DNA of 64,000 nucleotides from contig CAYPBW010000001.1 in the NCBI GenBank assembly GCA_964409055.1, positions 9,354-73,353 on the forward strand, read 5' to 3'. The position numbers and the translations under genes are program-made. Positions 1 to 64,000 of this stretch are shown here, in pieces. The notes beneath the pieces are model-generated. The model made no database searches and was not told the DNA's origin. It saw nothing but the letters and a program-made list of their open reading frames with translations. How positions within the stretch are numbered: position 1 is the stretch's first letter; each line of letters starts with the position of its first letter. This stretch comes from an uncultured Chitinophaga sp. (GTDB lineage: Bacteria > Bacteroidota > Bacteroidia > Chitinophagales > Chitinophagaceae).

Positions 1-419
1 TAACCCTTTATAATAAGCTTGATGGCTCATTAAAGGTCAGTCAGATCTTTGGTAACACACTGGAAGCACTGGTGGGGGCCATTTACCTCGATCATGGCTA
101 CAAAAAAGCCAGCAAATGGGTATTTGAGCAGATCATTCAGCCGCATATGTTCATGGATGACCTGGAGAACCTGGAGATCAATCATAAAAACAAATTGTAC
201 GGATGGGCCAACAAAAATGGAAGAGTGCTTGAATTTGAAACACTGAATGAAAAATTAGAAAATGGCCGTCGCCTTTTCACGGTCGCAGCGGTTATTGATG
301 GAAAAAATGTGGCTGAAGGAAAGGCTTTCAATAAGAAAGATGCCTCACAAATTGCTGCACAGGTAGCCGTAGAAAAACTGGGTATCATTAATGCCGATTC
401 AGTGGGAGAAGAATATTGA
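1..419 (+). CDS. rnc: Ribonuclease III, C-terminal part (gene starts upstream of window)
   Basis: Frame 3 is open from base 3 to TGA 417-419. Translation contains ...NTLEALVGAIYLDHGY... followed by a dsRNA-binding-domain-like tail (NKLYGWANKNG...AAQVAVEKLG). Confidence 0.8.
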   Translation, partial: TLYNKLDGSLKVSQIFGNTLEALVGAIYLDHGYKKASKWVFEQIIQPHMFMDDLENLEINHKNKLYGWANKNGRVLEFETLNEKLENGRRLFTVAAVIDGKNVAEGKAFNKKDASQIAAQVAVEKLGIINADSVGEEY

Positions 420-445
420 TTGAAAAAAAAATTCAAATAAAGCAG

Positions 446-988
446 ATGAAAAAAAGGCTTTCGTTTTTAGTTGTCATACTGGTGCTGATTGCCTGTAATA
501 AGCCTGTTAAAGGTCCTAACGGGGTTACTTACAAAAGCGCTGTAGCTTATAACGATTATATCGTTGGCAGACAAAGTACCCTTATCAAAAAAGTATTAAA
601 GTTTGGGGAAGCTGCACAGCTAAACCTGGATTCTGCGGAAGCCCTGCTGAATATGTATGTTCCGGAAACTGAAAAAATGATCACAGAATTGAAGGGTATG
701 CCTGCCTGGAAAGGAGACACTGCTTTACGCAATGCAGCCGTAAAATCGTTTACTTTTTACAAAAGGGTTTTTGACCAGGACTACCGTCGCATTCTTGAGA
801 TCAGGAAAAATGAAAATGCAACTGATGATGATATAGTTGAAATGAATGATATTGTAGATAAGATCAGCAAAGAAGAAGAAAAATTTGATAAGGATTTTCA
901 CAACGCCCAAAAAGACTTTGCCCAAAAGAACAAGATGAAACTGATAGAGAATGACCTGCAGAAAAAGATCGACGAGGTAAAACAATGA
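446..988 (+). CDS. Hypothetical lipoprotein (180 aa)
   Basis: ATG at 446 gives MKKRLSFLVVILVLIAC with a lipobox Cys. The ORF-track start at 416 is a TTG overlapping the rnc stop. No recognisable family. Confidence 0.55.
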   Translation: MKKRLSFLVVILVLIACNKPVKGPNGVTYKSAVAYNDYIVGRQSTLIKKVLKFGEAAQLNLDSAEALLNMYVPETEKMITELKGMPAWKGDTALRNAAVKSFTFYKRVFDQDYRRILEIRKNENATDDDIVEMNDIVDKISKEEEKFDKDFHNAQKDFAQKNKMKLIENDLQKKIDEVKQ

Positions 989-1393
989 TCAATCCTTTCG
1001 TTCCATGCAAAGTTCGATAAGTACTCCGTTAGTGTGTTTGGGGTGAAGAAAACAAACCAGTTTATTGTCGGCTCCTTGTTTGGGTTTCTCATTTAATAAA
1101 ACAAAGCCCTCTTTTTTTAATCGCTCCATTTCGGTTTCTATATCTTCAACCGCAAAAGCAATATGGTGCATACCTTCTCCCTTTTTTTCGATGTATTTGG
1201 CAATTACACCATCAGGATCCGTGCTTTCCAGTAATTCAATTTTATTGGGGCCGTTTTGGAAAAAAGCAGTATTTACTTTTTCACTCTCCACCATTTCGGT
1301 TTTGTAACAGGGTGTATTCAGTATTTTCTCGAAAACCGGGATGGATATTTCAAGGCTTTTTACTGCGATGCCGATATGTTCTATTTTTTGCAT
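989..1393 (-). CDS. mce: Methylmalonyl-CoA epimerase (VOC/glyoxalase fold), 134 aa
   Basis: Internal ATG (cat 1391-1393) gives MQKIEHIGIAVKSLE...GMHHIAFAVEDIE...LIEL, typical of the epimerase. The upstream 64 codons of the ORF look non-coding. Confidence 0.8.
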   Translation of the reverse strand: MQKIEHIGIAVKSLEISIPVFEKILNTPCYKTEMVESEKVNTAFFQNGPNKIELLESTDPDGVIAKYIEKKGEGMHHIAFAVEDIETEMERLKKEGFVLLNEKPKQGADNKLVCFLHPKHTNGVLIELCMERKD

Positions 1394-1476
1394 GATTGAT
1401 GATTTGCTCTTCAAAGTTAGCCGCTTTGGTATTTCTATTATTATGACCGGTAAACAGACTTTTATCAGTTTTTCAC

Positions 1477-4449
1477 ATGATGGAAGTTGGTAGATTTGTA
1501 AACGATCAATCTGTATACCGGATGCTGCAGCAATTAAAACAACTGGAAAGAAATTTTGAAGGATTACTTTTTTATGATGACTCACCCATTCACCAGGCGC
1601 AGTTGAGAATTTATGCTACAGACGCATCGGTGTACCAGGAAATGCCGCTGGCTGTGGCCATTCCCAAAACAGTTACCGATATTCAAAAGCTAATAAGGTT
1701 TGCAACTGAAAATAAAACAACGCTAATCCCCAGGGCAGCGGGCACCTCATTGGCCGGACAGGTGGTTGGGAATGGTATTGTAGTAGATATTTCCAGGTAT
1801 TTCACTCATGTTCTCGAAGTCAATAAAGAGGAAAAATGGGTTAGGGTACAGCCCGGCGTCATCCGTGATGACCTGAACCATTACCTGAAACAGTTTGGGT
1901 TGATGTTTGGTCCTGAAACCTCCACCGCCAACAGGGCCATGATCGGTGGCATGCTCGGTAATAATTCCTGCGGATTGCACAGTATTGTCTGGGGCGCTGC
2001 AAGAGACCATGTGCTGGAGGTAAAAGCGATATTAAGTGATGGATCTGAGGTGACTTTCGGGAAAGATGATATCAGGGTAAATGGAAAGGATTCATTTAAG
2101 AGTAGCATTTACCATCAGCTTGATGCATTGTTGTCGGATGAAAAAAACCAGCAATTAATCCGGGATAAATTTCCGCAGGAAAAAGTACATCGGCGTAATA
2201 CAGGGTATGCACTGGACTATTTACTCAAAATGCAGCCTTATGATCCGCAAGGGGAACCATTCAACCTGTGTAAGCTTTTGGCAGGGTCAGAGGGTACATT
2301 GGCGTTTACTACGGAAATTAAGCTCAACCTGATTGATTTACCCCCAAAAGAAATTGCTGTTGTCTGTATTCACTGTAACAGCATTGTAGAAGCCATGCAT
2401 GCAAATATTGTGGCCTTAAAACATAAGCCCATGGCTGGTGAACTGGTGGATAAATACATTATGGACTTCACCATCGGTCACCCTGAGTATAATAAAAACC
2501 GGTTCTTTATTGAAGGCGACCCGGCTGCCATATTAATGGTAGAGTTTATGGAACATTGTCATGAGGCCGCAAAAGAAAAAGCAGAAAAATTAGTTGACGA
2601 CCTGAGGAAACAAGAATTAGGATTTGCCTGGCCGGTTTTGTACAACGAAAAAACAAAATATGCATGGGATGTGCGCAAAGCAGGATTAGGATTGCTGCGC
2701 AATATTAAAGGAGATGCGCAACCGGTGAACCTGATAGAAGATTGTGCTGTAACAACTGATGACTTACCAGCTTATGTCACTGAGCTGCAAAAGGTTTTGG
2801 ATAAACATGAAGTGAAGGCCTCATATTATGCCCATGCAGCAGCTGGCGAATTGCATGTTGAGCCGATCATTAATCTTAAATCCCCGGAAGGGTTAAAAAA
2901 ATTCAGGGACATACTGGCCGATACGGTACAACTGGTTAAAAAATACAACGGCTCCTTATCAGGCGAGCATGGTGATGGCAGGTTGCGGGGTGAATACATT
3001 GCCGAAGTGGTAGGTGAGGAGACTTACCGGCTTTTTGAAAAGGTCAAGAATATTTTCGATCCTTATCATGTTTTTAATGCCGGAAAAATTACGGCCACCC
3101 CGGCTATGGATACCCATTTAAGAGTGGAGCAAAAACCGGTTCAGCGAAAATTACAAACTACTTTCAGTTTTTCAGAGCAGGATGGTATTCTGCGGCTGGC
3201 AGAGAAATGCTCCGGTTCCGGCGATTGCCGCAAAATGCCTGTTTCAGGTGGCGTGATGTGTCCGAGTTATATGGCCACTCGTTTAGAAAAAGACACCACC
3301 AGGGCCAGGGCCAATATTCTCCGCCAGTTTTTAAGCAATGAATTGGATGATCAGCCCTTCAATCACAAAGAAATAAAAGAGATCATGGATCTCTGTTTGA
3401 GTTGTAAAGGATGCAAAACTGAATGCCCCTCAGCGGTGGATGTAGCCAAAATGAAAGCAGAGTTCCTGCAGCAGTACTATGACAAAAATGGAGTACCATT
3501 CCGGGCAAAGCTTATTGCAAATTTTAGTAAACAAATGAAACTTGTTTCAAAATTTCCCGGGGCATTCAACTGGTTTTACGGTGTTCCCTTTTTTAGGAGA
3601 ATGGCACATACAATGGTGGGATTTCATCCTGAACGGACGATGCCAAAACTGGCAAAGCAAACCTTGCTGGCCTGGTACAAAAAACGTCGAAAAATCAAAT
3701 TTCAAAATCCGGGTTCGAAATCTGTCTTCCTGTTTTGTGATGAATTCACCAACTACAATGATGCAGAAATTGGGAAAAAAACCATCCTGCTGTTAGAGGC
3801 ACTCGGCTATGAAGTGTTGATGCCGCAACATGTTGAAAGCGGAAGAACATACTTGTCCAAGGGGTTAGTAAAAAAAGCAAAAGATATTGCCAACAGGAAT
3901 ATTGAGTTGCTTTCAGGTATTATTTCATCTGAAACTCCTTTGATTGGAATTGAACCCAGTGGTATACTCACTTTCAGAGATGAGTATATAGATCTGGCAA
4001 ACGATACTAATTATGATAAAGCGAAAATATTAGCTGCAGCCGCATTCACCATCGAAGAATTTTTAGCAAATGAGTATAATGCAGGCAGGATTGACAGAAC
4101 ATTATTTACAACGGAATCCAAAAACATTCTCATACACGGACATTGTTACCAGAAAGCACTGTCGTCACAACAGTATATCAGCTCGTTTCTCCAAATACCT
4201 GTTAATTACAAAACCAGCCTGATCCCTTCCGGTTGTTGTGGGATGGCCGGCGGTTTTGGATATGAGAAAGAGCATTTTGCCATTTCACAGCAAGTGGGCG
4301 AATTGGTCTTGTTTCCCGCAGTGCGGGCAGCCGGCAAATCAGACATTATTGCTGCATCCGGCACATCCTGTCGTCACCAGGTAAAGGATGGAACAGGAAA
4401 GATGGCACTTCATCCTGTTGAAATACTTTTTGATGCTCTTTTGCCCTGA
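1477..4449 (+). CDS. FAD-linked oxidase fused to a 4Fe-4S / CCG-domain module (YdiJ-like, D-2-hydroxyacid dehydrogenase-type), 990 aa
   Basis: N-terminal FAD-binding PCMH-type region (PRAAGTSLAGQ), central CxxCxxCxxxCP ferredoxin motif (CLSCKGCKTECP), and a C-terminal Cys-rich GlcF/HdrD-like part. Confidence 0.8.
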   Translation: MMEVGRFVNDQSVYRMLQQLKQLERNFEGLLFYDDSPIHQAQLRIYATDASVYQEMPLAVAIPKTVTDIQKLIRFATENKTTLIPRAAGTSLAGQVVGNGIVVDISRYFTHVLEVNKEEKWVRVQPGVIRDDLNHYLKQFGLMFGPETSTANRAMIGGMLGNNSCGLHSIVWGAARDHVLEVKAILSDGSEVTFGKDDIRVNGKDSFKSSIYHQLDALLSDEKNQQLIRDKFPQEKVHRRNTGYALDYLLKMQPYDPQGEPFNLCKLLAGSEGTLAFTTEIKLNLIDLPPKEIAVVCIHCNSIVEAMHANIVALKHKPMAGELVDKYIMDFTIGHPEYNKNRFFIEGDPAAILMVEFMEHCHEAAKEKAEKLVDDLRKQELGFAWPVLYNEKTKYAWDVRKAGLGLLRNIKGDAQPVNLIEDCAVTTDDLPAYVTELQKVLDKHEVKASYYAHAAAGELHVEPIINLKSPEGLKKFRDILADTVQLVKKYNGSLSGEHGDGRLRGEYIAEVVGEETYRLFEKVKNIFDPYHVFNAGKITATPAMDTHLRVEQKPVQRKLQTTFSFSEQDGILRLAEKCSGSGDCRKMPVSGGVMCPSYMATRLEKDTTRARANILRQFLSNELDDQPFNHKEIKEIMDLCLSCKGCKTECPSAVDVAKMKAEFLQQYYDKNGVPFRAKLIANFSKQMKLVSKFPGAFNWFYGVPFFRRMAHTMVGFHPERTMPKLAKQTLLAWYKKRRKIKFQNPGSKSVFLFCDEFTNYNDAEIGKKTILLLEALGYEVLMPQHVESGRTYLSKGLVKKAKDIANRNIELLSGIISSETPLIGIEPSGILTFRDEYIDLANDTNYDKAKILAAAAFTIEEFLANEYNAGRIDRTLFTTESKNILIHGHCYQKALSSQQYISSFLQIPVNYKTSLIPSGCCGMAGGFGYEKEHFAISQQVGELVLFPAVRAAGKSDIIAASGTSCRHQVKDGTGKMALHPVEILFDALLP

Positions 4450-4537
4450 TTTTCATGACAGCTACTTATGCCTTTTCGAAATCCGAAAATTCAAGCTTCG
4501 GCGCAGCTTTAATCGTTTCTTTTAGAACCTTTTGAGG

Positions 4538-4545
4538 TACTTTTG
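4538..4545 (+). promoter_or_regulatory. Bacteroidetes -7 promoter element upstream of iscS
   Basis: TACTTTTG matches TAnnTTTG exactly, 37 nt before the iscS ATG. Confidence 0.4.
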
Positions 4546-4581
4546 TGTTGTTGTAGAAACTAATATTTTACCCTTTATTTT

Positions 4582-5799
4582 ATGTTGCAATTACCCGTTT
4601 ATTTAGATCATAATGCCACAACTCCCTGTGACCCAAGGGTTGTGGAAGCCATGATACCGTATTTCACCCAAAATTTTGGAAATGCAGCCAGCCGCAATCA
4701 CCCCTTTGGCTGGCAGGCAGAGGAAGCTGTGGACTATGCCAGAGAGCAGGTGGCCAAATTGGTTGGAGCCGATCCCAAGGAGATCATTTTCACTTCCGGT
4801 GCTACAGAAGGTGACAACCTGGCTATCAAAGGTGTATTTGAAATGTATGCCAGCAAGGGCAATCATATCATTACCTGCAATATCGAGCACAAAGCTGTGC
4901 TGGATACCTGCAAGCATATTGAAAAAGAAGGCGGAGAGGTAACCTACCTGAAAGTGAAACCTAATGGTTTGATTGACCTGGCCGAACTGGAAGCAGCTAT
5001 AAAACCTACCACTATTCTCATCGCTATCATGTACGCCAATAATGAAATTGGTACAGTGAACCCGGTGAAAGAGATCAGCGCTATTGCTAAAAAGCATGGA
5101 GTGCTTTTCTTCAGTGATGCGGTGCAGGCTGTCGGTAAGATTCCGGTGGATGTTAATAAAGACGGGATTGACCTGATGTCTTTTACAGCTCACAAAATGT
5201 ATGGTCCAAAAGGTGTTGGTGCTTTATATGTTCGCCGTAAGAATCCAAGGGTTAAAGTAACTGCCCAGATGGATGGTGGTGGCCATGAAAGAGGTATGAG
5301 AAGTGGTACACTGAATGTACCGGGTATAGTAGGCTTTGGTAAAGCCTGTGAGTTGGCCATGAATGAAATGCAGCAGGATGCAGAACGCCTTAGCAAACTC
5401 AGGAATAAATTAGAAAATGCTTTACTAAGTATTGAAGAGGCCTACCTGAACGGGGATAAAGAACACCGTTTGCCCCATGTATCCAATATCTCTTTCAAAT
5501 ATGTGGAAGGAGAAGGTTTGCTGATGGGCTTCAATAAAAATATTGCTTTGTCATCCGGCTCTGCTTGTACTTCTGCTTCATTGGAGCCGTCCTATGTGCT
5601 TAAAGCATTGGGTTTGGGCGATGATCTGGCACACAGTTCGCTGCGATTTGGTCTTGGGCGTTTCACTACAGAAGAGCAGATTGACTATACCATTGAGCAG
5701 GTAACAAATACAGTGAATAAACTGAGAGATATGAGTCCGCTTTGGGAAATGTATAAGGAGGGAATAGACTTGAATACCATTGAGTGGGCACATCATTAA
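4582..5799 (+). CDS. iscS: Cysteine desulfurase IscS
   Basis: 405 aa with PLP-lysine context ([11 protein letters not shown]), the SSGSACTS active-site loop and the C-terminal IEWAHH typical of IscS. Confidence 0.9.
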
Positions 5800-5831
5800 A
5801 CATCCATTAATTAAAACAAAAACTAATAGTC

Positions 5832-6251
5832 ATGGCATATAGTGAAAAAGTAATCGATCACTACCAGAACCCCAAGAATGTGGGAACCCTGGACAAAAGC
5901 AAAAACAATGTGGGAACCGGCCTGGTGGGTGCCCCGGAATGCGGTGATGTAATGCGCCTGCAAATCGAGGTAGATGAAGCTACCGGTGTCATTAAAGATG
6001 CCAAATTCAAAACGTTTGGCTGTGGTTCCGCTATCGCCTCTTCTTCACTGGCTACTGAGTGGCTCAAAGGCAAATCGGTAGATGATGCGGTGAAGATCGA
6101 TAACATGACCATTGTAGAAGAACTGAACCTGCCCCCGGTAAAGATCCACTGTTCTGTACTGGCAGAAGATGCTATCAAGGCAGCGGTAAATGATTACCGT
6201 AAAAAGAATGGTTTACCTGAATTGAAATTTGAAGAAAGCGTAGTTCATTAA
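5832..6251 (+). CDS. iscU: Fe-S cluster scaffold IscU
   Basis: 139 aa containing GAPECGDVM, FGCGSAIASSS and HCSVLAEDA (three cluster Cys). Confidence 0.9.
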   Translation: MAYSEKVIDHYQNPKNVGTLDKSKNNVGTGLVGAPECGDVMRLQIEVDEATGVIKDAKFKTFGCGSAIASSSLATEWLKGKSVDDAVKIDNMTIVEELNLPPVKIHCSVLAEDAIKAAVNDYRKKNGLPELKFEESVVH

Positions 6252-6252
6252 T

Positions 6253-6606
6253 ATGAGTGTATCGTTGGATAATGCGATTTACGTAAGTGATAAGGCAAAG
6301 GACAAGGTCAAACAATTGCTGGCGGATGCCGGGGTTGCAGATGATCCATCCTACTTCCTGCGGGTAAGTGTGGTGGGCGGTGGCTGCTCCGGACTTAGCT
6401 ACAAACTTGACTTTGATAATGAACAGAAACCCATGGACCAGGTATTTGAAGATAATGGAGTGAAAGTAGTGACCGACCTAAAGAGTTTTTTATACCTGGT
6501 TAATACTACGCTGGATTTCTCAGACGGATTAAACGGGAAAGGCTTTTATTTCAGTAATCCTAATGCCAGCCGCACCTGCGGATGTGGCGAGAGTTTTGCG
6601 GTTTAG
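6253..6606 (+). CDS. iscA: Fe-S cluster insertion protein IscA/HesB family
   Basis: 117 aa with GGGCSG and a C-terminal CGCGESF motif. Confidence 0.85.
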   Translation: MSVSLDNAIYVSDKAKDKVKQLLADAGVADDPSYFLRVSVVGGGCSGLSYKLDFDNEQKPMDQVFEDNGVKVVTDLKSFLYLVNTTLDFSDGLNGKGFYFSNPNASRTCGCGESFAV

Positions 6607-6630
6607 ACACAGGTTAAAAAGTAAAAGGTA

Positions 6631-6661
6631 AGAGGTTGACAAGCTTTAGTTGTCAGCCTCT
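6631..6661 (+). terminator. Rho-independent terminator after iscA
   Basis: agaggttgacaa / ttgtcagcctct form a 12-bp stem (1 mismatch) with a 7-nt loop, followed by ttttcattt. Confidence 0.6.
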
Positions 6662-6750
6662 TTTCATTTCGTAACGGTAGCTATCAGTTTTAAAGTTAAA
6701 CTGCCTTGCATATCTCTCAACTTGTCAACTTTTAAACTATTTTGCAGCCC

Positions 6751-7470
6751 ATGTGGCCAGTTTGTAAAAAGGAACTCCGGCAGTTTTTCAGCAGCCTTAC
6801 CGGCTATATTGCCATTATTGTATTTCTGCTGGTCAACGGACTCGTACTTTTTGTGTTTGAAGATAATATCCTCGACTTTGGCTATGCCACACTTGACCGA
6901 TTTTTCCAGTTATCCCCGTGGATCATGCTTTTGCTGATCCCGGCCATAACAATGCGCAGCTTTGCTGAAGAATTTAAGACAGGAACTTTTGAAATTCTCC
7001 AAACCAGGCCTCTCAGCCGCTGGCAGGTGGTGGGAGGTAAATACCTGGGCTCATTGATAGTCGTTTTCATAGCCCTCCTTCCTACTATTGTTTATATTTT
7101 TACTATACAGCAGCTTTCTTCCAACCAGGGATTGGATATCGGCGCAACCATTGGTTCTTATATCGGCTTATTTTTCCTCGCTGCTGTATTTACTGCAATA
7201 AGTGTTTGCAGCAGCAGTTTTACCAATAATGCTGTGGTAGCTTTTATCATAAGTTTGATAGGCTGTGCATTGTTGTATTATGGATTTAGTGCTATCAGCA
7301 AATTGCCGGCACTGGCCAATGGCCCTGATTATTATGTAGAAATGCTGGGAATAGATTTTCATTACCGCAGTATCAGCCGCGGATTGATTGATACAAGAGA
7401 TATAGTGTATTTTCTGAGTGTGATCTTTTTGTTTCTTGCCATCACGAACCGAAACCTGCTGAAAAGATAA
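6751..7470 (+). CDS. gldF: Gliding-motility ABC transporter permease GldF
   Basis: ATG at 6751 gives MWPVCKKELRQFFSSLTGY, an ABC-2 type permease with about 6 TM segments, directly followed by gldG. Confidence 0.75.
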   Translation: MWPVCKKELRQFFSSLTGYIAIIVFLLVNGLVLFVFEDNILDFGYATLDRFFQLSPWIMLLLIPAITMRSFAEEFKTGTFEILQTRPLSRWQVVGGKYLGSLIVVFIALLPTIVYIFTIQQLSSNQGLDIGATIGSYIGLFFLAAVFTAISVCSSSFTNNAVVAFIISLIGCALLYYGFSAISKLPALANGPDYYVEMLGIDFHYRSISRGLIDTRDIVYFLSVIFLFLAITNRNLLKR

Positions 7471-7473
7471 TCT

Positions 7474-9213
7474 ATGAGAATCATCAATAAACTCTTTACT
7501 TCAAAAGCCTGGTGGATCTGGTTGCTGCTGGTACTTTTTCTTATTAATTATGCGGCCTCGGTTTTCCATGCTCGTTTAGACCTTACTAAAGAAAAGCGGT
7601 ATACACTCAGTAAGGCGACCAGGGATTTGCTGAAAAACCTGGAGGATGATGTGCAGATTGATGTTTTTTTAAAAGGACAGTTTCCGGCAGGGTTTAAGAA
7701 ACTGGCCAATAGTACTAATGAGTTTTTGCAGTTAATGAAGGACAGGAATGGCTCAAAACTCCATTACAGGTTTATTTCTCCCCAGGAAGAAATTGCGGGA
7801 AGCCCGGGTAAAACTTATGAGGATACATTAATAGGATTAGGTGCCAATGCCATTAACCTTACTGTTCAGGTTGCCGAAGGACAGGAAAATAAGAGGGTTT
7901 ATCCTGTTGCTTTAATGCGCTATAAGGACAGGCAAACTTTAGTTAATCTATACTCCGGGGGTAAAAGAATGATTACTCCCGTTGAAATGAACAGCGCTGA
8001 AGCATTAATGGAATACCAGTTTGCAAAGGCACTTGATGGATTGATAACGACTGAGAAACCACATGTGGCTTATTCAATTGGAAATGGTGAACCGGTTGAT
8101 GCAAATACTTATGGTATTCAGGATGCACTGAAAAATGATTACCAGCTTGGTATTTTTGATCTCAATAAGCACAGTAAAATATCTACAGACATCAATGATA
8201 AGAGCAGGATTGATGTATTTATGATCGTCAAGCCAACCCTTCAGTTTACGGAGGAGGAGAAGCTTAAAATTGATCAATACCTGATGAGAGGAGGAAAGCT
8301 CCTGATGTTCATTGACAACCTGATAGCGGAGCAGGATAGTCTCAGTGCTGTAAAAGAAACAGTTGCTTTTGACCGTAACCTGAATCTTACTGATCAATTG
8401 TTCCGTTATGGTGTTCGAATCAATACAGATCTTGTAATGGATCTGCAGTGTGATTATATGCCATTTGTAGTAGGCGGTGATATGCAGAATCCCCAATTTG
8501 AATTTTTGAAGTGGAACTACTATCCATTATTTGAGTCAAAAGGTAATCATACTATTAATAAGAATATTGGCCTCGTTTCAGGCCGGTTTGTGAATTCCGT
8601 TGATACCATTGCCTCGCCGGGAGTAAATAAAACAGTTCTCCTTTCCAGTTCTGCTGACTCACGGATCATCAGTACTCCAGCCCTGATCAGTTTGAATGAG
8701 AACAAAAATGTTCCAAAGGATAGCAAGTTTAATAAAAGCAATATTCCTGTGGCCATGCTGCTGGAGGGCAAATTCACCTCTTTATACCGCAACAGAGCTT
8801 CCCGTTCCCAACTGGACAGCATTGCAGCTACCGGCAGTAATTTTTTAGCAGAGGGTAATGGAAACGGAAAGATCATTGTTGTAGCTGATGGTGATATGGT
8901 GCTTAACGATGTATCTCCAAAGGAAGGGCCGTTGCCTATGGGCCTCAATTTTTACACAGTAGGCTCCCAATTTGAATACCAGTTCGCCAACCGTGAGTTT
9001 TTGCTGAACTGCCTGGAATACCTGGTGAATAAACCTGGTATTATTGAAACAAGAAACAAAGACATAGTACTGCGTTTGTTGGACGGACAAAAAGTAAAGG
9101 AACAAAAAACCGCCTGGCAGTTTATCAATATTGCCTTGCCGGTAGTGTTGGTCATCTTATTTGGCTGGTTATACCAGGGCGTAAGAAAAAGAAAATATGC
9201 TGGCGTTTTTTAA
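7474..9213 (+). CDS. gldG: Gliding-motility-associated ABC transporter protein GldG
   Basis: 579 aa with an N- and a C-terminal TM anchor and a large periplasmic domain. Its position after gldF is as in Flavobacterium. Confidence 0.75.
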   Translation: MRIINKLFTSKAWWIWLLLVLFLINYAASVFHARLDLTKEKRYTLSKATRDLLKNLEDDVQIDVFLKGQFPAGFKKLANSTNEFLQLMKDRNGSKLHYRFISPQEEIAGSPGKTYEDTLIGLGANAINLTVQVAEGQENKRVYPVALMRYKDRQTLVNLYSGGKRMITPVEMNSAEALMEYQFAKALDGLITTEKPHVAYSIGNGEPVDANTYGIQDALKNDYQLGIFDLNKHSKISTDINDKSRIDVFMIVKPTLQFTEEEKLKIDQYLMRGGKLLMFIDNLIAEQDSLSAVKETVAFDRNLNLTDQLFRYGVRINTDLVMDLQCDYMPFVVGGDMQNPQFEFLKWNYYPLFESKGNHTINKNIGLVSGRFVNSVDTIASPGVNKTVLLSSSADSRIISTPALISLNENKNVPKDSKFNKSNIPVAMLLEGKFTSLYRNRASRSQLDSIAATGSNFLAEGNGNGKIIVVADGDMVLNDVSPKEGPLPMGLNFYTVGSQFEYQFANREFLLNCLEYLVNKPGIIETRNKDIVLRLLDGQKVKEQKTAWQFINIALPVVLVILFGWLYQGVRKRKYAGVF

Positions 9214-9263
9214 TTCAGATTACGGGGCAGTATCTCTGAATCTGAATCAGGTTCCCACTAACT

Positions 9264-9271
9264 TATCTTTG
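9264..9271 (+). promoter_or_regulatory. -7 promoter element upstream of terC
   Basis: TATCTTTG (TAnnTTTG) lies 21 nt before ATG 9292. Confidence 0.4.
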
Positions 9272-9291
9272 CACATCATTAATATACATAC

Positions 9292-10266
9292 ATGACAAAG
9301 GAACAAGTAGAGTATCTCGTATTTGGTATTGTACTGGTACTGGCATTGGTTTTTGATTTGGGACTTCTGAGCAAGAAAAACCAAAAGATCACTATCCGGC
9401 AGGCATTGTATCAAACCTTTTTTTGGGTAGGGCTGGCGCTTGCCTTTTTTGTTTTCATGTGGATCGAAGAAGGTGAGCGGCTGGCCTTGGAATACCTGAG
9501 CGGCTACCTGATGGAGTGGAGCCTAAGTATTGACAACATCTTTGTTTTTATACTCATCTTTTCTGCTTTTTCGGTTAAAGAAAAATATTATGGCCGTGTA
9601 CTCTTAATCGGTATCCTGATGGCAATCATCTTCAGGGTGATATTCATTACTGTAGGAGTGGCACTGGTCGAAAAATTCCATTGGATATTGTATGTGTTTG
9701 GTGTATTCCTTGTTTTTACCGGTTACAAAATGTTCACGGCTTCAGATGATGAGGAGTTTAATCCCCAGGAAAGCAAGATATACCGGTTCATGAAAAAATT
9801 CCTGCCCCTGGTACCGCACGATGGCAACGGGAAATACAGGGTAATGGTAAATGGAAAACCAGCTTATACGACACTGTTTGTTGTAGTGATCATGCTGGCA
9901 GCAATTGATCTTGTTTTTGCATTGGATTCCATACCGGCAGTGATGGGTATATCAAGAGATAAACTGGTGATTTATACTTCCAACATCTTTGCTGTGCTGG
10001 GCCTGCGTTCACTCTTCTTCCTGCTCAGGGGGGCTGTCAGCAAGTTTGACTACCTGCAGCAGGGAATTGCAATTGTGTTGGTGTTTATTGGTTGCAAAAT
10101 GCTGGGTGAACATTGGATCAACCAGTGGGTAAACAAACAGATACAGGTAATCATTTCACTGGGTGTGATTATGGTTTGCATATCCGGTTCAATTTTCTAT
10201 TCCATCTTTATGCAGAAAAAAGGTGAACCTGAAGATGTGACTGATGAAAGCCAGTCACCGGGATAA
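9292..10266 (+). CDS. TerC family integral membrane protein
   Basis: 324 aa, multi-TM, with typical TerC blocks (EWSLSIDNIFVF, ALDSIPAV). Confidence 0.85.
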   Translation: MTKEQVEYLVFGIVLVLALVFDLGLLSKKNQKITIRQALYQTFFWVGLALAFFVFMWIEEGERLALEYLSGYLMEWSLSIDNIFVFILIFSAFSVKEKYYGRVLLIGILMAIIFRVIFITVGVALVEKFHWILYVFGVFLVFTGYKMFTASDDEEFNPQESKIYRFMKKFLPLVPHDGNGKYRVMVNGKPAYTTLFVVVIMLAAIDLVFALDSIPAVMGISRDKLVIYTSNIFAVLGLRSLFFLLRGAVSKFDYLQQGIAIVLVFIGCKMLGEHWINQWVNKQIQVIISLGVIMVCISGSIFYSIFMQKKGEPEDVTDESQSPG

Positions 10267-10274
10267 TTCGTTTT

Positions 10275-12665
10275 GTGACTTATACTATACATCATATTGC
10301 CCAAATTATAAAGGCAGATGCCGTAATCGTCAATGACTCGGTCATTGAGAATTTATTACTCGACAGCCGAAAAATATTTGCCCCCGGATCATCACTTTTT
10401 TTTGCTTTACAGGGTCCCCGAAGAGATGGTCACCAGTTTATTGCTGATCTGTATAAAAGAGGAGTAATGAATTTTGTTGTGGACCGGCAATTGGATATTA
10501 ATGAATATCCCGGGGCCAATTTCTTAAAAGTGAATGATTCATTGGAGGCCTTACAATTACTGGCTGCTCATCATCGTCAGCAGTTTTCTATACCTGTCAT
10601 CGGTATTACAGGCAGCAATGGCAAAACAATTGTCAAAGAATGGCTTTACCAATTGTTACACCAGGAGTATACAATTGTCCGCAGCCCCAAAAGTTATAAC
10701 TCACAGATCGGTGTTCCATTGAGTGTATGGCAAATGAATAAGCAGCATACTCTTGCCATTTTTGAAGCCGGAATTTCCCGTCCGGGTGAAATGGAAAAGT
10801 TGCAGAAAATTATTCAGCCCACGATCGGTGTATTGACGAATATAGGGGAAGCACATAGTGAAGGGTTTGCATCATTGCAGGAAAAGGAGGCAGAGAAAAG
10901 AAAGTTGTTCAAAAATGCTGTTTTACCTGAACAATTGCTGGTAAAAGAGATCAAAAGGCAAAGAGGCCATACAATAATCAGAGCTGGTTCAGCTGGGCAG
11001 GAGTATCAACTACAAATACCCTTTGCCGATGACGCATCGGTACAGAATGCCATTACCTGCTGGCAGGTGATGCTTCATTTGGAGTACAGGCAGGAGATCA
11101 TTCAGCAAAGAATGCTTTTACTGACACCAGTCAATATGCGGCTGGAGCTTAAGAAAGGTGTCAATCATTGCTCGATAATTAATGACAGCTACAGCGCTGA
11201 TATCAGTTCACTGGAAATAGCACTGAATTTCCTGGACCAGCAGGCAGGCTCCAATAAAAAAACAGTAATACTTTCGGATTTTTTACAGAGTTCAATTATT
11301 GATGAATTGCTATACCGGCAGATAATGGAGAGCCTTGTAAAACATAAGGTGAACCGTTTGATCGGAATTGGTGATAAGATTACAACGCAACTAAACGCTA
11401 ATTTTCCAAAAGGACACAGTGATATTGATTTTATACTCTTTCGTACGACAGATGAATTTATTCACCAGTTCCGGGCATCTCATTTTAAAGAAGAGGTGAT
11501 ATTGGTAAAGGGAGCCAGGGTATTTGCTTTTGAAAAAATTGTTCAGTTGCTGGAACTGAAAGTTCATCAAACAGTATTAGAAATAAATCTTTCTGCCATA
11601 GTTCATAATCTGAAGGAATACCAGCGCAGGCTTAAACCTTCCACTAAAATAATGGCGATGGTAAAGGCTTTCGCTTATGGAAGCGGTGGGGCTGAGATAG
11701 CAGGTATTTTGCAATATCATAAGGTAGACTATCTTGGCGTTGCATACGCAGATGAAGGTGTTGAGTTAAGAAAAGCTGGAATTACCTTACCAATAATGGT
11801 GATGAACCCGGAAGAGAATGCCTTTGATGCTATTGTGGAATACAATCTTCAGCCGGAGATATATTCTTTTGAGTTATTGCAATCATTTGACCACTTCCTG
11901 CAACAAGAGGGACTACAACAATACCCTGTTCACCTTGAAATTGAAACAGGTATGAACCGCCTGGGTTTTGCTGCAGAGGATACGAAAAAGCTGGCTGATT
12001 ATTTGTTGTCATGCCCGTCTTTCAGGGTTGAAACTGTCTTTTCACACCTTGCAGCAAGTGAAGAAAAAGCTAACGATGAATTTACGTTAACCCAATACTC
12101 GGTTTTTAATAGGGCAACATCGGAGCTGGAACAAAAATTGGGTTATTCTTTTATTAAACATATTGCCAATTCGGCTGCTGCAGTAAGACACCCGGATCTT
12201 CAGCTGGATATGGTAAGACTGGGCATTGGGCTTTATGGTGTTGACAGTGCCGTTTCAGGGTTATTGAATTTACAAACTGTAGCTACATTAAAATCAACTA
12301 TTGCCCAGCTCAAGCATTTGAAAAAAGGAGATACTGTCAGCTACAACAGGAAAGGCAGGGTTGAAAGAGAGGTACTGATCGCCACCATCCGGATGGGATA
12401 TGCTGATGGTTTTCCAAGGAGGTTGGGTAATGGGATTGGAAAAGTGCTGGTCAGGGGAAAATTAGTGCCTGTAATCGGAACGGTTTGTATGGACATGTTC
12501 ATGGCAGATGTGACAGATGTGCCCGGAGTAAAAGAGGGTGATGATGTTCTTATTTTTGGTGAATCCCTGCCGGTGCAATCGGTTGCCCAATGGGCAGAAA
12601 CTATTCCATATGAAATTATGACGGGTATTTCTCAACGGGTTAAGCGGGTTTATTTTGAAGAATAA
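10275..12665 (+). CDS. Bifunctional MurF-like Mur ligase / alanine racemase fusion (796 aa)
   Basis: GTG start. The N-terminal half has the Mur ligase P-loop GITGSNGKT. The C-terminal half has the alanine racemase PLP site (AMVKAFAYGSG) and the C-terminal YEIMTGISQRVKRVY. Confidence 0.85.
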   Translation: MTYTIHHIAQIIKADAVIVNDSVIENLLLDSRKIFAPGSSLFFALQGPRRDGHQFIADLYKRGVMNFVVDRQLDINEYPGANFLKVNDSLEALQLLAAHHRQQFSIPVIGITGSNGKTIVKEWLYQLLHQEYTIVRSPKSYNSQIGVPLSVWQMNKQHTLAIFEAGISRPGEMEKLQKIIQPTIGVLTNIGEAHSEGFASLQEKEAEKRKLFKNAVLPEQLLVKEIKRQRGHTIIRAGSAGQEYQLQIPFADDASVQNAITCWQVMLHLEYRQEIIQQRMLLLTPVNMRLELKKGVNHCSIINDSYSADISSLEIALNFLDQQAGSNKKTVILSDFLQSSIIDELLYRQIMESLVKHKVNRLIGIGDKITTQLNANFPKGHSDIDFILFRTTDEFIHQFRASHFKEEVILVKGARVFAFEKIVQLLELKVHQTVLEINLSAIVHNLKEYQRRLKPSTKIMAMVKAFAYGSGGAEIAGILQYHKVDYLGVAYADEGVELRKAGITLPIMVMNPEENAFDAIVEYNLQPEIYSFELLQSFDHFLQQEGLQQYPVHLEIETGMNRLGFAAEDTKKLADYLLSCPSFRVETVFSHLAASEEKANDEFTLTQYSVFNRATSELEQKLGYSFIKHIANSAAAVRHPDLQLDMVRLGIGLYGVDSAVSGLLNLQTVATLKSTIAQLKHLKKGDTVSYNRKGRVEREVLIATIRMGYADGFPRRLGNGIGKVLVRGKLVPVIGTVCMDMFMADVTDVPGVKEGDDVLIFGESLPVQSVAQWAETIPYEIMTGISQRVKRVYFEE

Positions 12666-12735
12666 GAGGCTTTTGTTCACTTTTCTATTATGATTTCTTT
12701 CACCGGGTCACTTTATCCGCTCACCTCAATCTTCT

Positions 12736-12743
12736 TATATTTG
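12736..12743 (+). promoter_or_regulatory. -7 promoter element upstream of lspA
   Basis: TATATTTG lies 9 nt before ATG 12752. Confidence 0.4.
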
Positions 12744-12751
12744 TTGCTATT

Positions 12752-13462
12752 ATGAAGACGCTTAAGCTACGGCATGTAATACTGCTTATCAGCCTTATCA
12801 TTTTTGTTGACCAGGCATTGAAGATTTGGATCAAAACATCTCATCCAACAGGAGAAGTATTACGGGTATTTGGTATGGACTGGTTTCGTCTTCATTTTAT
12901 CGAAAACCCGGGCATGGCCTGGGGCTGGAAATTTGGTAACGAAACAGGGAAAATGATTCTTACTTTGTTCCGACTGGCTGCAGTAATATTTGGAACATGG
13001 TATCTTGGGAAAATCGTAAAACAGCAATACAGTCGTGGATTCGTTATATGTGCCGGTTTGATCTATGCAGGAGCATTGGGTAATCTTATTGACAGCATGT
13101 TTTATGGGATGATCTTTGACAAAGGCCTTCATTATGATGCTGCTATTAATGAATACGTAAGTTACTCAGGTATTGCTGAGTTTTCTTCAGGGGGCTATTC
13201 ATCATTCTTGCACGGAAGTGTGGTGGATATGCTTTACTTTCCAATAATTAAGTCAAATTTTCCATCCTGGATGCCTTTTGTAGGGGGACAGGATTTTGAA
13301 TTTTTTAGCCCGATTTTCAATATAGCAGATGCTTCTATTTCTATTGGTGTTATAACATTATTGATCTTTCAGAAAAGATTTTTCAAGAAGCATACGGCTG
13401 ATGACGTACATTCAACCGTTGAAACTAATACCGATGTAAGTGATAAGGTACAGGTTTCGTAG
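12752..13462 (+). CDS. lspA: Lipoprotein signal peptidase (signal peptidase II)
   Basis: 236 aa, multi-TM, with NPGMAWG and FNIADASI (catalytic Asp contexts). Confidence 0.85.
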   Translation: MKTLKLRHVILLISLIIFVDQALKIWIKTSHPTGEVLRVFGMDWFRLHFIENPGMAWGWKFGNETGKMILTLFRLAAVIFGTWYLGKIVKQQYSRGFVICAGLIYAGALGNLIDSMFYGMIFDKGLHYDAAINEYVSYSGIAEFSSGGYSSFLHGSVVDMLYFPIIKSNFPSWMPFVGGQDFEFFSPIFNIADASISIGVITLLIFQKRFFKKHTADDVHSTVETNTDVSDKVQVS

Positions 13463-13476
13463 TTTCCTTTACCCTC

Positions 13477-15765
13477 TTACTGTTTTATAACTTTCTTTTG
13501 CAAAACAGTGCTCCCGGCTACAACTCTTAAGTAATATATGCCGGGTTGCAGTTTTTCGGTATCCTCAATACTAAGGTTATTGATCCCGTTTGAAAGTAAA
13601 AATACCTTTTGCTTCACAATTCTGCCAGCCTGGTCAATCAGCATTGTTTCGGCTCTTTCTTGCGCAGCCGCACTAAGTTCAAAATCAAGTTTGTACTTAA
13701 ACGGGTTTATGACAGAAACAAAAGAACAATGATCTGCAATATTAGATACCTGGATAGTTCTTGAATAAACGGATTGAGTATTATTTCTCATCCGGATCCT
13801 GTAATAAATCTTACCGCTTACGGGTGCAGGATCAGTAAACGAATAATAGCTGTATTCAGAGGAATAATCGTTGTGACCGTTTATGGTGCTGATAACTGTA
13901 TAATTACTTCCGTTGATACTTTTTTCAATATCAAATAGTACTGGTTCATCTTCACCGGTGGTGGTCCATTGTAAATCTGTGCGTTGCTGGGAATTTAGAT
14001 TTCCACTAAAAGAAAGCAGTCGTGCATGTAAGGGTATGCCACATTCAATGACACTTACGGTAATGGTGAGTGCATCACTAAAACTACAATTCTCGTTAGA
14101 AAGATTTGAAACTGTAGTAGCAACCACCAGCCTGTACATATCACCATTGTTGGACATTTGTGTTTGGGAAACGGGTATGGTATAATTAGCAACATATTCC
14201 CAGGCGGTACCATTCCATACAGGTACACCAGTTCCCGTTGCACCGGGTATATCGTTCCAGGTGGCGCCACCGTCTGTGCTGCGTTGCCATTTATACTCGG
14301 TGTAGTTATTAAAATAAGAGCGGATCGTATCCGTAAGCACCAATACATTACTGTCACAAACTATTGGATTATTCATCGGTCCATATTTCATATCCGGGGA
14401 ACAGGTAGCCACCGTGATATCGTCCAATGCCCAGTCATTGCCGCCGCCTCCCGGGGCATTGTTGAAGTATTTTAGGGTAAAGCTTGTCTGCGCCGGGCCA
14501 GTGAGAAAGGTAAATCCTTTTTTTACCCATTGCCCTGAGTAGAGCAGGTCGCCGGTAGTATAATAGTCAACACCATCAATTTCGAAAGTAATATTTGGAC
14601 GAACTCCTGATGAATCTCCTGTTGCTGTTGGTATATAGTAAGGCGGCCCAGCAGAGCTTGTAGCGCCTCTTCCATTCGAATCACAACCACATTTGGAGCA
14701 AATGTTTCGCATCCAGCAGGAGATTTCATAATAGGTATTTGGACAAAGCCCGGATATTGTTTGTTGAAATGCAGAATCGATTCTGTAAGCGGCATTGATC
14801 ACCAGCATATAGCCTGCATTGGGATTGGCCACTGTGTCGGCAGGAGGGTTGCCAGTATATGGGTCTGATGCACCTGTGTGGTCACCAATGATATCCCACA
14901 CATTAAATACCCTGTGAGTTGGTGACGAGTTATCTGGTTTTGCCCATGTATTTACTGTTGTATAATTTACACGGGTAGAAGTGTTATTAGCGACTCCATA
15001 ATAATAATCCTGTGGGGAGTTGGTGTTGAAAATATTGTATGTATAGCCTGTAGGTACATTAGCTGAAGTTCCCCTGTTTCGTGGCTGACCGCTTCCAAAT
15101 GTACCATTGAATTCAGTACCTATTGCGTTAGTACCAATGGTATTTGCACAAATGCCGTAGTTAGGATATACTCTCACTATATTGGAAGGGAAAGTATATG
15201 TTTGAATCGGGTTAGCTCCGTTTTTGTAAGTAATTGTTCCCCCGCCGGTACTGATATTTGATCCTGTAAGAGCAGTGACTACCACTCTGAAAGAGGCGAT
15301 CATTATACAGGTGCTGCTGTAAAAGGAAGGTTTGTGTGTGTTAGCCACCCGTCCTCTTCTGAAGGCTGTTGCAGGTGCTGCTGATGGGTTAAAGCCGAGG
15401 TGTATTGTTACTTGTGTTCCTGTTATCCAGCCGGGGTCATCACCGTAGCCATCGGTAAGCTGTTTGTATACTTTTCCCTCGTTAGTCAACACTCTGATCG
15501 TTCCCGGAATGAATGTGGTACCTGCTGGCACATTATCCCTGTAACGGCAGCTATCGTATGTACCGGAACGGACAACAAATGAAGCTCTTATTTCAAGAGT
15601 ATCGCCTGTTTCAAGAGTGCCGCCATTCAATCCCTTTGTAACATTGATATAGCTTTTACCAAAGTCTACCGTTTGTGCATAACAGTATCCTGAGCTTATT
15701 ATAATTAATATAATAAGTGTAAGAAAGCAAAAAAAGGGAAAAGTATAGGGTACACTTCTTTTCAT
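13477..15765 (-). CDS. Secreted T9SS cargo protein with C-terminal sorting domain (762 aa)
   Basis: ATG (cat 15763-15765) gives MKRSVPY... plus a signal peptide. The N-terminal part looks like a DUF11-type repeat, the middle like a lectin/CBM segment, and the C-terminal about 80 aa (…GIYYLRVVAGSTVLQKKVIKQ) is a typical Por_Secre_tail. Confidence 0.75.
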   Translation of the reverse strand: MKRSVPYTFPFFCFLTLIILIIISSGYCYAQTVDFGKSYINVTKGLNGGTLETGDTLEIRASFVVRSGTYDSCRYRDNVPAGTTFIPGTIRVLTNEGKVYKQLTDGYGDDPGWITGTQVTIHLGFNPSAAPATAFRRGRVANTHKPSFYSSTCIMIASFRVVVTALTGSNISTGGGTITYKNGANPIQTYTFPSNIVRVYPNYGICANTIGTNAIGTEFNGTFGSGQPRNRGTSANVPTGYTYNIFNTNSPQDYYYGVANNTSTRVNYTTVNTWAKPDNSSPTHRVFNVWDIIGDHTGASDPYTGNPPADTVANPNAGYMLVINAAYRIDSAFQQTISGLCPNTYYEISCWMRNICSKCGCDSNGRGATSSAGPPYYIPTATGDSSGVRPNITFEIDGVDYYTTGDLLYSGQWVKKGFTFLTGPAQTSFTLKYFNNAPGGGGNDWALDDITVATCSPDMKYGPMNNPIVCDSNVLVLTDTIRSYFNNYTEYKWQRSTDGGATWNDIPGATGTGVPVWNGTAWEYVANYTIPVSQTQMSNNGDMYRLVVATTVSNLSNENCSFSDALTITVSVIECGIPLHARLLSFSGNLNSQQRTDLQWTTTGEDEPVLFDIEKSINGSNYTVISTINGHNDYSSEYSYYSFTDPAPVSGKIYYRIRMRNNTQSVYSRTIQVSNIADHCSFVSVINPFKYKLDFELSAAAQERAETMLIDQAGRIVKQKVFLLSNGINNLSIEDTEKLQPGIYYLRVVAGSTVLQKKVIKQ

Positions 15766-15982
15766 GGATCGGATTTTCTTTGCACAGTGTCTGACTCTGA
15801 GTATTAAAAATAGATTAATCTGCATTGCAATACAATAGGACTTTCTACTTAAATACGTAAAAAAATACCCGTGGTTTTTACAAAGTAATTTTTTATTGGC
15901 CTTTCTAAGAGTAAACCATTGATTGATGTATCGTAAATGAACGATTGGTCAATCGTAAATTAAGAAGTGTATATAAAGCAAA

Positions 15983-16002
15983 GTCCCGGCAATTGCCGGG
16001 AC
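15983..16002 (-). terminator. Hairpin terminator downstream of the fumC / small-ORF unit
   Basis: gtcccggc-aatt-gccgggac forms a perfect 8-bp stem flanked by A/T runs on both sides. Confidence 0.5.
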
Positions 16003-16035
16003 ATTTGTTTTTGTGGTTATGCTCAAGGGTTACGG

Positions 16036-16296
16036 TTATTCGTAATTATTGAACCACTCTTTTTCAGTTAATTCAACATCTGTTGGTAATGTACTGACAA
16101 GAGGCCTGACTGAACTGATGAATTTGTCCCGAATTCTTCTTAGCGAATACACCCTCGAGGGTGCTGATTTAGGCGAAAGTATTGATCTTAGATACGGCGT
16201 CTGGTAATTATCTTCTGCAGATGCTGCGGGTTCAGTTTGTACTGCTTTGAGTGGATTGGCCAGGAAAAAGAGTGATGGATAGGCTGCATTTTTCAT
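16036..16296 (-). CDS. Hypothetical small protein (86 aa)
   Basis: ORF downstream of fumC. The ATG at 16296 is preferred over the TTG at 16374. No recognisable motif, and it could be non-coding. Confidence 0.3.
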   Translation of the reverse strand: MKNAAYPSLFFLANPLKAVQTEPAASAEDNYQTPYLRSILSPKSAPSRVYSLRRIRDKFISSVRPLVSTLPTDVELTEKEWFNNYE

Positions 16297-16448
16297 AGTC
16301 AGGGATTTACTGGTTTTTATGAGTATTGGGTTTATACTACTGTTAAGGTAGTGAGTTAATTTTTGTTTTGCCAAAACAATATGAACAAAAAAAGAGAAGA
16401 ATGCTGAATTCTTCTCTTTTTACGATAGGAGTTTTACGATATTTATTT

Positions 16449-17846
16449 CTACAGTTTGCCTACCATATTGGCAGGAATTACCCATTGGTCAAACTGCTCA
16501 GGCGTAATATAGCCCAATTTTACTGCCATTTCCTTAAGTGTAGTTCCTTCTTTATGCGCTTTTTGTGCTATTTCTGCTGCTTTATAGTACCCAATCTTTG
16601 TATTCAATGCCGTTACAAGCATCAGGCTGTTATCAACATGTTTTTTAATGTTGGCTTCAATGGGTTTGATGCCAACAGCACATTTGTCGTTGAAGGAAAC
16701 ACATCCGTCTCCGATAAGCCTGGCACTGTGCAGAAAATTATAGATCATTACTGGTTTGAAAACATTCAATTCAAAATGACCTGTAGCTCCGCCAATGTTG
16801 ATTGCAACATCATTACCCATTACCTGTGCTGCAATCATGGTCAATGCTTCACACTGTGTGGGATTTACTTTGCCGGGCATAATAGATGATCCCGGTTCAT
16901 TATCCGGGATAAATATTTCACCTATACCACTCCTGGGCCCGGATGAAAGCATACGGATATCGTTGGCAATTTTCATCAGGCTTACCGCTACTGTTTTCAG
17001 AGCGCCATGTGCTTCTACAATGGCATCATGAGCTGCCAGTGCTTCAAATTTATTTTCAGCCGTTATAAATGGCAGACCAGTTAGCTTCGCAATATGTTTC
17101 GCTACATTTTCAGCATAGTTGGGTGGTGTATTGATGCCAGTACCAACAGCAGTACCACCCAGGGCCAGTTCACTAAGGTGTGCCAATGAGTTTTTAATTG
17201 CTTTCAATCCATGATCTAATTGTGATACATAGCCGCTGAATTCCTGGCCAAGGGTCAAAGGAGTGGCATCCATAAAGTGGGTGCGTCCTATTTTTACCAC
17301 ATGCATGTACTGCTTGCTCTTTTTGGCCAATGTATCTCTCAGTTTTTTGATACCGGGAATAGTTGTTTCTACCAGTATTTTATAGGCTGCTATGTGCATA
17401 GCAGTAGGAAAAGTATCGTTGGATGACTGTGATTTGTTAACGTCATCATTTGGGTGAAGGAACTTTTCTTTATCCGTAAGGTTACCACCTTTCAGAACAT
17501 GGCCACGATAAGCGATCACTTCATTTACGTTCATATTGCTTTGTGTGCCGCTTCCGGTTTGCCACACTACCAGCGGGAAGTAATCATCCAGTTTGCTTTT
17601 CAATATTTCATCACACACTTTTCCGATTAATGTTGCCTTGTTTTTGGGAAGCACACCGGCTTCAAGATTTGTTATGGCAGCTGCTTTTTTCAGATAGGCA
17701 AATGCCTGAATGATTTCTTTAGGCATCCTGTTGATATCCTGGGCGATCTTAAAATTATCAATACTTCGTTGGGTTTGGGCGCCATAGTAAGCATTAGCCG
17801 GTACTTTTACTTCGCCCATCGTATCTTTTTCAATCCTGTATTCCAT
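16449..17846 (-). CDS. fumC: Class II fumarate hydratase
   Basis: 465 aa with the [15 protein letters not shown] signature. Confidence 0.95.
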
Positions 17847-17939
17847 AGCAGAGAGGGTTTTTTAATGTCCCGCAAAGGTAGGCCAATCAGTAAATCAGTC
17901 ACCTGATTTTTGATAAGAAAAGAGTGCTAATTTGCCCCA

Positions 17940-19034
17940 ATGAAATCAGTATACTTCCTCCTTTTGCTTCTTCTGTCTATTGGTGGCAGCTCTCAGCAAC
18001 AAACCAGGAATATCATTATCATTACAACGGATGGATTACGCTGGCAGGAAGTTTTCCGGGGAATGGACACGGCAATTGCCAATAAGTCCAAGTATTACGA
18101 GGGAGACAGTGCTTATATCTATTCATCCTATTGGTCTGCTGATGAGAGGGAGAGAAGAAAAAAAATGTTGCCTTTTCTTTGGAGTAGCATCGCATCTAAA
18201 GGACAACTATTCGGGAACAGGACTTTAGGCAGCAAAGTGGATAATGCCAATCCTTATTGGTTCAGCTATCCCGGGTACAGCGAAATATTTACCGGCTATG
18301 CTGATACAGCCATCAATAGCAACAGCTATCCTGCTAATCCACATGTTACTGTATTGGAGTTTTTGAATAATCAGCCTTTGCTGAAGGGCAAAGTAGCCGC
18401 CTTTGGTGCCTGGAATGCATTTGACAGAATTTTAAATGAGGAAAGAAGCAAGATACCGGTGGTCTGCGGTTTTGATTTAACCGGTGGTAAGTCACCTACA
18501 GCAAATGAAAAGCTGATCAACCGGATGCTTAAAGATTCATACAAGCCCTGGCTGGAGGATGAATGCCTGGATATGTTTACTCACCATGCGGCCATGGAAT
18601 GGCTTAAAACAAGAAAACCCCGGGTACTTTATATAGGTTATGGAGAAACAGACGAATGGGCCCATGCAGGCCGTTACCGGTCTTACCTTGATGCCGCCAG
18701 GCAGGTTGATGCATGGATAAAAGAGATATGGGACTTTGTACAAAAAGACCCGCAATACAAGGATAAAACAACCTTATTTATTACAACCGATCATGGCAGG
18801 GGAGATATTAAGAAGGAGGAATGGACAAGTCACGGAAGCAGCATAGAGGGCTCTAATGAAATTTGGTTTGCAGTATTGGGGCCTGATACACCAGAAAGAG
18901 GAGAGCTTAATACTTCAATGCAACTTTACCAGCAACAATTTGCACAAACAATCGCTAACCTGTTGGGATATACTTATAAAGCAAAGCACTCTATTGCTGA
19001 TGCCATTCTTTACGTTTTCAAAATGAAGAAATGA
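17940..19034 (+). CDS. Alkaline-phosphatase superfamily metalloenzyme (type I phosphodiesterase/NPP-like), secreted
   Basis: Signal peptide, ITTDGLRWQE near the N-terminus and ITTDHGRG near the C-terminus (metal-ligand blocks of the AP superfamily). Confidence 0.6.
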   Translation: MKSVYFLLLLLLSIGGSSQQQTRNIIIITTDGLRWQEVFRGMDTAIANKSKYYEGDSAYIYSSYWSADERERRKKMLPFLWSSIASKGQLFGNRTLGSKVDNANPYWFSYPGYSEIFTGYADTAINSNSYPANPHVTVLEFLNNQPLLKGKVAAFGAWNAFDRILNEERSKIPVVCGFDLTGGKSPTANEKLINRMLKDSYKPWLEDECLDMFTHHAAMEWLKTRKPRVLYIGYGETDEWAHAGRYRSYLDAARQVDAWIKEIWDFVQKDPQYKDKTTLFITTDHGRGDIKKEEWTSHGSSIEGSNEIWFAVLGPDTPERGELNTSMQLYQQQFAQTIANLLGYTYKAKHSIADAILYVFKMKK

Positions 19035-20449
19035 GAAAATTTTTTCTGTTCCTTTTTCTTTTTGTCTCAATTTTTGTATCTGCCCAGAAAACTGAAACCC
19101 CGCCATTGCCTACAAAAGCCCAGTTGGCATGGCATGAAAATGAGTTTTATTTATTCATGCATTTTGGCCCCAATACATTCACCGGCAAAGAATGGGGCGA
19201 AGGAAATGAGCCGGAAGATATTTTCAACCCTGCTGAATTGGATTGCAGGCAGTGGTGCCGTATAGCAAAGGCAGCGGGTGCAAAAGGAATTATCATTACA
19301 GCAAAACATCATGATGGATTTTGCCTTTGGCCAAGTAAATATTCAAAACATACAGTAAGAGAAAGCAAATGGAAAGAAGGGAAGGGTGATGTATTGAAAG
19401 AGCTTTCACAGGCTTGCCGGGAATTTGGGTTGAAGTTTGGTGTTTATATTTCTCCGTGGGACAGGAACCATCCTGATTATGGAACAGAAAAATATAATGA
19501 TGTATTTGTGGGTATGATGAGAGAAATATTCCAAAACTATGGACCCATATGGGAGTTATGGTGGGATGGAGCAAATGGTGAAGGTCCAAACGGTAAAAGG
19601 CAGGAGTATGACTGGAGAAGATATGAGAATACGGTCAGACAACTTTCTCCTAAAACAGTTGTGTTCAGCGATATTGGCCCTGATATTCGCTGGGTGGGCA
19701 ATGAAAATGGATTTGTGGGTGACCCCAACTGGAATTTTTTAGATACAGCTGGTTATAAACGGGGCATTGGAGCTCCTGCGAATGATACTCTTAATCATGG
19801 AAATTATTATGGCAAGTACTGGATTCCGGCGGAATGTGATGTGAGTATCCGGCCGGGTTGGTTTTACAGGGAAGCAGAGGATAATAAAGTGAAGTCACCA
19901 CAAAAATTGTTTGATATATACCTGAAATCGGTTGGTCGTGGTGCCAACCTGTTATTGAATGTACCACCAGACAAAAGGGGGCTGATTCATGAAGCAGACT
20001 CTGCTGCATTAATGCAATTCAGAAAATTACGGGATGAAAATTTTGCTACCAACTTATTGAAGGATGCAGATAGCTATTATGAGTTTAGCCAAAAAGATCT
20101 TTACAATAGACCCCTACTGCTGAGAGGATTTGATACCACTTCTGCTTACTATGGTATTAATCTGCAGAACTTCATTGTACAACTATCGCAACCGGTAAAA
20201 GCAAATTGTATCGTTCTGCGGGAGGCAATACACTTAGGACAAAGCATACGCCGGTTCAGCATTGTCTTGTATTCGAACGATAAGCCAATCGGTGAAGTAC
20301 AGGGAACCAGTGTAGGCAGAAAGCGAATTGTTACTTTCCCTGTTACTACCATTACTTCGTTCCGTGTTTACCTGGAAGATGCGCAGGGAAATGACAATAT
20401 CACCGGTATTGCCGCTTATCTTATCGATGAGAATCTGGTGGAAAAGTAA
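19031..20449 (+). CDS. Alpha-L-fucosidase (GH29) with C-terminal F5/8-type-C-like domain
   Basis: Signal peptide, FMHFGPNTF and ITAKHHDGFCLWPS blocks. ATGA overlap with the upstream gene. Confidence 0.85.
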   Translation: MRKFFLFLFLFVSIFVSAQKTETPPLPTKAQLAWHENEFYLFMHFGPNTFTGKEWGEGNEPEDIFNPAELDCRQWCRIAKAAGAKGIIITAKHHDGFCLWPSKYSKHTVRESKWKEGKGDVLKELSQACREFGLKFGVYISPWDRNHPDYGTEKYNDVFVGMMREIFQNYGPIWELWWDGANGEGPNGKRQEYDWRRYENTVRQLSPKTVVFSDIGPDIRWVGNENGFVGDPNWNFLDTAGYKRGIGAPANDTLNHGNYYGKYWIPAECDVSIRPGWFYREAEDNKVKSPQKLFDIYLKSVGRGANLLLNVPPDKRGLIHEADSAALMQFRKLRDENFATNLLKDADSYYEFSQKDLYNRPLLLRGFDTTSAYYGINLQNFIVQLSQPVKANCIVLREAIHLGQSIRRFSIVLYSNDKPIGEVQGTSVGRKRIVTFPVTTITSFRVYLEDAQGNDNITGIAAYLIDENLVEK

Positions 20450-20454
20450 CCGGT

Positions 20455-21231
20455 TTATTTTCCTTTGAAATCAGCTTTTCTTTTTTCAAGGAAAGCGGTT
20501 ACACCTTCCTTCATGTCTTCGGTATCAAATGTATTACCGAATTCTTCGATCTCCAGCATAAAGCCATCTATGCTTTCATTAAATACAGCATTAGCGGCTT
20601 TAATACATCCGGCTACCGCAAGCGGTGCCTTTGAATTAATAACATCCAGAATTTTTCGGGTATGTTCAAGTAATGTATCAGTAGTGGTAACATAGTTGAC
20701 GAGGCCCAATTCTTTTGCTTCTTTAGCATCAATCATATGAGCTGACATCAACAATTCCATCGCTTTTCCTTTTCCGATCAGCTGAACTAATCGCTGTGTA
20801 CCGCCATAGCCGGGAATCAAACCCAGGTTTACCTCCGGTTGACCAAACTTTGCATTTTCACTGGCTATACGAAAATGGCAGCTCATTGCCAGTTCACAAC
20901 CTCCGCCTAATGCAAAACCATTTACTGCTGCTACAATGGGTTTAGAAGAGTTTTCAATTCGGGCAAAAATGTCCTGGCCTCTTTTTGCAAGAGCTTTTGC
21001 CTGTTCTTTATTTAAAGAGTTGAACTCCGAAATATCAGCACCGGCCACAAATGCCTTTGGTCCGGATCCGGTTATGATAACGGATTTTATGTCCGGGTTC
21101 TTTTCAATTTCGTCCAAAGCTATATTCAGGTCAGTAAATACATCTTTGTTCAGTGCATTCAATTTATCAGGGCGATTGATCGTAATAGTATAAATGCCAT
21201 TTTCAAGGCTGGCAAGCAGTGTATGATACAT
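20455..21231 (-). CDS. Enoyl-CoA hydratase/isomerase (crotonase)
   Basis: 258 aa with FVAGADI and the oxyanion-hole/catalytic Glu context GGGCELAMSCH...PEVNLG. Confidence 0.9.
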   Translation of the reverse strand: MYHTLLASLENGIYTITINRPDKLNALNKDVFTDLNIALDEIEKNPDIKSVIITGSGPKAFVAGADISEFNSLNKEQAKALAKRGQDIFARIENSSKPIVAAVNGFALGGGCELAMSCHFRIASENAKFGQPEVNLGLIPGYGGTQRLVQLIGKGKAMELLMSAHMIDAKEAKELGLVNYVTTTDTLLEHTRKILDVINSKAPLAVAGCIKAANAVFNESIDGFMLEIEEFGNTFDTEDMKEGVTAFLEKRKADFKGK

Positions 21232-21241
21232 GTTTTTATTT

Positions 21242-21649
21242 TTAAAAATTGCGGTGTTCTTTTACCCAGTTACTTATATAATCAGCGATCTCATGGGTAT
21301 TGGTGCCGGGATGAAACAATTTTCCTACTCCAATTTTGTTTAGTTCTTCAATGTCTTCGTCCGGAATAATGCCTCCGCCGGTCAGCAGTACATCGCCCAT
21401 ACCTTTTTCTTTCATCAGGTTTATTACTTTAGGAAAAACGGTATTGTGGGCACCGGAAAGAATGCTGATTCCTATAGCATCCACATCTTCCTGCAAAGCG
21501 GCATTTACTACCATTTCGGGTGTTTGCCTGAGACCGGTATAAATTACTTCCATGCCGGCATCCCGCAGTGCTGTAGCAATTACTTTGGCACCCCTGTCGT
21601 GGCCATCAAGGCCAACTTTGGCCACCAAAACTCTGATAGGTCTTTTCAT
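21242..21649 (-). CDS. Stand-alone cobalamin (B12)-binding domain of methylmalonyl-CoA mutase type
   Basis: 135 aa containing [15 protein letters not shown] (DxHxxG B12-binding motif). Confidence 0.85.
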
Positions 21650-21707
21650 CGTAAAATATTGTATTGCAAAATTAGGTTCTTTCAGCTTCAGCAGCGTATA
21701 TTAGGTT

Positions 21708-22697
21708 ATGCAATACAGGAAGTTTGGTGTTACTGAGTTGATGGTAAGTGAGGTGGGTTTTGGTGCCTGGGCTATCGGTGGCGGGGCTATGATTGGTAAT
21801 ACAGCAATTGGCTGGGGCAATGCTGATGATGTTGTTTCAGAAGAGGCAATTTATGCTTCGCTGGAAGCTGGTATTAATTTCTTTGATACTGCTGATATTT
21901 ATGGCTTGGGTCATTCGGAGGAGTTACTGGGTAAAACAATTGGTGGCAGAAAGGATGTTGTCATAGCCAGTAAGGCTGGTAATGTTTCCCGTGATAATGA
22001 GTTTAGTTTTGACTATAGCCGCCGGCATATAACCGGTGCCTGCGAAGCATCCCTTAAGCGATTAAAAAGAGATGTAATTGATTATTATCAGCTTCACACA
22101 GCAAGGCTGAATCATTTGAAGGAAGGTGATTGCATTGAAGCGATGCAGCAGTTGCAACAGGAGGGAAAAATCAGGTATTGGGGACTTTCCCTGAATACTT
22201 TTTATCCATTGCCGGAAGCCGAATATTTACTGCAGCAAGGACTGGGTAATGGATTTCAGTTGGTATTGAATTTATTGAACCAGCATTCGTTACCACTGCT
22301 GAAAAAAGCCGGAGAAAAAGGTTATGGTATTATTGCACGGATGCCCCTTCAATTTGGACTATTGACCGGAAAATTTGATAGGGGAGCTTCGTTTCCTGAA
22401 AATGATCATCGAAAGAACCGGCTTACTGCTGAAGTAGTGAATGCAAGCAGTACTGCTCTTGCACCCGTTTGGGAATTGTGTGAAAAGTATAATTGTACTA
22501 AAACCCAGCTGGCGTTAAGCTATGTTTTGAGCTACAGCGAGGTATCGGTCATCATTCCCGGAATTCGTACCAGGGAACATGTGGCAGGTAATACAACCGG
22601 TTTGTTTCAGTTGGATATTGCTGACAGACAAAAAATCGAATCACTGGGTACTGGATCCTTCGTTTCCTTAATGGAAATGATTAAACAGCGGGGTTAA
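21708..22697 (+). CDS. Aldo/keto reductase
   Basis: 329 aa with FDTADIYG and the conserved AKR catalytic tetrad context. Confidence 0.9.
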   Translation: MQYRKFGVTELMVSEVGFGAWAIGGGAMIGNTAIGWGNADDVVSEEAIYASLEAGINFFDTADIYGLGHSEELLGKTIGGRKDVVIASKAGNVSRDNEFSFDYSRRHITGACEASLKRLKRDVIDYYQLHTARLNHLKEGDCIEAMQQLQQEGKIRYWGLSLNTFYPLPEAEYLLQQGLGNGFQLVLNLLNQHSLPLLKKAGEKGYGIIARMPLQFGLLTGKFDRGASFPENDHRKNRLTAEVVNASSTALAPVWELCEKYNCTKTQLALSYVLSYSEVSVIIPGIRTREHVAGNTTGLFQLDIADRQKIESLGTGSFVSLMEMIKQRG

Positions 22698-24214
22698 AAC
22701 AGGCTTATTGCAAATAGCATTCTTTTTATTGTTTCTTCTTTACCCAGTAACTCAGCAATATCAAACACTCCCGGGCCAAACTTTCCGCCTACCAGCATGA
22801 TGCGGAAGGGCAGCATCAGCTCACCTGGTTTAAGGTCATTTACTGATGCAATTTCCTTGAAATTGGTTTCTAAAGTATGGGCATTCCAGTCAGGGGTCAA
22901 CTCATAATTACGTATAAGCTCAGCAAAGAAAAGTTGCTTGGCCTCATTCCATTTTGGTTTCACTGCATCCACATCCACTACTTCCGGTGCTTTAAAGAAG
23001 AATGTGGATTGTTGTATAAAATCTGTCAGCAGCGTACACCTGTCTTTTACCAGTGTAATTATCTTGTCCAACAGGTCTTTGTTGGTAACATTAATACCAC
23101 TTTGAACAAGAAGTTCACTAACCTTAGGGTTTAAATTTTCAATCTTCATTCTTTTGACCCATTCATGGTTGAACCATTTTGCTTTTTCGTAATCAAACCT
23201 GGCTCCGGCGCTGTGCACTCTTTCCATGGAGAATCTTTCAATCAGCTCTTCCTTTGAAAATATCTCCTGCTCAGACCCGTCGTTCCACCCCAGCAGTGCC
23301 AGCAGATTGATAAAGGCTTCAGGTAAAAATCCTTTTTCTTTAAAACCTTCGGTCATTTCGCCGGTTTTGGGATCGGTCCAGTTCATGGCAAATACCGGGA
23401 AACCATATTTGGCACCGTCTCGTTTACTCAGTTTGCCGTTGGGACCTAGTATCAGGGGGAAATGTGCCCACTGCGGCATGTTTTCCAAACCAAATAAATA
23501 TTTCCAAAGCAGGATATGTACAGGTGCTGAGGGCAGCCATTCTTCTCCTCTAAAAGCATGGCTGATCTGCATTAAATGGTCATCTACCACTACTGCCAGG
23601 TGATAGGTTGGCATGCCATCAGCTTTGAGGAGTACTTTATCATCCACCGTTGATGTATCAAAGCTTACTTCTCCCCGGATCATATCTGTAAAAATCACCG
23701 CTTCTTTTTCCGGTATCTTAATACGGATAACATGCCTGGTTCCTGCACCAAGTAACTTTTGTGTTTCTTCTTTTGATAAGGAGAGTGAATTCCGCATTTT
23801 CTTGCGGATGATATGGTCGTATTGCGGAGAAGGGTTTTGCTCAGTTCTAAAATCCTGGCGCATTTTTTCCAGTTCTTCAGGGGTGTCGAATGCATAGTAG
23901 GCATGTCCATCGGCCACCAATTTTTCTGCATACTGCCGGTAGATTTCTTTTCTTTCACTCTGGCGATAAGGGCCATAGCTGCCACCATGCTGCACACTCT
24001 CATCAGGTTCCAGGCCACACCATTTCAATGTATCAAAAATGTATTCTTCTGCGCCGGGTACGTAGCGGTTCTGGTCAGTATCTTCTATTCTTACAATAAA
24101 ATCTCCCTCATGTTTTTTGGCAAACAGGTAGTTGTATAAAACCGTTCTTACACCGCCCAGGTGTAAACCACCTGTGGGACTAGGTGCAAACCGAACCCTT
24201 ACTTTTTTATTCAT
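22694..24214 (-). CDS. gltX: Glutamate--tRNA ligase
   Basis: ATG (cat 24212-24214) gives MNKKVRVRFAPSPTGGLHLGG (HIGH). KLSKRD (KMSKS) is present. Confidence 0.95.
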   Translation of the reverse strand: MNKKVRVRFAPSPTGGLHLGGVRTVLYNYLFAKKHEGDFIVRIEDTDQNRYVPGAEEYIFDTLKWCGLEPDESVQHGGSYGPYRQSERKEIYRQYAEKLVADGHAYYAFDTPEELEKMRQDFRTEQNPSPQYDHIIRKKMRNSLSLSKEETQKLLGAGTRHVIRIKIPEKEAVIFTDMIRGEVSFDTSTVDDKVLLKADGMPTYHLAVVVDDHLMQISHAFRGEEWLPSAPVHILLWKYLFGLENMPQWAHFPLILGPNGKLSKRDGAKYGFPVFAMNWTDPKTGEMTEGFKEKGFLPEAFINLLALLGWNDGSEQEIFSKEELIERFSMERVHSAGARFDYEKAKWFNHEWVKRMKIENLNPKVSELLVQSGINVTNKDLLDKIITLVKDRCTLLTDFIQQSTFFFKAPEVVDVDAVKPKWNEAKQLFFAELIRNYELTPDWNAHTLETNFKEIASVNDLKPGELMLPFRIMLVGGKFGPGVFDIAELLGKEETIKRMLFAISLF

Positions 24215-24253
24215 AGGATGCAAAGATAAAACCACCAACCTCTAAAGGGGAGC

Positions 24254-24261
24254 TATATTTG
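24254..24261 (+). promoter_or_regulatory. -7 promoter element upstream of the deacetylase gene
   Basis: TATATTTG lies 6 nt before ATG 24267. Confidence 0.4.
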
Positions 24262-24266
24262 TACAA

Positions 24267-24884
24267 ATGCTTAAATATTTTATCAAAACTCCCCGGTGGT
24301 TGAAGATCATGTTCCCGGACAGGGTATGGAGTATTGATACTGTTGAAAAAAATATTTACCTGACTTTTGATGATGGTCCTCATCCCACAGCTACTGCTTT
24401 TGTACTGGATGAATTGAAAAAATATAATGCCAGGGCAACTTTTTTTTGTATCGGGAAAAATGTCGAAAGCAATCCTGAACTTTACGACCGCATTATCTCC
24501 GAAGGACATCAAACAGGAAATCACACACAAAATCATTTGAACGGTTGGCAAACAGCAGATGAAGTTTACCTGGATGATGTAAAGTTAGCGGCAAGAAAGA
24601 TTCAATCTGTACTCTTCAGACCGCCTTATGGCCGCATCCGTTCCCGTCAGGTAAAGAGGTTAAATGACTATAAGATAGTGATGTGGGATGTATTAAGCGG
24701 CGATTTCGATATTAGGATTTCGAAGGAAACCTGTTTACAGAATGTATTAAACAACACCAGTTCCGGATCCATCGTCGTTTTTCATGACAGCGAAAAAGCA
24801 TGGGATAAATTAAAGTATTCGCTTCCACAGGTACTTGAACACTTTAGTAAAAAAGAGTATAAGTTTTTATCGCTTCCTTATTAA
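24267..24884 (+). CDS. Polysaccharide deacetylase (NodB homology domain)
   Basis: 205 aa with LTFDDGP, HQTGNHTQNH and FRPPYG motifs. Confidence 0.85.
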   Translation: MLKYFIKTPRWLKIMFPDRVWSIDTVEKNIYLTFDDGPHPTATAFVLDELKKYNARATFFCIGKNVESNPELYDRIISEGHQTGNHTQNHLNGWQTADEVYLDDVKLAARKIQSVLFRPPYGRIRSRQVKRLNDYKIVMWDVLSGDFDIRISKETCLQNVLNNTSSGSIVVFHDSEKAWDKLKYSLPQVLEHFSKKEYKFLSLPY

Positions 24885-24913
24885 AAACAAAGGGTATCCT
24901 CTTAAAAAAGTTA

Positions 24914-24937
24914 GGGCCTGGGTAGAAACCCTGGCCC
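24914..24937 (+). terminator. Hairpin terminator after the deacetylase gene
   Basis: gggcctgggt-agaa-accctggccc (1 mismatch) followed by gttttt. Confidence 0.5.
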
Positions 24938-24990
24938 GTTTTTAATCCGTACCCTATGAAAACTGGTTTAAAGGTATAATAATTTTTTAA

Positions 24991-25887
24991 TTACGGCAAA
25001 GTAATTTGATGGGTCACCCCGTTAATAGTAATGGTAGCCTGGTTATCACAATTTCCGTTGCCAAAGTCCAGAACGGCAATCCATGGGCTATTAGTGGTGG
25101 CATTGGCCCTAACTATTCTGATCTTTCCACGGACAATCCAACGGCAGTTGAAACGCTTGACTAGTGGTTCAATAATGTTTGATTCCCATACAGTTAAGAG
25201 ATTGCCTCTTTTTACACGGCCCCTTGCAGAGCCTTCAATTTTGAAAATATCATCCAATGGAATTGGGGTAGCCAAACCCTCTATTTGAGTAATTACTTTA
25301 ACGCTGTTCCACTCAGTAAAGTTGCCATTGGGACGGGTGAGTTTGCCGTTGATTACTTCAGCTTTAAACTGCCTTGCTGGCGGAATATTTGCCACCGGCG
25401 AACTGGTATTGGTTATCTTATGCACTCCCTGCACTCTTACACTGTCAAAATAAAAATCAACAAACTCGGTAGTGGCAACTGACCCGGGAACAATCAACCT
25501 TCCGGTATATACCGTTACTATTTTACCCTTGCGAAAATGGCCATCACGTCCTACGCAGCCAGTACCAAAATCCAGTGTTATTCTTACCGGAAATGGGGCA
25601 GGAGGATTCAAACGGTCAATGATTACGTCAGGGCAAGCAGTAACCCGGCCAAAAATACCGGTTCCGCCGACACCTACTTCATCGTTTACACCCATTACGT
25701 CATCAAACACACCGTTGAAAACGATTTCTGATTCTCCATCAGCTTCACTGGAAACCCTTGAAGCTTCCATTTCCTGTTCTTCTTCAGAACCATTTTGGCT
25801 TTGTTCTTTTTGGCAAGAAGTGATAGATAAAACAGTGAAGAAGAAGAAAATGGCTGCCAGCGGGAAGGAAATAATCCTTGATTTCAT
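24991..25887 (-). CDS. Hypothetical lipoprotein (298 aa)
   Basis: Signal peptide ending in the lipobox LSITSC, an acidic linker, then a beta-rich body with paired Cys. No recognisable family. Confidence 0.55.
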   Translation of the reverse strand: MKSRIISFPLAAIFFFFTVLSITSCQKEQSQNGSEEEQEMEASRVSSEADGESEIVFNGVFDDVMGVNDEVGVGGTGIFGRVTACPDVIIDRLNPPAPFPVRITLDFGTGCVGRDGHFRKGKIVTVYTGRLIVPGSVATTEFVDFYFDSVRVQGVHKITNTSSPVANIPPARQFKAEVINGKLTRPNGNFTEWNSVKVITQIEGLATPIPLDDIFKIEGSARGRVKRGNLLTVWESNIIEPLVKRFNCRWIVRGKIRIVRANATTNSPWIAVLDFGNGNCDNQATITINGVTHQITLP

Positions 25888-26003
25888 AAAAAATAATTTT
25901 GCAGTTAAGGTAGTTTAACGCCTTTAAGAACAGTTTTATTGACCAAAGTTTAAAGGAATCTTAAAGTTTTTTACTGAGTTTTGTCATTCAAAGGTACCTG
26001 ATA

Positions 26004-26771
26004 ATGAACCTGATAGACACCCACTCCCATATTTACCTGCCTGAATTTGAAACAGACAGGGAATTCATGTTGCAGCGAGCTGAAAAAGAAGGGGTTAGAA
26101 AAATTTTGATGCCTGCTATTGATTCTGGAACCCATAAAAGTATGTTGAACCTGGAGCAAAGCCACCTGGGTTTTTGTCTTGCCATGATGGGGGTACATCC
26201 TTGTTCGATAAAAAAAAATTATAAGGAGGAATTGAAAACAGCCTGGGATTACTTTGAAAAAAGGGCTTTTTGTGCAGTTGGTGAAACAGGCCTTGATTTC
26301 TATTGGGATAAAACTCACGCAACTGAGCAATATCTTGCTTTTCAGGAACAAATAGAATGGGCCCTGGAGTTTGATATACCCATAGTTATTCATTCCAGAG
26401 AATCTGTTGATGAATGTATCCGTGTGGTTTCAGAACATCAGAAAGGCAAATTGAAAGGCGTATTCCATTGTTTTTCTGGAAATGGCAGGCAGGCACAGCA
26501 AATAATTGACCTTGGCTTTTACCTGGGTATCGGCGGTGTTGTGACTTTTAAGAATTCAGGTTTAGATAAAGTAATGGAAAATGTTTCGCTGGATTATATT
26601 GTTTTAGAAACCGATGCTCCTTACCTGGCACCTGTACCATTTAGGGGGAAACGAAATGAGCCTTCTTATCTGAGATATGTGGTGGAGAAATTAGCGGAAT
26701 TGAAAAAATGTGGTACAAAAGAAGTTGCTGCAATAACTACTGCCAATGCAGAAAAACTTTTTGTAAAATAA
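26004..26771 (+). CDS. tatD: TatD family metal-dependent hydrolase
   Basis: 255 aa with N-terminal IDTHSH and other TatD blocks (GETGLD, HCFSG, ETDAPY). Confidence 0.9.
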   Translation: MNLIDTHSHIYLPEFETDREFMLQRAEKEGVRKILMPAIDSGTHKSMLNLEQSHLGFCLAMMGVHPCSIKKNYKEELKTAWDYFEKRAFCAVGETGLDFYWDKTHATEQYLAFQEQIEWALEFDIPIVIHSRESVDECIRVVSEHQKGKLKGVFHCFSGNGRQAQQIIDLGFYLGIGGVVTFKNSGLDKVMENVSLDYIVLETDAPYLAPVPFRGKRNEPSYLRYVVEKLAELKKCGTKEVAAITTANAEKLFVK

Positions 26772-26800
26772 AATCCTCCGTTTAAAAGTAACGGAGGATT
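26772..26800. terminator. Bidirectional hairpin between tatD and tRNA-Ser
   Basis: aatcctccgt / acggaggatt form a perfect 10-bp stem with a 9-nt loop. On the minus strand it is followed by ttattttac, so it can terminate the tRNA transcript. Confidence 0.5.
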
Positions 26801-26803
26801 GAG

Positions 26804-26891
26804 CGGAGACCGAGGGATTCGAACCCTCGATACCCTTTGGGGGTATACACACTTTCCAGGCGTGCCTCTTCAACCACTCGAGCAGGTCTCC
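26804..26891 (-). tRNA. tRNA-Ser (anticodon GGA)
   Basis: The minus-strand sequence GGAGACC...GGTCTCCG folds by hand as a cloverleaf: acceptor 7 bp, anticodon stem CACGC/GTGTG with loop CUGGAAA, a long variable arm, and T-arm GAGGG-TTCGAAT-CCCTC. CCA is not encoded. Confidence 0.9.
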
Positions 26892-26929
26892 ATTGGTTGT
26901 GAAGGGCGGCAAAAATAAGGATTATTGAC

Positions 26930-27385
26930 TTACCAGTTGTTAGCCTGGTCAGGGTTTAGTCTTTCTGATACATCTACCGGTTGATTTTCTTCCCAGTTGG
27001 GATCAAATTTTACAAACCAGGATATCCATAGACTGCGGCTCAGCCGCATCAACCAGGGTTGAATAAGGATGAGTAAAACAGAATTTATACCCAACCAGTA
27101 AAAAAATCGGTTATCTGAAGTGGACATCCCGATTAAAACATACCAGGCAACAAGGGTGGATACGGTAAAAGCTACACCTAATGCATAGCTCACATAACCC
27201 GTACCATAATAAAACCCGACTTCTATTTCAGTAGGCTGGCCGCATACGGAACAATTCTTATGCATTTCCAGGTTTCGTTTGCCAATAGTTACAGGATGTT
27301 TAAACAATTTCCCTTCCCGGCAACGGGGGCAATGACAGGTAATAGCAGATGAAAGATAACCTCTGTGTTTCTTTTTGTCAGGCAT
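26930..27385 (-). CDS. DUF983-like membrane protein with N-terminal zinc ribbon
   Basis: 151 aa with CPRC...CSVC Cys pairs followed by 2-3 TM helices. Last gene of the P1 operon (2-nt gap to trx). Confidence 0.65.
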   Translation of the reverse strand: MPDKKKHRGYLSSAITCHCPRCREGKLFKHPVTIGKRNLEMHKNCSVCGQPTEIEVGFYYGTGYVSYALGVAFTVSTLVAWYVLIGMSTSDNRFFYWLGINSVLLILIQPWLMRLSRSLWISWFVKFDPNWEENQPVDVSERLNPDQANNW

Positions 27386-27387
27386 GT

Positions 27388-27714
27388 CTATGAGTTGATC
27401 GAATACTCTTCAATGATTTTTTCTAATTGTGAAGCCTGCAGCACACCGGATTTTCTCCATAATGTCTTTCCTTGTTGAAATATCATCAGAGTGGGTACGC
27501 TTTGAATCTGTAAGGTATTGGCTACAGATGGGCTTTTATCTACATCAATTTTGAGGATGCGCACTTTATCTCCCATCCTTGTATGCAGTTCTTCAAGTAC
27601 CGGTTTCATCAGTTTGCAGGGGCCACACCATTCAGCAAAAAAATCAACCAGCACTGGTTTGCTTCCGTTGATGATCTCCTCAAACGTTTCTCTCTTATTA
27701 CTTGTCGTTGTCAT
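27388..27714 (-). CDS. trxA: Thioredoxin
   Basis: 108 aa with the WCGPCK active site. Confidence 0.9.
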   Translation of the reverse strand: MTTTSNKRETFEEIINGSKPVLVDFFAEWCGPCKLMKPVLEELHTRMGDKVRILKIDVDKSPSVANTLQIQSVPTLMIFQQGKTLWRKSGVLQASQLEKIIEEYSINS

Positions 27715-27907
27715 TTTTTCCTCTTTTAAACATACTGAATAACAAACCGCCCATCAATGCGCCATAAGCCGTGCTGTTATGCCACTTAGAAGTAATAGCA
27801 CAAGTACCGCTGCTGCAGCCAATCTGTTGCCAGTACAGGTACCCTCCGGCAGCGCCAATTATAATTCCAGCGATCAATAATTTGTTATTTAGAACCCAGC
27901 TCTTCAT
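27698..27907 (-). CDS. Small 2-TM membrane protein with GCSSGTC motif (DUF6132-like)
   Basis: The ATG at 27907 (MKSWVLNNKLLIAG...) is preferred to the TTG at 27913. 69 aa with two hydrophobic helices flanking QQIGCSSGTCAI. Overlaps both neighbours. Confidence 0.55.
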   Translation of the reverse strand: MKSWVLNNKLLIAGIIIGAAGGYLYWQQIGCSSGTCAITSKWHNSTAYGALMGGLLFSMFKRGKNDNDK

Positions 27908-28139
27908 AGTCAATATTTTCAGGTTTGTCAGAATTATTTCTCTTTACAGGTGTGTAGCAACTTCCTCCTGCACAACAAACGCCATCAGTAAACAACGAGA
28001 ACACCGTAAAAATGGCTCCCAGTATTATTCCTGATACTTCACCAGCACCAATTGAGGATGACAAAATTAAGATACCCAACGTTACCCGGATGAATTTAAG
28101 GGCTGTCCATCCGCTTTTTAACCTGTCTATAAGAGCCAT
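27885..28139 (-). CDS. Small membrane protein, YgaP-C-terminal/DUF2892-like, with CCAGGSC motif
   Basis: 84 aa with two TM helices then DGVCCAGGSCYTP. First gene downstream of box P1. Confidence 0.55.
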   Translation of the reverse strand: MALIDRLKSGWTALKFIRVTLGILILSSSIGAGEVSGIILGAIFTVFSLFTDGVCCAGGSCYTPVKRNNSDKPENIDYEELGSK

Positions 28140-28155
28140 TTTATTGATTTAAATA

Positions 28156-28200
28156 CAAATTTCAGGTGCAATAATGAAGGCTGTGGTGACATTTGTTACA
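28156..28200 (-). promoter_or_regulatory. P1: CRP-type box plus -7-like element (DUF2892-DUF6132-trx-DUF983 operon)
   Basis: The box GGTGACATTTGTTACA (28185-28200) is followed, 21 nt downstream on the minus strand, by GAAATTTG (28156-28163). The ATG is at 28139. Confidence 0.6.
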
Positions 28201-28204
28201 AATA

Positions 28205-28231
28205 AAAACGGCTGTTAAAAACAGCCGTTTT
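28205..28231 (-). terminator. Terminator after sqr (bidirectional type)
   Basis: aaaacggctgt-taaaa-acagccgtttt forms a perfect 11-bp stem with A/T runs. Confidence 0.65.
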
Positions 28232-28250
28232 GCAAACCTTACATCAGTGT

Positions 28251-29447
28251 CTACATTTTACCGGGTAATATCTTGTGCCAGTATAGCCACGGTAAAATTC
28301 TTCTTTTCAACTGGTACATCGTCCACCGTTCTTTACTTTGGTCAAAAGGAAAAGTTTCAGTGGGTTTATTGTTGTAATCAAATTCGCAAAGGACAAGCTT
28401 GCCGTATCCTGTTACAACCGGGCAGCTTGAATACCCGTTATAACTTCCGGTTAACGGCTTTCCTTCCATAAAAGCCAGCAGGTTCTTTACCAGTACAGGA
28501 GCTTCTTTACGAATAGCGGCTCCTGTTCTTGAAGTAGGTAAAGAAGAAGCATCTCCCAGTGAGAACACATTTGGATACTTCACATGCTGCAAAGTGAATT
28601 TGTCTACATCTACCCAACCAGCGGCATTAGCCAATGGGCTATTCTTTACAAAATCGGGTGCACTTTGCGGAGGAGTTACATGTATCATATCAAAACTCAC
28701 CCAATATTCTTTGTCTTTATTTTGCTCTCCAAAACCAACAAATTTTGCTTTTTTATTGGGGCCATCAATTTCAACCAGTTTAGTAAAGAAATTCATCTGT
28801 ACTTTATCCCTTTCAGCCACTTTCTTCAGGGTCTTTTCGTATTTCTCCACACCAAATAGCCTGGTGCCGCCGCTCCAGTATTGTATCTCTGTTTTATCAA
28901 ATATTCCATGCTTTTTAAAGTAATCAGCAGCCAGCCACATTATTTTATGCGGGGCACCACCACATTTTACAGGTGTGTTCGGATTGGTGAACAAAGCTTT
29001 ACCTCCTTTGAAATTTTTCAGGCATTCCCAGGTATAGGGTGCATAATCAACACTGTAGTTGGAACATACGCCATTCTTTCCTATGGTTTCTTTCAGGCCT
29101 TTGATATCACCCCAGTTCAGTTGAATACCTGGCGCTACAATCAGGTATTCATATGCAATAATCTCATTGTTGTCTAAGGTTACCGTATTGGCTTCTGGTT
29201 GAAAGCTTGCTACTTTCTGTTTTATCCATTTTACTGATTTGGGCATTACATCAGCTTCATCACGAATGGTATTTTTCATATTGAAAACACCGGCACCAAC
29301 CAATGTCCATGCAGGCTGATAATAGTGTTTGTCAGAAGGCTCAATAATGGCAATGTCAAGATTCTTGTTTTTACGTAATAACTGAGAAGCAGTGGAGATA
29401 CCGGCATTACCTCCGCCAACGATTACAATTTGATGTTTGATTTGCAT
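28251..29447 (-). CDS. sqr: Sulfide:quinone oxidoreductase, type II (SQRDL-like)
   Basis: ATG at 29447 (MQIKHQIVIVGGGNAGIS, FAD fold). PVKCGGAPHKIM and SLGDASSLPTSRTGAA blocks are characteristic of type II SQR. Confidence 0.85.
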   Translation of the reverse strand: MQIKHQIVIVGGGNAGISTASQLLRKNKNLDIAIIEPSDKHYYQPAWTLVGAGVFNMKNTIRDEADVMPKSVKWIKQKVASFQPEANTVTLDNNEIIAYEYLIVAPGIQLNWGDIKGLKETIGKNGVCSNYSVDYAPYTWECLKNFKGGKALFTNPNTPVKCGGAPHKIMWLAADYFKKHGIFDKTEIQYWSGGTRLFGVEKYEKTLKKVAERDKVQMNFFTKLVEIDGPNKKAKFVGFGEQNKDKEYWVSFDMIHVTPPQSAPDFVKNSPLANAAGWVDVDKFTLQHVKYPNVFSLGDASSLPTSRTGAAIRKEAPVLVKNLLAFMEGKPLTGSYNGYSSCPVVTGYGKLVLCEFDYNNKPTETFPFDQSKERWTMYQLKRRILPWLYWHKILPGKM

Positions 29448-29465
29448 ATAGATCAATTTAGAACA

Positions 29466-29511
29466 CTAAAGTAGTACGGGGGTGCAGCCGGAGGTAGTGA
29501 CAATTGTCACA
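29466..29511 (-). promoter_or_regulatory. P2: CRP-type box plus -7-like element (sqr)
   Basis: The box AGTGACAATTGTCACA (29496-29511) has an inner 14-mer that is a perfect palindrome. TACTTTAG (29466-29473, minus strand) lies after a 22-nt spacer. Confidence 0.6.
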
Positions 29512-29554
29512 CCTTCGGCATTTAGAACGATAATCATATAATGATCCTTATTCG

Positions 29555-29570
29555 CCTGACTACAGTCAGC
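29555..29570. promoter_or_regulatory. Auxiliary CRP-type half-degenerate box in the sqr / PDO1 divergent region
   Basis: CCTGACTACAGTCAGC. Its core TGACTACAGTCA is identical to the core of box P9, and its centre is 22 bp from the P4 box centre. No -7-like element is in register. Confidence 0.45.
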
Positions 29571-29576
29571 TTTTTC

Positions 29577-29621
29577 TGTGACTTTTGTCATTTTGACCGG
29601 CACTATCCGCTGAGAAATTTG
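29577..29621 (+). promoter_or_regulatory. P4: CRP-type box plus -7-like element (PDO-rhodanese 1)
   Basis: The box TGTGACTTTTGTCATT (29577-29592) is followed 21 nt later by GAAATTTG (29614-29621). The ATG comes only at 29765, giving an unusually long leader. Confidence 0.55.
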
Positions 29622-29764
29622 TTGAGTTAATCAATCTTCTAATCAAAACAAATTACCGATGGAACACCTGTGCACCACCCGTTGCCCTTAATAAAATATC
29701 ATTTCACTTTTTACCGGATGAGGATTTTTTATTATTACCATTATCAAAATCTAAAATATTTTTT

Positions 29765-31189
29765 ATGAAAGTAGAACAAATTTATACCGGTTGCCTGGCA
29801 GAAGCAGCCTATTATATTGAGAGCAACGGGGAAGCTGCCATTATTGATCCTTTAAGGGAAACAAAGCCATATATTGATAAGGCGGAGCGAAATGGCGCAA
29901 AGATCAAATACATTCTTGAAACACATTTTCACGCAGATTTTGTTAGCGGTCACATTGACCTGGCTAAAAAAACAGGGGCAACAATTGTTTTCGGTCCTAC
30001 CGCTGCGCCGGCATACGATGTAAAGGTGGCCAGGGATGGCGAAGTACTTCAGTTAGGAGATGTCAAGATTAAAGTGTTGCATACACCGGGCCATACCATG
30101 GAATCCACCACTTATTTGCTGATAGATGAGAAAGGAAAGGATTATGCGATATTCACCGGCGATACATTATTTATCGGTGATGTGGGCCGCCCGGACTTAG
30201 TACAAAAAGTGAAGGCGGAGATCACTCCGCAGATTCTGGCCGGGTATCTATATAATTCACTCAGGAACCAGATCATGCCATTGGCTGATGATGTAATTGT
30301 ATATCCGGGACATGGGGCCGGCAGTGCCTGTGGTAAAAATATGAGTAAAGAGACCACTGATACGTTGGGCCATCAGAAGAAAGTCAATTATGCCCTTAGG
30401 GCTGATATGACAAAAGAAGAGTTCATTAAAGAAGTGACGGAAGGTTTGGTTGAGCCCCCACAGTATTTCCCTTACAATGTATTAATGAACCTGAAAGGGG
30501 GAATTGAAAGCATTGATGATATTATTGCAAGGGGTAAACGACCTCTTAGTGTCAAAGAGTTTCAGACCGTTTGGGAAAGTATGGAAGCTCTTGTATTGGA
30601 TACCCGGACCAAGGAAGCCTTTGTGGAAGAACATATTCCCGGATCAATATTCATTGGCATTGATGACAACTTCGCTCCCTGGTCAGGCACTTTGATAATG
30701 GATCTGAAGCAACCTATATTATTCCTTGCGGATGAAGGAAGGGAAGAGGAGGTAGTGGTTCGTTTGTCAAGAGTAGGATACGATAATGCTGTTGGTTTTC
30801 TACAGGGTGGTATTAAAGCCTGGAAAGAAGCAGGCTTTGAAACCGATTCCATAAAAGAAATAAGTGCTAATGATTTTGCCAGCCTCTACCAGATGGATTC
30901 TGAACATATAAACCTGCTGGATGCGAGACGTAAAAGTGAATTTGATTCTGAGCACCTGGTGGGTGCTGAAAACTTTCCCCTTGATTTCATTAACCAGAAC
31001 ATGTCGCAGTTAAGCAGGGATAAAAAGTACTTTATCCATTGTGCCGGCGGATATCGTTCTGTAATTATGGGTTCAATTTTAAAAGCAAGAGGCTTTGATA
31101 AATTGGTCAACATTCAGGGCGGCTATAAATCCTTAAGCCAGACAGGTCTTAAGAAGACACATTATGTAGAGCCCACTACCATGCTCTGA
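29765..31189 (+). CDS. Persulfide dioxygenase (MBL fold) fused to two rhodanese-like domains (CstB-like), copy 1
   Basis: 474 aa with ETHFHADFVSGH, HTPGHT and GDVGRPDL (MBL/PDO metal site), and a C-terminal rhodanese with active loop HCAGGYRS. Confidence 0.85.
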   Translation: MKVEQIYTGCLAEAAYYIESNGEAAIIDPLRETKPYIDKAERNGAKIKYILETHFHADFVSGHIDLAKKTGATIVFGPTAAPAYDVKVARDGEVLQLGDVKIKVLHTPGHTMESTTYLLIDEKGKDYAIFTGDTLFIGDVGRPDLVQKVKAEITPQILAGYLYNSLRNQIMPLADDVIVYPGHGAGSACGKNMSKETTDTLGHQKKVNYALRADMTKEEFIKEVTEGLVEPPQYFPYNVLMNLKGGIESIDDIIARGKRPLSVKEFQTVWESMEALVLDTRTKEAFVEEHIPGSIFIGIDDNFAPWSGTLIMDLKQPILFLADEGREEEVVVRLSRVGYDNAVGFLQGGIKAWKEAGFETDSIKEISANDFASLYQMDSEHINLLDARRKSEFDSEHLVGAENFPLDFINQNMSQLSRDKKYFIHCAGGYRSVIMGSILKARGFDKLVNIQGGYKSLSQTGLKKTHYVEPTTML

Positions 31190-31209
31190 TGATTGCTTAT
31201 TACGCTGAA

Positions 31210-31232
31210 AGCCAGCCCGTTGAAGGCTGGCT
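31210..31232 (+). terminator. Terminator after PDO-rhodanese 1
   Basis: agccagcc-cgttgaa-ggctggct followed by ttttt. The T-run abuts box P5. Confidence 0.55.
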
Positions 31233-31236
31233 TTTT

Positions 31237-31281
31237 TGTGATATTCGTCACGCATCACCACATCTGAGTTGGTTATTTTTG
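31237..31281 (+). promoter_or_regulatory. P5: CRP-type box plus perfect -7 element (thioredoxin 2)
   Basis: The box TGTGATATTCGTCACG (31237-31252) is followed 21 nt later by TATTTTTG (31274-31281, exact TAnnTTTG). The ATG is at 31297. Confidence 0.65.
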
Positions 31282-31296
31282 TACAAATTATCAGAT

Positions 31297-31671
31297 ATGG
31301 CAACAATAAAAATGACCACACAGGATTTTAAGAATAAGGTGTTTAACTACGAAACTGAGAAAGACTGGAAATACCAGGGACAACTTCCGGCTATTATTGA
31401 CTTTTATGCAGACTGGTGCGGTCCCTGCAAGATGGTGGCTCCAATATTAGAGGAACTTTCAAAGGAGTATGAGGGCAGGCTGGTTATTTATAAAGTGGAT
31501 ACAGATGTGGAGCAGGAACTGGCTGCCGTATTTGGTATTCAAAGTATTCCTACACTGCTTTTTATCGATTCGGAAGGTGAGCCTATGATGCAGCCGGGTG
31601 CATTGCCCAAACATATTTTCAAAAAGATAATTGATGAAAAATTATTAGCTCCTGTGAAAACAGAAGAGTAA
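31297..31671 (+). CDS. Thioredoxin (124 aa, N-terminally extended)
   Basis: ATG at 31297 (MATIKMTTQDF...) and the WCGPCK active site. The upstream part of the 160-aa ORF covers the terminator and box, so it is non-coding. Confidence 0.85.
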   Translation: MATIKMTTQDFKNKVFNYETEKDWKYQGQLPAIIDFYADWCGPCKMVAPILEELSKEYEGRLVIYKVDTDVEQELAAVFGIQSIPTLLFIDSEGEPMMQPGALPKHIFKKIIDEKLLAPVKTEE

Positions 31672-31690
31672 GTGATTTTGGTTGTAGCAT

Positions 31691-31721
31691 AAAAAAGCCA
31701 CATAAATAATGTGGCTTTTTT
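31691..31721. terminator. Bidirectional terminator between trx and tlpA-like gene
   Basis: aaaaaagccacat-aaata-atgtggctttttt forms a perfect 13-bp stem including A/T runs. Confidence 0.7.
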
Positions 31722-31746
31722 ATTTTCCTGATCAGAACCTGGCTTT

Positions 31747-32298
31747 TTACTTATTCAGTATTTCCACAAAATCCTTTGTATCATAGTCAAGCCCGCCTGT
31801 ATGTTCATAAATGATTTCACCTTTTTCATCAAAGATAAATGTGGTAGGTATGCCTTCCACATTGAATAACTGGGGTAAGTTACCTGTCGGATAGTAAACA
31901 GGAAGTTTCATTTTGTTATTCGCCGCATAAATTTTTGCTTTTACAAAATTGTCATCAAGGGAAAGCATCACAAATTCAACCTTTGCTTTGTCTGTTTTTA
32001 ATGCGAGACTTTCTATGGAAGGAATCTCTGCCCTGCAGGGAGGACACCAGGTGGCCCAAAGATTTACAAAGACCTTTTTTCCTTTAAACTGAGATAAATC
32101 AAATGACTGATTATCTGTATTGATCATTTGTAAAGATGGAAGTGCTGATGCAACGGCAGGTGCAGTTGGTTGAGTTGTTGTTGCCGGCTGGTTAGAAACA
32201 ACGGTTTCTGTTTTTTCTGCAGCAGGTTTTTCGGCCGTTGAATTACTACAGCTAATTAATACGGCGATCATTACAACTGATAAAAAGAAATATTTCAT
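31747..32298 (-). CDS. TlpA/ResA-like thiol-disulfide oxidoreductase lipoprotein
   Basis: ATG at 32298 gives MKYFFLSVVMIAVLISC (lipobox). WATWCPPCRAE is the active site. Confidence 0.8.
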   Translation of the reverse strand: MKYFFLSVVMIAVLISCSNSTAEKPAAEKTETVVSNQPATTTQPTAPAVASALPSLQMINTDNQSFDLSQFKGKKVFVNLWATWCPPCRAEIPSIESLALKTDKAKVEFVMLSLDDNFVKAKIYAANNKMKLPVYYPTGNLPQLFNVEGIPTTFIFDEKGEIIYEHTGGLDYDTKDFVEILNK

Positions 32299-32345
32299 TA
32301 TACAATAATTTATTGTGCAATATGCCCCGCAATGCTGGTAACTGC

Positions 32346-32390
32346 GGTGATAAATATCACCAATTTCGTCAAACACAGCCTTCAAATTTG
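32346..32390. promoter_or_regulatory. P6: shared CRP-type box between the divergent tlpA-like and methyltransferase genes
   Basis: The box GGTGATAAATATCACC (32346-32361) has perfect 6-bp arms. Toward the + gene, CAAATTTG (32383-32390) follows after 21 nt. Toward tlpA there is only a weak CATATTG. The box centre is 53-55 nt from both ATGs. Confidence 0.6.
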
Positions 32391-32406
32391 CCAAAAGAAA
32401 TATAAA

Positions 32407-33000
32407 ATGCAGCAATTCTGGGATCAACGATACGCAAAGAACGAAACAGTATATGGCTATGAGCCGAATAAGTTTTTCAAGCTATTTATTGACCTGCATA
32501 AGCCGGGCTCCATACTGTTGCCAGCAGAAGGTGAAGGCCGCAATGCTGTGTATGCTGCGTCAAAGGGCTGGCAGGTGGATGCTTTTGACTTCAGTGAGGT
32601 AGCCCGTGAAAAGGCACTTGATTTTGCAAGTGCAGAAAATGTTCAGGTAAACTATGATTTAAAAAATATTACAGCCTTTAAAGCGGAAAAGCTGTACGAT
32701 GCTGTCGGCCTGATTTATATTCACCTGCCGGATGAGCAGAGAAAAAGGTTTCATCAGGAAATATATAATTCAATCAAACCAGGCGGCTTTCTGGTATTGG
32801 AAGCATTTGCCAAAGAACAAGCACAGTTTAAAAGCGGCGGACCGAGAGATACGGCACTTTTGTATGATGCTCCATCACTTTGCAGTGATTTCCCTTTTCT
32901 ACACCTGATGAGTTGTGAGCAAAAAGAAATTATTCTCAACGAAGGAGATTACCATAAAGGAAAAGCAGCCGTACTTCGAATAATTGGCCAGCGGTTATAA
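32407..33000 (+). CDS. Class I SAM-dependent methyltransferase (TehB/TPMT-like)
   Basis: ATG at 32407 (MQQFWDQRYAKNE...), 197 aa, with the LLPAEGEGRNAVY SAM-binding loop. Confidence 0.75.
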   Translation: MQQFWDQRYAKNETVYGYEPNKFFKLFIDLHKPGSILLPAEGEGRNAVYAASKGWQVDAFDFSEVAREKALDFASAENVQVNYDLKNITAFKAEKLYDAVGLIYIHLPDEQRKRFHQEIYNSIKPGGFLVLEAFAKEQAQFKSGGPRDTALLYDAPSLCSDFPFLHLMSCEQKEIILNEGDYHKGKAAVLRIIGQRL

Positions 33001-33018
33001 AGTTTAAATTTCCGCTTA

Positions 33019-33591
33019 CTATTTCATTTCTGTAAAAATGATATGCCATACGCCTCTTAAGTCACCATCCTTGTAATTAAAAGCAGCATCATCTGGATAT
33101 TTTTTCTGGATCATATCCCATGTATCCGGTTTTATCTGTGTTTCTTTTTCCCCGTGACAGTTCAGGCACATTGCCTGAATAAATATGGGTTTGAAGTAGT
33201 GATGGTTTCCCTTTGAATCTTGCTTTACAATTGCTGTTAGTTGTTTATTTTCTTTTTTTTGTTCCAGGTAGGTCTTAATCACATCTTTTTCCATCTCATC
33301 CGGGGTATTGACGGAATTACGGATTTTATCAGAAGTTCTTTTAATTTGGATTCCTGCACCCGTATAAGTTTTTGTAAGATCTAATGCCGATGTATTACAA
33401 AAATCAACAGCGCCTGGAATGCCTCTTTCGCTGATTGCTTTCAGCAATGTATTTCTGAGTGTGTCAAATGTTTGTACTGTCAGTGAATCTCCTTTGTTTT
33501 TCCAATCTATAAATTCTTTTTTATCTTTTGATTCTTTGCAGGAAACCAAAAAAGTCAATAAGCCGGTAATGAGAAATGAATATTTCAACAT
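33019..33591 (-). CDS. DUF3365 (Tll0287-like) c-type heme lipoprotein
   Basis: 190 aa with lipobox LVSC and a single CLNCHG heme-attachment motif. Confidence 0.65.
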   Translation of the reverse strand: MLKYSFLITGLLTFLVSCKESKDKKEFIDWKNKGDSLTVQTFDTLRNTLLKAISERGIPGAVDFCNTSALDLTKTYTGAGIQIKRTSDKIRNSVNTPDEMEKDVIKTYLEQKKENKQLTAIVKQDSKGNHHYFKPIFIQAMCLNCHGEKETQIKPDTWDMIQKKYPDDAAFNYKDGDLRGVWHIIFTEMK

Positions 33592-33607
33592 AAACCATTT
33601 TTTAAGG

Positions 33608-34867
33608 TTAATATACAGCGGGGTGAAAACAATCTTCAGAGGGATAGATTTTCTTCAAGGTACAGCACATTCTGAAGTGTGCTACAAGGCCGGCAACCCC
33701 GGTAATAAATGCTATAACAATAATTGCAGTACTTAGTCCGATAAAATCTGCCAGAATACCGGCCAATAATGCACCTATTACATATCCGCTGTCTCTCCAA
33801 AAACGGAAAATGCTCAGTGTTTCTGCCCGTTGGGAAGGGTGGGTACTTTCCGCTACCACTGTCAAAAAGTTAGGATAAACCAATGCTGTTCCCAGCCCCA
33901 GAAGTATAGATGCGGTGATGAGCAGCCATAGTACAGAAGCTGTGGCAAGAATAAAAATTGCTGCAGCCTGTAACAACATACCCCCTGTGATGATCTGTTT
34001 TTTGCAATACACATCACCCATTTTTCCGGTGAAGAGTTGCATCACTCCCCATACAACCGGGTAGATTCCTGCAATGATCCCAATTTCCTGTATGGTAAGG
34101 GATTTTTGCAGCAGCAGAACAGGCAACAGTCCCCAAACAACTGCATCATTCATATTATTTACTAAACCATTCAACGTAACTGTACCTATATTTTTGTGCT
34201 TCCAGGTTGTTTCTTTCCATACATTTTTCATCAGTGCCAGTTTGCTGACAGTACTTTCTGCATGTACAAAATGTGTGGTATCTTTTACAAGAAATATAGA
34301 AATAAGTAAACCGGCGCCTGCCAAAAACAAACCTGGAATAAACGGATACCAGGCGTATCCATAGCTGCTGGCGAGAGAGCTGGCGAGATAGGAAGCCAAT
34401 CCTACAGATAAGTAACCGGCAAATTCATTGATGCCCATAGCAAGCCCACGGTTCTTTTGACCAACGATATCCACTTTCATGATAACGGTGGTGGACCAGG
34501 CCAATCCCTGGTTAATGCCAAGTAATACGTTGGCGATAATAACCCATGTCCAGGTTTCGGCATACATAAGAAGCAATGGTACAGGTAAGGCAAACAACCA
34601 GCCAGTAATCAGTATATGTTTTCGATTGAATCGTTTGCTCAGTTTTGCAACGCTATAATTGCTGATGGCTTTGGTAATGCCAAACGCCATAATAAAACTT
34701 AGAATTGCTGTATTGGCATCTAATCCAAATATATCTTTACCAAGACCTGGCAAAACGGCTCTTTCCAGGCCTATCATAGCACCGACAAAAGCATTAACCA
34801 GCACTAATAAAGAAAACTGTTGCCAGTTATCTTTTATTCCGTGTTGTATGGTATGCTCTCTGTTCAC
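33608..34867 (-). CDS. MFS transporter
   Basis: 419 aa with about 12 TM segments. The GTG start overlaps the stop of the upstream Kelch-like gene (GTGA). Confidence 0.85.
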   Translation of the reverse strand: MNREHTIQHGIKDNWQQFSLLVLVNAFVGAMIGLERAVLPGLGKDIFGLDANTAILSFIMAFGITKAISNYSVAKLSKRFNRKHILITGWLFALPVPLLLMYAETWTWVIIANVLLGINQGLAWSTTVIMKVDIVGQKNRGLAMGINEFAGYLSVGLASYLASSLASSYGYAWYPFIPGLFLAGAGLLISIFLVKDTTHFVHAESTVSKLALMKNVWKETTWKHKNIGTVTLNGLVNNMNDAVVWGLLPVLLLQKSLTIQEIGIIAGIYPVVWGVMQLFTGKMGDVYCKKQIITGGMLLQAAAIFILATASVLWLLITASILLGLGTALVYPNFLTVVAESTHPSQRAETLSIFRFWRDSGYVIGALLAGILADFIGLSTAIIVIAFITGVAGLVAHFRMCCTLKKIYPSEDCFHPAVY

Positions 34868-36180
34868 TTCTTGCTAAGATAAACTTTCCAGATAACAGGT
34901 GATGCCCGGCTTGGCTCTGCTTCATTACTCCAGAAAATATTGGGAGCCCTGCTGTCTATTCCACCTATAATGTAACCTGCTAGTAATGGCTTGGTTCCCA
35001 TTCTTTCTAATTGTAAAATGTCGTTGTTGCTATAGGAAGTTTCGTCCGCAGGTATGAATTCTGCAGCTGCTCCAAAATAGCCGGATAATTGTTCCGGTAA
35101 CAGGTATTCCTTTATGCCAGTTGCATTTCTTTCAACTACACTGATGTGTTTTACAAACGGTACATCATTATCAGTTTTTACTGTGCCAGACTGATCTATA
35201 TATTTCTGTGCAATACCGCCGAAGAAGATAGTATAAAGCGTTTTCTTTATTTTATCGTAAGCAGGTAGTGTAGCAGAATGGTAATGGCTGAATTGTTGAT
35301 TGAAATTTTTAACCTCATTATGATTGTTGGCCGTGATATCAATCAGCGTAGTGTAAGGAAGGTCTTTTTCATATTGAAATACTCCGGAGTAAATGGTCAG
35401 CATTTCCCTGCCATTTTCATCATATTGGTTCAGCAGGTTATAATCTCTCCGGTGCAGCAATGCAGAATCGGTTACTGCGGTGTAATTTTCAATCGCTATC
35501 TCGTTGCCTTTTTCCGTTATTAAGAATTTTCTGATCTGGTTAGTGTATTTTTGACTGAAGCCGGGTCCATGATCGGGTCCATGCGGGTTATAACGGCCAT
35601 CAAATCGTTGTCCGCCCACCAGGTAAAACAAATTATCCAACTTATTCAAATGGCCACCTGTTACGGCCATACGTTCATCTATCAGTTGTGTAATAAATGA
35701 AGTTATATCCGTATTATTAATGATCCCGTCTATCGTTTCTTTTACATTAATTTTTAATAAGGCGGGATGTGTAATATGGTCCCTTTTTGTTTCGCTATAG
35801 CCATAGCCGCCAATAACGATCAGATCATTTTGCTGCTGATAAAACTCCGTATTGCTGCTTTGTAACTGTTCAGCAAGCAGGGCAGGAAAACCGCTTACAG
35901 ATTTTTTCCAGACTTTTTCTGTTTTTACATCCAGAACAATAAGATCAGTGTTATTATGCTTTTTATTAAAGGAAGCAAAAGGTTGCCTGCGATGCAGCCC
36001 GTCCGTTCTTCCGCCAACCAGCAGTATTTTATTCCCTGATTTAGCCCAGGCATACGACTGGAGGCCGGAGAACCCTTCAGGGATCATGGGTTCGAGAGAA
36101 ATCTTATATGGAAAATTTTCCTGGCTAGTTCCTGTCAGGTTCAATAAGATTATTATCAGTGCAGTCAGAAAAGCTTTCAT
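34864..36180 (-). CDS. Secreted six-bladed Kelch-like beta-propeller protein, function unknown
   Basis: 438 aa with a signal peptide. Six blade signatures are spaced about 50-70 aa apart: LLVGGRTDG, LIVIGGYGYS, FYLVGGQRFDG, LTIYSGVFQY, TIFFGGIAQKY, AGYIIGGIDS. Confidence 0.6.
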   Translation of the reverse strand: MKAFLTALIIILLNLTGTSQENFPYKISLEPMIPEGFSGLQSYAWAKSGNKILLVGGRTDGLHRRQPFASFNKKHNNTDLIVLDVKTEKVWKKSVSGFPALLAEQLQSSNTEFYQQQNDLIVIGGYGYSETKRDHITHPALLKINVKETIDGIINNTDITSFITQLIDERMAVTGGHLNKLDNLFYLVGGQRFDGRYNPHGPDHGPGFSQKYTNQIRKFLITEKGNEIAIENYTAVTDSALLHRRDYNLLNQYDENGREMLTIYSGVFQYEKDLPYTTLIDITANNHNEVKNFNQQFSHYHSATLPAYDKIKKTLYTIFFGGIAQKYIDQSGTVKTDNDVPFVKHISVVERNATGIKEYLLPEQLSGYFGAAAEFIPADETSYSNNDILQLERMGTKPLLAGYIIGGIDSRAPNIFWSNEAEPSRASPVIWKVYLSKK

Positions 36181-36201
36181 AATAAATTGCTATTATTCCG
36201 G

Positions 36202-36246
36202 CTAAATTATTGGATTGCTAATAGCCGTGTTGTGATTTTCATCACA
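36202..36246 (-). promoter_or_regulatory. P7: perfect CRP-type box plus -7-like element (Kelch-MFS-DUF3365 operon)
   Basis: The box TGTGATTTTCATCACA (36231-36246) is followed 21 nt downstream by TAATTTAG (36202-36209, minus strand). The ATG is at 36180. Confidence 0.65.
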
Positions 36247-36259
36247 CTATAATGAAAAA

Positions 36260-36281
36260 GCCAGGGGAAGAATCCCCCGGC
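36260..36281 (-). terminator. Hairpin after the YeeE/YedE pair
   Basis: gccagggg-aagaat-cccccggc (1 mismatch). On the minus strand it is followed by ctttttcatt. Confidence 0.45.
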
Positions 36282-36309
36282 TTACTGCTAAATATTAAAA
36301 AAACTCTTT

Positions 36310-36843
36310 TTAATGAGGTAGTTTGCTCCTGAATTTTCCATACACCCAGGTTCCCACAATGGCGCTAAAAAGGGTAACAATAATAACCAATGCACCTGTT
36401 CCGATTTGTGCAAACAGCGGGCCCGGGCAGGCGCCGGTAATAGCCCAGCCAAATCCAAAGATTAAAGCACCATAGATATTACCCTTATTAAACTTCTTAT
36501 CAACAAACTCAATGGGTTCACCATAAATGGTTTTGACTTTGAATTTTTTTATCAGCCACACAGAGATGATACCTACTGCTACTGCAGAACCGATTACACC
36601 AAACATGTGGAAACTCTGGAGCCTGAACATTTCCTGAATTCTGAACCAGGAGATAACTTCTGCTTTAATGAGAATTATTCCAAACAATATTCCAGCTACG
36701 GCATATTTAAGATTATACCACCAGGGATGTTTTAATTCTGACTCGTTAAAACAAACAGCATCTAATGAACGAACTTCAAAATCTGTGTTCTGTGTAAGAA
36801 ATTCATGATGTTTCTTTTCCTGCAATGTTTCATTTACACTCAT
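36310..36843 (-). CDS. YeeE/YedE-family half-transporter (sulfur-compound transport), 177 aa
   Basis: Multi-TM protein with the GWAITGACPGPLFAQIG motif. Confidence 0.8.
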   Translation of the reverse strand: MSVNETLQEKKHHEFLTQNTDFEVRSLDAVCFNESELKHPWWYNLKYAVAGILFGIILIKAEVISWFRIQEMFRLQSFHMFGVIGSAVAVGIISVWLIKKFKVKTIYGEPIEFVDKKFNKGNIYGALIFGFGWAITGACPGPLFAQIGTGALVIIVTLFSAIVGTWVYGKFRSKLPH

Positions 36844-36849
36844 GCTATA

Positions 36850-37413
36850 TTATAATTTTAAAATTAAAGGAAGAATAAGGTTGGCTACAATAAAACCACC
36901 GGTCATAAAACTGATGGTGGCAACCAGTGAGGGCCATTGAAGGTTTGACAAGCCCATAATTGCATGGCCGCTGGTACATCCACCAGCATACCGGGTTCCG
37001 AATCCTACAAGGAATCCACCGACAACCATCATGATAATGCCTTTAGCACTGCTAAGTGCCTGCCAGTTAAATAAATCGGCAGGTACAAAGGAGTCATAGT
37101 TGGTAACACCATAGGTTGCCAGCTCTGCCTGTAATTTTGGATTGACTTGTATGGGTTCAGGATTTCCTAATAAACTAACCGCAAGAAATCCCCCACCTAC
37201 GATTCCTGCAACAAAAAAGAGATTCCATATTTCCTTTTTCCAGTCGTATTGAAAGAAGGGAATCTTTGCGGGTACACAAGCAGCGCATACATGCCGCAGC
37301 GAGGACGATATGCCAAAGGATTTATTACCGATGATGAGTAGTACAGGCACCATAAGGCCTATTAGTGGACCGGCTACATACCAGGGCCAGGGTTGTTTCA
37401 GAAAATCTAACAT
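36850..37413 (-). CDS. YeeE/YedE-family half-transporter, 187 aa
   Basis: Multi-TM protein with the [14 protein letters not shown] motif typical of YeeE/YedE. Confidence 0.8.
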
Positions 37414-37436
37414 ACTCTTATTTTGTATTTAAAATT

Positions 37437-37481
37437 CAAAATTGATTTTAATTGAAAGTGTAACGAGTGATTTATGTCACA
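37437..37481 (-). promoter_or_regulatory. P8: CRP-type box plus -7-like element (YeeE/YedE pair)
   Basis: The box AGTGATTTATGTCACA (37466-37481) is followed 21 nt downstream by CAATTTTG (37437-37444, minus strand). The ATG is at 37413. Confidence 0.6.
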
Positions 37482-37488
37482 GGTTAAG

Positions 37489-38493
37489 TTATTTCTTTTT
37501 TGCGAGTTCTTCTTTTTGGGCAATGATAGGTTTATAAGGTCCATATTTATGCTGGTTTTCTGAAAATCCATCTGCATAGGGGCCAAACGGATGATCAAAT
37601 GGTTTTTTGGAAATATCCGGCCAGTCATTGCTTAAATCTTTTCCAGGCCTGGGCTGACTATTTACATAAGCTGCCACATCCCAGGCTTCTTCTGTTGTAA
37701 GCTTTGGATTATCATGTGTGGCTTGTTTAAAGGGCATATTACTTTTTACATAACCAGCAAAATTGCTCAGGCGAAACAGACCCGCACCATCATTGTAACT
37801 ATGTTCTCCCCAAAGTGGAGGATATTCATAGCTAACGCCATTCAGAGTGAGCTGCCCCTCGCCGTTTGCTCCGTGACAACTTTGGCACTGTGCAGTGTAC
37901 ACTGCCTTCCCTTTTACCGGATCAGCAGCCCTGTCCAGATAGTTTAATTTAGCAATACCGCTTCCCACAGGTCGTTCTCCCTTCTTAACATCCTTACCCA
38001 ACCATTTGATATAAGCATAAATGGCCTGGTACTCCCTGCTGTTGCTATCGGGAGCACTACCATTCAGGCTTCGTTCAAAACAATCGCCTACTCTCTTATA
38101 AATACTTTCCATACTGCCACTCCTGTCCCGGAACCTTGGATAGGTAGAATAAACAGCGCTGTAATTGTTTCCCCATGTTTTCTTTCCGGCATTGAGGTGA
38201 CAGTTCTGGCAATTCATTCCATTGGTAATAGCAGCAACAGAGCCATGAGGTCCGAAATACCGGGCTGTATTTACAATGATATCTTCACCATAAATAACCT
38301 GTTCTCTTTCTTCTCCCTGCAATTCATTATCAGTAAACAGGCTGGGGGTTACCCAACTGCTGTCTGTAGTTGCAGTTACAAGAGATTTTTTTTCGGATGG
38401 TTTTAACGCTTTTGTAATTTCAATTAAAGCAACTATCCCAACTGCGGCGGCAATAATGACTACCTGCCAGTTTGATCTGATGGTGTTCCACAT
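37489..38493 (-). CDS. Membrane-anchored diheme c-type cytochrome, TsdA (thiosulfate dehydrogenase)/SoxA-like
   Basis: ATG at 38493 (MWNTIRSNWQVVIIAAAVG..., signal anchor). Two CxxCH motifs (CQNCH, CQSCH). A conserved Cys in RVGDCFERSLNG sits between the hemes, where TsdA carries its heme-ligating Cys. SNMPF lies near the C-terminus. Confidence 0.65.
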   Translation of the reverse strand: MWNTIRSNWQVVIIAAAVGIVALIEITKALKPSEKKSLVTATTDSSWVTPSLFTDNELQGEEREQVIYGEDIIVNTARYFGPHGSVAAITNGMNCQNCHLNAGKKTWGNNYSAVYSTYPRFRDRSGSMESIYKRVGDCFERSLNGSAPDSNSREYQAIYAYIKWLGKDVKKGERPVGSGIAKLNYLDRAADPVKGKAVYTAQCQSCHGANGEGQLTLNGVSYEYPPLWGEHSYNDGAGLFRLSNFAGYVKSNMPFKQATHDNPKLTTEEAWDVAAYVNSQPRPGKDLSNDWPDISKKPFDHPFGPYADGFSENQHKYGPYKPIIAQKEELAKKK

Positions 38494-38503
38494 AATTTTT
38501 AGC

Positions 38504-40198
38504 TTATCTGAATTCGTAAGTTGTTCCTTGTAGTTGTGTAAGCAGTGTATGTGGTTGGTCGGTTGCGGTAGCCCGCATTTCCAGTTTTGGTGAAACCGGT
38601 GAGTGTACCTCCAGGTATTCTTCAATAACTGTGTGCATCAATACACCTAGTTTTTTTGGATTTTTTACTTTTTCCATACGGCAAAGTGTATCGTCCGGAT
38701 CGCCTTCTCTTTCACAGGCAACGATGCTGTATTCTTTATCAAGGTTCAGCGGTTCTCCTTTTATCTTCACCCAGTTTACTCTTTTTCCAAACTCATTATC
38801 AATAGTAAAATTCACTTCCATGCCTGCGAATCGCACAAACCAGCCGCCAAAGCGTTTCGACGGATCTTTGGCAAATGCGTTTTGTAATTCTTTTTCCAGC
38901 CAGTCCCAAACCTGCCTGCCGGTAACTGTCCCTGTCTTTGCTTCGCTATCAACAGGCAGCATGTTCCATAAAAACTCTTTGGTGATTTCAGCTTTCCCGG
39001 TTTTTGGATCTACTGCTAATGGTTGACAGAAACGGAAGCCATTGCTTAACGCAATATCTGTTTTGAATTTCCAGTGTATAGCATCAGTAATCAGGTTATC
39101 CATTGGTGTTTCCATTACAAAATATCTTACCAGCGGGGTAGTGGTGGTTCCAATTACTTTGGATAATTGCTGTTTATACGGCGCAGCTGCTTTATCTATC
39201 TGAGCCTGCAATTTTTTATCAGCAGGGTACTTGGCGGGGTCTACATCAAGTAACTGGTATTTGTAACTCTTCATTTTTCCATTTTCCACTTCAATATCCA
39301 GTTTACCAAGAAATGAACCAAAAGCACCGCATTCAACTACTTTGGTGTATTTGCCTTCAATAGGAACTCTTACTCTTTCATGTGTATCTGCACCCAAAAT
39401 GAAATCTGCGCCTGCCACTGCTGAGTTGTTTGCCAGTCCTACTTGTTGCGCCAGGCCCATATGCGTAACAATGAAAATAATTCCGCAGCCTTCCACTTCC
39501 TTTAGCAGTTTAATGTATTTAGCCACATTAAAATCAGCATGTTCAAATCGAATTCCTTCGCTGTAAGCCGGAGACTGACGTTTAGGTATCAGGTGGTCGG
39601 TATAGCCAATGAAACCAACTTTGGCTCCGGCAATATACTTTACCCAATAGGGCGGGTAAATCAATTCGCCATTATCTGTATCGTTAGTTTTATGCCACAT
39701 ATTGGCACAAATCTTTGCTGCCGTGGCATGTCCCATATCATAAAGCATTTTCTTTTTCTTATAGACCACTTCCCAATTGCCCGGAAGAATGAGATCATAA
39801 TTAAAATCGTTGAGCAGGGGTATCAATGCTTCACCTTCTGTCAGTGATGCTACGGCACTTCCATGGAAATAGTCGCCCCCATCCAACAATAGGGTGTTGG
39901 ATGGATTTTGCCTGCGAAAATGATTGATCATGGTTTTTAATACTGCTAACCCGCCTCTCTTTCTGTACACTGCTTTCCCGTTTTCCCAGAAAAATTCATC
40001 GTGGGTATGAAGCTGGGCATGAATATCGGAGGTATAAAGTATTGTAAACCTGCCTGGTGTTCCAGTCTCAGTTTTATTATTTAGCTGTTCTGTAGCAGCT
40101 ATAGCTACTGAACCAAGGGTAGTACCCATGCCTGCCAATGCAGCTTTTTTCAAAAAATCCCGGCGGGAATTAGAATCCATGTTTTTCAATGAAGACAT
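38504..40198 (-). CDS. Tat-exported dinuclear metallophosphoesterase/5'-nucleotidase-fold protein, divergent SoxB-like
   Basis: ATG at 40198. Twin-arginine signal SRRDFLKKAALAGMG. Motifs TSDIHAQ, DGGDYFHGS, GNWE (not the GNHE of UshA type), and C-terminal FGGWFVRFAGMEV...GKRVNWVKIKGEPL. Confidence 0.65.
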   Translation of the reverse strand: MSSLKNMDSNSRRDFLKKAALAGMGTTLGSVAIAATEQLNNKTETGTPGRFTILYTSDIHAQLHTHDEFFWENGKAVYRKRGGLAVLKTMINHFRRQNPSNTLLLDGGDYFHGSAVASLTEGEALIPLLNDFNYDLILPGNWEVVYKKKKMLYDMGHATAAKICANMWHKTNDTDNGELIYPPYWVKYIAGAKVGFIGYTDHLIPKRQSPAYSEGIRFEHADFNVAKYIKLLKEVEGCGIIFIVTHMGLAQQVGLANNSAVAGADFILGADTHERVRVPIEGKYTKVVECGAFGSFLGKLDIEVENGKMKSYKYQLLDVDPAKYPADKKLQAQIDKAAAPYKQQLSKVIGTTTTPLVRYFVMETPMDNLITDAIHWKFKTDIALSNGFRFCQPLAVDPKTGKAEITKEFLWNMLPVDSEAKTGTVTGRQVWDWLEKELQNAFAKDPSKRFGGWFVRFAGMEVNFTIDNEFGKRVNWVKIKGEPLNLDKEYSIVACEREGDPDDTLCRMEKVKNPKKLGVLMHTVIEEYLEVHSPVSPKLEMRATATDQPHTLLTQLQGTTYEFR

Positions 40199-40231
40199 CG
40201 GCAATCGTTTTAGGTGAAAAATTACAAGAAT

Positions 40232-40276
40232 TAAAAATGCTTTCTTTAAGCAACCCGGTTCGTGACTACAGTCACA
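40232..40276 (-). promoter_or_regulatory. P9: CRP-type box plus weak -7-like element (soxB-like / tsdA-like operon)
   Basis: The box CGTGACTACAGTCACA (40261-40276) is followed 21 nt downstream by CATTTTTA (40232-40239, minus strand). Confidence 0.55.
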
Positions 40277-40295
40277 TTTCCCCTTTTAATATTTC

Positions 40296-41714
40296 TTAAA
40301 ACTGGTAATTTAAAACAATGTTCCAAAGACTCATATCTGCTTTATTGATAACGTATTTGTCGTTTCCGTAACTACTGCCTGTTTTTCCTTTATAAACATA
40401 CAGCAGTTGCGTTTCCAGACCCTTTAATATACCGCCAAATTTATAGCGGGCATCAATATTCAACTGGTTATATGAGGGCATTCCATATTTATTGAACCTG
40501 AAATCCGTTACATCCGGCAACTCATAATGCCCGAAGGCTATTGAAGTTGTGATCCTGGCCTTCGGTATTTTGTAATTGACTTTGCCCACCACAGCATGTG
40601 CATCTCCCAGCCCTTCATTTCTTTCTCTCGGTAAAAAGGTGAAGAAAGGATCCCGGCCCCATTCTCTCGGCATAAGGTATCTTCCTTGAGCAGTAATACG
40701 GTTATAGTTCAGGCTTGTTTCCCATTTTTCATACTTCCATCCCAGCCTGGTTCCGAAAGTTATTGCCCTGGCACCCTTTTCAACATAGGCTTTTGAAGGA
40801 TCATTATTGCCACCATCCTTTACTGCATCCTGCCTTATAAACTGTGCCGCTGCAAAAAGCTTTGAATTTTTGGATATCGGATATTCATAATCTGCCTGCA
40901 GCATAGCACTGTTAAAGATATTTTCTGTGTATTGGTTCCAAAACTGGAGTTTTAACTGGTCATTTATTTGGGTAGTAATGCCGGCCAGAAAAATTCCTTT
41001 GCTTTCCAGGTTTCCGGCATATTCAGATTTTATACCCTCATCATTTACCCCCACAGGATATACCCCGATAGACTCTGCTACGTTAAACCACTTAACTGTA
41101 CTTCTGGGCGAAATGCCGTATAAATATCCAAACTGCAACCTGAGTTTTTTTATAGAGTTCATTTCTGTCCAGATACCTTCCACTTCTGTCGGCCTCATCC
41201 GGCCATCCTGCAGGTTAATAAAAGGAGTATTGATCAGTTGTTTACCAAGGGTAATGTGATTGTTACTAAAGTGATACTTGATATATAATTCTTCCAAGCG
41301 GTCAATATCTTTTTTATTAGCAGGGTCTTCAATATCGAACAACCCCGTTTCGTACCTGTTCATTTGTTTGGTTTTGGAATCAGGCACGGAAAGGTCGGAG
41401 GAGCCAATATTATAAACAAAAAATCCGCTCACCCCCACCTGGAAATTCTTAAACCTGCCTGTTTCAAATTTTATTCCGCCTCCCACTGCGTTGGCATAAT
41501 AATCTGTCAGTCCCTCTTTATTATCTGTTGCCATAAAATAATACCGGAAATGGCCACTGAATGTGCCCTTTCTGAATGCGGATAAAATCGAAGTGGAATC
41601 AGCTTCGCTCTCTTTTTCCTTCCATAAACCCGGTTTCTCATTTATCTCCTGGTGCTGTGTATATCCTGGAAGTGAAATCACTATTGCAGTGATGAGTATG
41701 AGAATCTTCTTCAT
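40296..41714 (-). CDS. Outer-membrane beta-barrel porin (OprD-like)
   Basis: 472 aa with a signal peptide, alternating beta-strand pattern throughout, and a C-terminal ...VLNYQF aromatic terminus. Confidence 0.65.
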   Translation of the reverse strand: MKKILILITAIVISLPGYTQHQEINEKPGLWKEKESEADSTSILSAFRKGTFSGHFRYYFMATDNKEGLTDYYANAVGGGIKFETGRFKNFQVGVSGFFVYNIGSSDLSVPDSKTKQMNRYETGLFDIEDPANKKDIDRLEELYIKYHFSNNHITLGKQLINTPFINLQDGRMRPTEVEGIWTEMNSIKKLRLQFGYLYGISPRSTVKWFNVAESIGVYPVGVNDEGIKSEYAGNLESKGIFLAGITTQINDQLKLQFWNQYTENIFNSAMLQADYEYPISKNSKLFAAAQFIRQDAVKDGGNNDPSKAYVEKGARAITFGTRLGWKYEKWETSLNYNRITAQGRYLMPREWGRDPFFTFLPRERNEGLGDAHAVVGKVNYKIPKARITTSIAFGHYELPDVTDFRFNKYGMPSYNQLNIDARYKFGGILKGLETQLLYVYKGKTGSSYGNDKYVINKADMSLWNIVLNYQF

Positions 41715-41767
41715 TACGCTGTACGCATTATGTTTTTGAATAATTGGGGAACAGTCTGTTTCTGGAA

Positions 41768-42199
41768 TCAGAAACCGGCTTTTATATAACTCCAGCCTTG
41801 TTCTTGTTTTCGTACGATTTCGCCGATTCCCATTTTTACAAAAGTGGCTTCTGCTATGATGGTCTCTTTAGGAATTTTTCGCTCCATCATGGTGTTTTCG
41901 CAGGCAATGAACGTAATACCCATTTGTTTGAAATGGCTGATCTTTTCCTGTTGCGTTGTTTTGCCTTTTGTCAGAAAATCAAGACCCGGGCCATGCGCCA
42001 CAACTTCTATTACCACACTGTCGCCCCATCCGGCTTTAAGGTGCTTCAGGTTATTCATCAACCCTTTCCATACCAATGTATCGTTACTGCTTAACTGCAT
42101 TACAATACGATGCTGTGAAACCGTTCCACTTGTGTTTTGAGCCCATCCCTGCAATGCAAATAAGGATATAATGGCAGCCAGTCTGATTCTTTTGTGCAT
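41768..42199 (-). CDS. Exported DsrE/DsrF-like family protein
   Basis: ATG at 42199 gives MHKRIRLAAIISLFALQGWAQ (Sec signal). RIVMQLSS...IEVVAHGPGLDFL...FIACENTM matches the DsrE-like fold and Cys position. Confidence 0.65.
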   Translation of the reverse strand: MHKRIRLAAIISLFALQGWAQNTSGTVSQHRIVMQLSSNDTLVWKGLMNNLKHLKAGWGDSVVIEVVAHGPGLDFLTKGKTTQQEKISHFKQMGITFIACENTMMERKIPKETIIAEATFVKMGIGEIVRKQEQGWSYIKAGF

Positions 42200-42216
42200 A
42201 GTTGTTGAATTTGGTG

Positions 42217-42639
42217 TTATTGTTCCTTTGCTCCGGTCCAATTAGTATAGCCACCATTCAGGTCATACAGTTTTGTAAAACCCATTTCTTTCATGATGCT
42301 CATGGCGTCTATACTTCTTTTTCCACTGCGGCAATAGACCAGGTATGTTTTGTTCTTGTCGAGGCTTGAAATCTGTGCTTTGAACTCTTCTTTTTTTAGC
42401 ACATCAATTTGTGTAGCATGGGGTATATGGCCAGCTTTATATTCATCTGTTGTCCTTACATCCAGCACAACGGTGTTCTTTTTCTTGCTGAGCCGTTCAA
42501 ATTTTTTCTGACTTATTGTTTTGCCTGCCGGATTATCCTGGGCTTGTGCGCAAACAGAACCACATAAGCCAGCCAGCATTAAGGCTGCAGCAATAAATAA
42601 CCAACTGATGCTTTTTATTTTTTTTAGTATAGTACTCAT
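42217..42639 (-). CDS. Exported single-domain rhodanese
   Basis: 140 aa with a signal peptide (…CGSVCAQAQD) and active loop CRSGKRS. Confidence 0.85.
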   Translation of the reverse strand: MSTILKKIKSISWLFIAAALMLAGLCGSVCAQAQDNPAGKTISQKKFERLSKKKNTVVLDVRTTDEYKAGHIPHATQIDVLKKEEFKAQISSLDKNKTYLVYCRSGKRSIDAMSIMKEMGFTKLYDLNGGYTNWTGAKEQ

Positions 42640-42947
42640 GCTATTTTAGTTATCAGACTATTCCAGGGGCCTCCGTTATAGGCCTCAATACCGGCAGATT
42701 TCAGTATGCCTTTTGCCATTCCGCTACGGGCACCGCTTCTGCATACAGTGATTACAGGTTTATTCAGCTTTTTAAGTTCAGCTATTTTAGTACGTATGCT
42801 GTCAAGCGGATAGTTTTTTGATCCGGGAATATGCCCTGATTTGTACTCACCAGCAGACCGAACATCTATTATAACAGCCCCCTTACCGATAAGCTCTTTG
42901 TAGTTGACAGAAGTTCCTCCAAATAGTTTCTTTAAAAATCCAATCAT
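42636..42947 (-). CDS. Single-domain rhodanese (cytoplasmic)
   Basis: 103 aa with active loop CRSGARS. 4-nt overlap with the next gene. Confidence 0.85.
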   Translation of the reverse strand: MIGFLKKLFGGTSVNYKELIGKGAVIIDVRSAGEYKSGHIPGSKNYPLDSIRTKIAELKKLNKPVITVCRSGARSGMAKGILKSAGIEAYNGGPWNSLITKIA

Positions 42948-42958
42948 TGTTTTTAGTA

Positions 42959-43240
42959 TTAATTTAATAAGAATTGCATATCTCCTAAACCACCGCCGTT
43001 ATATACTTCAGTAATACCATTTTGTTTCAGAATGCTTACTGCCATTCCGCTCCTGTTGCCGCTGCGGCAATAGAGCACTATAGGCGTTTTTATTTCTTTG
43101 AGTTCCTTTATCTTGTACATGACCTCTTCCAGGGGAATATTTTTGGCTCCGGGTACATGTTCCATGTCAAATTCCCACGGACTTCTTACATCGACAATTA
43201 CTGTCTCTGATTTTTTTATTATCTCTTTTAATGACTGCAT
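42959..43240 (-). CDS. Single-domain rhodanese (cytoplasmic)
   Basis: 93 aa with active loop CRSGNRS. Confidence 0.85.
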   Translation of the reverse strand: MQSLKEIIKKSETVIVDVRSPWEFDMEHVPGAKNIPLEEVMYKIKELKEIKTPIVLYCRSGNRSGMAVSILKQNGITEVYNGGGLGDMQFLLN

Positions 43241-43259
43241 TGCTTTTTTAGTTTTAAAA

Positions 43260-43286
43260 AAGCGGCTGTTGTTATGGCAGCCGCTT
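43260..43286 (-). terminator. Hairpin between prx and the rhodanese block
   Basis: aagcggctg-ttgttatgg-cagccgctt. On the minus strand it is followed by ttttttaaaac, only 21 nt before the rhodanese ATG. Confidence 0.5.
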
Positions 43287-43290
43287 GGTT

Positions 43291-43941
43291 TTATAATGTT
43301 TTTTTGGCTAAGTACCAGTCCACCTTTTCTACCGTGTCGTCAGCTAGCCTTGCTTCGTAATCAGCCAACGTTTTAGGTGGGGGTACGATTACTTTGTCAC
43401 CCGGTTCCCAGTTAAGAGGGATTGCCACTTTGTTAGCATCGCTTGTTTGCAATGCAAGCAGCACTCTTTTTATTTCATGCATATTCCTGCCAACGTTCAG
43501 CGGGTAATACATGATAAGGCGAATCGTTCCCTTAGGGTCTATAAAAAATACGGCTCTTACGGCAGCAGTTTCGCTTTCATTGGGTTGCAGCATGCCGTAT
43601 AACTTGGCTACTTTCATGTCCAGGTCGGCTATGATGGGAAATTGGAAATACACACCGGTGTTTTTTTTCACATTATCAACCCAGGCAATATGTGAATGAA
43701 CACTGTCGATACTTAACCCTATCAGTTTAGTATTATGCTTGTCAAAGAAGCTTTCCTGTTCCATTGCAAAGCCGCTCATTTCTGTTGTACATACGGGTGT
43801 GAAATCGGCAGGGTGTGAGAACAGGATCACCCAACTATCTTTTGCATAGTCTGAAAACTTGATCACTCCTTTGGTAGTAACAGCCGAGAAGTCAGGAGCT
43901 TTATCACCTATCCTTGGCATTGTTATAGTATTTGGTTCCAT
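43291..43941 (-). CDS. 1-Cys peroxiredoxin (Prx6 type)
   Basis: 216 aa with the FTPVCTTE peroxidatic Cys motif and no resolving-Cys motif. Confidence 0.9.
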   Translation of the reverse strand: MEPNTITMPRIGDKAPDFSAVTTKGVIKFSDYAKDSWVILFSHPADFTPVCTTEMSGFAMEQESFFDKHNTKLIGLSIDSVHSHIAWVDNVKKNTGVYFQFPIIADLDMKVAKLYGMLQPNESETAAVRAVFFIDPKGTIRLIMYYPLNVGRNMHEIKRVLLALQTSDANKVAIPLNWEPGDKVIVPPPKTLADYEARLADDTVEKVDWYLAKKTL

Positions 43942-43971
43942 GTTTTGATTTTTAATTGATTTTTTAATAAG

Positions 43972-43991
43972 GCCGGGGAAGATTCCCCGGC
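43972..43991 (-). other. GC-rich hairpin without U-tract between PDO-rhodanese 2 and prx
   Basis: gccgggga-agat-tccccggc forms a perfect 8-bp stem. It resembles the hairpin at 36260-36281. No T-run follows on the minus strand. Confidence 0.4.
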
Positions 43992-44023
43992 ACTTTTACC
44001 TTAACCATTAAACCAACCAACAT

Positions 44024-45442
44024 TTATAATAGTGTCGAAGGACACACATAGTCGCTTATTTTGAACTTACCACTTTCTTTCAGTGCCTTGAAACCGCTTT
44101 TTACATCAACCAGGTTGTCAAATCCCCTGGCACGGAGAATTGAGTTGAATATCATAGAGCGATAACCACCGGCACAATGAACATAATAGGTCTTTTTCTT
44201 ATCGATCTGGGCCATGCTGTCGTTGATAAAGTCAAGTGGTGCATTTTCTGCTTCTACCAGGTGTTCACTCAGGTATTCACTTTTTTTACGGACGTCAAGA
44301 ATGTTTATCTTTTCTTTCTGTGATATGTCCGCAAGTTCATCTGCAGTTACAGATTTAATCATATCAACTTCCTTTCCGGCATTTTTCCAGGCATTGAAAC
44401 CACCTTTCAGGTAACCAATGGTAAAATCATAACCGACCCTGGCTAATCTTGTTACTACTTCTTCTTCACGACCCTCGTCAGTTACAAGTAATATTTCCTG
44501 TTTGATATCGGGAATCATAGCGCCAACCCATGGGGCAAACTGGCCATCAATACCAATATTTATTGAGTTAGGAACAAAGCCCAGCGCAAATGTTTGCGGA
44601 TCTCTTGTATCCAGTACTAATGCACCGGTTTCATTGGCTGCAGTTTCAAAAGCATCCGGACTTAAGGCATGCTGACCTCTTTCGAGCACTTTATCAATAC
44701 TGTCATACCCTTGTATATTCATCATCACATTCAGCGGGAAATAAGCAGGAGGAGCAACAAGCCCTGTTGTAACTTCTTTGATGAATTCTTCTTTGGTCAT
44801 ATTTGCCCGGAGTGCATAATTTGTTTTTTTCTGATTGCCCAGTGTATCAGTTGTTTCTTTACTCATGTTTTTGCCACAGGCACTGCCAGCACCGTGGGCA
44901 GGATATACGGTAATATCATCAGCCAGTGGCATGATCTTATTTCGGAGAGAGTCAAACAAATAACCGGCTAATTTATCCTGTGTAAGGTCGGCTGCCACTT
45001 TCTGTGCAAGGTCAGGACGACCTACATCACCGATAAACAATGTATCACCGGAGAACAAACCAACATCCTTACCGTTTTCATCTTTCAGCAGGTAGCAGGT
45101 ACTTTCCATCGTATGACCGGGAGTATGCAGTACTTTCAATGTTACATTGCCTACTTTAAATTCCTGGCCATCTTCAGCAATCAGTGCATCAAAGGCAGGT
45201 TTAGCATTTGGACCGTACACAATGGGTGCGCCGGTTTTTTTGCTAAGGTCAAGGTGACCGCTGACAAAGTCGGCATGAAAGTGTGTTTCAAAAACGTACT
45301 TGATCTTTGCATTGTTACGTTCAGCCTTTTGGATATAAGGCTCTACCTCACGCAGCGGATCAATTACAACAGCTTCACCATTACTCTCGATGTAATAAGC
45401 ACCTTGTGCCAAGCAACCGGTATAAATTTGTTCTACTTTCAT
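44024..45442 (-). CDS. Persulfide dioxygenase (MBL fold) fused to two rhodanese-like domains (CstB-like), copy 2
   Basis: 472 aa, colinear with copy 1 and roughly 65-70% identical by eye, with the same ETHFHADFVSGH and HCAGGYRS motifs. Confidence 0.85.
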   Translation of the reverse strand: MKVEQIYTGCLAQGAYYIESNGEAVVIDPLREVEPYIQKAERNNAKIKYVFETHFHADFVSGHLDLSKKTGAPIVYGPNAKPAFDALIAEDGQEFKVGNVTLKVLHTPGHTMESTCYLLKDENGKDVGLFSGDTLFIGDVGRPDLAQKVAADLTQDKLAGYLFDSLRNKIMPLADDITVYPAHGAGSACGKNMSKETTDTLGNQKKTNYALRANMTKEEFIKEVTTGLVAPPAYFPLNVMMNIQGYDSIDKVLERGQHALSPDAFETAANETGALVLDTRDPQTFALGFVPNSINIGIDGQFAPWVGAMIPDIKQEILLVTDEGREEEVVTRLARVGYDFTIGYLKGGFNAWKNAGKEVDMIKSVTADELADISQKEKINILDVRKKSEYLSEHLVEAENAPLDFINDSMAQIDKKKTYYVHCAGGYRSMIFNSILRARGFDNLVDVKSGFKALKESGKFKISDYVCPSTLL

Positions 45443-45474
45443 TTGCTATATTTTTTTTGTTTTTTATTGAAGAT

Positions 45475-45519
45475 CAAATTTCGGATCTGGAAACATGCTG
45501 AACAGTGACATCAATCACA
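45475..45519 (-). promoter_or_regulatory. P10: CRP-type box plus -7-like element (PDO-rhodanese 2, probably with prx)
   Basis: The box AGTGACATCAATCACA (45504-45519) is followed 21 nt downstream by GAAATTTG (45475-45482, minus strand). The ATG is at 45442. Confidence 0.6.
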
Positions 45520-45520
45520 A

Positions 45521-46330
45521 TCAATGCCCACCGCCACCGGGGAAGAATAACTCTTTAACAATTATATAAATACCCATTACGAGTACAAACCAACCGAACC
45601 CTTTTTTCAGGCCATCAGCAGATACTTTTTTACTGAGTGCATTACCAATGAAAATCCCAACAATGGCAAGACCGGTAACGGACAGTAAAAGTGTCCAGTC
45701 CATGTTTTGTTTGCCAAGGTCACCGGTGAACCCGATTAGTGATTTTGCAGCTATGATTAATAGAGAAGTTCCCACTGCCTGTTTCATTGGCAGCTTACTC
45801 AGTAACACCAATGCCGGGATAATTAGGAAACCGCCTCCGGCACCCACTAACCCTGTGAGCATACCTACCACAGCGCCTTCCAGTAGTATCATTGGATAAT
45901 TGAATTTTTGCTCGCCAGTTTCTTCCGATTTCCCTTTTTTGTTCCTGATCATAGATACAGAAGCAAATACCATCAAAATGGCAAACAGTATCATCATCAG
46001 CAATGATTTAGTTACAACAAAATCACCGATATGAAATACTTCTTTGGGAATGGCGGGTACAAGGAAGGCTCTTGTTGCAAACACTGCTATAATCGAAGGG
46101 ATACCGAAGATGAGAGCAGTTTTCAGGTTCACTTCACCGCTTTTATATTTCGGGTAAGTGCCTACCAGGCTGGTAGCCCCTACAATAAAAAGTGAATAAG
46201 CGGTGGCAAGTACGGGGTTTACCCCAAAAAGATAAACGAGAACAGGTACAGTAAGAATAGAACCGCCTCCGCCAATTAAGCCAAGAGAAACACCGATCAG
46301 AAGAGAAGCTATGTATCCGATTATTTCCAT
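45521..46330 (-). CDS. TauE/SafE family sulfite/anion exporter
   Basis: ATG at 46330 (MEIIGYIASLLIGVSLGLIGGGGSILTVP), 269 aa, about 8 TM segments with an internal repeat. Confidence 0.85.
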   Translation of the reverse strand: MEIIGYIASLLIGVSLGLIGGGGSILTVPVLVYLFGVNPVLATAYSLFIVGATSLVGTYPKYKSGEVNLKTALIFGIPSIIAVFATRAFLVPAIPKEVFHIGDFVVTKSLLMMILFAILMVFASVSMIRNKKGKSEETGEQKFNYPMILLEGAVVGMLTGLVGAGGGFLIIPALVLLSKLPMKQAVGTSLLIIAAKSLIGFTGDLGKQNMDWTLLLSVTGLAIVGIFIGNALSKKVSADGLKKGFGWFVLVMGIYIIVKELFFPGGGGH

Positions 46331-46346
46331 GCAAAATTTATTTATG

Positions 46347-46391
46347 CAAAGGTGAACGGAATACAATTGCTGTACTGTGACTCAAATCACA
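46347..46391 (-). promoter_or_regulatory. P11: perfect CRP-type box plus -7-like element (tauE)
   Basis: The box TGTGACTCAAATCACA (46376-46391) is followed 21 nt downstream by CACCTTTG (46347-46354, minus strand). The box starts 8 nt after the regulator stop codon. Confidence 0.65.
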
Positions 46392-46398
46392 GCACCCA

Positions 46399-47016
46399 CT
46401 ACAATAATTCGATCATATTTCTGTGCAGCTTGAGCAGGTTGCGCTGCTCCATTTTTTTTAAGAGTCTTGAAATTACTTCTCTCGAACTATTCAGGTCATC
46501 GGCTATCTGCTGGTGAGAAGTTTCAATTATCTTTTTCCCTGTAGTATCGGCATGCCTTTTCAGGTAGAATTCAAGTCTCTCATCCATATTTCGAAAGGCC
46601 ACATTGTCAATCACAGCCAACAATTCATCAAAACGGTTTCTGTAGGTCATAATGACAAACTGATACCATGTTTTGTATTTGTTCATCATATCATCCATCA
46701 ACTGGATGGGTATCATGAGGACTTCTGTATCTTCTTCAGCTTTTGCCATAATCTCACTTTGCTGTGACTGTATGGCACAGATCATTGTAACAGCACAAGC
46801 CTGGCCCGGTCCTAAATAATACATCAGAAATTCTCCGCCATCAGGATTTTCCCGGTAGATCTTTACCCTGCCTTCCAATACCAAAGCCGTGGATTTAATA
46901 TACTGGCCGGTACGCATAATGATTTCTCCCGCAAGAAAGGTTCTTTGCACCGCCTCTTTTTCAATCAGCTCAATTAAGCCGGGCTCAAACTGCGGAAATA
47001 GTTCTTTCCAATTCAT
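46399..47016 (-). CDS. Crp/Fnr family transcriptional regulator (205 aa)
   Basis: N-terminal beta-roll effector domain, a long dimerisation helix, and the C-terminal HTH ETSHQQIADDLNSSREVISRLLKKME with R-E-x-x-S-R. Its only two Cys lie in GPGQACAVTMICAI. Confidence 0.9.
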   Translation of the reverse strand: MNWKELFPQFEPGLIELIEKEAVQRTFLAGEIIMRTGQYIKSTALVLEGRVKIYRENPDGGEFLMYYLGPGQACAVTMICAIQSQQSEIMAKAEEDTEVLMIPIQLMDDMMNKYKTWYQFVIMTYRNRFDELLAVIDNVAFRNMDERLEFYLKRHADTTGKKIIETSHQQIADDLNSSREVISRLLKKMEQRNLLKLHRNMIELL

Positions 47017-47026
47017 GATCTGTGTA

Positions 47027-48307
47027 TTAATTATCTAAAACTTTTTCCATTTGCATACTTCTGCTGCCTTTGATAAGCATATGTGTATGCTCGAAATGTT
47101 GTTCACTCAACCAGCCTGTTACGTCGCTTGAAGTAGCGAAAGTAATGAAAGGGTGGTCAAATCTCAGAAAATCACCGCCTACTAATACAACGGCTTTCCA
47201 GTCATGTTGTTTGATCAGGTCAACGATGTCTTTATGTTCCTGCATACTTTCATTGCCTAATTCTGCCATGGCGCCAAGTATAAGCACTTTGTTTTCCGTA
47301 TCAATTTTTGCAAGGTTTTCAATAGCAAGCCGCATACTACTCGGGTTGGCATTGTAAGCATCAAGGATGATTTTGTTTGTTCCTTTTTCAAGAAGCTGAG
47401 ATCTGCTATTAGAAGGGTTGTAGTTTTCAATTGCCAATTTTATAGCCGAATCTTTTACACCAAAATACTTTCCGGCTGTTACAGCCGTCAACACATTTGG
47501 CAGATTATAATCTCCTACAAGATTTGTGTGAATGGTGCCGCATGCCGAGCCCTTAGTAATATTTACCACAAGAAACGGCTCACTTTTGATTGCTGATCCT
47601 TCAATGTCTGCATTGACTGTTCCATATTTAGTTATATGCTCAATTCCCTTACTCATTTCCTGCAGGTAGTCATAATCCCACATCACAAAGGCAGTACCTT
47701 TATTCTCTCTTAAATAATCATAGAGCTCACCTTTACCTTTCCTTACCCCTTCCACTCCGCCAAAGCCTTCCAGGTGGGCTTTACCGCAGTTGGTAATAAG
47801 CCCATGGGTGGGCTTTGTATAAAGGCAATAACCGGCGATTTCCTTTTGGTGATTGGCCCCCATTTCAATTACGGCCAGCTCAGCGTCTTTTTTGATTTTT
47901 AATATAGTCAGCGGGATACCTATATGATTGTTGAGGTTACCCTCCGTTGTATAAGTTCTAAAAGTTGATGACAGTACAGCATGCACCAGTTCTTTGGTGG
48001 TGGTTTTGCCATTACTTCCTGTAATAGCCAGGAAAGGTATATTGAACTGCTCCCGGTGATATTTTGCCAGTTGCTGCAGGGCTGTAAGTACATCTTTAAC
48101 CAGGATGGTTTTTCCCGGAATTTCAAATTCTTTTTCGTCAATAACAGCATAAGCAGCGCCTGACTCAATGGCTTTTTTTGCAAAACTGTTTCCATTGAAA
48201 TGGTCTCCTTTTAATGCAAAGAAAATATCCCCGGGATTGAGTTTCCGGGTATCCGTTTGCACTGAAGGGTGCTGCTCAAATAATTGGTAAAGTTCTTCAA
48301 TTAGCAT
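47027..48307 (-). CDS. murF: UDP-N-acetylmuramoyl-tripeptide--D-alanyl-D-alanine ligase
   Basis: 426 aa with P-loop AITGSNGKTTTKE and typical MurF C-terminal blocks (DAYNANP). Confidence 0.9.
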   Translation of the reverse strand: MLIEELYQLFEQHPSVQTDTRKLNPGDIFFALKGDHFNGNSFAKKAIESGAAYAVIDEKEFEIPGKTILVKDVLTALQQLAKYHREQFNIPFLAITGSNGKTTTKELVHAVLSSTFRTYTTEGNLNNHIGIPLTILKIKKDAELAVIEMGANHQKEIAGYCLYTKPTHGLITNCGKAHLEGFGGVEGVRKGKGELYDYLRENKGTAFVMWDYDYLQEMSKGIEHITKYGTVNADIEGSAIKSEPFLVVNITKGSACGTIHTNLVGDYNLPNVLTAVTAGKYFGVKDSAIKLAIENYNPSNSRSQLLEKGTNKIILDAYNANPSSMRLAIENLAKIDTENKVLILGAMAELGNESMQEHKDIVDLIKQHDWKAVVLVGGDFLRFDHPFITFATSSDVTGWLSEQHFEHTHMLIKGSRSMQMEKVLDN

Positions 48308-48336
48308 GTAGCAAAAGTAGGAGAGTAGTCAATAAA

Positions 48337-48361
48337 AAACCCTCCGGGTTTCGGAGGGTTT
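48337..48361 (-). terminator. Terminator after gldJ
   Basis: aaaccctccg-ggttt-cggagggttt. On the minus strand it is followed by tttattgac. Confidence 0.6.
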
Positions 48362-48381
48362 AATAAACTTTTTATACTTAA

Positions 48382-49947
48382 TTATCTTTTTTGTCTTCTT
48401 GTTTTGAAGTGCTGGCCGGTTTTACGTTTGTTTCCTTCAGGGCTGCCCATACGGTTCATAGCACAACGGAAGCCAAGCGTACTGAGTGCCTGGTCTTCTT
48501 CCAGGAAACGTCTTGCACCTGGAGTGAGCCAGTAAGCTCTGTCATTCCAACTGCCGCCTTTATAAACTTTTGACTTATCGCTTACCAAAGTTGTTGCTCC
48601 GTAACCGTAAGAAGCCTGAGAGAGAGAGTCACCATCCAGGTAGTTTATTACATCACCTCTTTGATAGTTCCTTCTCTTTTTCGCCTCTTCATCACTAACT
48701 GTTACCATCTTCACACGGCCAGTACTGTCTTTTTCGTACCGGGTAGCAGGATCCATAGAGCTTGAATCAGCCACATACAATTTTTTAAATACATTACCAC
48801 GGAAAGGTGCCGGCATATCATCAAAGTCTAATGTTGAAAGCGGACGATATGTATCTTCTACCCACTCACTAACATTACCTGCCATGTTGAAAAGGCCAAA
48901 GCCATTTGGATAAAATGATTTTACAGGGGCAGTGTAAAAGGCACGGTCATTCAAGCCACCAGCCACACCGGCGTTATCACCAGAGCCTCTTTTGAAGTTG
49001 GCGAGGAAAACACCTTGCCAGCTTCCGCGGCGGGTATCACGAAGACCATTTACATTCTGGGCCCAGGGATATAATTGTTTGTTTTGCGCTAACTCCTCAC
49101 CTCTCTTGCCTTCTTTCACACTGGGGCGGGGGTTCTGATTAATCAGACCATAAGCGGCATATTCCCACTCGGCTTCAAAGGGCAGGCGATAGTCCGGAAG
49201 CAGTTTACCTGATTCCATAGTAGGTGCCATAGCAGGCTGTCCTTTCTTAGATTTCAGGTTTTTACCGGGAGGCGCTGTATACAGGCCTAAGAGGTAAGAC
49301 TTAGTAGTGAAATTATTATCTCCCTGCTGAGCGCCGGGTTTTTGATTTGCTTTGTTGATATAACCATCTTTAACGAGAGCATTTTCATTTACCCTGTCAC
49401 TTCTCCAAAGACAGAAATCCTTTGCCTGCTGCCAGGTAACACCTACTACAGGGTAGTCGTTGAAGCCGGGGTGACGGAAATAAAACTCAACCAAAGGCTC
49501 ATTATAACTTAATTCACTTCTCCAGCAAAGGGTGTCCGGTAAAGCACCTTCCAAAATTTTAGCATTGGCAGGGTCTGAAGGATCAAAAACCTTATACAGC
49601 CAGTGAAGGTATTCACGGTAGTGAACGTTAGCAACCTCAGTACGGTCAATGTAGAAGGAGGGAACAGATACACGGCGGGGAATATTATTCCAGTCGCCCA
49701 TTACATCTTCCTCCGTTTGTCCCATGGTAAATGTACCACCCTGAACAAACACCAGACCGGGGCCGAGGCCCTGTTCTTTGGCTTTGGATACCTGGAAACC
49801 ACCCTGGTTTTTGTCATTGTAGTTCCAGCCGGTGACGTCTGACTTATCGTATTTCTTGCCAAAAAGGCCTTTGCCCTTACAAGATGCCAGCAGCACCACA
49901 CAGGATAAAAGGATCGTAAAGTTTTTCACACTCAATGTTTTTTGCAT
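48382..49947 (-). CDS. gldJ: Gliding motility / T9SS lipoprotein GldJ (FGE-sulfatase/SUMF1-like fold)
   Basis: ATG at 49947 gives MQKTLSVKNFTILLSCVVLLASC (lipobox). GPGLVFVQGGTFTMGQ...DWNN and other blocks match GldJ as I remember it from Flavobacterium, where it is also adjacent to murF. Confidence 0.85.
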   Translation of the reverse strand: MQKTLSVKNFTILLSCVVLLASCKGKGLFGKKYDKSDVTGWNYNDKNQGGFQVSKAKEQGLGPGLVFVQGGTFTMGQTEEDVMGDWNNIPRRVSVPSFYIDRTEVANVHYREYLHWLYKVFDPSDPANAKILEGALPDTLCWRSELSYNEPLVEFYFRHPGFNDYPVVGVTWQQAKDFCLWRSDRVNENALVKDGYINKANQKPGAQQGDNNFTTKSYLLGLYTAPPGKNLKSKKGQPAMAPTMESGKLLPDYRLPFEAEWEYAAYGLINQNPRPSVKEGKRGEELAQNKQLYPWAQNVNGLRDTRRGSWQGVFLANFKRGSGDNAGVAGGLNDRAFYTAPVKSFYPNGFGLFNMAGNVSEWVEDTYRPLSTLDFDDMPAPFRGNVFKKLYVADSSSMDPATRYEKDSTGRVKMVTVSDEEAKKRRNYQRGDVINYLDGDSLSQASYGYGATTLVSDKSKVYKGGSWNDRAYWLTPGARRFLEEDQALSTLGFRCAMNRMGSPEGNKRKTGQHFKTRRQKR

Positions 49948-50116
49948 AAACCTATGAATTGGAATATTTTTAACGCCGGATGAGGTAAAAATATTGCACC
50001 TGGTAAAAGGTTTTACCTGCCGGGATTGCGAATATAGGCACTTTCGTAATATACAGATACGCAGAAATACTTTTTTTCGGGCGGAAAATCCCTTTAAAAC
50101 CCATTGGTTTACAAGC

Positions 50117-53100
50117 ATGATAAAGCTCCGGTTATTGCTACTTGGATTCGGTTTGATCAGCAGCTTTTTACCCGTAAAAGGACAGCGTACTTATGCATCC
50201 AATTCGGTGTTGGCTTCGGGCAACTGGTACAAGCTGAGTATTGGTTCCGCCGGAATTTATAAAGTTGACTTGTCTTTTTTGGCCGGCCTGGGTATCAACA
50301 CATCAAATCTTAGCTCTTCTTCTATTAAGTTGTTTGGAAATGGAGGGCATATGCTGCCGGAAAGCAATGCAGCCAACCGGGCCGATGATTTGCAGGAGGT
50401 GGCCATTTATATGGCAGACGGGGGAGATGGTGTCTTCAGCGGAACTGATTTTTTTCTTTTTTACGCACCCGGGCCCGATGAGTGGATGAAGGATTCCGTC
50501 AATCAGCGATTTTTTCATAGAAAGAATATTTACAGTGATAAGTCATACTATTTCTTAACTATAGGAAATAATGGAAAACGGATCATAACTGCTCCGCTTG
50601 TGACCTCGCCGGCCATCACTATCAGCTCATTTTCCGAAAGATATTTTCATGAACTTGACACAGTTAATTTTCTGGGTAGTGGTAAAGAATGGTATGGCGA
50701 GGAACTTTCCGGTTTGCCCGGACGATCGCTAACAAGGAATTTTTCTTTCAATATTCCCGGCATTGTTCAAAATTCAGTTATTGCAGTAAGGACAGAGTGT
50801 ATAGCAAGATCTGCAGGGGTTTCCAGCCGGTTTGATATTGCTATTAATAACCAACCGGCTGGTCAATTAACTATCCCCCAGATTGGTAGTGGTTTGTATG
50901 ATCTTTTTGCACAGTCATCTTCATCGGTTTTAAGTACCATTGCCCAGTCAGAGGCGGTTAGTATCAATTATACATATTTACCCGGAAGTTTTAATTCGCA
51001 GGGGTGGATCAACTGGCTGGAAGTTTTTGCCCGCAGAAATTTAAGTCTTAACGGCAATGAACCGCTGTTTTTCCGGGACTGGAACAGTGTAGGAAGTAAT
51101 AATGGTGAATTTGTTGTAAGGAATGCCGCAGCCGCAACTCAAGTGTGGGATATAACAGATTTCAATAACCCTGTTCGTATGCAGGGAGTTTTTGCTAATA
51201 GTGAATTCAGGTTTGTAAATACCTGCGAAAGATTAAGAGAGTATGTTGCTTTTAATACTGCAACCAATTTGTTTAAAACGCCAGTCTCTGCCGGAAAGAT
51301 CGGCAACCAGGATATTCATGGCGCACCTGCTGCAAATTATTTGATCGTCACACATCCGCCTTTTTTTAGCCAGGCGCAAAGGCTTGCTCAATTACACCAG
51401 CAAAATGATAATTTACGTTCATTGGTTGTTACAACTGAACAGGTCTACCATGAGTTTTCTTCCGGCAGCCCGGATCCGGTGGCTATCCGGGATTTTGTAA
51501 AAATGTTTTATGACAAAGCTGGCTCCAACCCGGGAAACAGTCCTAAATACTTAGTTCTTTTTGGGGATGCATCTTATGATTATAAAGACAGGTTAGTCAA
51601 TAATACCAACCTGGTTCCGGCATGGCAGAACAACTTTTCATTAGATCCGCTTTCTACTTACGTATCCGATGATTTTTTTGGCTTTTTGGATGACAATGAA
51701 GATATCAATTCAGGCCTTGTAACTAACCTTCTGGATATTGGTATTGGCAGAGTACCTGCAAAAAATGCAGAAGAGGCTAAAAATTTCGTTGATAAAGTAG
51801 CGGTTTATCTTTCACCACAGAGTCTTGGTTCATGGCGAAATAACCTCACTTTTATTGCCGATGATGAGGACAACAATCTTCACCTGCAGGATGCTGAGAT
51901 CATTACAGGCACTGCCGGCACTATAGGTCCTGTTTTTGACCAGCAAAAAATTTACCTGGATGCTTTTTTACAGGAAAGTGGTGCCGGGGGCAGTCGCTAT
52001 CCGCAGGCAAATGAAGCCAGTAACAACCAGGTATATAATGGCACTTTGATATGGAATTACAATGGTCACGGGGGGGCCTCTCGTTTGGCAGAAGAAAATA
52101 TCCTTGATCAGCCCGTAGTAAATAGCTGGAATAACCCGGATCGGTTACCCTTGTTTATTACTGCTACCTGTGATTTTGCACCTTATGATAACCCGTTTGT
52201 CAATTCATTAGGCGAAAACATCCTTTTAAGGCCAAAGACAGGTGCTGTTGCATTGATGACAACTACCCGGCTTGTGTTTGCATTTAGTAACAGGATCATC
52301 AATAATAATTACCTGCAGTTTGCTTTACAGCCAGATGCCAGCGGAAAATACCGGTCATTGGGGGATGCCGTAAAGGATGCAAAAAATTTCACTTATCAGA
52401 ATTCTGGCGACATAGCCAATAACCGAAAATTTACTTTGTTGGGTGATCCGGCTTTGACCCTGGCTTTTCCCAAAATGAAAGCAAGGATATCCAGGGTGAA
52501 CGGAGTTGATGTATCAATTGCGGATACGTTAAGTGCTCTGGAGAAAATAATGATGGAAGGTGAGATCACAGACTGGCAGGGTAATATTTTGAATGATTTT
52601 AATGGTAATGTATACCCATCGATTTTTGATAAACCGAGAATAATTAATACGCTGGGTAATGACCCCGGCAGCCAGGTTACTTCTTTCATTGCACAGGGTA
52701 ATACCTTGTTCAAAGGAAAAGCTACTGTAGCCAATGGCCGGTTTTCATTTACTTTTAAAGTACCCAGGGATATTAATTATCAGTTTGGAAATGGAAGGGT
52801 AAGCCTTTATGCAGAAAACGGGATATCGGATGCCAATGGATTTTTGACCAACCTCGTTGTTGGGGGAAGTAATGGCGGAACAGATGCTGATAAAGAAGGT
52901 CCCCAAATAAAAGCATACTTAAACGATGAGCTATTCGTAAATGGTGGAATAACCAATCAAAACCCGGTTTTGCTGGTGAAACTATCGGACACTTCCGGGA
53001 TCAATACCGCAGGTACAGGTATTGGACATGATATTATTGCCATATTAGACAATGACAATAATCGCTATTTTATTCTGAACGATTTTTACCAGGCAGAGCT

Positions 53101-53548
53101 TAATAGTTACCAGCAGGGTACCGTCCGGTTTCAACTGCCCGGGCTCAATCCGGGTCCACACACTTTAAAAATTAAGGCATGGGATGTAGTGAATAACTCA
53201 AGTGAGGTTTTGCTTGATTTTATAGTGGCCAATGATACTGAACTGGAGCTCAGTCATGTTCTTAATTATCCCAATCCCTTTACAAATTCCACTACATTCT
53301 GGTTTGAGCATAACAAACCGGGTCTGCATTTAGCTGTTCAGTTGCAGGTTATGACGGTTACCGGAAGGGTAATAAAAACAATGGAACAGGTAGTGACTAC
53401 AGAGGGTAACAGGTCAGCGGACATTACATGGGATGGCAGAGACGAATATGGCGATAAACCGGGAAGAGGGGTGTATTTGTACAAATTGCGGGTTATTGCG
53501 CCCGGCAGTAAGCAAAAAGAGGTGGTGGGAAAATTGGTTATACTCTGA
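50117..53548 (+). CDS. porU: T9SS C-terminal signal peptidase/sortase PorU (C25 peptidase family)
   Basis: ATG at 50117 (MIKLRLLLLGFGLISSFLPVKGQ), 1143 aa, with a gingipain-like catalytic region (NYNGHGG..., ITATCDF) and a C-terminal CTD-like beta-sandwich. Directly upstream of porV. Confidence 0.85.
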   Translation: MIKLRLLLLGFGLISSFLPVKGQRTYASNSVLASGNWYKLSIGSAGIYKVDLSFLAGLGINTSNLSSSSIKLFGNGGHMLPESNAANRADDLQEVAIYMADGGDGVFSGTDFFLFYAPGPDEWMKDSVNQRFFHRKNIYSDKSYYFLTIGNNGKRIITAPLVTSPAITISSFSERYFHELDTVNFLGSGKEWYGEELSGLPGRSLTRNFSFNIPGIVQNSVIAVRTECIARSAGVSSRFDIAINNQPAGQLTIPQIGSGLYDLFAQSSSSVLSTIAQSEAVSINYTYLPGSFNSQGWINWLEVFARRNLSLNGNEPLFFRDWNSVGSNNGEFVVRNAAAATQVWDITDFNNPVRMQGVFANSEFRFVNTCERLREYVAFNTATNLFKTPVSAGKIGNQDIHGAPAANYLIVTHPPFFSQAQRLAQLHQQNDNLRSLVVTTEQVYHEFSSGSPDPVAIRDFVKMFYDKAGSNPGNSPKYLVLFGDASYDYKDRLVNNTNLVPAWQNNFSLDPLSTYVSDDFFGFLDDNEDINSGLVTNLLDIGIGRVPAKNAEEAKNFVDKVAVYLSPQSLGSWRNNLTFIADDEDNNLHLQDAEIITGTAGTIGPVFDQQKIYLDAFLQESGAGGSRYPQANEASNNQVYNGTLIWNYNGHGGASRLAEENILDQPVVNSWNNPDRLPLFITATCDFAPYDNPFVNSLGENILLRPKTGAVALMTTTRLVFAFSNRIINNNYLQFALQPDASGKYRSLGDAVKDAKNFTYQNSGDIANNRKFTLLGDPALTLAFPKMKARISRVNGVDVSIADTLSALEKIMMEGEITDWQGNILNDFNGNVYPSIFDKPRIINTLGNDPGSQVTSFIAQGNTLFKGKATVANGRFSFTFKVPRDINYQFGNGRVSLYAENGISDANGFLTNLVVGGSNGGTDADKEGPQIKAYLNDELFVNGGITNQNPVLLVKLSDTSGINTAGTGIGHDIIAILDNDNNRYFILNDFYQAELNSYQQGTVRFQLPGLNPGPHTLKIKAWDVVNNSSEVLLDFIVANDTELELSHVLNYPNPFTNSTTFWFEHNKPGLHLAVQLQVMTVTGRVIKTMEQVVTTEGNRSADITWDGRDEYGDKPGRGVYLYKLRVIAPGSKQKEVVGKLVIL

Positions 53549-53879
53549 CAAGGGACATACGAGTTGTGATAAATAATAATTATTTCAGGCCGGGGGCAGC
53601 GAAGTCATAGAACGAATTGTCTTGGGATGCGAAACAGAGAACCTGTTGTCCGGGCAGTATCAGAATGATTTTCGTCAGCAAAAATAAAATTTGAACAATA
53701 AAAGCCGGAAAGAATACGTTTTTTCTCGAAATTTGCGACCAAATCCGGAGCTGCGATTATCGCTACAAAGCCCCAAAGCCATTAAAAACCAGTTTTTTTT
53801 GGTTTCGGATAAAATTCTCTATTTTAGTTTTGTATTTAATCAAAAGCTCTATATTTACACCATTATTAAAAACTTACTA

Positions 53880-55034
53880 ATGAGACCAACTGCTTTAAAA
53901 CTAACTGCCGGAATCCTGCTCTTATGTGGTTTATCTTCCACAGTAAAAGCTCAGGTTGAACCCCTTAACGTTGTTACTACCGCCGTTCCTTTTTTGCGTA
54001 TTTCACCCGATGCCCGTTCAGGTGGTATGGGAGATCTTGGCGTAGCCACTTCTCCTGATGCTTATTCTGGATTGTGGAATGTGGGTAAAGTAGCTTTTAA
54101 TACAGCTAAAGGAGGTGTTGGTGCAACTTACACTCCATGGTTGAAAGACCTGGTAAATGATGTTTACCTCGCTTCACTTGCAGGATATTATAAATTTGCT
54201 GACAACCAGGCTATTCATGGTGCTGTTCGTTATTTCAGCCTCGGTAATATCACATTTACCGACAACCTGGGTAACGATTTCGGAAGCTTCCGCCCCCGTG
54301 AGTTCGGTATTGATATCGGCTATTCCCGTAAGCTGAATGCAAAGAATGGTATTGGTATTACTTTAAAATATATCAACTCTAATCTTGCCGGTAATACTAC
54401 AGTTGGTAGCACAACTTACAAAGCTGGTAATGCCGTTGCTGCTGACCTTGGTTGGTTCCACAATGGTGTTGGTGCTACAGGAAGTGGCTGGAACTGGGGT
54501 GTTGTTTTATCTAACCTCGGCTCTAAGATATCTTATACTGATAATGCTGATGCAAAAGATTTCATCCCTGCCAACCTCGGTTTCGGTACTAACTATACTA
54601 AAAAATTCAATGCTCAGAATAAAATTTCTTTCGGCGTAGAATTGAACAAACTGTTGGTGCCTACACCTCCTGCTGATCCTGCAACTGCACAGGAACTGGC
54701 TGATTACAGAAGCAAGAGTGTAATCGGTAGCTGGTTTAGCTCTTTCGGTGATGCTCCTGATGGATTCGGTGAAGAAATCAAAGAATTCCAGGCATCTCTG
54801 GGCGCTGAATATACATACAACGACCAGTTCATGCTCCGTGCAGGTTATTTCTACGAGAACAAAACAAAAGGTAACCGCCGTTACTTCACAGCTGGTCTGG
54901 GTGTTAAATACAATATTTTCGGTTTCAACTTTGCTTACCTGGTTCCTACAGGAAGTGGTGTTAGCCGCAATCCATTGTCAAACACACTGCGTTTCTCTAT
55001 TCTGTTTGATTTCAACGGACCTGCCGCTAAATAA
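53880..55034 (+). CDS. porV: T9SS outer-membrane shuttle/channel protein PorV (LptO)
   Basis: ATG at 53880 (MRPTALKLTAGILLLCG...KAQ), 384 aa. FLRISPDARSGGMGD near the N-terminus is a PorV hallmark, and the body is a beta-barrel. Confidence 0.9.
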   Translation: MRPTALKLTAGILLLCGLSSTVKAQVEPLNVVTTAVPFLRISPDARSGGMGDLGVATSPDAYSGLWNVGKVAFNTAKGGVGATYTPWLKDLVNDVYLASLAGYYKFADNQAIHGAVRYFSLGNITFTDNLGNDFGSFRPREFGIDIGYSRKLNAKNGIGITLKYINSNLAGNTTVGSTTYKAGNAVAADLGWFHNGVGATGSGWNWGVVLSNLGSKISYTDNADAKDFIPANLGFGTNYTKKFNAQNKISFGVELNKLLVPTPPADPATAQELADYRSKSVIGSWFSSFGDAPDGFGEEIKEFQASLGAEYTYNDQFMLRAGYFYENKTKGNRRYFTAGLGVKYNIFGFNFAYLVPTGSGVSRNPLSNTLRFSILFDFNGPAAK

Positions 55035-55057
55035 TATATTAGAGCTGATTATACGAA

Positions 55058-55081
55058 GCGTCCTGCCAAATGGCAGGACGC
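55058..55081 (+). terminator. Rho-independent terminator after porV
   Basis: gcgtcctgcc-aaat-ggcaggacgc forms a perfect 10-bp stem followed by tttatttt. Confidence 0.75.
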
Positions 55082-55114
55082 TTTATTTTCTGGATATTTG
55101 CAAAAAAAAACAAC

Positions 55115-55597
55115 ATGTCTTTCAGGATAGGCTCTGGAGTTGATTTTCACCAATTGACCGAAGGAAGGGAGTTATGGATTGGAGGTGTAAAAATTCCGCA
55201 TCACAAGGGTTCTCTTGGCCATAGTGATGCTGATGTGTTATTGCATGCCATTTGTGATGCAATGCTTGGCGCTTTAAGCCTTGGCGACATCGGAATCCAT
55301 TTTCCTAATACCGACCCCGCCTATAAAAATATTGATAGTAAGCTCTTGCTACAGAAAACGGTTGATATGATCAGGGCCAAAGGATACAGCATTGTAAATA
55401 TTGATTCAACCTTATGCCTGCAGGAACCAAAGATTAAACCTTATGTAGCGGCTATGCAGGAAGTAATTGCATATATTTCCGGTATTCAGACTTCTGACGT
55501 ATCAGTAAAAGCAACTACTACAGAAAATATGGGTTTTGTTGGCCGTGAAGAGGGGCTGATGGCTTATGCAACTGTCCTGCTGGAAAGAAAAGCCTGA
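55115..55597 (+). CDS. ispF: 2-C-methyl-D-erythritol 2,4-cyclodiphosphate synthase
   Basis: ATG at 55115 ([14 protein letters not shown]), with [11 protein letters not shown] and the other IspF motifs. Confidence 0.95.
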
Positions 55598-55629
55598 CAG
55601 AATCGAAATTTTTTCCGTCAGCCGATAAC

Positions 55630-55637
55630 TATCTTTG
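55630..55637 (+). promoter_or_regulatory. -7 promoter element upstream of dut
   Basis: TATCTTTG lies 5 nt before ATG 55642. Confidence 0.35.
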
Positions 55638-55641
55638 CCGC

Positions 55642-56085
55642 ATGCCCGCAATAGCGATAAATGTCATTAATAAATCAACGAACCCACTCCCTGAGTATGC
55701 CACAGCTGGCTCTTCGGGAATGGACCTCAGGGCAAATTTGCAGGAACCGGTGTCTTTCAAGCCACTGGAAAGACTGCTGATACCAACGGGCCTTTTTATC
55801 GAGTTACCAGCCGGCTACGAAGCTCAGGTTAGGCCAAGAAGCGGTTTGGCTATTAAGCAGGGTATTACCTGTCTTAATACACCCGGTACAATTGATGCAG
55901 ACTACAGGGGAGAAATTAAGATAATATTGATCAACCTTTCTGGTGAAGAACAAGTCATAAGCCATGGTGACCGAATTGCACAATTAGTAATACATAAAGT
56001 GGAAAAGGCATGCTGGAACGAAACAGACGAACTGGCCATAACTGCCAGGAATGAAGGTGGGTTTGGTCATACGGGTCATCAATAA
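55642..56085 (+). CDS. dut: dUTP diphosphatase
   Basis: 147 aa with [25 protein letters not shown] and a C-terminal GGFGHTG. Confidence 0.95.
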
Positions 56086-56096
56086 CTCAAATCGGC

Positions 56097-56915
56097 ATGA
56101 ATCAACTATCAGTTTATTTTATCGCAATAACTTGTTTTTTATATGCCTGCCGGCCTGCAAGAAATATTCAAACTACCCCTCCTGTAACAGATACAATTTC
56201 AATTACTGTTACTCCAACCGATAATCCGAAAGAAGACTCTGCCAGAATTATTAAAGAAAATTATGATAGAATAATTGCCGGCCAGATTCAATTCACCACC
56301 TTTAATGCAAAGATCGATGTAGAATACAGAGATGCCGATGGCAAAGACATCAATGCCAATGCCCATTTGCGAATGTATAAAGACAGCGTAATATGGCTTT
56401 CCCTTACTGGCCCTTTAGGCATTGAGGGTATCAGGGCTTTTATAACAAAGGATTCAGTAAAACTGCTGAATAAACAGGATAAAATATATACGGCCCGAAG
56501 CGTTTCTTATTTACAGGAAGTGACTGAATTGCCCCTTGATCTTTCTTCGCTGCAAAACCTGCTGGCCGGAAACCCCATTTTTTTTGATTCAACTATTACT
56601 GGCTATAATCTTTCTCCCGGGAGCATTTCTTTATTTAGCGCCGGGGAATTCTTTAATAACCTCTTAACCATTGGTGAGTCTGATAAATATCTTCAAAGCA
56701 GTAAACTCAATGACCTGGACTCAACAAGAGCCAGAACCTGTTATCTTACTTATTCGGCCTACGAAAATAAAAAAGGCTATAATTTTTCAACACGGCGCTC
56801 AGTCACGGTTACGGACAAGAAAAAACTGGATATTGAACTGGATTTCAGGCAATATGACTTTAATGAAACGTTAAGTTTCCCTTTTTCTATTCCGAAAAAT
56901 TACAAACGTAATTAG
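56097..56915 (+). CDS. DUF4292-like (LolA-fold) lipoprotein
   Basis: 272 aa with lipobox FLYAC. Its conserved position between dut and the M23 gene is typical in Bacteroidota. Confidence 0.55.
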   Translation: MNQLSVYFIAITCFLYACRPARNIQTTPPVTDTISITVTPTDNPKEDSARIIKENYDRIIAGQIQFTTFNAKIDVEYRDADGKDINANAHLRMYKDSVIWLSLTGPLGIEGIRAFITKDSVKLLNKQDKIYTARSVSYLQEVTELPLDLSSLQNLLAGNPIFFDSTITGYNLSPGSISLFSAGEFFNNLLTIGESDKYLQSSKLNDLDSTRARTCYLTYSAYENKKGYNFSTRRSVTVTDKKKLDIELDFRQYDFNETLSFPFSIPKNYKRN

Positions 56916-56997
56916 GTAATAAAATTTAAATTGCATCTCATCGTTATTCAGTAACTATTCCGCACCCTGTTTTTTGTAAAACCCATATCCCTTTAGC

Positions 56998-58347
56998 ATG
57001 AGAAAAATAAGCTTATTTCCGTTGTTTATTCTTTTTGCCGGCATAACGGTATTCGGGCAGGATAAAACACAGCTGGAGAAAGAGAGACAGCAAATTCAGA
57101 AAGAGTTACAAGAGATACAGAACCTTTATAACAAGGTAAAAGGGCAAACCAGGCAAACCCTTGGACAGTTGAATGTATTGAACAGGAAGATCAGTCTTTA
57201 TGAACAGTATATCAGTAGTATTAATAAAGAGATAAGATCTATCGATGACGATATTTATCTCAGTAATCTCGAGATATACCGGTTGCAAAAGCAACTGGAT
57301 ACATTAAAAGCACAGTATGCAAAAACAATAGTCTATGCTTATAAAAACAGGAGCAGCTATGATTATCTCAATTTTATCTTTTCGGCCAATAGTTTTAATG
57401 ATGCTGTAAAAAGAATTGCTTATCTGAAAAGTTATAAAGATTACAGGGAAAGGCAGGTAAATACAATACTGGAAACCCAGCAGTTGATTGCTGCGAGAAA
57501 AAAACAGCAACTGTCAAGAAAGGATCAGAAGAATGTTGCATTGCAAAACCAGGCTAAGCAGGTGCAGGAACTTTCCGTTCAAAAGAAAGAAAAAGATGTG
57601 GTAGTTGCCCAGTTGAAATCAAAGCAGAAAGACCTGGAAAAACAAATTGCAGCAAAAAAGAAAAAGGACAGGGACCTGCAAAATGCAATACTGGCCATAG
57701 TAAGAAGAGAGATAAAAGCGGCAGAAGATGCGGCGAAAGCCAAGGCAAAGGCAGAAGCAGATGCTAAAAAGAAGGAGGAGGAGCTGGCTAAGAAAAACAA
57801 TACAGTTGTAAAACCTGAAACAAATCCTGCCCCTACCGGAACAACGCCAACTACTACAACCGCCGTTACAAAAAGAAATGAACCTACTGCCAGGCCGGCA
57901 AGCTATCTTGACCTGAACGCAAAAGATGTTGCCCTTAACAGCAGCTTTGCGGCTAACAGGGCTAAGTTACCATGGCCGGTGGATAACGGAGTAGTTACTC
58001 TTCGTTTTGGGTCTAATAAGATCGAAAATACGCTGCTGACTTTTGACAATCCCGGGATCACTATCTCTACACCATCTCCGGGAGTAGCTGTAAAAGCAGT
58101 CTTCGACGGGGAAGTAAGTGGCGTTTATAACCTGGGAGACGGAATGGTTGTAACCATCAGGCATGGTAAATATTTTACAACCTACAGTAACTTATCCGGA
58201 GTAACTGTTACAAAAGGTTCTGTTGTTAAAACAGGACAACAGATTGGTAAGGCTGGCAAAGATGATGAAGGGAGCGGTGGCCAGGTCGATTTCATCTTGA
58301 TGATTGAAACTAAGAATGTTGATCCTATGCCATGGTTGAGAAGATAA
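56998..58347 (+). CDS. EnvC-like murein hydrolase activator (coiled coil plus degenerate LytM/M23 domain)
   Basis: 449 aa with a signal peptide and about 250 aa of Q/K/E-rich coiled coil. In the C-terminal LytM fold the metal ligands are replaced (NPGITI for HxxxD, YSNL for YxHL, QVDFIL for HLHFE). Confidence 0.8.
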   Translation: MRKISLFPLFILFAGITVFGQDKTQLEKERQQIQKELQEIQNLYNKVKGQTRQTLGQLNVLNRKISLYEQYISSINKEIRSIDDDIYLSNLEIYRLQKQLDTLKAQYAKTIVYAYKNRSSYDYLNFIFSANSFNDAVKRIAYLKSYKDYRERQVNTILETQQLIAARKKQQLSRKDQKNVALQNQAKQVQELSVQKKEKDVVVAQLKSKQKDLEKQIAAKKKKDRDLQNAILAIVRREIKAAEDAAKAKAKAEADAKKKEEELAKKNNTVVKPETNPAPTGTTPTTTTAVTKRNEPTARPASYLDLNAKDVALNSSFAANRAKLPWPVDNGVVTLRFGSNKIENTLLTFDNPGITISTPSPGVAVKAVFDGEVSGVYNLGDGMVVTIRHGKYFTTYSNLSGVTVTKGSVVKTGQQIGKAGKDDEGSGGQVDFILMIETKNVDPMPWLRR

Positions 58348-58368
58348 TCAAGGTGATTTTATATAGCT

Positions 58369-58396
58369 AAAAAGACCCGGTTTAACGGGTCTTTTT
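58369..58396. terminator. Bidirectional terminator between the envC-like gene and bshA
   Basis: aaaaagacccg-gtttaa-cgggtcttttt. Confidence 0.7.
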
Positions 58397-58399
58397 TTA

Positions 58400-59518
58400 T
58401 TACAGGAATCGTTCATATAATTTCTCGTAAACCGGAATAATATTATGTATGTCGAATTTTTTGGCTTGAGCAGCAGCTTTTTCTTTAAAAGACTGCAGGG
58501 TTTTATTGTCTTTTAGTATACTTAGGGCCTGCTGACTCATAGAGTCTACATCTCCCACATCACTCATGAAACCGGTTTCTCCCTGTACAATTATCTCTTT
58601 TAAACCACCGGCATTAGTAGAAACGACAGGAACACCGGCAGCCATGGCTTCCAACGCTGCTAAACCAAAGCTTTCATATTCTGAGGTAAGCAGAAACAGA
58701 TCACCAATAGCCAAAATGTCTTCCATTTGCTCTTGTTTGCCTACAAATCTTATTTCATCACATACACCTAATTCACGGCTCAGGTCTTCTGCTGTGCTTC
58801 TCTCCGGGCCATCGCCTACAAATAAAAGCTTGGAAGGAATTTGCTTTTGCACTTCATAGAAGATTTTAACAACATCCTGTACTCTTTTTATTTTTCTGAA
58901 ATTGGAGGCGTGCAATAAGATCCGTTCACCGTTCGGAGCAATTACTTTTTTGAAAGCGTCCAATGGTTTTCTGCTGAAGCGGCTGACATCAACAAAGTTG
59001 ACAATTACTTCAATCTCTTTTTCGATCTGGAAATGCTTATAGGTTTCATCCCGCAGGTTTTGTGATACTGCGGTAATACCGTCACTTTCGTTAATGGAAA
59101 AGGTTACTACAGGAGCATACATTTTGTCACGACCCACCAGTGTAATATCTGTTCCGTGTAAAGTCGTAATGACCGGAATGTTTTTTCCTTCCTTTTTCAA
59201 AATTTGTTTTGCCATATAGGCTGCAGAAGCATGAGGGATGGCATAATGTACATGCAACAGGTCCAGGTTATGATTCTTTATCACATCAACCATAGTACTG
59301 GCTAATGCTGTTTCGTAGGGAGGATAATCAAACAATGGATAGGTTGGGACTTGCACCTCATGGTAAAAGATGTTTGGCATGAACTCATTTAGTCTGACAG
59401 GCTGCTGATAGGTAACAAAGTGGACCAAGTGACCTTTTTGGGCCAGGGCTTTGCCCAGTTCGGTAGCAAGCACTCCCGATCCGCCAAAAGTAGGGTAGCA
59501 AACAATTCCGATTTTCAT
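58400..59518 (-). CDS. bshA: N-acetyl-alpha-D-glucosaminyl L-malate synthase (bacillithiol biosynthesis GT4 glycosyltransferase)
   Basis: 372 aa. N-terminal MKIGIVCYPTFGGSGVLATELG and GT4 EX7E region (SEYESFGLAALEAMAAG) match BshA. Confidence 0.8.
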   Translation of the reverse strand: MKIGIVCYPTFGGSGVLATELGKALAQKGHLVHFVTYQQPVRLNEFMPNIFYHEVQVPTYPLFDYPPYETALASTMVDVIKNHNLDLLHVHYAIPHASAAYMAKQILKKEGKNIPVITTLHGTDITLVGRDKMYAPVVTFSINESDGITAVSQNLRDETYKHFQIEKEIEVIVNFVDVSRFSRKPLDAFKKVIAPNGERILLHASNFRKIKRVQDVVKIFYEVQKQIPSKLLFVGDGPERSTAEDLSRELGVCDEIRFVGKQEQMEDILAIGDLFLLTSEYESFGLAALEAMAAGVPVVSTNAGGLKEIIVQGETGFMSDVGDVDSMSQQALSILKDNKTLQSFKEKAAAQAKKFDIHNIIPVYEKLYERFL

Positions 59519-59632
59519 ACTATTGTATTCAGGGACATCTAAGGTAACGGTTTTGGATGGCTTTGGTTTGCCGCTTATCTTAAATAATTATCTTCATTTT
59601 TTATTTCTGGTAATTTTAGCAAAATTCGATAC

Positions 59633-61036
59633 ATGAAAAAACTTACATTTCTATTGCTGGCAGCTATTTCTTCAATTACGATTTTTTCACAAAATGAGGA
59701 TTCAGTTCTGATCAGGCGAATTTCAGATGAGATACTCAGTAATGGAAAGGCATATGAGAATCTGCATTACCTAACAAAAAAGATCGGCCCGCGGCTGGCC
59801 GGCTCACAGGGAATGGTAAAATCGGAACAATGGGGTTTAAAAATGATGCAGGAAAGCGGTGCTGACATAGCCTGGATGCAGGAATGTAAGGTGCCACATT
59901 GGGTTAGAGGAGGAAAGGATGTTGCCAGTGCCGCATACATACCATCCAGGTCTGAAATAAAGAAAGGCCCCTATCCGGCAACGATCAAAAAAGTACTGGA
60001 TATTGTTGCCCTTGGTAATTCTGTTGGCACGGGTAACAAACCGCTTACAGCAGAGGTTTTGTTAGTTGATTCATTTGATGAATTGGAGAGGAGAAAAGAT
60101 GAGGTAAAGGGCAAAATAGTTTTTTATAACTATAAGTTTAACCCAACCTACGTCAATACTTTTCTTTCTTACCGTGATGCCGGTCAATACCGGGGGCAAG
60201 GCCCCAGCCGGGCATCAAAATATGGTGCCAAAGCGGTCATTGTGAGAAGCCTCAGTCATGCAGCAGATAATCATCCGCATACCGGTGCTACAAGATATGA
60301 TAGTGCATATGAAAAAATACCGGCGGTAGCAATAGGTTTACAAGATGCAGACTGGCTGAGTGAGCAGCTTCACAAAGGGATTGTTAGAGTTACAATAAAA
60401 ACAAACGGGTATTTTTTGCCGGATACAATTGGGCACAATATAATTGGCGAGTTAAAAGGGACGGAGTTTCCGGATGAAATCATAACTGTGGGTGGTCACC
60501 TTGATAGTTGGGATAACTGCGAAGGCGCACATGATGACGGAGCCGGATGTGTACAGGCAATTGAAATATTAAGAGCCTTTAAGGCTATCGGTTATAAACC
60601 TAAAAGAACAATTCGTTTCGTTTTGTTTGCCAATGAAGAAAATGGTTTAAGGGGAGGTAATAAATATGCTGAAGAAGCAAAGGCCAAAAACGAGAAGCAT
60701 TTGCTGGCTATGGAAAGTGATGCAGGCGGTTTTACTCCAAGGGCAATTGGTTTTTCAGGTAGTGATGAGCAGTATGCAAAAGTAGTATCCTGGAAATCCC
60801 TGATTGCTCCTTATGGCTGCACAGAAATCAATAAAGGCGGTGGAGGGGCAGACATCGGACCATTAAACCGGGCATTGAAAACACCAACAGCCAGTTTAAA
60901 TCCTGATACGCAGCGATACTTTGATATACATCATGCCAGAAGTGATGTGTTTGAGGCAGTAAATAAGAGAGAGTTAGAACTCGGAGCTGTGAATATGGCG
61001 GCGTTTATCTACCTGGTAGATAAATACGGCTTGTAA
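59633..61036 (+). CDS. M28 family aminopeptidase, secreted
   Basis: 467 aa with a signal peptide and Zn-ligand blocks GGHLDSWD, DDGAG and ANEENGL. Confidence 0.8.
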   Translation: MKKLTFLLLAAISSITIFSQNEDSVLIRRISDEILSNGKAYENLHYLTKKIGPRLAGSQGMVKSEQWGLKMMQESGADIAWMQECKVPHWVRGGKDVASAAYIPSRSEIKKGPYPATIKKVLDIVALGNSVGTGNKPLTAEVLLVDSFDELERRKDEVKGKIVFYNYKFNPTYVNTFLSYRDAGQYRGQGPSRASKYGAKAVIVRSLSHAADNHPHTGATRYDSAYEKIPAVAIGLQDADWLSEQLHKGIVRVTIKTNGYFLPDTIGHNIIGELKGTEFPDEIITVGGHLDSWDNCEGAHDDGAGCVQAIEILRAFKAIGYKPKRTIRFVLFANEENGLRGGNKYAEEAKAKNEKHLLAMESDAGGFTPRAIGFSGSDEQYAKVVSWKSLIAPYGCTEINKGGGGADIGPLNRALKTPTASLNPDTQRYFDIHHARSDVFEAVNKRELELGAVNMAAFIYLVDKYGL

Positions 61037-61039
61037 CTC

Positions 61040-62371
61040 CTATTTAAGAAGACTGGTAATTGCTTGCTGAACAGATGTAAAGGGAAATGAGTTAATCACT
61101 CTTTGCATCTGTTTTTTTATTTCATCTGTACAAAGATTGCCAATACTGCCCTCATGGGAATGGTTAAGGGAAGTTTCATAAATGAATTTTCCTGCTTCTA
61201 TATCAAGCCCAACTTTTTTATAAGCTTCTCTGAAGGGCATCCCTGCACTTACCAGCTTATTTACTTCTTCTACACTATAGAGATACTTATATTTTTCATC
61301 TGCCAGGATATTATCCTTCACATCAATATTTGATAGCATCAGGCCAGCCATTTTAATGCACTCTTTTAATGTTTTGAATGCAGGGAAAAGATGTTCTTTC
61401 AGTAATTGCAGATCCCGGTGATACCCCGATGGAAGGTTGGTCGTCATCAGCATGATTTCATTGGGCAGAGCTTTGATTCGGTTACAATGAGATCGGATCA
61501 ACTCAAATACATCAGGATTTTTTTTATGTGGCATAATGCTGCTGCCGGTGGTCAGTTCTTCCGGGAAACTGATAAATCCAAAATTCTGGTTCAGGTACAG
61601 GCACGCATCCATACTTAGTTTCGAAAGGGTATCAGCAACATTACTGAGTGATTGTGCTACGATGCGTTCTGCTTTTCCTCTGCCCATTTGTGCATATACC
61701 ACGTTGTAGTTAAGGTCTTCAAAACCCAGCAATTTTGTTGTAAGTGTCCTGTTGATCGGGAAAGAAGATCCATAACCAGCAGCAGATCCCAGCGGGTTTT
61801 TGTTGACTACATCATATGCAGCTTTGATGGTAGTAACGTCATCCACGAGGCTTTCCGCATAGGCGCCAAACCACAAACCAAATGAGGAAGGCATAGCTAA
61901 TTGCAAATGCGTATAACCGGGTAAAAGATGATCTTTATACTTTTCGCTATGTGCTTGGAGTAATTCAAAGAGTGGCTGAATGATTTTTACCAATTCTTCC
62001 AGCTCATTCCGGAGGAATAGTTTAATATCAACAAGTACCTGATCATTTCGGCTGCGGGCCGAATGAATTTTCTTTCCTGTATCTCCCAGTTTTTGAGTCA
62101 GTAACAATTCTACTTGCGAATGAATGTCTTCTGTGTCATCCTCCAAAAAAAACTCACCTTTTTGTATTTGCCGGTATATCAATTTTAGTTCGCTTTCCAA
62201 TTGCCCTAACTCGTCTTTTGTCAATAGCCTAACAGACTCCAGCATTTTAATATGTGCTAATGATCCTATTACATCAAAGGCAGCAAGATACATATCCATT
62301 TCACGGTCCTTTCCGACAGTAAATTCTTCTACCTGCTTCAATGATGATTTGTCTTTTTGCCAGAGTTTCAT
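61040..62371 (-). CDS. argH: Argininosuccinate lyase
   Basis: 443 aa with the GSSIMPHKKNPD signature. Confidence 0.95.
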   Translation of the reverse strand: MKLWQKDKSSLKQVEEFTVGKDREMDMYLAAFDVIGSLAHIKMLESVRLLTKDELGQLESELKLIYRQIQKGEFFLEDDTEDIHSQVELLLTQKLGDTGKKIHSARSRNDQVLVDIKLFLRNELEELVKIIQPLFELLQAHSEKYKDHLLPGYTHLQLAMPSSFGLWFGAYAESLVDDVTTIKAAYDVVNKNPLGSAAGYGSSFPINRTLTTKLLGFEDLNYNVVYAQMGRGKAERIVAQSLSNVADTLSKLSMDACLYLNQNFGFISFPEELTTGSSIMPHKKNPDVFELIRSHCNRIKALPNEIMLMTTNLPSGYHRDLQLLKEHLFPAFKTLKECIKMAGLMLSNIDVKDNILADEKYKYLYSVEEVNKLVSAGMPFREAYKKVGLDIEAGKFIYETSLNHSHEGSIGNLCTDEIKKQMQRVINSFPFTSVQQAITSLLK

Positions 62372-63438
62372 ACTACTTTATTTAATAGCTGGATGTAAAG
62401 CTCGATACCGGTCCTTATTTCCTCAATATAAATATACTCATCCGCTGTGTGGCTTCGGGCAGAATCTCCGGGTCCGATTTTTAGCGCCGGAAAAGGCATT
62501 AATGCCTTATCAGAAGTAGTAGGAGAGCCATAGTAACTTCTTCCCAGGTCCAGGCCAGCCTTAACCAGCGGATGATCCAATGGAATAGAAGTGGACCGAA
62601 GCCGTGTACTCCTGGGTTTTACTTCACAAGTAACATTTGCACTGATAATGTCTAGTACCTCTTCAAAACTGTACAGCTCATTGATGCGGGTATCAACTAC
62701 AAATTTGCAAACAGCCGGAACAACATTGTGTGCCTTGTTTTCCGTTTCAATAACAGTAACATTCATTCTTGAAGGACCCAGCAAATCTGAAACCTTGTTA
62801 AACTGGTAGCTGTTGAACCATTCAATATCTTTCAATGCTTTATAGATGGCATTCTCTCCTTCATTCCTGGCTGCATGACCTGCTTTACCATGACTGATAC
62901 AATCCAGTACCATCAGGCCTCTTTCAGCCACTGCCATCTGCATTTGTGTAGGTTCACCCACAATGGCACAATCAATTTGAGGTAGGTACTTTAATGTATA
63001 TTCGATTCCACCGGTGCCGCTGATTTCTTCTTCTGCCGTGGCAGCAATGATAATATTATATTTTAAATCAGGTCGCTCATAGAAATATAAAAATGAAGCT
63101 ATAAGGGAAACAAGACATCCACCAGCATCATTACTGCCAAGGCCAAACAGCTTTCCATCTTCTTCAATTGGTGAAAAAGGATCTTTGGTGTACTGGGGAT
63201 TAGGCTTTACCGTATCATGGTGTGAATTAAGGAGAATGGTTGGTTTTGTCTTATTGAAATACTTGTTCACTGCAAAAAGGTTATTGCCCACCCAGGTAGC
63301 AGCTACATCTTTTGCCGCAAAAAATCTGGCGATAATACCTGCAGTCTTTTCTTCTTCCTTACTGAAAGAAGGAGTTGCAATTAAATCTTTCAGAAGCCCC
63401 ATAGCATCTCTGTGTAATATATTCAGGTGGCTACTCAT
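62368..63438 (-). CDS. argE: M20 family metallohydrolase (acetylornithine deacetylase-like)
   Basis: 356 aa with LLNSHHDTV, GSNDAGG and EEE(I)SG blocks. Lies between argB and argH with 4- and 8-nt overlaps. Confidence 0.75.
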   Translation of the reverse strand: MSSHLNILHRDAMGLLKDLIATPSFSKEEEKTAGIIARFFAAKDVAATWVGNNLFAVNKYFNKTKPTILLNSHHDTVKPNPQYTKDPFSPIEEDGKLFGLGSNDAGGCLVSLIASFLYFYERPDLKYNIIIAATAEEEISGTGGIEYTLKYLPQIDCAIVGEPTQMQMAVAERGLMVLDCISHGKAGHAARNEGENAIYKALKDIEWFNSYQFNKVSDLLGPSRMNVTVIETENKAHNVVPAVCKFVVDTRINELYSFEEVLDIISANVTCEVKPRSTRLRSTSIPLDHPLVKAGLDLGRSYYGSPTTSDKALMPFPALKIGPGDSARSHTADEYIYIEEIRTGIELYIQLLNKVV

Positions 63439-64000
63439 TTACAATACTTGTTCCGGTGCTTCCTTCTAATAGTTGTTGAAGATTTTCTGCTTTGCCAATA
63501 ATTATCTTTCTTACTCCGCTTTGAAGCGCTGAAAAAGCATTATCAAGCTTTGGAATCATGCCGGCAAAGATTTTATTTTTTTCTTTTAATTGCTGGTAGT
63601 AAGACGAGCTGATTTTCCGGATTACGGTAGAATCGTCATTTACGTCCATCAATACACCACTTTTTTCAAAGGAGTATATTAAATCAACATCAAAAATGCT
63701 GCTCATTCCCTTGGCAACTTCCTGGGCAATAGTGTCAGCATTGGTGTTTAATAACTGCCCTTGCTTATCATGAGTGATGGGAGCAAATATTATTGCGATG
63801 TTTTTGTTCAGCAAAGTGCCGATGAAATTTGTGTTAATAGCATCCACATCGCCTACAAAACCATAATCAAGAGCAGGGTGTTGTCTTTTGTGAGCTGATA
63901 TCACATCGCCATCAGCACCACAAAGTCCTATGGCATTACAATTTTTGGACTGAAGTGCCGCAACAATATTTTTATTAATCAAACCCGCATAGACCATCGT
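63431..64000 (-). CDS. argB: Acetylglutamate kinase, C-terminal part (gene continues beyond window end)
   Basis: The frame is open to base 64000. ...LLNTNADTIAQEVA... and the C-terminal GTSIV are typical of ArgB. The M at 63997 is internal. Confidence 0.9.
   Translation of the reverse strand, partial: TMVYAGLINKNIVAALQSKNCNAIGLCGADGDVISAHKRQHPALDYGFVGDVDAINTNFIGTLLNKNIAIIFAPITHDKQGQLLNTNADTIAQEVAKGMSSIFDVDLIYSFEKSGVLMDVNDDSTVIRKISSSYYQQLKEKNKIFAGMIPKLDNAFSALQSGVRKIIIGKAENLQQLLEGSTGTSIVNE

Follow-up and report, generated by a model that had tools for sequence, protein, structure and literature searches.

A 20-kb stretch of Chitinophagaceae DNA carries about 25 genes that are predicted to combine sulfide detoxification with thiosulfate oxidation. 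Its enzymes are of known kinds; the novel part of the block is its regulator, a Crp/Fnr-family protein. A predicted CRP-type operator is found upstream of essentially every transcription unit. To our knowledge, this Crp-type regulator family has no earlier tie to sulfur sensing.

Gene content and flanking regions

Twenty-five ORFs can be called at positions 26930-47016 of the 64-kb stretch that was analyzed (the window), compared to roughly 27 genes in a first-pass annotation. Families were assigned using Pfam, NCBIfam and PDB searches of the block ORFs (Table 1), and the gene content listed in that annotation agrees with them. HMM and PDB searches uphold the calls of SQR, the CstB-type fusions, TauE, YeeE/YedE, the TsdA-like and SoxB-like proteins, the exported rhodanese, the exported DsrE-like protein, porin, peroxiredoxin (Prx), thioredoxin (Trx) and TlpA.

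The flanks encode housekeeping proteins (MurF, GldJ-like, PorU/PorV, TatD and GltX; Pfam). In the rest of the window, Pfam assigns only housekeeping families to the 20 ORFs of at least 150 aa; Sox, Dsr, Apr/Sat and Hdr families are absent among them. An additional ORF, at 13477-15825, has no match. The reported absence of SoxXAYZ, Dsr, Apr and Hdr genes is borne out by Pfam in the block and in flanking ORFs of at least 150 aa. SoxY (C-terminal GGCGG) was found neither in the window nor in 1.27 Mb of related loci. GC content is even over the whole window.

Table 1. Predicted genes and operators of the sulfur block and the adjacent tRNA gene
Feature	Coordinates	Strand	Basis or position
tRNA-Ser	26803-26891		borders block
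Zinc-ribbon (2x CxxC) membrane protein, DUF983-like	26930..27385	-	Pfam 18.6 bits; alignment
Thioredoxin 1, WCGPC	27388..27714	-	Pfam 101 bits
DUF6132 small membrane protein, conserved GC-x(2,3)-G(T/S)-C	27698..27913	-	Pfam DUF6132 34.8 bits; alignment
84-aa membrane protein, conserved GVCC(A/P)GG motif	27885..28139	-	ortholog alignment
Operator (one mismatch) GTGACATTTGTTAC	28186..28199		upstream of 84-aa gene operon
Type II SQR	28251..29447	-	407 bits to human SQOR 6oi5
Operator GTGACAATTGTCAC	29497..29510		upstream of SQR
Operator (one mismatch) GTGACTTTTGTCAT	29578..29591		faces PDO1; -7 box at canonical spacing; long 5' leader
PDO1, CstB-type PDO-rhodanese-rhodanese	29765..31189	+	Pfam Lactamase_B + 2 Rhodanese
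Operator GTGATATTCGTCAC	31238..31251		upstream of thioredoxin 2
Thioredoxin 2, WCGPC	31297..31671	+	Pfam 85 bits
TlpA-like thiol:disulfide oxidoreductase lipoprotein, WCPPC, accessory	31747..32298	-	Pfam Redoxin 81 bits
Operator GTGATAAATATCAC	32347..32360		common to divergent TlpA-like and methyltransferase genes
TPMT/TehB-like SAM methyltransferase, accessory	32407..33000	+	Pfam TPMT 36 bits, TehB 27.6 bits
Tll0287/DUF3365-like haem-c lipoprotein, CLNCH, accessory	33019..33591	-	Pfam 83 bits; PDB 5b82 50 bits
MFS transporter, accessory	33608..34867	-	Pfam MFS_1 150 bits
Kelch-type six-bladed beta-propeller, exported, accessory	34864..36180	-	AlphaFold + Foldseek
Operator GTGATTTTCATCAC	36232..36245		upstream of Kelch-like operon; equivalent in L008 at 14054
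YeeE/YedE-family half-transporter b (DUF6691)	36310..36843	-	Pfam Sulf_transp/DUF6691
YeeE/YedE-family half-transporter a	36850..37413	-	Pfam Sulf_transp 69 bits; weak TsuA match
Operator GTGATTTATGTCAC	37467..37480		upstream of YedE halves
TsdA-like dihaem cytochrome c, N-terminal membrane anchor	37489..38493	-	PDB search
SoxB-like metallophosphatase/5'-nucleotidase-fold hydrolase, Tat-exported	38504..40198	-	TIGR04486, PDB
Operator GTGACTACAGTCAC	40262..40275		upstream of SoxB-like/TsdA-like operon
OprD-family outer-membrane porin	40296..41714	-	Pfam OprD 59 bits
Exported DsrE-like protein, MTH1491/ST0148 family	41768..42199	-	Pfam DsrE; PDB 1l1s 50 bits
Exported rhodanese, signal peptide, CRSGKRS	42217..42639	-	Pfam 80 bits
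Cytoplasmic single-domain rhodanese, CRSGARS	42636..42947	-	Pfam Rhodanese 58 bits
Cytoplasmic single-domain rhodanese, CRSGNRS	42959..43240	-	Pfam Rhodanese 65 bits
1-Cys peroxiredoxin	43291..43941	-	AhpC-TSA + 1-cysPrx_C
PDO2, CstB-type PDO + two rhodanese domains	44024..45442	-	Pfam; PDB 3tp9 234 bits
Operator GTGACATCAATCAC	45505..45518		upstream of PDO2
TauE/SafE-family anion exporter	45521..46330	-	Pfam TauE 162 bits
Operator GTGACTCAAATCAC	46377..46390		upstream of TauE; equivalent site with promoter precedes TauE 23 times across loci
Crp/Fnr-family regulator, 205 aa	46399..47016	-	Pfam cNMP_binding + HTH_Crp_2

Operators and regulator

The palindrome GTGA-N6-TCAC has 10 exact matches (0.58 expected), and the refined motif GTGAY-N4-RTCAC has 8 in 64 kb (0.12 expected). 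All 8 refined-motif sites are intergenic and inside the block, each upstream of a transcription unit, with none elsewhere in the window. Their centres lie 52-71 bp upstream of start codons. Two more sites with one mismatch precede the 84-aa operon and PDO1. The claim that the block genes are co-regulated is therefore supported by a common predicted operator at about 10 promoters.

The operator stands at a fixed 30-nt distance from the Bacteroidota -7 box: among 128 sites from the window and 80 related loci, the G of TTTG follows the site by exactly 30 nt in 63 and by 31 nt in 10. The -33 TTG is absent from the window promoters. The operator is kept in related genomes, where the genes downstream of site and promoter encode TauE (23), YedE (11), PDO (10), Trx (4) and SoxB-like proteins (3). 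Equivalents of GTGACTACAGTCAC are located 60-90 bp upstream of the SoxB-like gene in L001, L008, L011, L012, L029, L038 and L039.

The regulator gene begins 10 bp past the murF stop codon, and its product has a CRP-like recognition helix, SREVISR. Across related loci, the operator and the recognition helix of the neighbouring Crp/Fnr protein vary together. The 21 loci with SREV(I/V)SR hold 70 GTGAY-N4-RTCAC sites in 406 kb, whereas the 8 loci with SRVV(I/V)SR hold none in 130 kb and have GTAAY-N4-RTTAC in its place.

A C-x5-C pair (C74, C80) is invariant in 30/30 aligned cluster-linked regulators, down to 37% identity. The top PDB match and closest solved homolog of the regulator is 3dv8, a structural-genomics Crp/Fnr protein. 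Because 3dv8 also has the C-x5-C, this pair may be a wider feature of the subfamily that is unrelated to sulfur. SQR, PDO, sulfurtransferases, TauE and YedE/YeeE are typical members of regulons for reactive sulfur species (RSS), whose sensors rely on pairs of Cys residues (PMC13467558).

Cytoplasmic proteins

The SQR scores no more than 52 bits against type I/V SQRs in the PDB search. Two proteins of 472 and 474 aa combine an MBL domain with two rhodanese domains, and both match CstB (3r2u) and 3tp9 at 214-234 bits; PDO2 scores 214 bits against S. aureus CstB 3r2u and has its C-terminal active-site Cys in HCAGGYRS. The 1-Cys Prx exceeds the cutoff of NCBIfam PRK13189 (290 bits; cutoff 211). 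Three single-domain rhodaneses have CRSGxRS loops, one of them with a signal peptide. By analogy, TauE probably exports sulfite.

Type II SQR, CstB-type PDO and TauE are common to this block and the S. aureus cst system, so the cst-like core proposed earlier is genuine. The accompanying statement that it is under a different regulator family is also correct: S. aureus cst has the CsoR-type CstR, whereas the Chitinophagaceae block has a Crp/Fnr regulator.

Exported proteins

The exported branch is real. The SoxB-like hydrolase is most similar to SoxB 2wdc in the PDB and scores at most 116 bits against NCBIfam nucleotidase models. Its score against the SoxB model TIGR04486 (258 bits) is far under the equivalog cutoff of 550. 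Its Tat motif is SRRDFLK, the RR motif is present in 73/78 orthologs, and the metal-ligand motifs are invariant.

The TsdA-like cytochrome and the SoxB-like gene are separated by 10 bp, and the two genes are directly adjacent in 54/80 loci, in either order. This cytochrome matches A. vinosum TsdA at 143 bits (PDB 4wq7/4wqc, 141-144 bits) and has two CXXCH motifs (both present in 68/69 orthologs) and the Cys-ligand motif GDCFERSLNG (66/69). The DsrE-like protein has a signal peptide and an invariant Cys (A-C-E-N-T) in 30 orthologs, and is fused to the exported rhodanese in three genomes (L009/L010/L013).

This exported branch had been described as atypical, but the same set of TsdA, a stand-alone SoxB-like protein and PDO-rhodanese, matched here by family, occurs in Erythrobacter flavus 21-3. 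Knock-outs published in 2020 show that these proteins act there in a thiosulfate pathway, in which thiosulfate is converted to tetrathionate, then to sulfate and S0, and then to sulfite (PMC7608252). The view that the block matches none of the known systems thus holds for the textbook pathways but not for that of E. flavus 21-3.

Conservation across related loci

Gene content was counted in 38 related loci, each 19 kb or longer. The counts are 34 for TsdA, 32 for the YedE halves, 29 for TauE, 25 for DsrE-like, 24 for PDO and 22 for the porin; together with the SoxB-like gene, these form the conserved core. SQR is found no more than 10 kb from the core in just 13/38 loci; therefore, the sulfide and thiosulfate arms are separable. 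Thiosulfate, rather than sulfide, is the focus of the conserved core. The MFS transporter (7/38) and the Kelch, methyltransferase, TlpA and DUF3365 genes (0-2/38; methyltransferase 2/38) are accessory. Co-conservation of the block, proposed earlier as a check, thus applies to the core but not to SQR or to these last four genes.

Proposed model and alternatives

We consider it reasonably probable that the whole block forms one regulon, which serves to oxidise reactive sulfur and thiosulfate and is run by the murF-proximal Crp/Fnr protein. Both the signal that this protein senses and the direction in which sulfur flows are inferred. The proposed model is as follows. Sulfane sulfur would switch the regulator at the C-x5-C pair in its effector pocket; site and promoter geometry, by itself, suggests a class-II-type activator rather than a repressor. 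Judging by family, type II SQR would convert H2S to persulfide or polysulfide, from which the two PDO-rhodanese enzymes and small rhodaneses would form sulfite and thiosulfate. TauE would move an anion out of the cytoplasm, as other family members suggest, and Prx, Trx and TlpA would serve in thiol repair. In the periplasm, thiosulfate (entering through the porin or sent out of the cytoplasm) would be converted to tetrathionate by the membrane-anchored cytochrome, and the SoxB-like protein would cut off the terminal sulfonate as sulfate, as in E. flavus. The exported rhodanese and the exported DsrE-like protein would catch the leftover sulfane sulfur on their Cys residues, and this sulfur would then be, if the split YeeE/YedE acts as its family suggests, returned to the cytoplasm for PDO oxidation. 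If this model is true, the two arms together oxidise sulfide or thiosulfate in successive steps as far as sulfate, with no need for SoxYZ, SoxCD, Dsr or Hdr.

The first-pass annotation had sulfur flowing only outward: cytoplasmic SQR/CstB-like oxidation, export of thiosulfate and sulfite via TauE and YeeE/YedE, and completion in the periplasm by the TsdA-like, SoxB-like, exported rhodanese and DsrE-like proteins, with neither sulfur import nor an energy role. Every family needed for such one-way detoxification is present, the cst-like core is genuine, and the regulon includes genes for thiol repair, such as stress responses typically contain. However, TsuA, a characterized member of the YeeE family, is an importer. 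The YeeE-like SoxT is likewise a sulfur importer (PMC11582611). Because both import and the conserved core (TsdA, SoxB-like, YedE and TauE, not SQR) is thiosulfate-centred, export via YeeE/YedE is less favoured and the outward flow is not the best-supported direction. A dedicated porin also suggests uptake of an external substrate, and SoxB-type tetrathionate hydrolysis leaves sulfane sulfur that needs a cytoplasmic PDO (PMC7608252). We regard one-way detoxification as unlikely.

A mosaic of independent operons gathered at a recombination hot spot between murF and tRNA-Ser (an RSS detoxification set, a thiosulfate set, an unrelated Kelch-MFS-DUF3365 set, and TlpA with the methyltransferase) seems more doubtful still. 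The tRNA gene at the block edge, the rarity of the Kelch, methyltransferase, TlpA and DUF3365 genes and the modular content among relatives fit this reading; the L081 island is without TsdA, SoxB-like and porin genes and instead has DsrE, a DsrC-like protein and another flavoprotein. Against it, the same operator and promoter spacing precedes the accessory operons (Kelch, 36232; TlpA/methyltransferase, 32347) and is found nowhere else in the window, there is no GC anomaly, and the Kelch-like gene is found again inside the island in L008 and the variant L081. It is highly improbable that the block is instead a selenium/tellurium detoxification island, in which selenite or tellurite would be dealt with by YedE-type transport, rhodanese/DsrE carriers, Trx and Prx, and methylated by the TPMT/TehB-like enzyme. 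The NCBIfam matches that hint at it (YedE selenium transporter, rhodanese-related (seleno)protein, MduS, TehB and TPMT_Se_Te) are all far under cutoff, the methyltransferase is rare, SelD and SelA were not found by Pfam in the block or in flanking ORFs of at least 150 aa, and SQR, TsdA, SoxB-like, PDO and TauE represent specific sulfur chemistry.

Accessory and small membrane proteins

The 84-aa Cys-motif protein has no Pfam or NCBIfam match. The protein annotated as DUF983 is better termed DUF983-like, as its match is under the cutoff of 22.6 bits. The Kelch call likewise fails by sequence (17.6 bits; cutoff 50) but stands by fold: the AF2 model (pLDDT 85.9) matches Kelch propellers in Foldseek with TM 0.5-0.65.

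Gene content and boundaries of the sulfur block

The first-pass annotation described a sulfur block of about 27 genes. Profile searches of every named family support the content that it listed but not the count, as 25 ORFs are callable in this region. Domains found at or above the curated Pfam thresholds are thioredoxin (two proteins), DUF6132, Pyr_redox_2, MBL with two rhodanese domains (two proteins), Redoxin/TlpA, TPMT/TehB, Tll0287/DUF3365, MFS, Sulf_transp (two proteins), SoxA/TsdA cytochrome, Metallophos with 5'-nucleotidase C, OprD, DsrE, rhodanese (three proteins), 1-Cys Prx, TauE and Crp/Fnr. The key family assignments were upheld by these profile searches and by PDB comparisons. The reported absence of SoxXAYZ, Dsr, Apr and Hdr genes was likewise borne out by Pfam scans of the block and of flanking ORFs of at least 150 aa; for the 20 such ORFs in the rest of the window the scans returned housekeeping families only, with no Sox, Dsr, Apr or Hdr family among them.

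Some proteins are less well defined. The DUF983 match is sub-threshold (18.6 bits, cutoff 22.6), and the Kelch-like protein reaches only 17.6 bits by sequence and has no PDB sequence match. The AlphaFold model of the latter (pLDDT 85.9) resembles Kelch six-bladed propellers, and the fold search returned generic Kelch propellers only, including plant epithiospecifier and thiocyanate-forming proteins that are alike at fold level only (13-14% identity). The 84-aa Cys-motif membrane protein has no Pfam or NCBIfam match even at E<=10; a resemblance to the YgaP/DUF2892 transmembrane domain is a guess. Tll0287 (5b82) is homologous to the DUF3365 lipoprotein, in which the CXXCH motif and an upstream cysteine (C65) are kept. 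Haem ligation in Tll0287 is presumably His/Cys, as in TsdA and SoxA. If so, the lipoprotein would add another Cys-ligated haem protein to the regulon, possibly as a redox partner or sensor.

Housekeeping genes flank the block, with murF, a GldJ-like gene and PorU/PorV at one end and tRNA-Ser(GGA), tatD and gltX at the other (see the table of features below). The last block gene lies 38 bp from the tRNA gene, and a mobile island is suggested neither by an integrase or repeat nor by a shift in GC content. An Rfam scan of the sequence found tRNA only. GC-rich hairpins with T tracts are present at four positions and probably act as partial terminators, dividing the long series of minus-strand genes into smaller units.

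Coordinates of features in the window and in related Bacteroidota loci (designated L)
Feature	Sequence	Coordinates	Strand	Remark
Sulfur block	window	26930-47016		25 ORFs
tRNA-Ser(GGA)	window	26803-26891	-	flank
Hairpin and T tract	window	28205-28231		after SQR
PDO1 leader	window	29511-29764
Operator-like palindrome	window	29556		in PDO1 leader
Operator and -7-box unit	window	29578		in PDO1 leader
PDO1	window	29765-31189	+	PDO-rhodanese
DUF3365 lipoprotein	window	33019-33591	-	Tll0287 homolog
Hairpin and T tract	window	36258-36283		after YedE_b
Hairpin and T tract	window	43260-43286		after rhodanese 1
Hairpin and T tract	window	43972-43991		PDO2/Prx
PDO2	window	44024-45442	-	PDO-rhodanese
Crp/Fnr regulator	window	46399-47016	-	205 aa
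murF	window	47027-48307		flank
Mur-ligase/alanine racemase ORF	window	10275-12665	+	796 aa
ORF without Pfam match	window	13477-15825	-	782 aa
Lipoprotein-like ORF	window	24991-25887	-	298 aa, no Pfam match
Rhodanese-DsrE fusion, DsrE-like part	L009	9571-9912
Rhodanese-DsrE fusion, DsrE-like part	L010	881-1222
Rhodanese-DsrE fusion, DsrE-like part	L013	5854-6243
murF-Crp-TauE-PDO island	L081	2753-15333		JGI 3300048578

Sulfide oxidation proteins

The flavoprotein of the block is a type II SQR. In PDB comparisons it matches human SQOR with 407 bits over residues 8-399, against at most 79 bits for FCSD and at most 52 bits for type I SQRs. It has the conserved domain Pyr_redox_2 (residues 9-127) and the motifs IVGGGNAG, PVKCGGAPHK and YSSCPVVTGY, combining an N-terminal FAD-binding fold with two predicted catalytic cysteines. 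The motif cysteines are taken to correspond to C201 and C379 of the human enzyme. Both PDO paralogs have a Lactamase_B domain and two Rhodanese domains (Pfam), which is the CstB-type (type III) architecture of an MBL-fold PDO domain, a pseudo-rhodanese and a C-terminal rhodanese with an active cysteine; their alignments with S. aureus CstB (3r2u, 214 bits) and with 3tp9 cover the full length. The motifs ETHFHADFVSG and HCAGGYRS are present.

As had been proposed from the sequence, this core is similar to the S. aureus cst operon but is associated with a different regulator family. The two systems share a type II SQR, a CstB-type PDO-Rhd-Rhd protein with a C-terminal active cysteine, TauE and a regulator with a cysteine pair. 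However, CstR is a CsoR-family repressor, whereas the block regulator belongs to the Crp/Fnr family and is probably an activator; it is the sole regulator of the block, in which Pfam detects no CsoR-like ORF. A CstA-type Rhd-TusA sulfurtransferase is also missing, as there is no TusA domain match (Pfam) and the rhodaneses are single-domain proteins of 93, 103 and 140 aa. The block differs further in having two PDO paralogs and in the addition of a periplasmic branch and an outer-membrane porin.

SQR-PDO(-rhodanese) routes, which yield sulfite and thiosulfate, are common in heterotrophs (PMC5702731, PMC9163753). The block shares with them SQR, PDO and fused or free rhodaneses, but those operons usually have 2-4 genes under FisR-, CstR- or BigR/SqrR-type regulators, whereas here about 25 genes are arranged in about 10 transcription units that include a periplasmic module.

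Exported proteins and thiosulfate metabolism

The TsdA-like cytochrome is similar to A. vinosum TsdA structures (141-144 bits, PDB) and has the conserved domains SoxA-TsdA_cyt-c and Cytochrom_C, as expected of a dihaem protein; at least two CXXCH motifs are found in 68 of 69 orthologs. The haem-1 Cys-ligand motif GDCFERSLNG is intact, with RVGDCFERSLNG aligning with RIGDCFERSLNG of 4wqc, and its C-x-E-R-S-x-N-G context is kept in 66/69 orthologs. From this sequence the protein is predicted to make tetrathionate from thiosulfate.

The best model for the SoxB-like protein is TIGR04486, with a score (258 bits) that falls short of the curated SoxB equivalog cutoff of 550 but is more than 140 bits above that of any nucleotidase model. 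Its best solved relative is SoxB 2wdc (74.7 bits, compared with about 60 for nucleotidases). The protein has Metallophos and 5_nucleotid_C domains (Pfam), in which D55/H57, D106, N138 and H270 are invariant, and carries the Tat motif SRRDFLK, the RR of which is present in 73/78 orthologs. Its AlphaFold model is unusable (pLDDT 47.5, from a shallow alignment of 85-96% identity). Among the window and 80 related loci (1.27 Mb) there is no SoxY-type carrier, sought as an ORF ending in GGCGG, and the SoxA/TsdA cytochrome domain is the only Sox-named family detected by Pfam in the block and flanking ORFs of at least 150 aa. TsdA-like directly adjoins SoxB-like on the same strand in 54/80 loci, upstream of it in 28 and downstream in 26.

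The exported DsrE-like protein has an invariant cysteine. In three related genomes it is fused to the exported rhodanese in a single ORF of 247-258 aa, in the order signal peptide, rhodanese (with CRSGxRS) and DsrE-like domain. These fusions support the suggestion that the two proteins work together in the periplasm.

The exported branch had been considered atypical, but it matches a pathway published by Zhang et al. in 2020 for Erythrobacter flavus 21-3 on the basis of proteomics, knock-outs and stoichiometry (PMC7608252). In that strain TsdA yields tetrathionate, a stand-alone SoxB (named "bifunctional metallophosphatase/5'-nucleotidase" by NCBI) releases sulfate from it and leaves zero-valent sulfur, and the MBL-fold PDO-rhodaneses SdoA/B convert this sulfur to sulfite; no other Sox component is part of the described pathway, and its genes form a single thiosulfate-induced cluster (PMC7608252). 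The same paper already noted tsdA+soxB pairs in Bacteroidetes and is silent on transporters, carriers and a regulator (PMC7608252), and later metagenomic work has adopted the scheme. In both clusters the dihaem cytochrome of the TsdA family exceeds A. vinosum TsdA in size, a SoxB-like protein (the two being likened by description) is present in the periplasm without SoxXAYZ, and MBL-fold PDO-rhodaneses belong to the same cluster, which is inducible in E. flavus. In composition, the TsdA-like, SoxB-like and PDO set agrees with the E. flavus pathway.

The block differs from that of E. flavus in phylum and in encoding no TsdB. Its TsdA/SoxB pair is placed among a type II SQR, TauE, a split YeeE/YedE, a porin, thiol-repair genes and exported rhodanese and DsrE-like proteins, which some genomes encode as a fusion; a Crp/Fnr-type regulator with a defined operator is assigned to all of them. 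The porin, exported rhodanese, exported DsrE-like protein, YeeE/YedE and TauE are candidates for further parts of an E. flavus-type pathway.

A further likeness is to the Sox/SoxT/sHdr system of Hyphomicrobium denitrificans, which reportedly includes TauE-type sulfite export. The periplasmic components of that system are SoxXA, SoxYZ and SoxB, rather than the TsdA-like, SoxB-like, DsrE-like and rhodanese proteins found here; its cytoplasmic oxidiser is sHdr, rather than an O2-dependent PDO, and its regulator is an ArsR-type repressor, rather than a Crp/Fnr-type protein. The shared logic is initial attack on thiosulfate in the periplasm, YeeE-like import of sulfane sulfur, cytoplasmic oxidation to sulfite and a cysteine-containing regulator that responds to sulfane sulfur (PMC11582611, PMC10451225).

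Conservation among Bacteroidota

A locus scan anchored on the SoxB-like protein, with one genome per GTDB species, was used to collect the best 80 loci (59-88% identity). All are from Bacteroidota (Chitinophagaceae, Cyclobacteriaceae, Sphingobacteriales, Flavobacteriales and Cytophagales), and they include the cultured carriers Flavihumibacter stibioxidans, Daejeonella sp. JGW-45 and Longitalea luteola. Among the matches listed, the close homologs of the SoxB-like protein and the regulator are all from Chitinophagaceae MAGs, with at least 84% identity, and those of the Kelch-like protein go down to 53% and have uninformative names.

Window proteins were mapped by tblastn, and their presence was counted in those 38 loci that are 19 kb or longer. 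Co-occurrence, which the first-pass annotation had expected of the block, holds for a core but not for the whole. TsdA-like is present in 34/38 loci, the YedE halves in 32, TauE in 29, DsrE-like in 25, PDO in 24, the porin in 22 and the Crp regulator in 19, followed by the rhodaneses (11-15), SQR (13), DUF983/Trx/DUF6132 (8) and MFS (7); Kelch and MTase (2 each), TlpA (1) and DUF3365 (0) are rare or absent. These counts indicate a conserved thiosulfate-centred core with a variable periphery. The whole arrangement downstream of GldJ-MurF-Crp is kept in the nearest relatives (L001, L002, L006, L008, L011, L012, L059 and L063).

Recent horizontal acquisition is unlikely, since the block does not differ from its flanks in GC content (flat at 0.40-0.42) and relatives share its synteny with GldJ-MurF and TatD. 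L081, a 3-Mb contig, has a murF-Crp-TauE-PDO island at the same chromosomal position. Instead of TsdA, SoxB-like and the porin, which are missing, it encodes a DsrE that is cytoplasmic, a DsrC/TusE-like protein and another flavoprotein of the Pyr_redox_2 type, the last with a faint FCSD-like match; the Kelch-like gene is retained. The island is modular at a fixed chromosomal site.

Regulator and operator

The regulator gene starts 10 bp after the murF stop. The protein has the conserved domains cNMP_binding (51.8 bits), HTH_Crp_2 (36.7 bits) and Crp (22.7 bits; all Pfam) and is a member of the CRP/FNR family. It has no FNR-type [4Fe-4S] cysteine cluster, as its only cysteines are C74 and C80 and there is no N-terminal cluster. 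This C-x5-C pair is present in 30/30 cluster-linked regulators, down to 37% identity. In a manual alignment it brackets the position of the CRP cAMP phosphate-binding residues; compared with E. coli CRP, the phosphate-binding residues are replaced by the segment between the two invariant cysteines. The closest solved homolog is the structural-genomics Crp/Fnr protein 3dv8 (73 bits), which also has C-x5-C (MDMCLLSASCIM), so the motif marks a wider, uncharacterised Crp/Fnr subfamily with a solved structure.

The palindrome GTGA-N6-TCAC occurs 10 times in the 64 kb (0.58 expected), and its refined form GTGAY-N4-RTCAC occurs eight times (0.12 expected), always inside the block and always intergenic. 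These eight operators are upstream of SQR, Trx2, the divergent TlpA/MTase genes, the Kelch operon, the YedE halves, SoxB-like/TsdA, PDO2 and TauE, with their centres 52-71 bp from the start codons. One-mismatch operators are found upstream of the operon of the 84-aa protein and facing PDO1. There is none upstream of the regulator gene itself, which suggests that the regulator is expressed constitutively and controlled post-translationally.

Because the sigma-70 promoter model is the wrong one for Bacteroidota (a scan gave an uninformative 57 matches, with 49 expected), promoters were sought with the Bacteroidota -7 box, the consensus of which, TAnnTTTG, ends in TTTG (10.1101/172254). In the window and 80 loci, the G of a TTTG follows the operator by exactly 30 nt at 63 of 128 sites and by 31 nt at a further 10, against a background of 0-5 per position. 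No -33 TTG lies between the operator and the -7 box in the window promoters. The operator centre lies about 37 nt before the final base of the -7 box, or roughly at -42, which by the E. coli CRP/FNR paradigm would be class-II activator geometry. A TGTGA-N6-TCACA-type palindrome and a site that replaces the upstream promoter element are shared with E. coli class II promoters, but the promoter here is of the Bacteroidota sigma-A type (TAnnTTTG). In other genomes the site-plus-promoter unit precedes TauE (23), YedE (11), PDO (10), Trx (4), SoxB-like (3) and others, and in seven loci the SoxB-like gene has an operator 60-90 bp ahead of it.

The PDO1 leader appears long, with its best operator and -7-box unit about 130-180 nt upstream of the ATG. 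It contains the imperfect palindrome CTGACTACAGTCAG, which is operator-like with both outer G/C swapped and may be either an RNA element or another weak operator.

The recognition helix of the regulator, S-R-E-V-I-S-R, has the pattern R-E-x-x-x-R, by which CRP (R180/E181/R185) recognises GTGA. The 21 loci whose regulators have the helix SREV(I/V)SR contain 70 operators in 406 kb. The eight loci with SRVV(I/V)SR contain no GTGAY-N4-RTCAC operator in 130 kb; instead, GTAAY-N4-RTTAC is found upstream of operon starts (0.46 versus 0.07 per 10 kb). This covariation ties the operator to the block regulator and not to some global factor, and the paired changes of E to V in the helix and of GTGA to GTAA in the DNA appear to compensate for each other. 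The SRVVISR subgroup (L015, L016, L017, L018, L020, L022, L027 and L060) has regulators of 37-45% identity with V in place of E, and its loci, without GTGA...TCAC, carry GTAAC-N4-GTTAC ahead of operon starts.

According to a 2026 review, dedicated or primary RSS sensors come from the CsoR, ArsR and Fis families only; they use cysteine pairs and control SQR, PDO, sulfurtransferases, TauE and YedE/YeeE (PMC13467558). Having a Crp/Fnr fold, the block regulator is outside the CsoR, ArsR and Fis/sigma-54 sensor families. Its cysteine pair, which might form di- or polysulfide links with sulfane sulfur, is invariant in 30 regulators, yet it is also present in 3dv8, which is from an unrelated context. 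No link between a Crp/Fnr regulator and sqr/pdo or sulfane-sulfur sensing was found in the literature searched. The closest parallel, a "CRP-like motif" described for Chlorobaculum tepidum near psrABC/cydAB, differs in motif and geometry and has no conserved cognate regulator.

Proposed model

The proposed model for the block is as follows. One Crp-type activator, probably responsive to sulfane sulfur, would drive two connected arms. In the cytoplasm, SQR would form persulfide, the PDO-rhodaneses would convert it to sulfite and thiosulfate, TauE would serve as the anion exporter and Prx, Trx and TlpA would carry out thiol repair. In the periplasm, the TsdA-like protein would form tetrathionate, the SoxB-like protein would release sulfate, the sulfane would be handed to the cysteines of the rhodanese and DsrE-like proteins and the YedE halves would re-import it for PDO. 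This model appears reasonably probable. A more far-reaching version is offered tentatively, as a possibility somewhat harder to credit. In it, the regulator would be a fourth structural class of dedicated RSS sensor, with C-x5-C bridged by sulfane sulfur in place of a cAMP phosphate-binding cassette, and would become a class-II-type activator of about 10 promoters. The regulon would form a SoxYZ-independent cycle in which the sulfane remaining after TsdA and SoxB-like is picked up by an exported rhodanese/DsrE-like cysteine relay and brought back through the split YeeE/YedE for PDO, so that sulfide and thiosulfate would be fully oxidised to sulfate without SoxCD, Dsr or Hdr.

The first-pass annotation had favoured one-way export, in which the products of sulfide oxidation leave through TauE and YeeE/YedE and are processed in the periplasm. 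The modules that it recognised were confirmed by profile searches, but the exported branch has a precedent in E. flavus. One-way export is unlikely; the opposite, import, direction given to YedE in the two-arm model rests on TsuA and on SoxT (PMC11582611). That the block is a mosaic of unintegrated modules is more doubtful still, as the accessory operons carry the same operator. Its interpretation as a Se/Te island is hardly credible and was rejected, since all matches supporting it are sub-threshold.

All enzymes of the block are of known kinds. What is new is their integration in Bacteroidota, the periplasmic rhodanese, DsrE-like and porin additions and, above all, a Crp/Fnr-family regulator with an invariant cysteine pair and a well-defined conserved operator. 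In soils, freshwater and activated sludge, Bacteroidota are abundant heterotrophs whose part in sulfur cycling is usually judged from isolated KEGG matches to sqr, pdo, "soxB" and tsdA. At this locus such matches are parts of a single, apparently co-regulated system, and its predictable operator allows the regulon to be traced in any related genome. For the TsdA-SoxB pathway, defined by experiment, the locus means an extension to another phylum and candidates for the missing parts (porin, periplasmic cysteine carriers, importer and exporter). Should sulfane sulfur be the signal of the Crp-type regulator, reactive-sulfur biology would gain a new sensor family, and biosensor design a ready-made activator/operator pair. 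These hypotheses can be tested directly in cultured carriers, Daejeonella sp. JGW-45 among them.

Flanking genes

Pfam gives no match for two flanking ORFs, of 782 aa and 298 aa. The 298-aa ORF is lipoprotein-like and has a homolog beside TatD in L063 (tblastn); in L081 the equivalent position is taken by an unannotated ORF of 312 aa. The 796-aa ORF encodes a fused cell-wall enzyme, in which a Mur-ligase middle domain is joined to an entire alanine racemase, additional to the separate murF that adjoins the island.

Follow-up and report, generated by a model that had tools for sequence, protein, structure and literature searches.

A sulfur gene block in a 64,000-nucleotide stretch of DNA (the window) from an uncultured Chitinophaga sp. 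carries repeated TGTGA-N6-TCACA boxes, which raises the question of whether these boxes unite its transcription units into one regulon and, if so, through which protein and which signal. An earlier note on the same DNA had listed eleven boxes, ten of them at a fixed distance from a promoter element, and had read them as one regulon with class II CRP/FNR geometry, served by the adjacent regulator gene. The observation of repeated boxes is confirmed here, and the interpretation is supported.

Boxes in the window

All eleven boxes were re-found with the coordinates and sequences given before, as were the ten 8-mers, which end 29 nt past the box (30 nt for sqr) (Table 1). Start codons likewise lie where described, 52.5–70.5 nt from the box centre with the exception of PDO1, and sites like these occur nowhere else in the window. 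The further claim that such a series is very unlikely to be due to chance holds for a tight definition of the motif and fails for a loose one: the core GTGAY-N4-RTCAC has eight exact matches in the 64 kb, all within 29497–46377, where 300 Markov simulations gave 0.12 on average and never more than 2, and is thus enriched about 65-fold and restricted to the sulfur block, whereas TGTGA-N6-TCACA with up to two mismatches occurs 32 times against 30.5 expected, which is no enrichment. The boxes at 28185 (GTTAC half-site) and 29577 (GTCAT half-site) have one core mismatch each, and both imperfect boxes recur at orthologous promoters.

Table 1. Boxes, −7 elements and associated features in the window, with the frequency of each box in orthologous loci
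Feature (coordinates)	Box	Strand	Box sequence	−7 element (position)	Box in orthologous loci
TauE (ATG 46330)	46376..46391	−	TGTGATTTGAGTCACA (gene orientation)	CACCTTTG (46347-46354)	exact core in 72 loci
PDO2 operon: PDO2, Prx, three rhodaneses, DsrE, OprD-like porin (40296-45442)	45504..45519	−		GAAATTTG (45475-45482)	67/68
SoxB-like / SoxA-TsdA-like cytochrome c operon (37489-40198)	40261..40276	−		CATTTTTA (40232-40239)	23/25
YeeE/YedE-type sulfur transporter pair (36310-37413)	37466..37481	−		CAATTTTG (37437-37444)	30/56 (zero or one core mismatch)
Kelch-like / MFS / Tll0287-like operon (33019-36180)	36231..36246	−		TAATTTAG (36202-36209)	9/11
TPMT/TehB-like methyltransferase (32407-33000)	32346..32361	+		CAAATTTG (32383-32390)	6/10
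Thioredoxin Trx_b (31297-31671)	31237..31252	+		TATTTTTG (31274-31281)	13/13
PDO1 (ATG 29765)	29577..29592	+	TGTGACTTTTGTCATT (conserved imperfect TCAT half-site)	GAAATTTG (29614-29621)	all loci with recovered PDO1 upstream region
Degenerate accessory box of PDO1	29555..29570	+	CCTGACTACAGTCAGC		
PDO1 leader micro-ORF, 10 codons (29659..29691)		+			
Type III SQR (28251-29447)	29496..29511	−		TACTTTAG (29466-29473), 22-bp spacer	9/10
small84 / thioredoxin / DUF983-like operon (26930-28139)	28185..28200	−		GAAATTTG (28156-28163)	7/8 (one mismatch)
Crp/Fnr-family regulator, 205 aa, proposed box binder (46399..47016)		−			

PDO1 departs from the usual distance between box and start codon because a 10-codon micro-ORF, MEHLCTTRCP*, lies between its promoter and its ATG. 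Orthologs of this micro-ORF read MNTSCTSRCP*, MQICNSRCP* and MKLSCTSRCP*, and some of their codons differ synonymously; C-x-x-R-C-P-stop has only five matches in 2.2 Mb read in six frames, four of them behind a PDO1 box. Upstream of the same promoter lies box 29555, CTGAC-N4-GTCAG, which falls outside the core definition and for which no −7 element of its own was found. Its centre precedes that of the PDO1 box by 22 bp and falls at about −63.5, a position kept in the four other loci from which the PDO1 upstream region was recovered (L012, L026, L036 and L067), and it is an accessory site rather than an eleventh promoter box.

Box-to-promoter geometry

The ten remaining boxes are followed after 21 bp (22 bp for sqr) by an nAnnTTTG element of the Bacteroidota sigma-A −7 type, which matches four or five of the five specified bases in all ten window promoters. 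Of 176 sites, 164 have a spacer of 21 bp, 8 one of 22 bp and 4 one of 20 bp. In an information profile built from 226 unique oriented sites, conservation is confined to the box and to nAnnTTTG at +22 to +29 (A in 201, T in 205, T in 185 and G in 169), with no −33 TTTG in the profile; given that the spacer holds no information, the promoters are not duplicated cassettes. The arrangement is directional: of the 102 TTTG occurrences tallied between offsets 20 and 35 in the direction of the gene, 86 end at offset 29, compared with 3 of 22 in the opposite direction.

In start-site maps of Flavobacterium psychrophilum, TAnnTTTG spans −12 to −5 (PMC9723704). With this position, a 21-bp spacer and a 16-bp box, transcription would start such that the box centre falls at −41.5, in line with the class II CRP/FNR geometry proposed earlier. 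Relative to these predicted start sites, the promoters have a centre near −41.5, a fixed helical face and a −33 element that is replaced or overlapped by the box, which are the features of class II promoters.

Conservation of the regulon

A scan of related genomes, as the earlier note had advised, found the motif to be scarce on the unrelated flank. Over 80 orthologous loci from Chitinophagaceae, 227 exact cores were counted in 588 kb on the side of the regulator where the sulfur genes lie, and 2 in 634 kb on the opposite side. Box, spacer and −7 element recur at the head of the same operons, before their first genes, and this architecture is missing at internal genes and on the unrelated flank, as expected of the single regulon that had been claimed. 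Conservation varies among units (Table 1). For the YeeE/YedE pair, about half of the loci lack a detectable box, and in these YeeE_a is probably operon-internal, since it lies directly behind other cluster genes in many loci. Four of the ten methyltransferase promoters in relatives have no detectable box, and the divergent TlpA-like redoxin beside this gene has a matching −7 element in 0 of 11 cases. The linkage of regulator and sulfur genes is kept at 57–63% and at about 45% regulator identity, where the upstream neighbours differ, and one diverged linked locus includes a sulfide-resistant cytochrome bd. TauE, PDO-rhodanese, SQR, YeeE and rhodaneses form the conserved core in both clades and, judged from sequence, the circuit is conserved across the phylum Bacteroidota.

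The adjacent regulator and its recognition helix

The regulator carries Pfam domains cNMP_binding (PF00027) and HTH_Crp_2 (PF13545), plus PF00325. Its AF2 model (pLDDT 88.5) has the expected secondary structure and a Crp/Fnr fold, with the predicted β-roll, dimerisation helix and winged HTH of the CRP/FNR superfamily, and the top Foldseek matches are all Crp/Fnr proteins, 4ev0 and 3dv8 leading among PDB entries. It is not CRP proper (NCBIfam CRP 43 bits vs a cutoff of 266): the residues aligned with the cAMP ligands E72, R82 and S83 are V76, S87 and E88, a comparison of moderate reliability because the two proteins share 20% identity. Nor is it FNR, as it lacks the four-cysteine [4Fe-4S] set (C-x2-C-x5-C plus a fourth), has no N-terminal cysteine and scores 27.6 bits against an NCBIfam Fnr cutoff of 228, and the Crp/Fnr fold excludes membership of the CsoR or ArsR families (CstR, SqrR/BigR). 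Its only cysteines, C74 and C80, are invariant in 81 orthologs and in the 43-sequence alignment A3, which includes both clades, and 145 of 150 family representatives, down to about 31–35% identity, have C74. A conserved cysteine pair, together with a predicted regulon of sqr, pdo, rhodanese and tauE, is the combination found with persulfide sensors. No box occurs upstream of the regulator gene in any of 76 loci, and the gene appears to be constitutive.

R179, E180 and R184 of the regulator align with CRP R180, E181 and R185, the R-E-x-x-x-R triad. In the 85 loci whose regulator reads SR-E-VISR (E-type), 226 boxes are GTGA/TCAC and 4 are GTAA/TTAC, whereas in the 80 loci with SR-V-VISR (V-type), which include marine Flavobacteriaceae and have the same spacer, 149 boxes are GTAA/TTAC and 1 is GTGA/TCAC. 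Thus, across 165 loci, the change from E to V in the triad goes with a change from G to A at half-site position 7. This pairing fits what is known of CRP, in which Glu181 reads position 7 and Val181 was selected on A/T at this position (PMC2677863); E. coli Val181 CRP lost discrimination at position 7 and did not gain a strict preference for A. Although the covariation splits two clades and may stem from a single evolutionary event or a few, it agrees, along with the triad, with the earlier assignment of the boxes to the adjacent regulator as their predicted binder.

Alternative explanations

An origin of the boxes as chance palindromes, or as what remains of a repeat element or a duplicated promoter cassette, would suit the loose pattern, which is not enriched, but is refuted by the enrichment of the tight core in the block only, by spacers and flanks without common sequence, and by the 227 versus 2 side counts; moreover, the sites lie at orthologous positions across genera, and no compensatory changes pointing to an RNA hairpin were found at the boxes. 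Its probability is negligible. It is also very improbable that a different, unlinked Crp/Fnr paralogue binds the boxes while the adjacent regulator has other targets. Admittedly, TGTGA-N6-TCACA is a generic CRP-type consensus, and a second paralogue exists in some loci (L089, L096), but in 72 of 75 loci a box comes directly after the stop codon of the regulator, the regulator stays with the sulfur genes while other neighbours change, and its own helix residue tracks the box sequence.

The same regulator could instead act as a repressor that blocks the upstream part of the promoter until released by the signal, in the manner of CstR and SqrR/BigR, the characterised dedicated regulators of sqr and pdo, which are repressors; the box overlaps the place of a −33 element, and repression by a protein at −34 to −49 is conceivable. 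We regard this as quite unlikely, given that occlusion tolerates variable positions, whereas a spacer fixed within 1 bp over 176 sites in diverged genomes is a hallmark of contact between protein and polymerase, that the missing −33 TTTG is expected of activator-dependent promoters, and that the class II interval from −41.5 to −12 is matched by the 29.5 bp which separate the box centre from the first base of the −7 element. Concerning the signal, the regulator might sense oxygen or redox state (in an FNR-like way, or through a thiol-disulfide switch), and the block would then be induced by hypoxia or oxidative stress rather than by reactive sulfur. Homologs are labelled 'anaerobic regulatory protein' in source annotations, the regulon contains cytochrome bd, peroxiredoxin and thioredoxins, and the two cysteines could form a simple disulfide. 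Nevertheless, this option is unlikely, because C74 and C80 make no FNR-type four-cysteine cluster, the Fnr score is far below its cutoff, and the regulon core in both clades consists of sulfur genes; cytochrome bd is a sulfide-insensitive oxidase as well.

Proposed mechanism

The reading that we consider probable is a class II activator regulon that serves to detoxify sulfide and persulfide, in which the product of 46399–47016 would bind the boxes as operators, most likely in response to reactive sulfur. A regulator homodimer would occupy the 16-bp palindrome from about −49 to −34 in place of a −33 element and recruit RNA polymerase, activating rather than repressing, so that around ten transcription units would be switched on: SQR, the two PDO-rhodanese fusions, TauE and the YeeE/YedE pair; the SoxB-like and SoxA/TsdA-like proteins, rhodaneses, DsrE, peroxiredoxin and porin; and two thioredoxin units, the methyltransferase and the Kelch-like/MFS/Tll0287-like operon. 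Their products would oxidise and export sulfide-derived sulfur. Regulon content and the two cysteines suggest that the inducing signal is probably reactive sulfur, in the form of a sulfide-derived persulfide or polysulfide. C74 and C80, placed in the ligand pocket by the 20%-identity alignment with CRP, would sense it, flanking the helix equivalent to the cyclic-nucleotide phosphate-binding cassette. A role in sulfur sensing has so far not been described for this regulator family, whose sensing chemistry may be new.

Comparison with known systems

The closest parallel in promoter architecture is that of E. coli class II CRP/FNR promoters (−41.5), which have the same 16-bp dyad with TGTGA/TCACA arms 6 bp apart, the same 29.5 bp between site centre and first base of the −10/−7 element, and likewise no −35/−33 element of their own; CRP also shares the R-E-x-x-x-R recognition triad. 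Unlike these, the window promoters are served by a Bacteroidota sigma-A holoenzyme reading TAnnTTTG, and the regulator lacks the Fe-S ligands of FNR and differs at the positions aligned with the cAMP ligands of CRP.

In terms of gene content, CstR (CsoR family), SqrR/BigR/YgaV (ArsR family) and FisR (a sigma-54 activator) regulate the same set: sqr, pdo-rhodanese, rhodaneses, TauE and YeeE-type transporters. The window regulator has a conserved cysteine pair, as dedicated persulfide/sulfide sensors do, and would be an activator like FisR. In contrast to CstR, SqrR and FisR, it has a Crp/Fnr fold, with cysteines predicted from sequence in a cyclic-nucleotide-binding-like pocket, and its positive control is proposed to operate through direct class II contact; it can only be said to work like the dithiol persulfide sensors by analogy, without being a member.

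Within the Crp/Fnr fold, HcpR of Porphyromonas gingivalis (PDB 9day; TM 0.71, 18% identity) is a same-phylum stress regulator, responding to nitrosative stress with heme/NO as its signal. Operators of HcpR type, as predicted for Clostridium and Treponema, resemble the V-type boxes in carrying A at position 7. No hcp gene was seen in the loci for which gene tables were available or in the annotated block of the window. The best sequence match among solved structures is the uncharacterised Crp/Fnr protein EUBREC_1222 of Eubacterium rectale (PDB 3dv8, E 1.9e-19), which, although from a Firmicute and not from Bacteroidota, shares with the window regulator both the C-x5-C pair and the S-x-REVI-x-R helix (SHREVITR vs SSREVISR).

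Boxes of the sulfur block

The source organism belongs to the Chitinophagaceae (phylum Bacteroidota), and its sulfur block, bounded by a tRNA gene and the gene for the Crp/Fnr-family regulator, is flanked by housekeeping genes, namely those for fumarase, GluRS and TatD on one side and for MurF and an FGE-sulfatase-domain protein (FGE) on the other. Encoded within it are a type III SQR, two PDO-rhodanese fusions (PDO1 and PDO2), TauE, a split YeeE/YedE transporter, a SoxB-like protein and a SoxA/TsdA-like cytochrome, three rhodaneses, DsrE, a 1-Cys peroxiredoxin, an OprD-like porin, two thioredoxins, a TPMT/TehB-like methyltransferase, Kelch-like and Tll0287-like proteins, an MFS transporter, an 84-aa protein and a DUF983-like protein. 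The tRNA gene forms the outer edge of the block, beside the DUF983-like gene, and the gene content from this edge to the regulator is strongly variable among relatives, which suggests that the sulfur cluster is modular or mobile.

The eleven TGTGA-N6-TCACA boxes and ten 8-mers listed in the earlier note were reproduced from the window DNA in position and sequence. So was their spacing, in that an nAnnTTTG-like 8-mer begins 21 nt past the box toward the downstream gene (22 nt for sqr), and their distance from the gene, with box centers 52.5-70.5 nt ahead of the first ATG except at PDO1. Each box lies shortly before the gene that opens a transcription unit, and boxes 31237 and 36231 directly follow a terminator-like hairpin, read from the sequence, that closes the preceding unit. 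Whether the boxes exceed chance, as had been claimed, depends on the motif definition: allowing up to two mismatches, TGTGA-N6-TCACA is not enriched in the window (32 matches vs 30.5 expected), and the tight core GTGAY-N4-RTCAC was therefore used instead. This core has 8 exact matches in the window, all between 29497 and 46377, vs a mean of 0.12 and a maximum of 2 in Markov simulations, and for it the claim holds. Boxes 28185 and 29577 are each one base off the core, and box 29555 is a CTGAC/GTCAG variant of it. A composite scan of the rest of the window, combining the core (≤2 mismatches), the spacing and the -7 element, gave nothing convincing, in agreement with confinement of the sites to the sulfur block. 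The palindromes might also be read as RNA hairpins; this reading is rejected, since the sequence of the arms does not vary and compensatory variation is missing, and an Rfam scan of the window returned one tRNA only, with no riboswitch or known RNA accounting for the boxes or the PDO1 leader.

A gene for a TlpA-like lipoprotein redoxin lies within the block, divergent from the methyltransferase gene. On its side of box 32346 there is no -7 element at the proper distance, relatives have a box there in 0/11 cases, and the gene seems to stand outside the regulon.

Coordinates of features in the window, in orthologous Chitinophagaceae loci (L001-L080) and in more distant loci (L081 upward)
Sequence	Position	Strand	Feature
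Window	26804-26891	-	tRNA gene
Window	29521-29527		ATCAT pentamer
Window	29659-29691	+	leader ORF MEHLCTTRCP*
Window	31297-31671		thioredoxin Trx_b
Window	31747-32300	-	TlpA-like lipoprotein redoxin
Window	46399-47016	-	Crp/Fnr-family regulator
L049	7987		exact core GTGATACACGTCAC
L076	7936		exact core GTGATACACGTCAC
L084	10031-12468		cytochrome bd genes
L085	7541-7990		cytochrome c gene
L089	7533		GTAAC box
L089	12807		second Crp/Fnr paralogue
L096	7725		GTAAC box
L096	12509		second Crp/Fnr paralogue
L096	14101		TGTGAC-N4-GTCACA box

Conservation in orthologous loci

The footprinting sample comprised 80 loci from species-representative genomes (regulator identity 79-97%), in which the order FGE, MurF, regulator, TauE, PDO2 is kept around the regulator and the other cluster genes are shuffled. 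The 634 kb of regulator-upstream flanks and the remainder of the window served as background control. A scan of relatives, as proposed earlier, found the exact core concentrated on the sulfur side, with 227 occurrences downstream of the regulator (588 kb) vs 2 upstream of it (634 kb). The latter two, from L049 and L076, are identical in sequence and lie at matching positions, about 2 kb ahead of the regulator gene.

In these loci the boxes precede operon-first genes, including those for PDO2 (67/68 loci), TauE (72 exact-core boxes, with TauE carried by 75 loci), SoxB-like (23/25), Trx_b (13/13), SQR (9/10), the 84-aa protein (7/8), Kelch-like (9/11), YeeE (30/56) and methyltransferase (6/10), and are essentially missing before internal genes, FGE, MurF and the regulator itself. 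This recurrence before operon-first genes, and not before unrelated flanks, favors the proposal of one regulon.

When 226 unique sites were aligned on the box only and oriented by the downstream gene, information content was high only in the box and at +22 to +29, which corresponds to nAnnTTTG (A 201, T 205, T 185 and G 169, each out of 226). The spacer is 21 bp long in 164 sites, 22 bp in 8 and 20 bp in 4, and TTTG has no preferred offset in the non-gene direction. Since spacer and flanks carry essentially no information, the promoters are not mutual copies, and selection acts on the architecture itself. At the box flanks, the promoter-distal T is present in 153/226 sites and the matching promoter-proximal A in only 82/226 (L001-L080); the palindrome is functionally asymmetric, probably because its promoter-proximal edge abuts the polymerase.

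Relatives retain the imperfect TCAT arm of the PDO1 box as well as the CTGA/TCAG arms of box 29555, exactly 22 bp upstream of it. Ten of the eleven sites stand as promoter boxes, and 29555 is read as an accessory site at about -63.5 instead. Between the PDO1 promoter and PDO1 lies a leader ORF of 9-10 codons ending in C-x-x-R-C-P-stop, which is conserved at the orthologous position in L012, L036 and L067, with synonymous codon variation between genomes, and is not present in L026. Such patterns occur 5 times in 2.2 Mb, 4 of them behind a PDO1-type box, and the ORF product could act in Cys-dependent attenuation or be a sulfur-reactive micro-peptide. In addition, an ATCAT pentamer is conserved at orthologous positions in L012, L026, L036 and L067, in the form AATCAT in the window and three of these four relatives. 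It is located some 10 nt rightward of the sqr box, at the place expected of a + strand -7 element, and bears no resemblance to TAnnTTTG.

Promoter geometry

The genome-wide map of transcription start sites in Flavobacterium psychrophilum places the sigma-A consensus TAnnTTTG at -12 to -5 (PMC9723704), so that a 21-bp spacer puts the 16-bp box at -49 to -34. The resulting center of -41.5 bears out the class II geometry (-41/-42) proposed for these promoters. Predicted 5' UTRs are 11-29 nt long, and no -33 TTTG was found at the aligned sites, just a weak T two bases beyond the box. The distance from the box center to the first -7 base, 29.5 bp, is identical to that of E. coli class II promoters (-41.5 to -12); the cis-architecture is that of textbook class II CRP/FNR promoters, moved onto a Bacteroidota sigma-A promoter. 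The regulator probably acts through class II activation.

The regulator and its operators

The regulator has the Crp/Fnr domain pair and, in the predicted structure, the Crp/Fnr fold; NCBIfam gives it no specific name. In its recognition helix, S-R-E-V-I-S-R, residues R179, E180 and R184 align with CRP R180, E181 and R185, and the R-E-x-x-x-R triad is held to determine operator specificity in the Crp/Fnr family (PMC2677863). Homologs at about 45% identity, with cultured marine Flavobacteriaceae (Salegentibacter, Mesonia, Aequorivita) among their sources, carry the helix S-R-V-V-I-S-R (V-type, the former being E-type). V-type homologs also come from 80 metagenome loci, found through protein similarity alone. 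The V-type loci have TGTAAC-N4-GTTACT boxes, which again stand at a 21-bp spacer from TAnnTTTG. E-type regulators (85 loci) are accompanied by 226 GTGA/TCAC and 4 GTAA/TTAC boxes and V-type regulators (80 loci) by 1 and 149, respectively, although few independent events may underlie these counts because the two types are two clades. The base that differs is position 7 of the CRP half-site, where CRP Glu181 reads the base pair and where Val181 CRP was first selected on operators bearing A or T (PMC2677863). In E. coli Val181 CRP, discrimination at this position is relaxed, not reversed. The helix-box covariation is the decisive evidence for the adjacent regulator as the binding protein, a claim to which the CRP-type triad also lends support. 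The boxes are very probably its operators and define one regulon, and the covariation provides a natural, large-scale confirmation of the Glu181/position-7 recognition rule of CRP.

No box precedes E-type regulator genes (0/76 loci), which lie 10 nt behind murF. In the V-type loci L089 and L096, a GTAAC box stands before the gene just upstream of the regulator, making autoregulation possible in this clade; in L085 a cytochrome c gene takes that position, and a box was not called there. A second Crp/Fnr paralogue, whose helix is SREVISR and whose pocket has a single Cys (GESCVMS), is likewise encoded in L089 and L096. Near it in L096, one TGTGAC-N4-GTCACA box occurs amid GTAAC boxes, which suggests paralogue-specific operators inside one locus.

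Signal sensing

As a Crp/Fnr-family protein, the regulator might be CRP or FNR itself, and both assignments were rejected. The residues aligned to the CRP cAMP ligands E72/R82/S83 are V/S/E, and the CRP equivalog score is 43 bits vs a cutoff of 266; with respect to FNR, there are two cysteines in total, none near the N-terminus. Neither of these cysteines, C74 and C80, varies among 81 orthologs or within a 43-sequence alignment covering both clades. C74 is found in 145/150 family representatives, at identities down to about 31-35%, and the second cysteine is at position 80 or 81. In the structure model they cap and lie within helix 75-82, the counterpart of the CRP phosphate-binding cassette in the alignment. 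From the regulon content we infer that these thiols may sense sulfide-derived persulfide or polysulfide; direct sensing of reactive sulfur by C74/C80 is about as likely as not.

Breadth and implications

Regulators at 57-63% identity (in Flavobacterium sp. H122, Flavihumibacter rivuli and a JGI contig) lie beside the same gene families with different upstream neighbors, and V-type regulators likewise have a sulfur-gene neighborhood. These regulators are thus linked to sulfur metabolism, across at least two classes of the phylum Bacteroidota. Genes downstream of V-type boxes encode TauE (37), PDO-rhodanese (36), SQR (11), DUF983-like (11), SulP-like permease (10, assigned by eye from sequence), YeeE (7), rhodanese (6), peroxiredoxin (5) and cytochrome bd subunit I (3). 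In some Flavobacteriaceae (L084 and three further metagenome loci), cytochrome bd oxidase genes are in the cluster, as in Salegentibacter, or directly behind a box, a placement that fits a sulfide-resistant respiration module.

The phylum Bacteroidota abounds in soil, wastewater and the ocean, and its sulfide-oxidation genes are here assigned a regulator together with its operator code and promoter mechanism. Obscure genes (for Kelch-like, Tll0287-like and DUF983-like proteins, the 84-aa protein, the MFS transporter and the TPMT-like methyltransferase) are joined to one sulfur-stress response, and the box and -7 module offers a compact, predictable inducible promoter for engineering Bacteroidota. 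As far as the literature could be searched, neither a Crp/Fnr-family regulator of sqr/pdo genes nor a sulfide-responsive regulator in Bacteroidota was found, and a 2026 review names Crp solely as a protein persulfidated in Acinetobacter.

A Crp/Fnr class II regulon is a known kind of system, but the chance that its sensor chemistry is new here is substantial, and the regulator nominates such chemistry, open to testing, for the Crp/Fnr sensor domain. Somewhat more tentatively, it may be the founding example of a phylum-wide Crp/Fnr subfamily of class II activators that sense reactive sulfur directly by a cysteine pair set in what usually forms the phosphate-binding cassette for cyclic nucleotides. 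If so, dedicated persulfide sensors, so far of the CsoR, ArsR and sigma-54 types, would gain a fourth structural class, in which for the first time thiol persulfidation stands in for a nucleotide ligand. Its sensing chemistry would be analogous to that of CstR and SqrR, and its output, activation, to that of FisR.

Follow-up and report, generated by a model that had tools for sequence, protein, structure and literature searches.

Putative SoxB-like hydrolase and TsdA-type cytochrome encoded side by side in a Chitinophagaceae-like sulfur island

Introduction

Thiosulfate oxidation without Sox carrier proteins has been described for Erythrobacter flavus 21-3 as the TsdA-SoxB-SdoA/B pathway (Zhang et al., ISME J 2020, PMC7608252; follow-up PMC9426585). 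In this organism, whose genome lacks Sox and whose cluster also holds the MBL-rhodanese SdoA, deletion of tsdA abolishes thiosulfate consumption, while deletion of the SoxB-like gene (D0Y83_01365, recognized as encoding a 5'-nucleotidase-family protein with a SoxB domain) leads to accumulation of tetrathionate, no zero-valent sulfur and less sulfate (PMC7608252). SoxB is thereby genetically required for the conversion of tetrathionate to sulfate and zero-valent sulfur without SoxYZ, the support for this conversion being of genetic and stoichiometric kind only (PMC7608252). Hymenobacter and Maribacter were already listed by these authors as carriers among the Bacteroidetes (PMC7608252), and later papers take the pathway of TsdA, SoxB and PDO-rhodanese (PDO, persulfide dioxygenase) as established.

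The locus described here lies in a window of 64 kb, that is, the whole stretch of DNA analyzed. It resembles the E. flavus system in combining TsdA, a SoxB-domain hydrolase and MBL PDO-rhodanese fusions in one island without SoxYZ/SoxAX, the two hydrolases being compared by gene set and description. SoxB is the best family model of the window hydrolase, its gene is clustered with tsdA and MBL-rhodanese genes in the absence of soxYZ/AX, and the fusion encoded at 44024..45442 is the equivalent of SdoA/SdoB as these are described (PMC7608252). In contrast to E. flavus, where tsdA and soxB are six locus tags apart, the two genes are separated by 10 nt in the window; the regulator is of Crp/Fnr type, and the host is a Chitinophagaceae-like member of the Bacteroidota with a genome of soil or water type. 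The hydrolase of the window is a Tat-exported member of a clade characterized by the motifs GNWE and ADTH.

Gene organization and conservation of the locus

The pair is located within an island of about 19 kb, whose features are as follows.

28251..29456, minus strand: type II sulfide:quinone oxidoreductase (SQR), divergent from the PDO gene (human SQOR 6oi5, E=8e-121)
29765..31189, plus strand: second persulfide dioxygenase-rhodanese fusion (PF00753 + PF00581)
36258..36283, minus strand: intrinsic-terminator-like hairpin (11-bp stem with 7 GC pairs, then a T-rich tail), end of the soxB-like/tsdA/yeeE transcription unit
36310..36843, minus strand: YeeE/YedE-type transporter, half B (DUF6691; PF04143/PF20398)
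36850..37413, minus strand: YeeE/YedE-type sulfur (thiosulfate) transporter, half A (PF04143)
37489..38493, minus strand: TsdA-type thiosulfate dehydrogenase, dihaem cytochrome c (ATG, 334 aa)
38504..40198, minus strand: SoxB-like hydrolase of dinuclear metallophosphoesterase fold with Tat signal (RRDFLKK; ATG, 564 aa)
40296..41714, minus strand: OprD-family outer-membrane porin (PF03573)
41768..42199, minus strand: secreted DsrE-family protein with one invariant Cys, Cys100 (PF02635, signal peptide)
42217..43240, minus strand: three single-domain rhodaneses (PF00581 each)
43291..43941, minus strand: 1-Cys peroxiredoxin (PF00578 + PF10417)
44024..45442, minus strand: persulfide dioxygenase (MBL fold)-rhodanese fusion, SdoA/B-like (PF00753 + PF00581)
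45521..46366, minus strand: TauE/SafE sulfite exporter (PF01925)

The hydrolase gene is situated upstream of the cytochrome gene, and the gap of exactly 10 nt between them (TAA gctaaaaatt ATG) contains no terminator. The size of the hydrolase, the cytochrome gene downstream of it and their spacing had been given in a sequence-only reading of this DNA and are confirmed by the ORF coordinates; a TTG two codons upstream is an alternative start of the hydrolase and would extend it to 566 aa.

The linkage was compared in 80 metagenome loci, comprising 1.02 Mb in total, whose hydrolases are 59–95% identical to that of the window. TsdA is part of the hydrolase cluster in 65 of them, adjoining the hydrolase gene in co-orientation and in either gene order in 55 and lying elsewhere in the island in 10 further loci; among the loci with 3 kb or more of sequence on either side, only 3 lack TsdA. 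Within the close clade of the hydrolase adjacency of TsdA is nearly universal. Half A of the YeeE/YedE transporter is found in 53 and the OprD porin in 40 of the 80 loci, the latter also in the plasmid islands of Runella and Hymenobacter, and the same gene set is present on plasmids of Runella, Pontibacter and Hymenobacter.

Proposed pathway

The pair probably forms the periplasmic core of a thiosulfate oxidation pathway of the E. flavus 21-3 type, which does without Sox carriers; most likely the module oxidizes thiosulfate first to tetrathionate and from there to sulfate and elemental sulfur. TsdA, tethered to the membrane through a hydrophobic segment at its N-terminus, would couple two thiosulfate molecules to tetrathionate at its His/Cys-ligated haem, and the respiratory chain would receive the electrons; the identity of the enzyme is evident from the alignments below, while we infer its direction and electron acceptor. 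The SoxB-like hydrolase would take the terminal sulfonate as sulfate off tetrathionate or a thiosulfonate derived from it, as suggested by SoxB homology and the E. flavus genetics, leaving sulfane sulfur as well as thiosulfate, which would re-enter the cycle. The two cytoplasmic PDO-rhodanese fusions would convert the sulfane sulfur to sulfite or thiosulfate, SQR would supply sulfide-derived sulfane sulfur to the same pool, and the sulfur anions would be moved by YeeE, TauE and the OprD porin. A substrate different from that of canonical SoxB, with tetrathionate or polythionates among the candidates, had been suggested from the sequence alone, and the genetics of E. flavus 21-3 supports it by placing a SoxB-like enzyme downstream of TsdA (PMC7608252); in vitro hydrolysis of tetrathionate has been shown in the literature for no SoxB-like enzyme.

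The proposed reactions (thiosulfate to tetrathionate to sulfate, sulfur and thiosulfate) are also those of the S4-intermediate pathway of acidophiles (DoxDA/TQO and TetH). There, however, TetH is a PQQ-like beta-propeller acting at acid pH, and the oxidase of the window is a cytochrome instead of a quinone oxidoreductase. Membership in the TetH family is rejected for the window hydrolase, which has a metallophosphoesterase plus 5'-nucleotidase C-domain fold and no PQQ-like beta-propeller. In function, it may work like TetH.

Rather unlikely, in our estimate, is a carrier-dependent variant in which the substrate of the SoxB-like enzyme is a cysteine S-thiosulfonate on a protein instead of free tetrathionate, the DsrE-like protein replacing SoxYZ. 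Tetrathionate from TsdA would thiosulfonate the single conserved Cys of this secreted protein, and the hydrolase would free sulfate and leave a persulfide to be passed on. Exactly such a protein-bound group is the substrate of canonical SoxB, the Cys is invariant in 35 of 35 DsrE-like sequences and a signal peptide is present. The gene occurs in the islands of the window, Runella, Pontibacter, Hymenobacter and Novosphingobium and in 34 of the 80 metagenome loci, adjoining the SoxB-like or the TsdA gene in 13 of the 34, but this is under half of the related loci and less frequent than YeeE, PDO and TauE. Furthermore, the protein (best PDB match MTH1491, 1l1s, E=2e-12) belongs to the uncharacterized MTH1491-like branch and not to DsrE3, any interaction of it is hypothetical, and the E. 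flavus authors account for their data by free tetrathionate (PMC7608252). If the variant were true, TsdA, the DsrE-like and the SoxB-like protein would amount to an analogue of the Sox cycle pared down to three proteins, under the control of a Crp/Fnr-type regulator whose conserved Cys pair might sense sulfane sulfur.

The TsdA cytochrome

The cytochrome harbors two CxxCH motifs (CQNCH and CQSCH) with RVGDCFERSLNG between them and has a hydrophobic segment in its N-terminal part (WQVVIIAAAVGIVALIEI). It matches A. vinosum TsdA (4wq7, E=4.5e-40 over 209 residues) and the TsdBA fusion (5lo9, E=5e-35), and contains the domains PF21342 SoxA/TsdA (39 bits, cut-off 27) and PF00034 class I cytochrome c (59 bits). 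The block GDCFERSLNG with the axial Cys ligand of haem 1 is identical in the A. vinosum alignment, and the Met ligand position of haem 2 is kept, KSNMPF (with conserved NMP) being aligned to KHKMPL. The assignment to the TsdA/SoxA type, previously made from two CxxCH motifs and an intervening Cys, thus holds, and by sequence the protein is a genuine TsdA, Cys ligand included. The similarity to TsdA of Allochromatium vinosum and Campylobacter jejuni extends over about 210 alignable residues; in contrast, the N-terminal anchor and a conserved C-terminal extension of about 50 aa (DWPDISKKPFDHPFGPY...HKYGPY) are lacking in the crystallized A. vinosum enzyme, and no TsdB partner gene is located near the window tsdA.

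At haem 2 the window enzyme carries Asn-Met, as in C. jejuni TsdA, which favors tetrathionate reduction; the direction of the reaction therefore cannot be read from the TsdA sequence. TsdA enzymes are reversible, and the best PDB match of the cytochrome is the K208N variant of A. vinosum TsdA. On this basis the main role of TsdA might be the reduction of tetrathionate, as in C. jejuni, with the hydrolase acting on another periplasmic sulfonated compound (S-sulfocysteine, organic thiosulfonates, higher polythionates or thiosulfate itself), and some distant Tat-clade relatives of the hydrolase indeed lack a TsdA neighbor. We regard this as improbable, since the O2-dependent persulfide dioxygenases, SQR and the sulfite exporter form an oxidative, aerobic gene set, the close clade almost always has an adjoining TsdA, and the E. 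flavus genetics puts the hydrolase after TsdA in the oxidative direction (PMC7608252).

The SoxB-like hydrolase

Tat export, a set of sequence motifs and a diverged SoxB-like character had been predicted for the hydrolase, and all are borne out. The Tat signal SRRDFLKKAALAG (SRRDFLKK) is recognized by TIGR01409 with 19.5 bits at a cut-off of 16.7, and weakly by the Pfam TAT_signal model; GNWE, DGGDYF and GGWFVRFAGM are present. Against the SoxB model TIGR04486 the protein scores 258 bits (cut-off 550), the match beginning at about model position 110, against 110 bits for the UshA model NF007109 (cut-off 600). Its best PDB sequence match is T. thermophilus SoxB (2wdc, E=6e-20), and SoxB is likewise the best fold match of the AF2 model (pLDDT 90.9, TM 0.79–0.82). 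In a neighbor-joining tree, which the sequence-only reading had proposed as a check, the hydrolase falls within a SoxB-like radiation and apart from UshA-like sequences. This radiation comprises at least three clades, the window protein being 28–31% identical to a signal-less clade of about 480 aa.

Of the distant Tat-clade relatives without a TsdA neighbor, one is encoded beside a PQQ-type beta-propeller, and the surroundings of another are unrelated to sulfur. Relatives of the hydrolase in general are named 5'-nucleotidases at NCBI and SoxB (K17224-type) in the JGI pipelines.

The hydrolase resembles canonical SoxB (Paracoccus, Thermus thermophilus; PDB 2wdc, 4uwq) in its two-domain fold of the 5'-nucleotidase type, its dinuclear metal site, its export by Tat, a conserved C-domain Arg and the Trp that stands where GNHE of the nucleotidases has its catalytic His; according to the motif table, all SoxB and SoxB-like clades have this Trp. 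Both enzymes likely also release sulfate by hydrolysis of an S-SO3 group. The window hydrolase differs by an identity of only about 29%, by GGW for GGD in the C-domain block and by the absence of an insertion of about 45 aa, which follows metal motif I in the five canonical or near-canonical SoxBs, that of Paracoccus among them, of a MAFFT alignment. Moreover, at two putative metal-ligand positions the window subclade has Asn (motif III, GNWE) and Asp (motif V, ADTH) in contrast to His in canonical SoxB (xHWE and GHTH), and therefore the chemistry of the hydrolase may differ from that of canonical SoxB.

Partner genes for SoxYZ and SoxAX were not found around the hydrolase gene. Searching the 654 window ORFs of at least 40 aa by phmmer with Paracoccus SoxX/Y/Z/A/C queries gave no homologue below E=0.6, and no ORF of the window ends in a SoxY-type GGCGG C-terminus, in agreement with the earlier statement that SoxY and SoxZ are missing from the window; nor are SoxX/Y/Z/A/C encoded in the 80 related loci (1.02 Mb). 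Canonical SoxB identity is rejected on account of the TIGR04486 score, the missing insertion, the GNWE and ADTH motifs and the lack of any observed association with soxYZ/soxAX. That a divergent SoxB still serves SoxYZ encoded elsewhere in a genome of which 64 kb are seen appears very unlikely; the JGI name would suit it, but the score is below half of the cut-off, compared with 772 and 838 bits for bona fide SoxBs (canonical range 770–840), the insertion is absent, Sox genes are found in 0 of the 80 loci, and neither E. flavus nor two Bacteroidetes genomes with TsdA and SoxB homologues contain soxYZ (PMC7608252, Table S5).

UshA/CD73-type enzymes share the two-domain fold, motifs I, II and IV and the Asn of motif III with the window hydrolase, and their closed-form structures match its model almost as well as SoxB (TM 0.72–0.83). 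Differences are the low identity (24%), the catalytic His replaced by Trp and the sulfur-gene context. In addition, the positions aligned to the base-stacking Phe pair of UshA, Phe429/Phe498 in the E. coli enzyme, are not aromatic in the window clade. Membership in the UshA-type 5'-nucleotidases is rejected on the basis of GNWE in place of GNHE, the UshA score and the lacking stacking aromatics. Judged from its sequence, the hydrolase is SoxB-related, closer to SoxB than to 5'-nucleotidases and clearly outside canonical SoxB. An ordinary periplasmic 5'-nucleotidase or phosphoesterase merely neighboring the cytochrome gene, as Pfam domains limited to Metallophos and 5_nucleotid_C, the NCBI name and the closed-form structures might suggest, is hardly credible in view of the Trp, the UshA score, the non-conserved Phe pair, the tree and a linkage to TsdA and sulfur genes kept in 65 of 80 loci.

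CRP-like boxes and regulator

The following elements are relevant to regulation.

29497-29511: CRP-like box between the divergent SQR and PDO genes
37467..37481, minus strand: second CRP/FNR-like box, between tsdA stop and yeeE start, possible internal promoter
40262..40276, minus strand: CRP/FNR-like palindrome TGTGACTGTAGTCAC, 63 nt from its downstream edge to the ATG of the SoxB-like gene
46399..47016, minus strand: Crp/Fnr-family regulator with the Cys pair Cys74/Cys80 (PF00027 + PF13545)

The pattern TGTGA-N6-TCAC matches 10 times in the window, with 0.34 matches expected. Nine of these come from seven sites (two matching on both strands) that lie within the sulfur island or next to it, nearly all between its genes. 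The related loci contain 95 such boxes, about 80 just upstream of island genes, and in 25 loci the same box precedes the SoxB-like gene. All of the island, about 19 kb, seems to form a single regulon under a Crp/Fnr-type regulator that binds these boxes, for which the protein encoded at 46399..47016 is a candidate. Its Cys pair is conserved in 24/24 and 23/24 sequences, respectively. The CRP-type promoter formerly assigned to the pair is thus real as a site, but, being one of about seven forming an island-wide regulon, it is not dedicated to these two genes.

Biological implications

Since the pathway has already been described genetically in E. flavus, the window pair is one more, well-preserved example of a known system; the arrangement of TsdA, SoxB and PDO-rhodanese without SoxYZ was published in 2020, and the current understanding is unchanged. 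The remaining interest lies in the enzymology of the hydrolase and the possible DsrE-like carrier. In its Bacteroidota form the module is unusually compact and well conserved, with adjacent genes in 55 of 80 loci and plasmid-borne copies in several genera, and therefore offers a convenient system for an in vitro proof of tetrathionate hydrolysis by a SoxB-like enzyme. By this pathway aerobic heterotrophs would carry sulfide and thiosulfate to sulfate and elemental sulfur without Sox. The carriers, Chitinophagaceae and relatives, are common in soil, freshwater and wastewater metagenomes, and because the pathway runs without the Sox system, surveys of Sox genes would miss their share in sulfur cycling.

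The hydrolase and cytochrome genes

The two genes under study, which are separated by an intergenic gap of 10 nt, are:

38504-40198, minus strand: SoxB-like hydrolase, ATG start, 564 aa
37489-38493, minus strand: TsdA cytochrome, ATG start, 334 aa

All strings quoted for the pair in the sequence-only reading, namely SRRDFLKKAALAG, DGGDYF, GNWE, GGWFVRFAGM, two CxxCH motifs and RVGDCFERSLNG, are present in window ORFs, and the Tat signal ascribed there to the hydrolase is recognised by TIGR01409 (19.5 bits vs a cut-off of 16.7). The cytochrome begins with a hydrophobic stretch, WQVVIIAAAVGIVALIEI, that might serve as a signal anchor or as a signal that stays uncleaved. A strong terminator-like hairpin is located at 36258-36283, 3′ of yeeE.

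The cytochrome is a TsdA

In a PDB sequence search the cytochrome matches the crystallised A. vinosum thiosulfate dehydrogenase (E=4.5e-40, ~210 residues aligned) and the TsdBA fusion 5lo9 (E=5e-35), and it exceeds the threshold of the Pfam SoxA/TsdA domain. In the alignment with A. vinosum TsdA both CxxCH motifs (haem 1 and haem 2) are kept, the Cys-ligand block GDCFERSLNG is identical, and the haem-2 Met position is retained (KSNMPF in the window, KHKMPL in A. vinosum). On these grounds the cytochrome is assigned to TsdA. The top PDB match is the K208N variant of the A. vinosum enzyme because the residue preceding the haem-2 Met is Asn in the window protein. The C. jejuni TsdA carries Asn-Met at the same position as well, so that the catalytic direction of the window TsdA cannot be read from the sequence. 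TsdA orthologues encoded on plasmids of Runella, Pontibacter and Hymenobacter also have the N-terminal anchor; furthermore, these and the window protein share a C-terminal extension of ~50 residues, whereas the crystallised A. vinosum enzyme is devoid of it.

The hydrolase is related to SoxB but lies outside canonical SoxB

The resemblance to SoxB rather than to UshA-type nucleotidases holds in the HMM comparison, where TIGR04486 is by far the best family (258 bits vs 110 for UshA). This score is below the cut-off of 550 bits, and genuine SoxBs reach 772-838 bits in the same test. The best PDB sequence match is T. thermophilus SoxB (E=6e-20). The AlphaFold model (pLDDT 90.9) likewise finds SoxB as its best structural match (TM 0.79-0.82); however, closed-form nucleotidases superpose nearly as well, hence the fold was rejected as a discriminator and is by itself uninformative on the substrate.

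In a motif-by-motif alignment, from which the roles of the SoxB residues are deduced, motifs I, II and IV and the Arg of the C-domain are kept in all sequences. Every SoxB and SoxB-like clade has Trp at the position of the catalytic His in GNHE of the nucleotidases, a shared derived character. In contrast to canonical SoxB with xHWE and GHTH, the window clade retains the Asn (GNWE) and has ADTH; the ~45-residue insertion following motif I in canonical SoxB is missing from all SoxB-like clades. The base-stacking aromatics of UshA are not kept in the hydrolase. By these characters the protein is classified as a relative of SoxB and not as SoxB itself.

Searching 1.8 billion cluster representatives yielded 224 clusters at E<1e-30. 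Close homologues bear names of Chitinophagaceae MAG proteins. The phylogeny proposed in the sequence-only reading, calculated as a crude neighbour-joining tree, places the hydrolase in a Tat-bearing clade, sister to a ~545-aa clade plus a signal-less ~480-aa clade, with all three apart from canonical SoxB and UshA-like proteins.

Pairwise identity of the hydrolase
Runella: 51%
Pontibacter: 44%
~480-aa clade: 28-31%
Paracoccus SoxB: 29%
UshA: 24%

The Tat-exported and ~545-aa clades have in common a Cys pair (ACER...LCR; residues 495 and 506 of the window hydrolase), probably a periplasmic disulfide, and a conserved C-terminal tail (ATD.P..LSQ..G..YEFR). Neither feature occurs in canonical SoxB or in the 480-aa clade that lacks a signal peptide.

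The ~480-aa clade is widespread (L003, L004, L005 and L002:6378-7823 among the compared loci), has no signal peptide and is presumably cytoplasmic. Its motifs are of the canonical type (xHWE, GHTH), and its genes are found in similar sulfur islands, frequently beside TlpA/DsbA genes. A cytoplasmic hydrolase of this kind is hard to square with the periplasmic product of TsdA.

Sox partners and conserved linkage

The stated lack of a SoxY-like ORF is borne out, as none of the window ORFs ends in GGCGG. With Paracoccus SoxX, SoxY, SoxZ, SoxA and SoxC as phmmer queries nothing was found in the window (best match SoxA to the TsdA ORF, E=0.62), nor were homologues of these five proteins detected in any of 80 related loci (1.02 Mb in total), which were obtained from a metagenome scan and encode hydrolases with 59-95% identity to that of the window.

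Position of TsdA and accompanying genes in the 80 related loci
TsdA adjoining the hydrolase, co-oriented, downstream: 34
TsdA adjoining the hydrolase, co-oriented, upstream: 21
TsdA elsewhere in the same island: 10
TsdA absent, short flanks: 12
TsdA absent, both flanks of 3 kb or more: 3
YeeE: 53
PDO-rhodanese: 46
TauE: 43
OprD porin: 40
DsrE-like: 34
Rhodanese: 30
Crp/Fnr: 23

The persistence of the adjacency despite reversed gene order argues for functional coupling of TsdA and hydrolase. The same gene set is borne by plasmids of Runella rosea, Pontibacter akesuensis and Hymenobacter sp. NBH84, the hydrolase of the last being of the 480-aa type. Among distant relatives within the Tat clade, P0123-P0125 occur in mixed contexts (beside a PQQ-type propeller, with a TauE/DsrE/TusA set, or without any sulfur genes nearby), and the contigs of P0121 are too short for an informative context; owing to this heterogeneity the TsdA linkage is regarded as a property of the Bacteroidota subclade and not of the whole Tat clade. 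P0125 (42% identity; L009:6240-7805, L010:5389-6954) is encoded directly 3′ of the gene for a 521-aa PQQ_2 beta-propeller. The tetrathionate hydrolase of acidophiles (TetH) has the same propeller fold, and the two proteins may represent another polythionate-linked pairing.

Island genes and their regulon

The surrounding sulfur island contains the following further features:

28251-29456, minus strand: type II (human-type) sulfide:quinone oxidoreductase, SQR (human SQOR, E=8e-121)
29765-31189, plus strand: fusion of persulfide dioxygenase (PDO) and rhodanese (MBL-rhodanese), first copy, divergent from the SQR gene
33019-33591, minus strand: Tll0287-like (PF11845) haem protein, one CxxCH
34864-36180, minus strand: 438-aa uncharacterised secreted protein, N-terminal signal peptide
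41768-42199, minus strand: secreted DsrE-family protein, MTH1491-like, single invariant Cys100
44024-45442: PDO-rhodanese fusion, second copy
46399-47016, minus strand: Crp/Fnr-family regulator, Cys74 and Cys80 (GQACAVTMIC) within the cNMP-binding domain
29497-29511, 31237-31251, 36231-36246, 37467-37481, 40262-40276, 45505-45519, 46376-46391 (and, elsewhere in the window, 60360-60374): CRP-like boxes

With SQR and two PDO-rhodanese copies the island spans sulfide through to sulfate. Additional genes encode a thioredoxin, a TlpA-like redoxin, a TPMT-like methyltransferase, an MFS transporter, a split YeeE, an OprD porin, three rhodaneses, a 1-Cys peroxiredoxin and TauE. The Tll0287-like protein might act as a redox partner in the periplasm or as a sensor. 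The 438-aa protein gave no match in Pfam and PDB sequence searches and has homologues in 5/80 related loci; a separate CRP-like box lies 5′ of its gene, and the MFS transporter and Tll0287-like genes follow.

The CRP/FNR-like palindrome TGTGA-N6-TCAC has 10 matches in the window (0.34 expected). Seven sites lie within or beside the island, nearly all intergenic, including one between the divergent SQR and PDO-rhodanese genes. They mark the promoter regions of seven island transcription units. The downstream edge of the box at 40262-40276 is 63 nt 5′ of the hydrolase ATG. Across the 80 loci 95 boxes were counted, ~80 of them just 5′ of island genes (SoxB-like 25, PDO 23, YeeE 14, TauE 14). Because of this recurrence the CRP-type promoter proposed for the hydrolase is considered real and conserved, yet it is a member of a regulon and not dedicated to the pair. 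A sigma-70 promoter scan, which is ill-suited to Bacteroidota, showed no enrichment (27 found vs 26.8 expected in shuffles).

Cys74 and Cys80 of the Crp/Fnr protein are kept in 24/24 and 23/24 island-linked homologues, respectively, and in Hymenobacter, Novosphingobium and Bosea islands its gene is replaced by one for an ArsR/SmtB-family regulator, a family that includes known persulfide sensors. In view of the conserved Cys pair and this substitution, the island Crp/Fnr protein may be an undescribed thiol-based sensor of sulfane sulfur or polythionate.

Comparison with Erythrobacter flavus and proposed pathway

The genome of E. flavus 21-3 is devoid of Sox, and its thiosulfate-induced cluster encodes TsdA, three SoxB-domain proteins of the 5′-nucleotidase family and the MBL-rhodanese SdoA (Zhang et al., ISME J 2020, PMC7608252). 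Upon deletion of tsdA thiosulfate is not consumed, while deletion of soxB leads to tetrathionate build-up, no zero-valent sulfur and reduced sulfate; sulfur is oxidised by SdoA/B (PMC7608252). Later literature takes the route from TsdA via tetrathionate and SoxB to sulfate and S0 as established. An in vitro assay of the hydrolase is absent from PMC7608252 and from the same group's follow-up (PMC9426585), and a 2026 paper on Sox evolution (PMC13500833) mentions neither TsdA nor SoxB-like proteins. The observation made in the sequence-only reading is confirmed and its interpretation supported, the latter having been anticipated in the literature.

According to Table S5 of PMC7608252, homologues of TsdA and SoxB, but no soxYZ, occur in Bacteroidetes (Hymenobacter, Maribacter). 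In these organisms the SoxB-like protein is the plasmid-borne, signal-less 480-aa type, which is 46-56% identical across phyla (Bacteroidota vs Alphaproteobacteria); this suggests that the characterised E. flavus SoxB (D0Y83_01365) and the Tat-exported window hydrolase fall into different clades. A match of an Alistipes MAG (L008) to the 20-nt E. flavus soxB knock-out primer is attributed to chance, a 20-mer being expected about once per 596 Gb.

Enzyme identities, export signal, linkage and absence of Sox partners are shown here; we infer substrate, direction and electron acceptor of the pathway that we favour and regard as somewhat probable. Periplasmic TsdA would yield tetrathionate, from which the Tat-exported hydrolase would release the sulfonate as sulfate, and the leftover sulfane sulfur and thiosulfate would be recycled by the PDO-rhodanese fusions and TsdA, respectively.

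Alternatively, the real substrate of the hydrolase could be the secreted DsrE-like protein after thiosulfonation by tetrathionate, functionally standing in for SoxYZ. Cys100 is invariant in 35/35 sequences, and archaeal DsrE3A reacts likewise with tetrathionate by thiosulfonation (PMC4175335); nevertheless, we consider this improbable. The DsrE-like protein recurs in islands of several phyla, often adjoining a TsdA or SoxB-like gene, and may be a periplasmic sulfur carrier.

In heterotrophs the SQR and PDO route normally stops at thiosulfate. In the favoured pathway with free tetrathionate, TsdA and the hydrolase would prolong this route to sulfate. As the same logic has already been published for E. 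flavus, the window adds a further, neat instance of a pathway that was known before.
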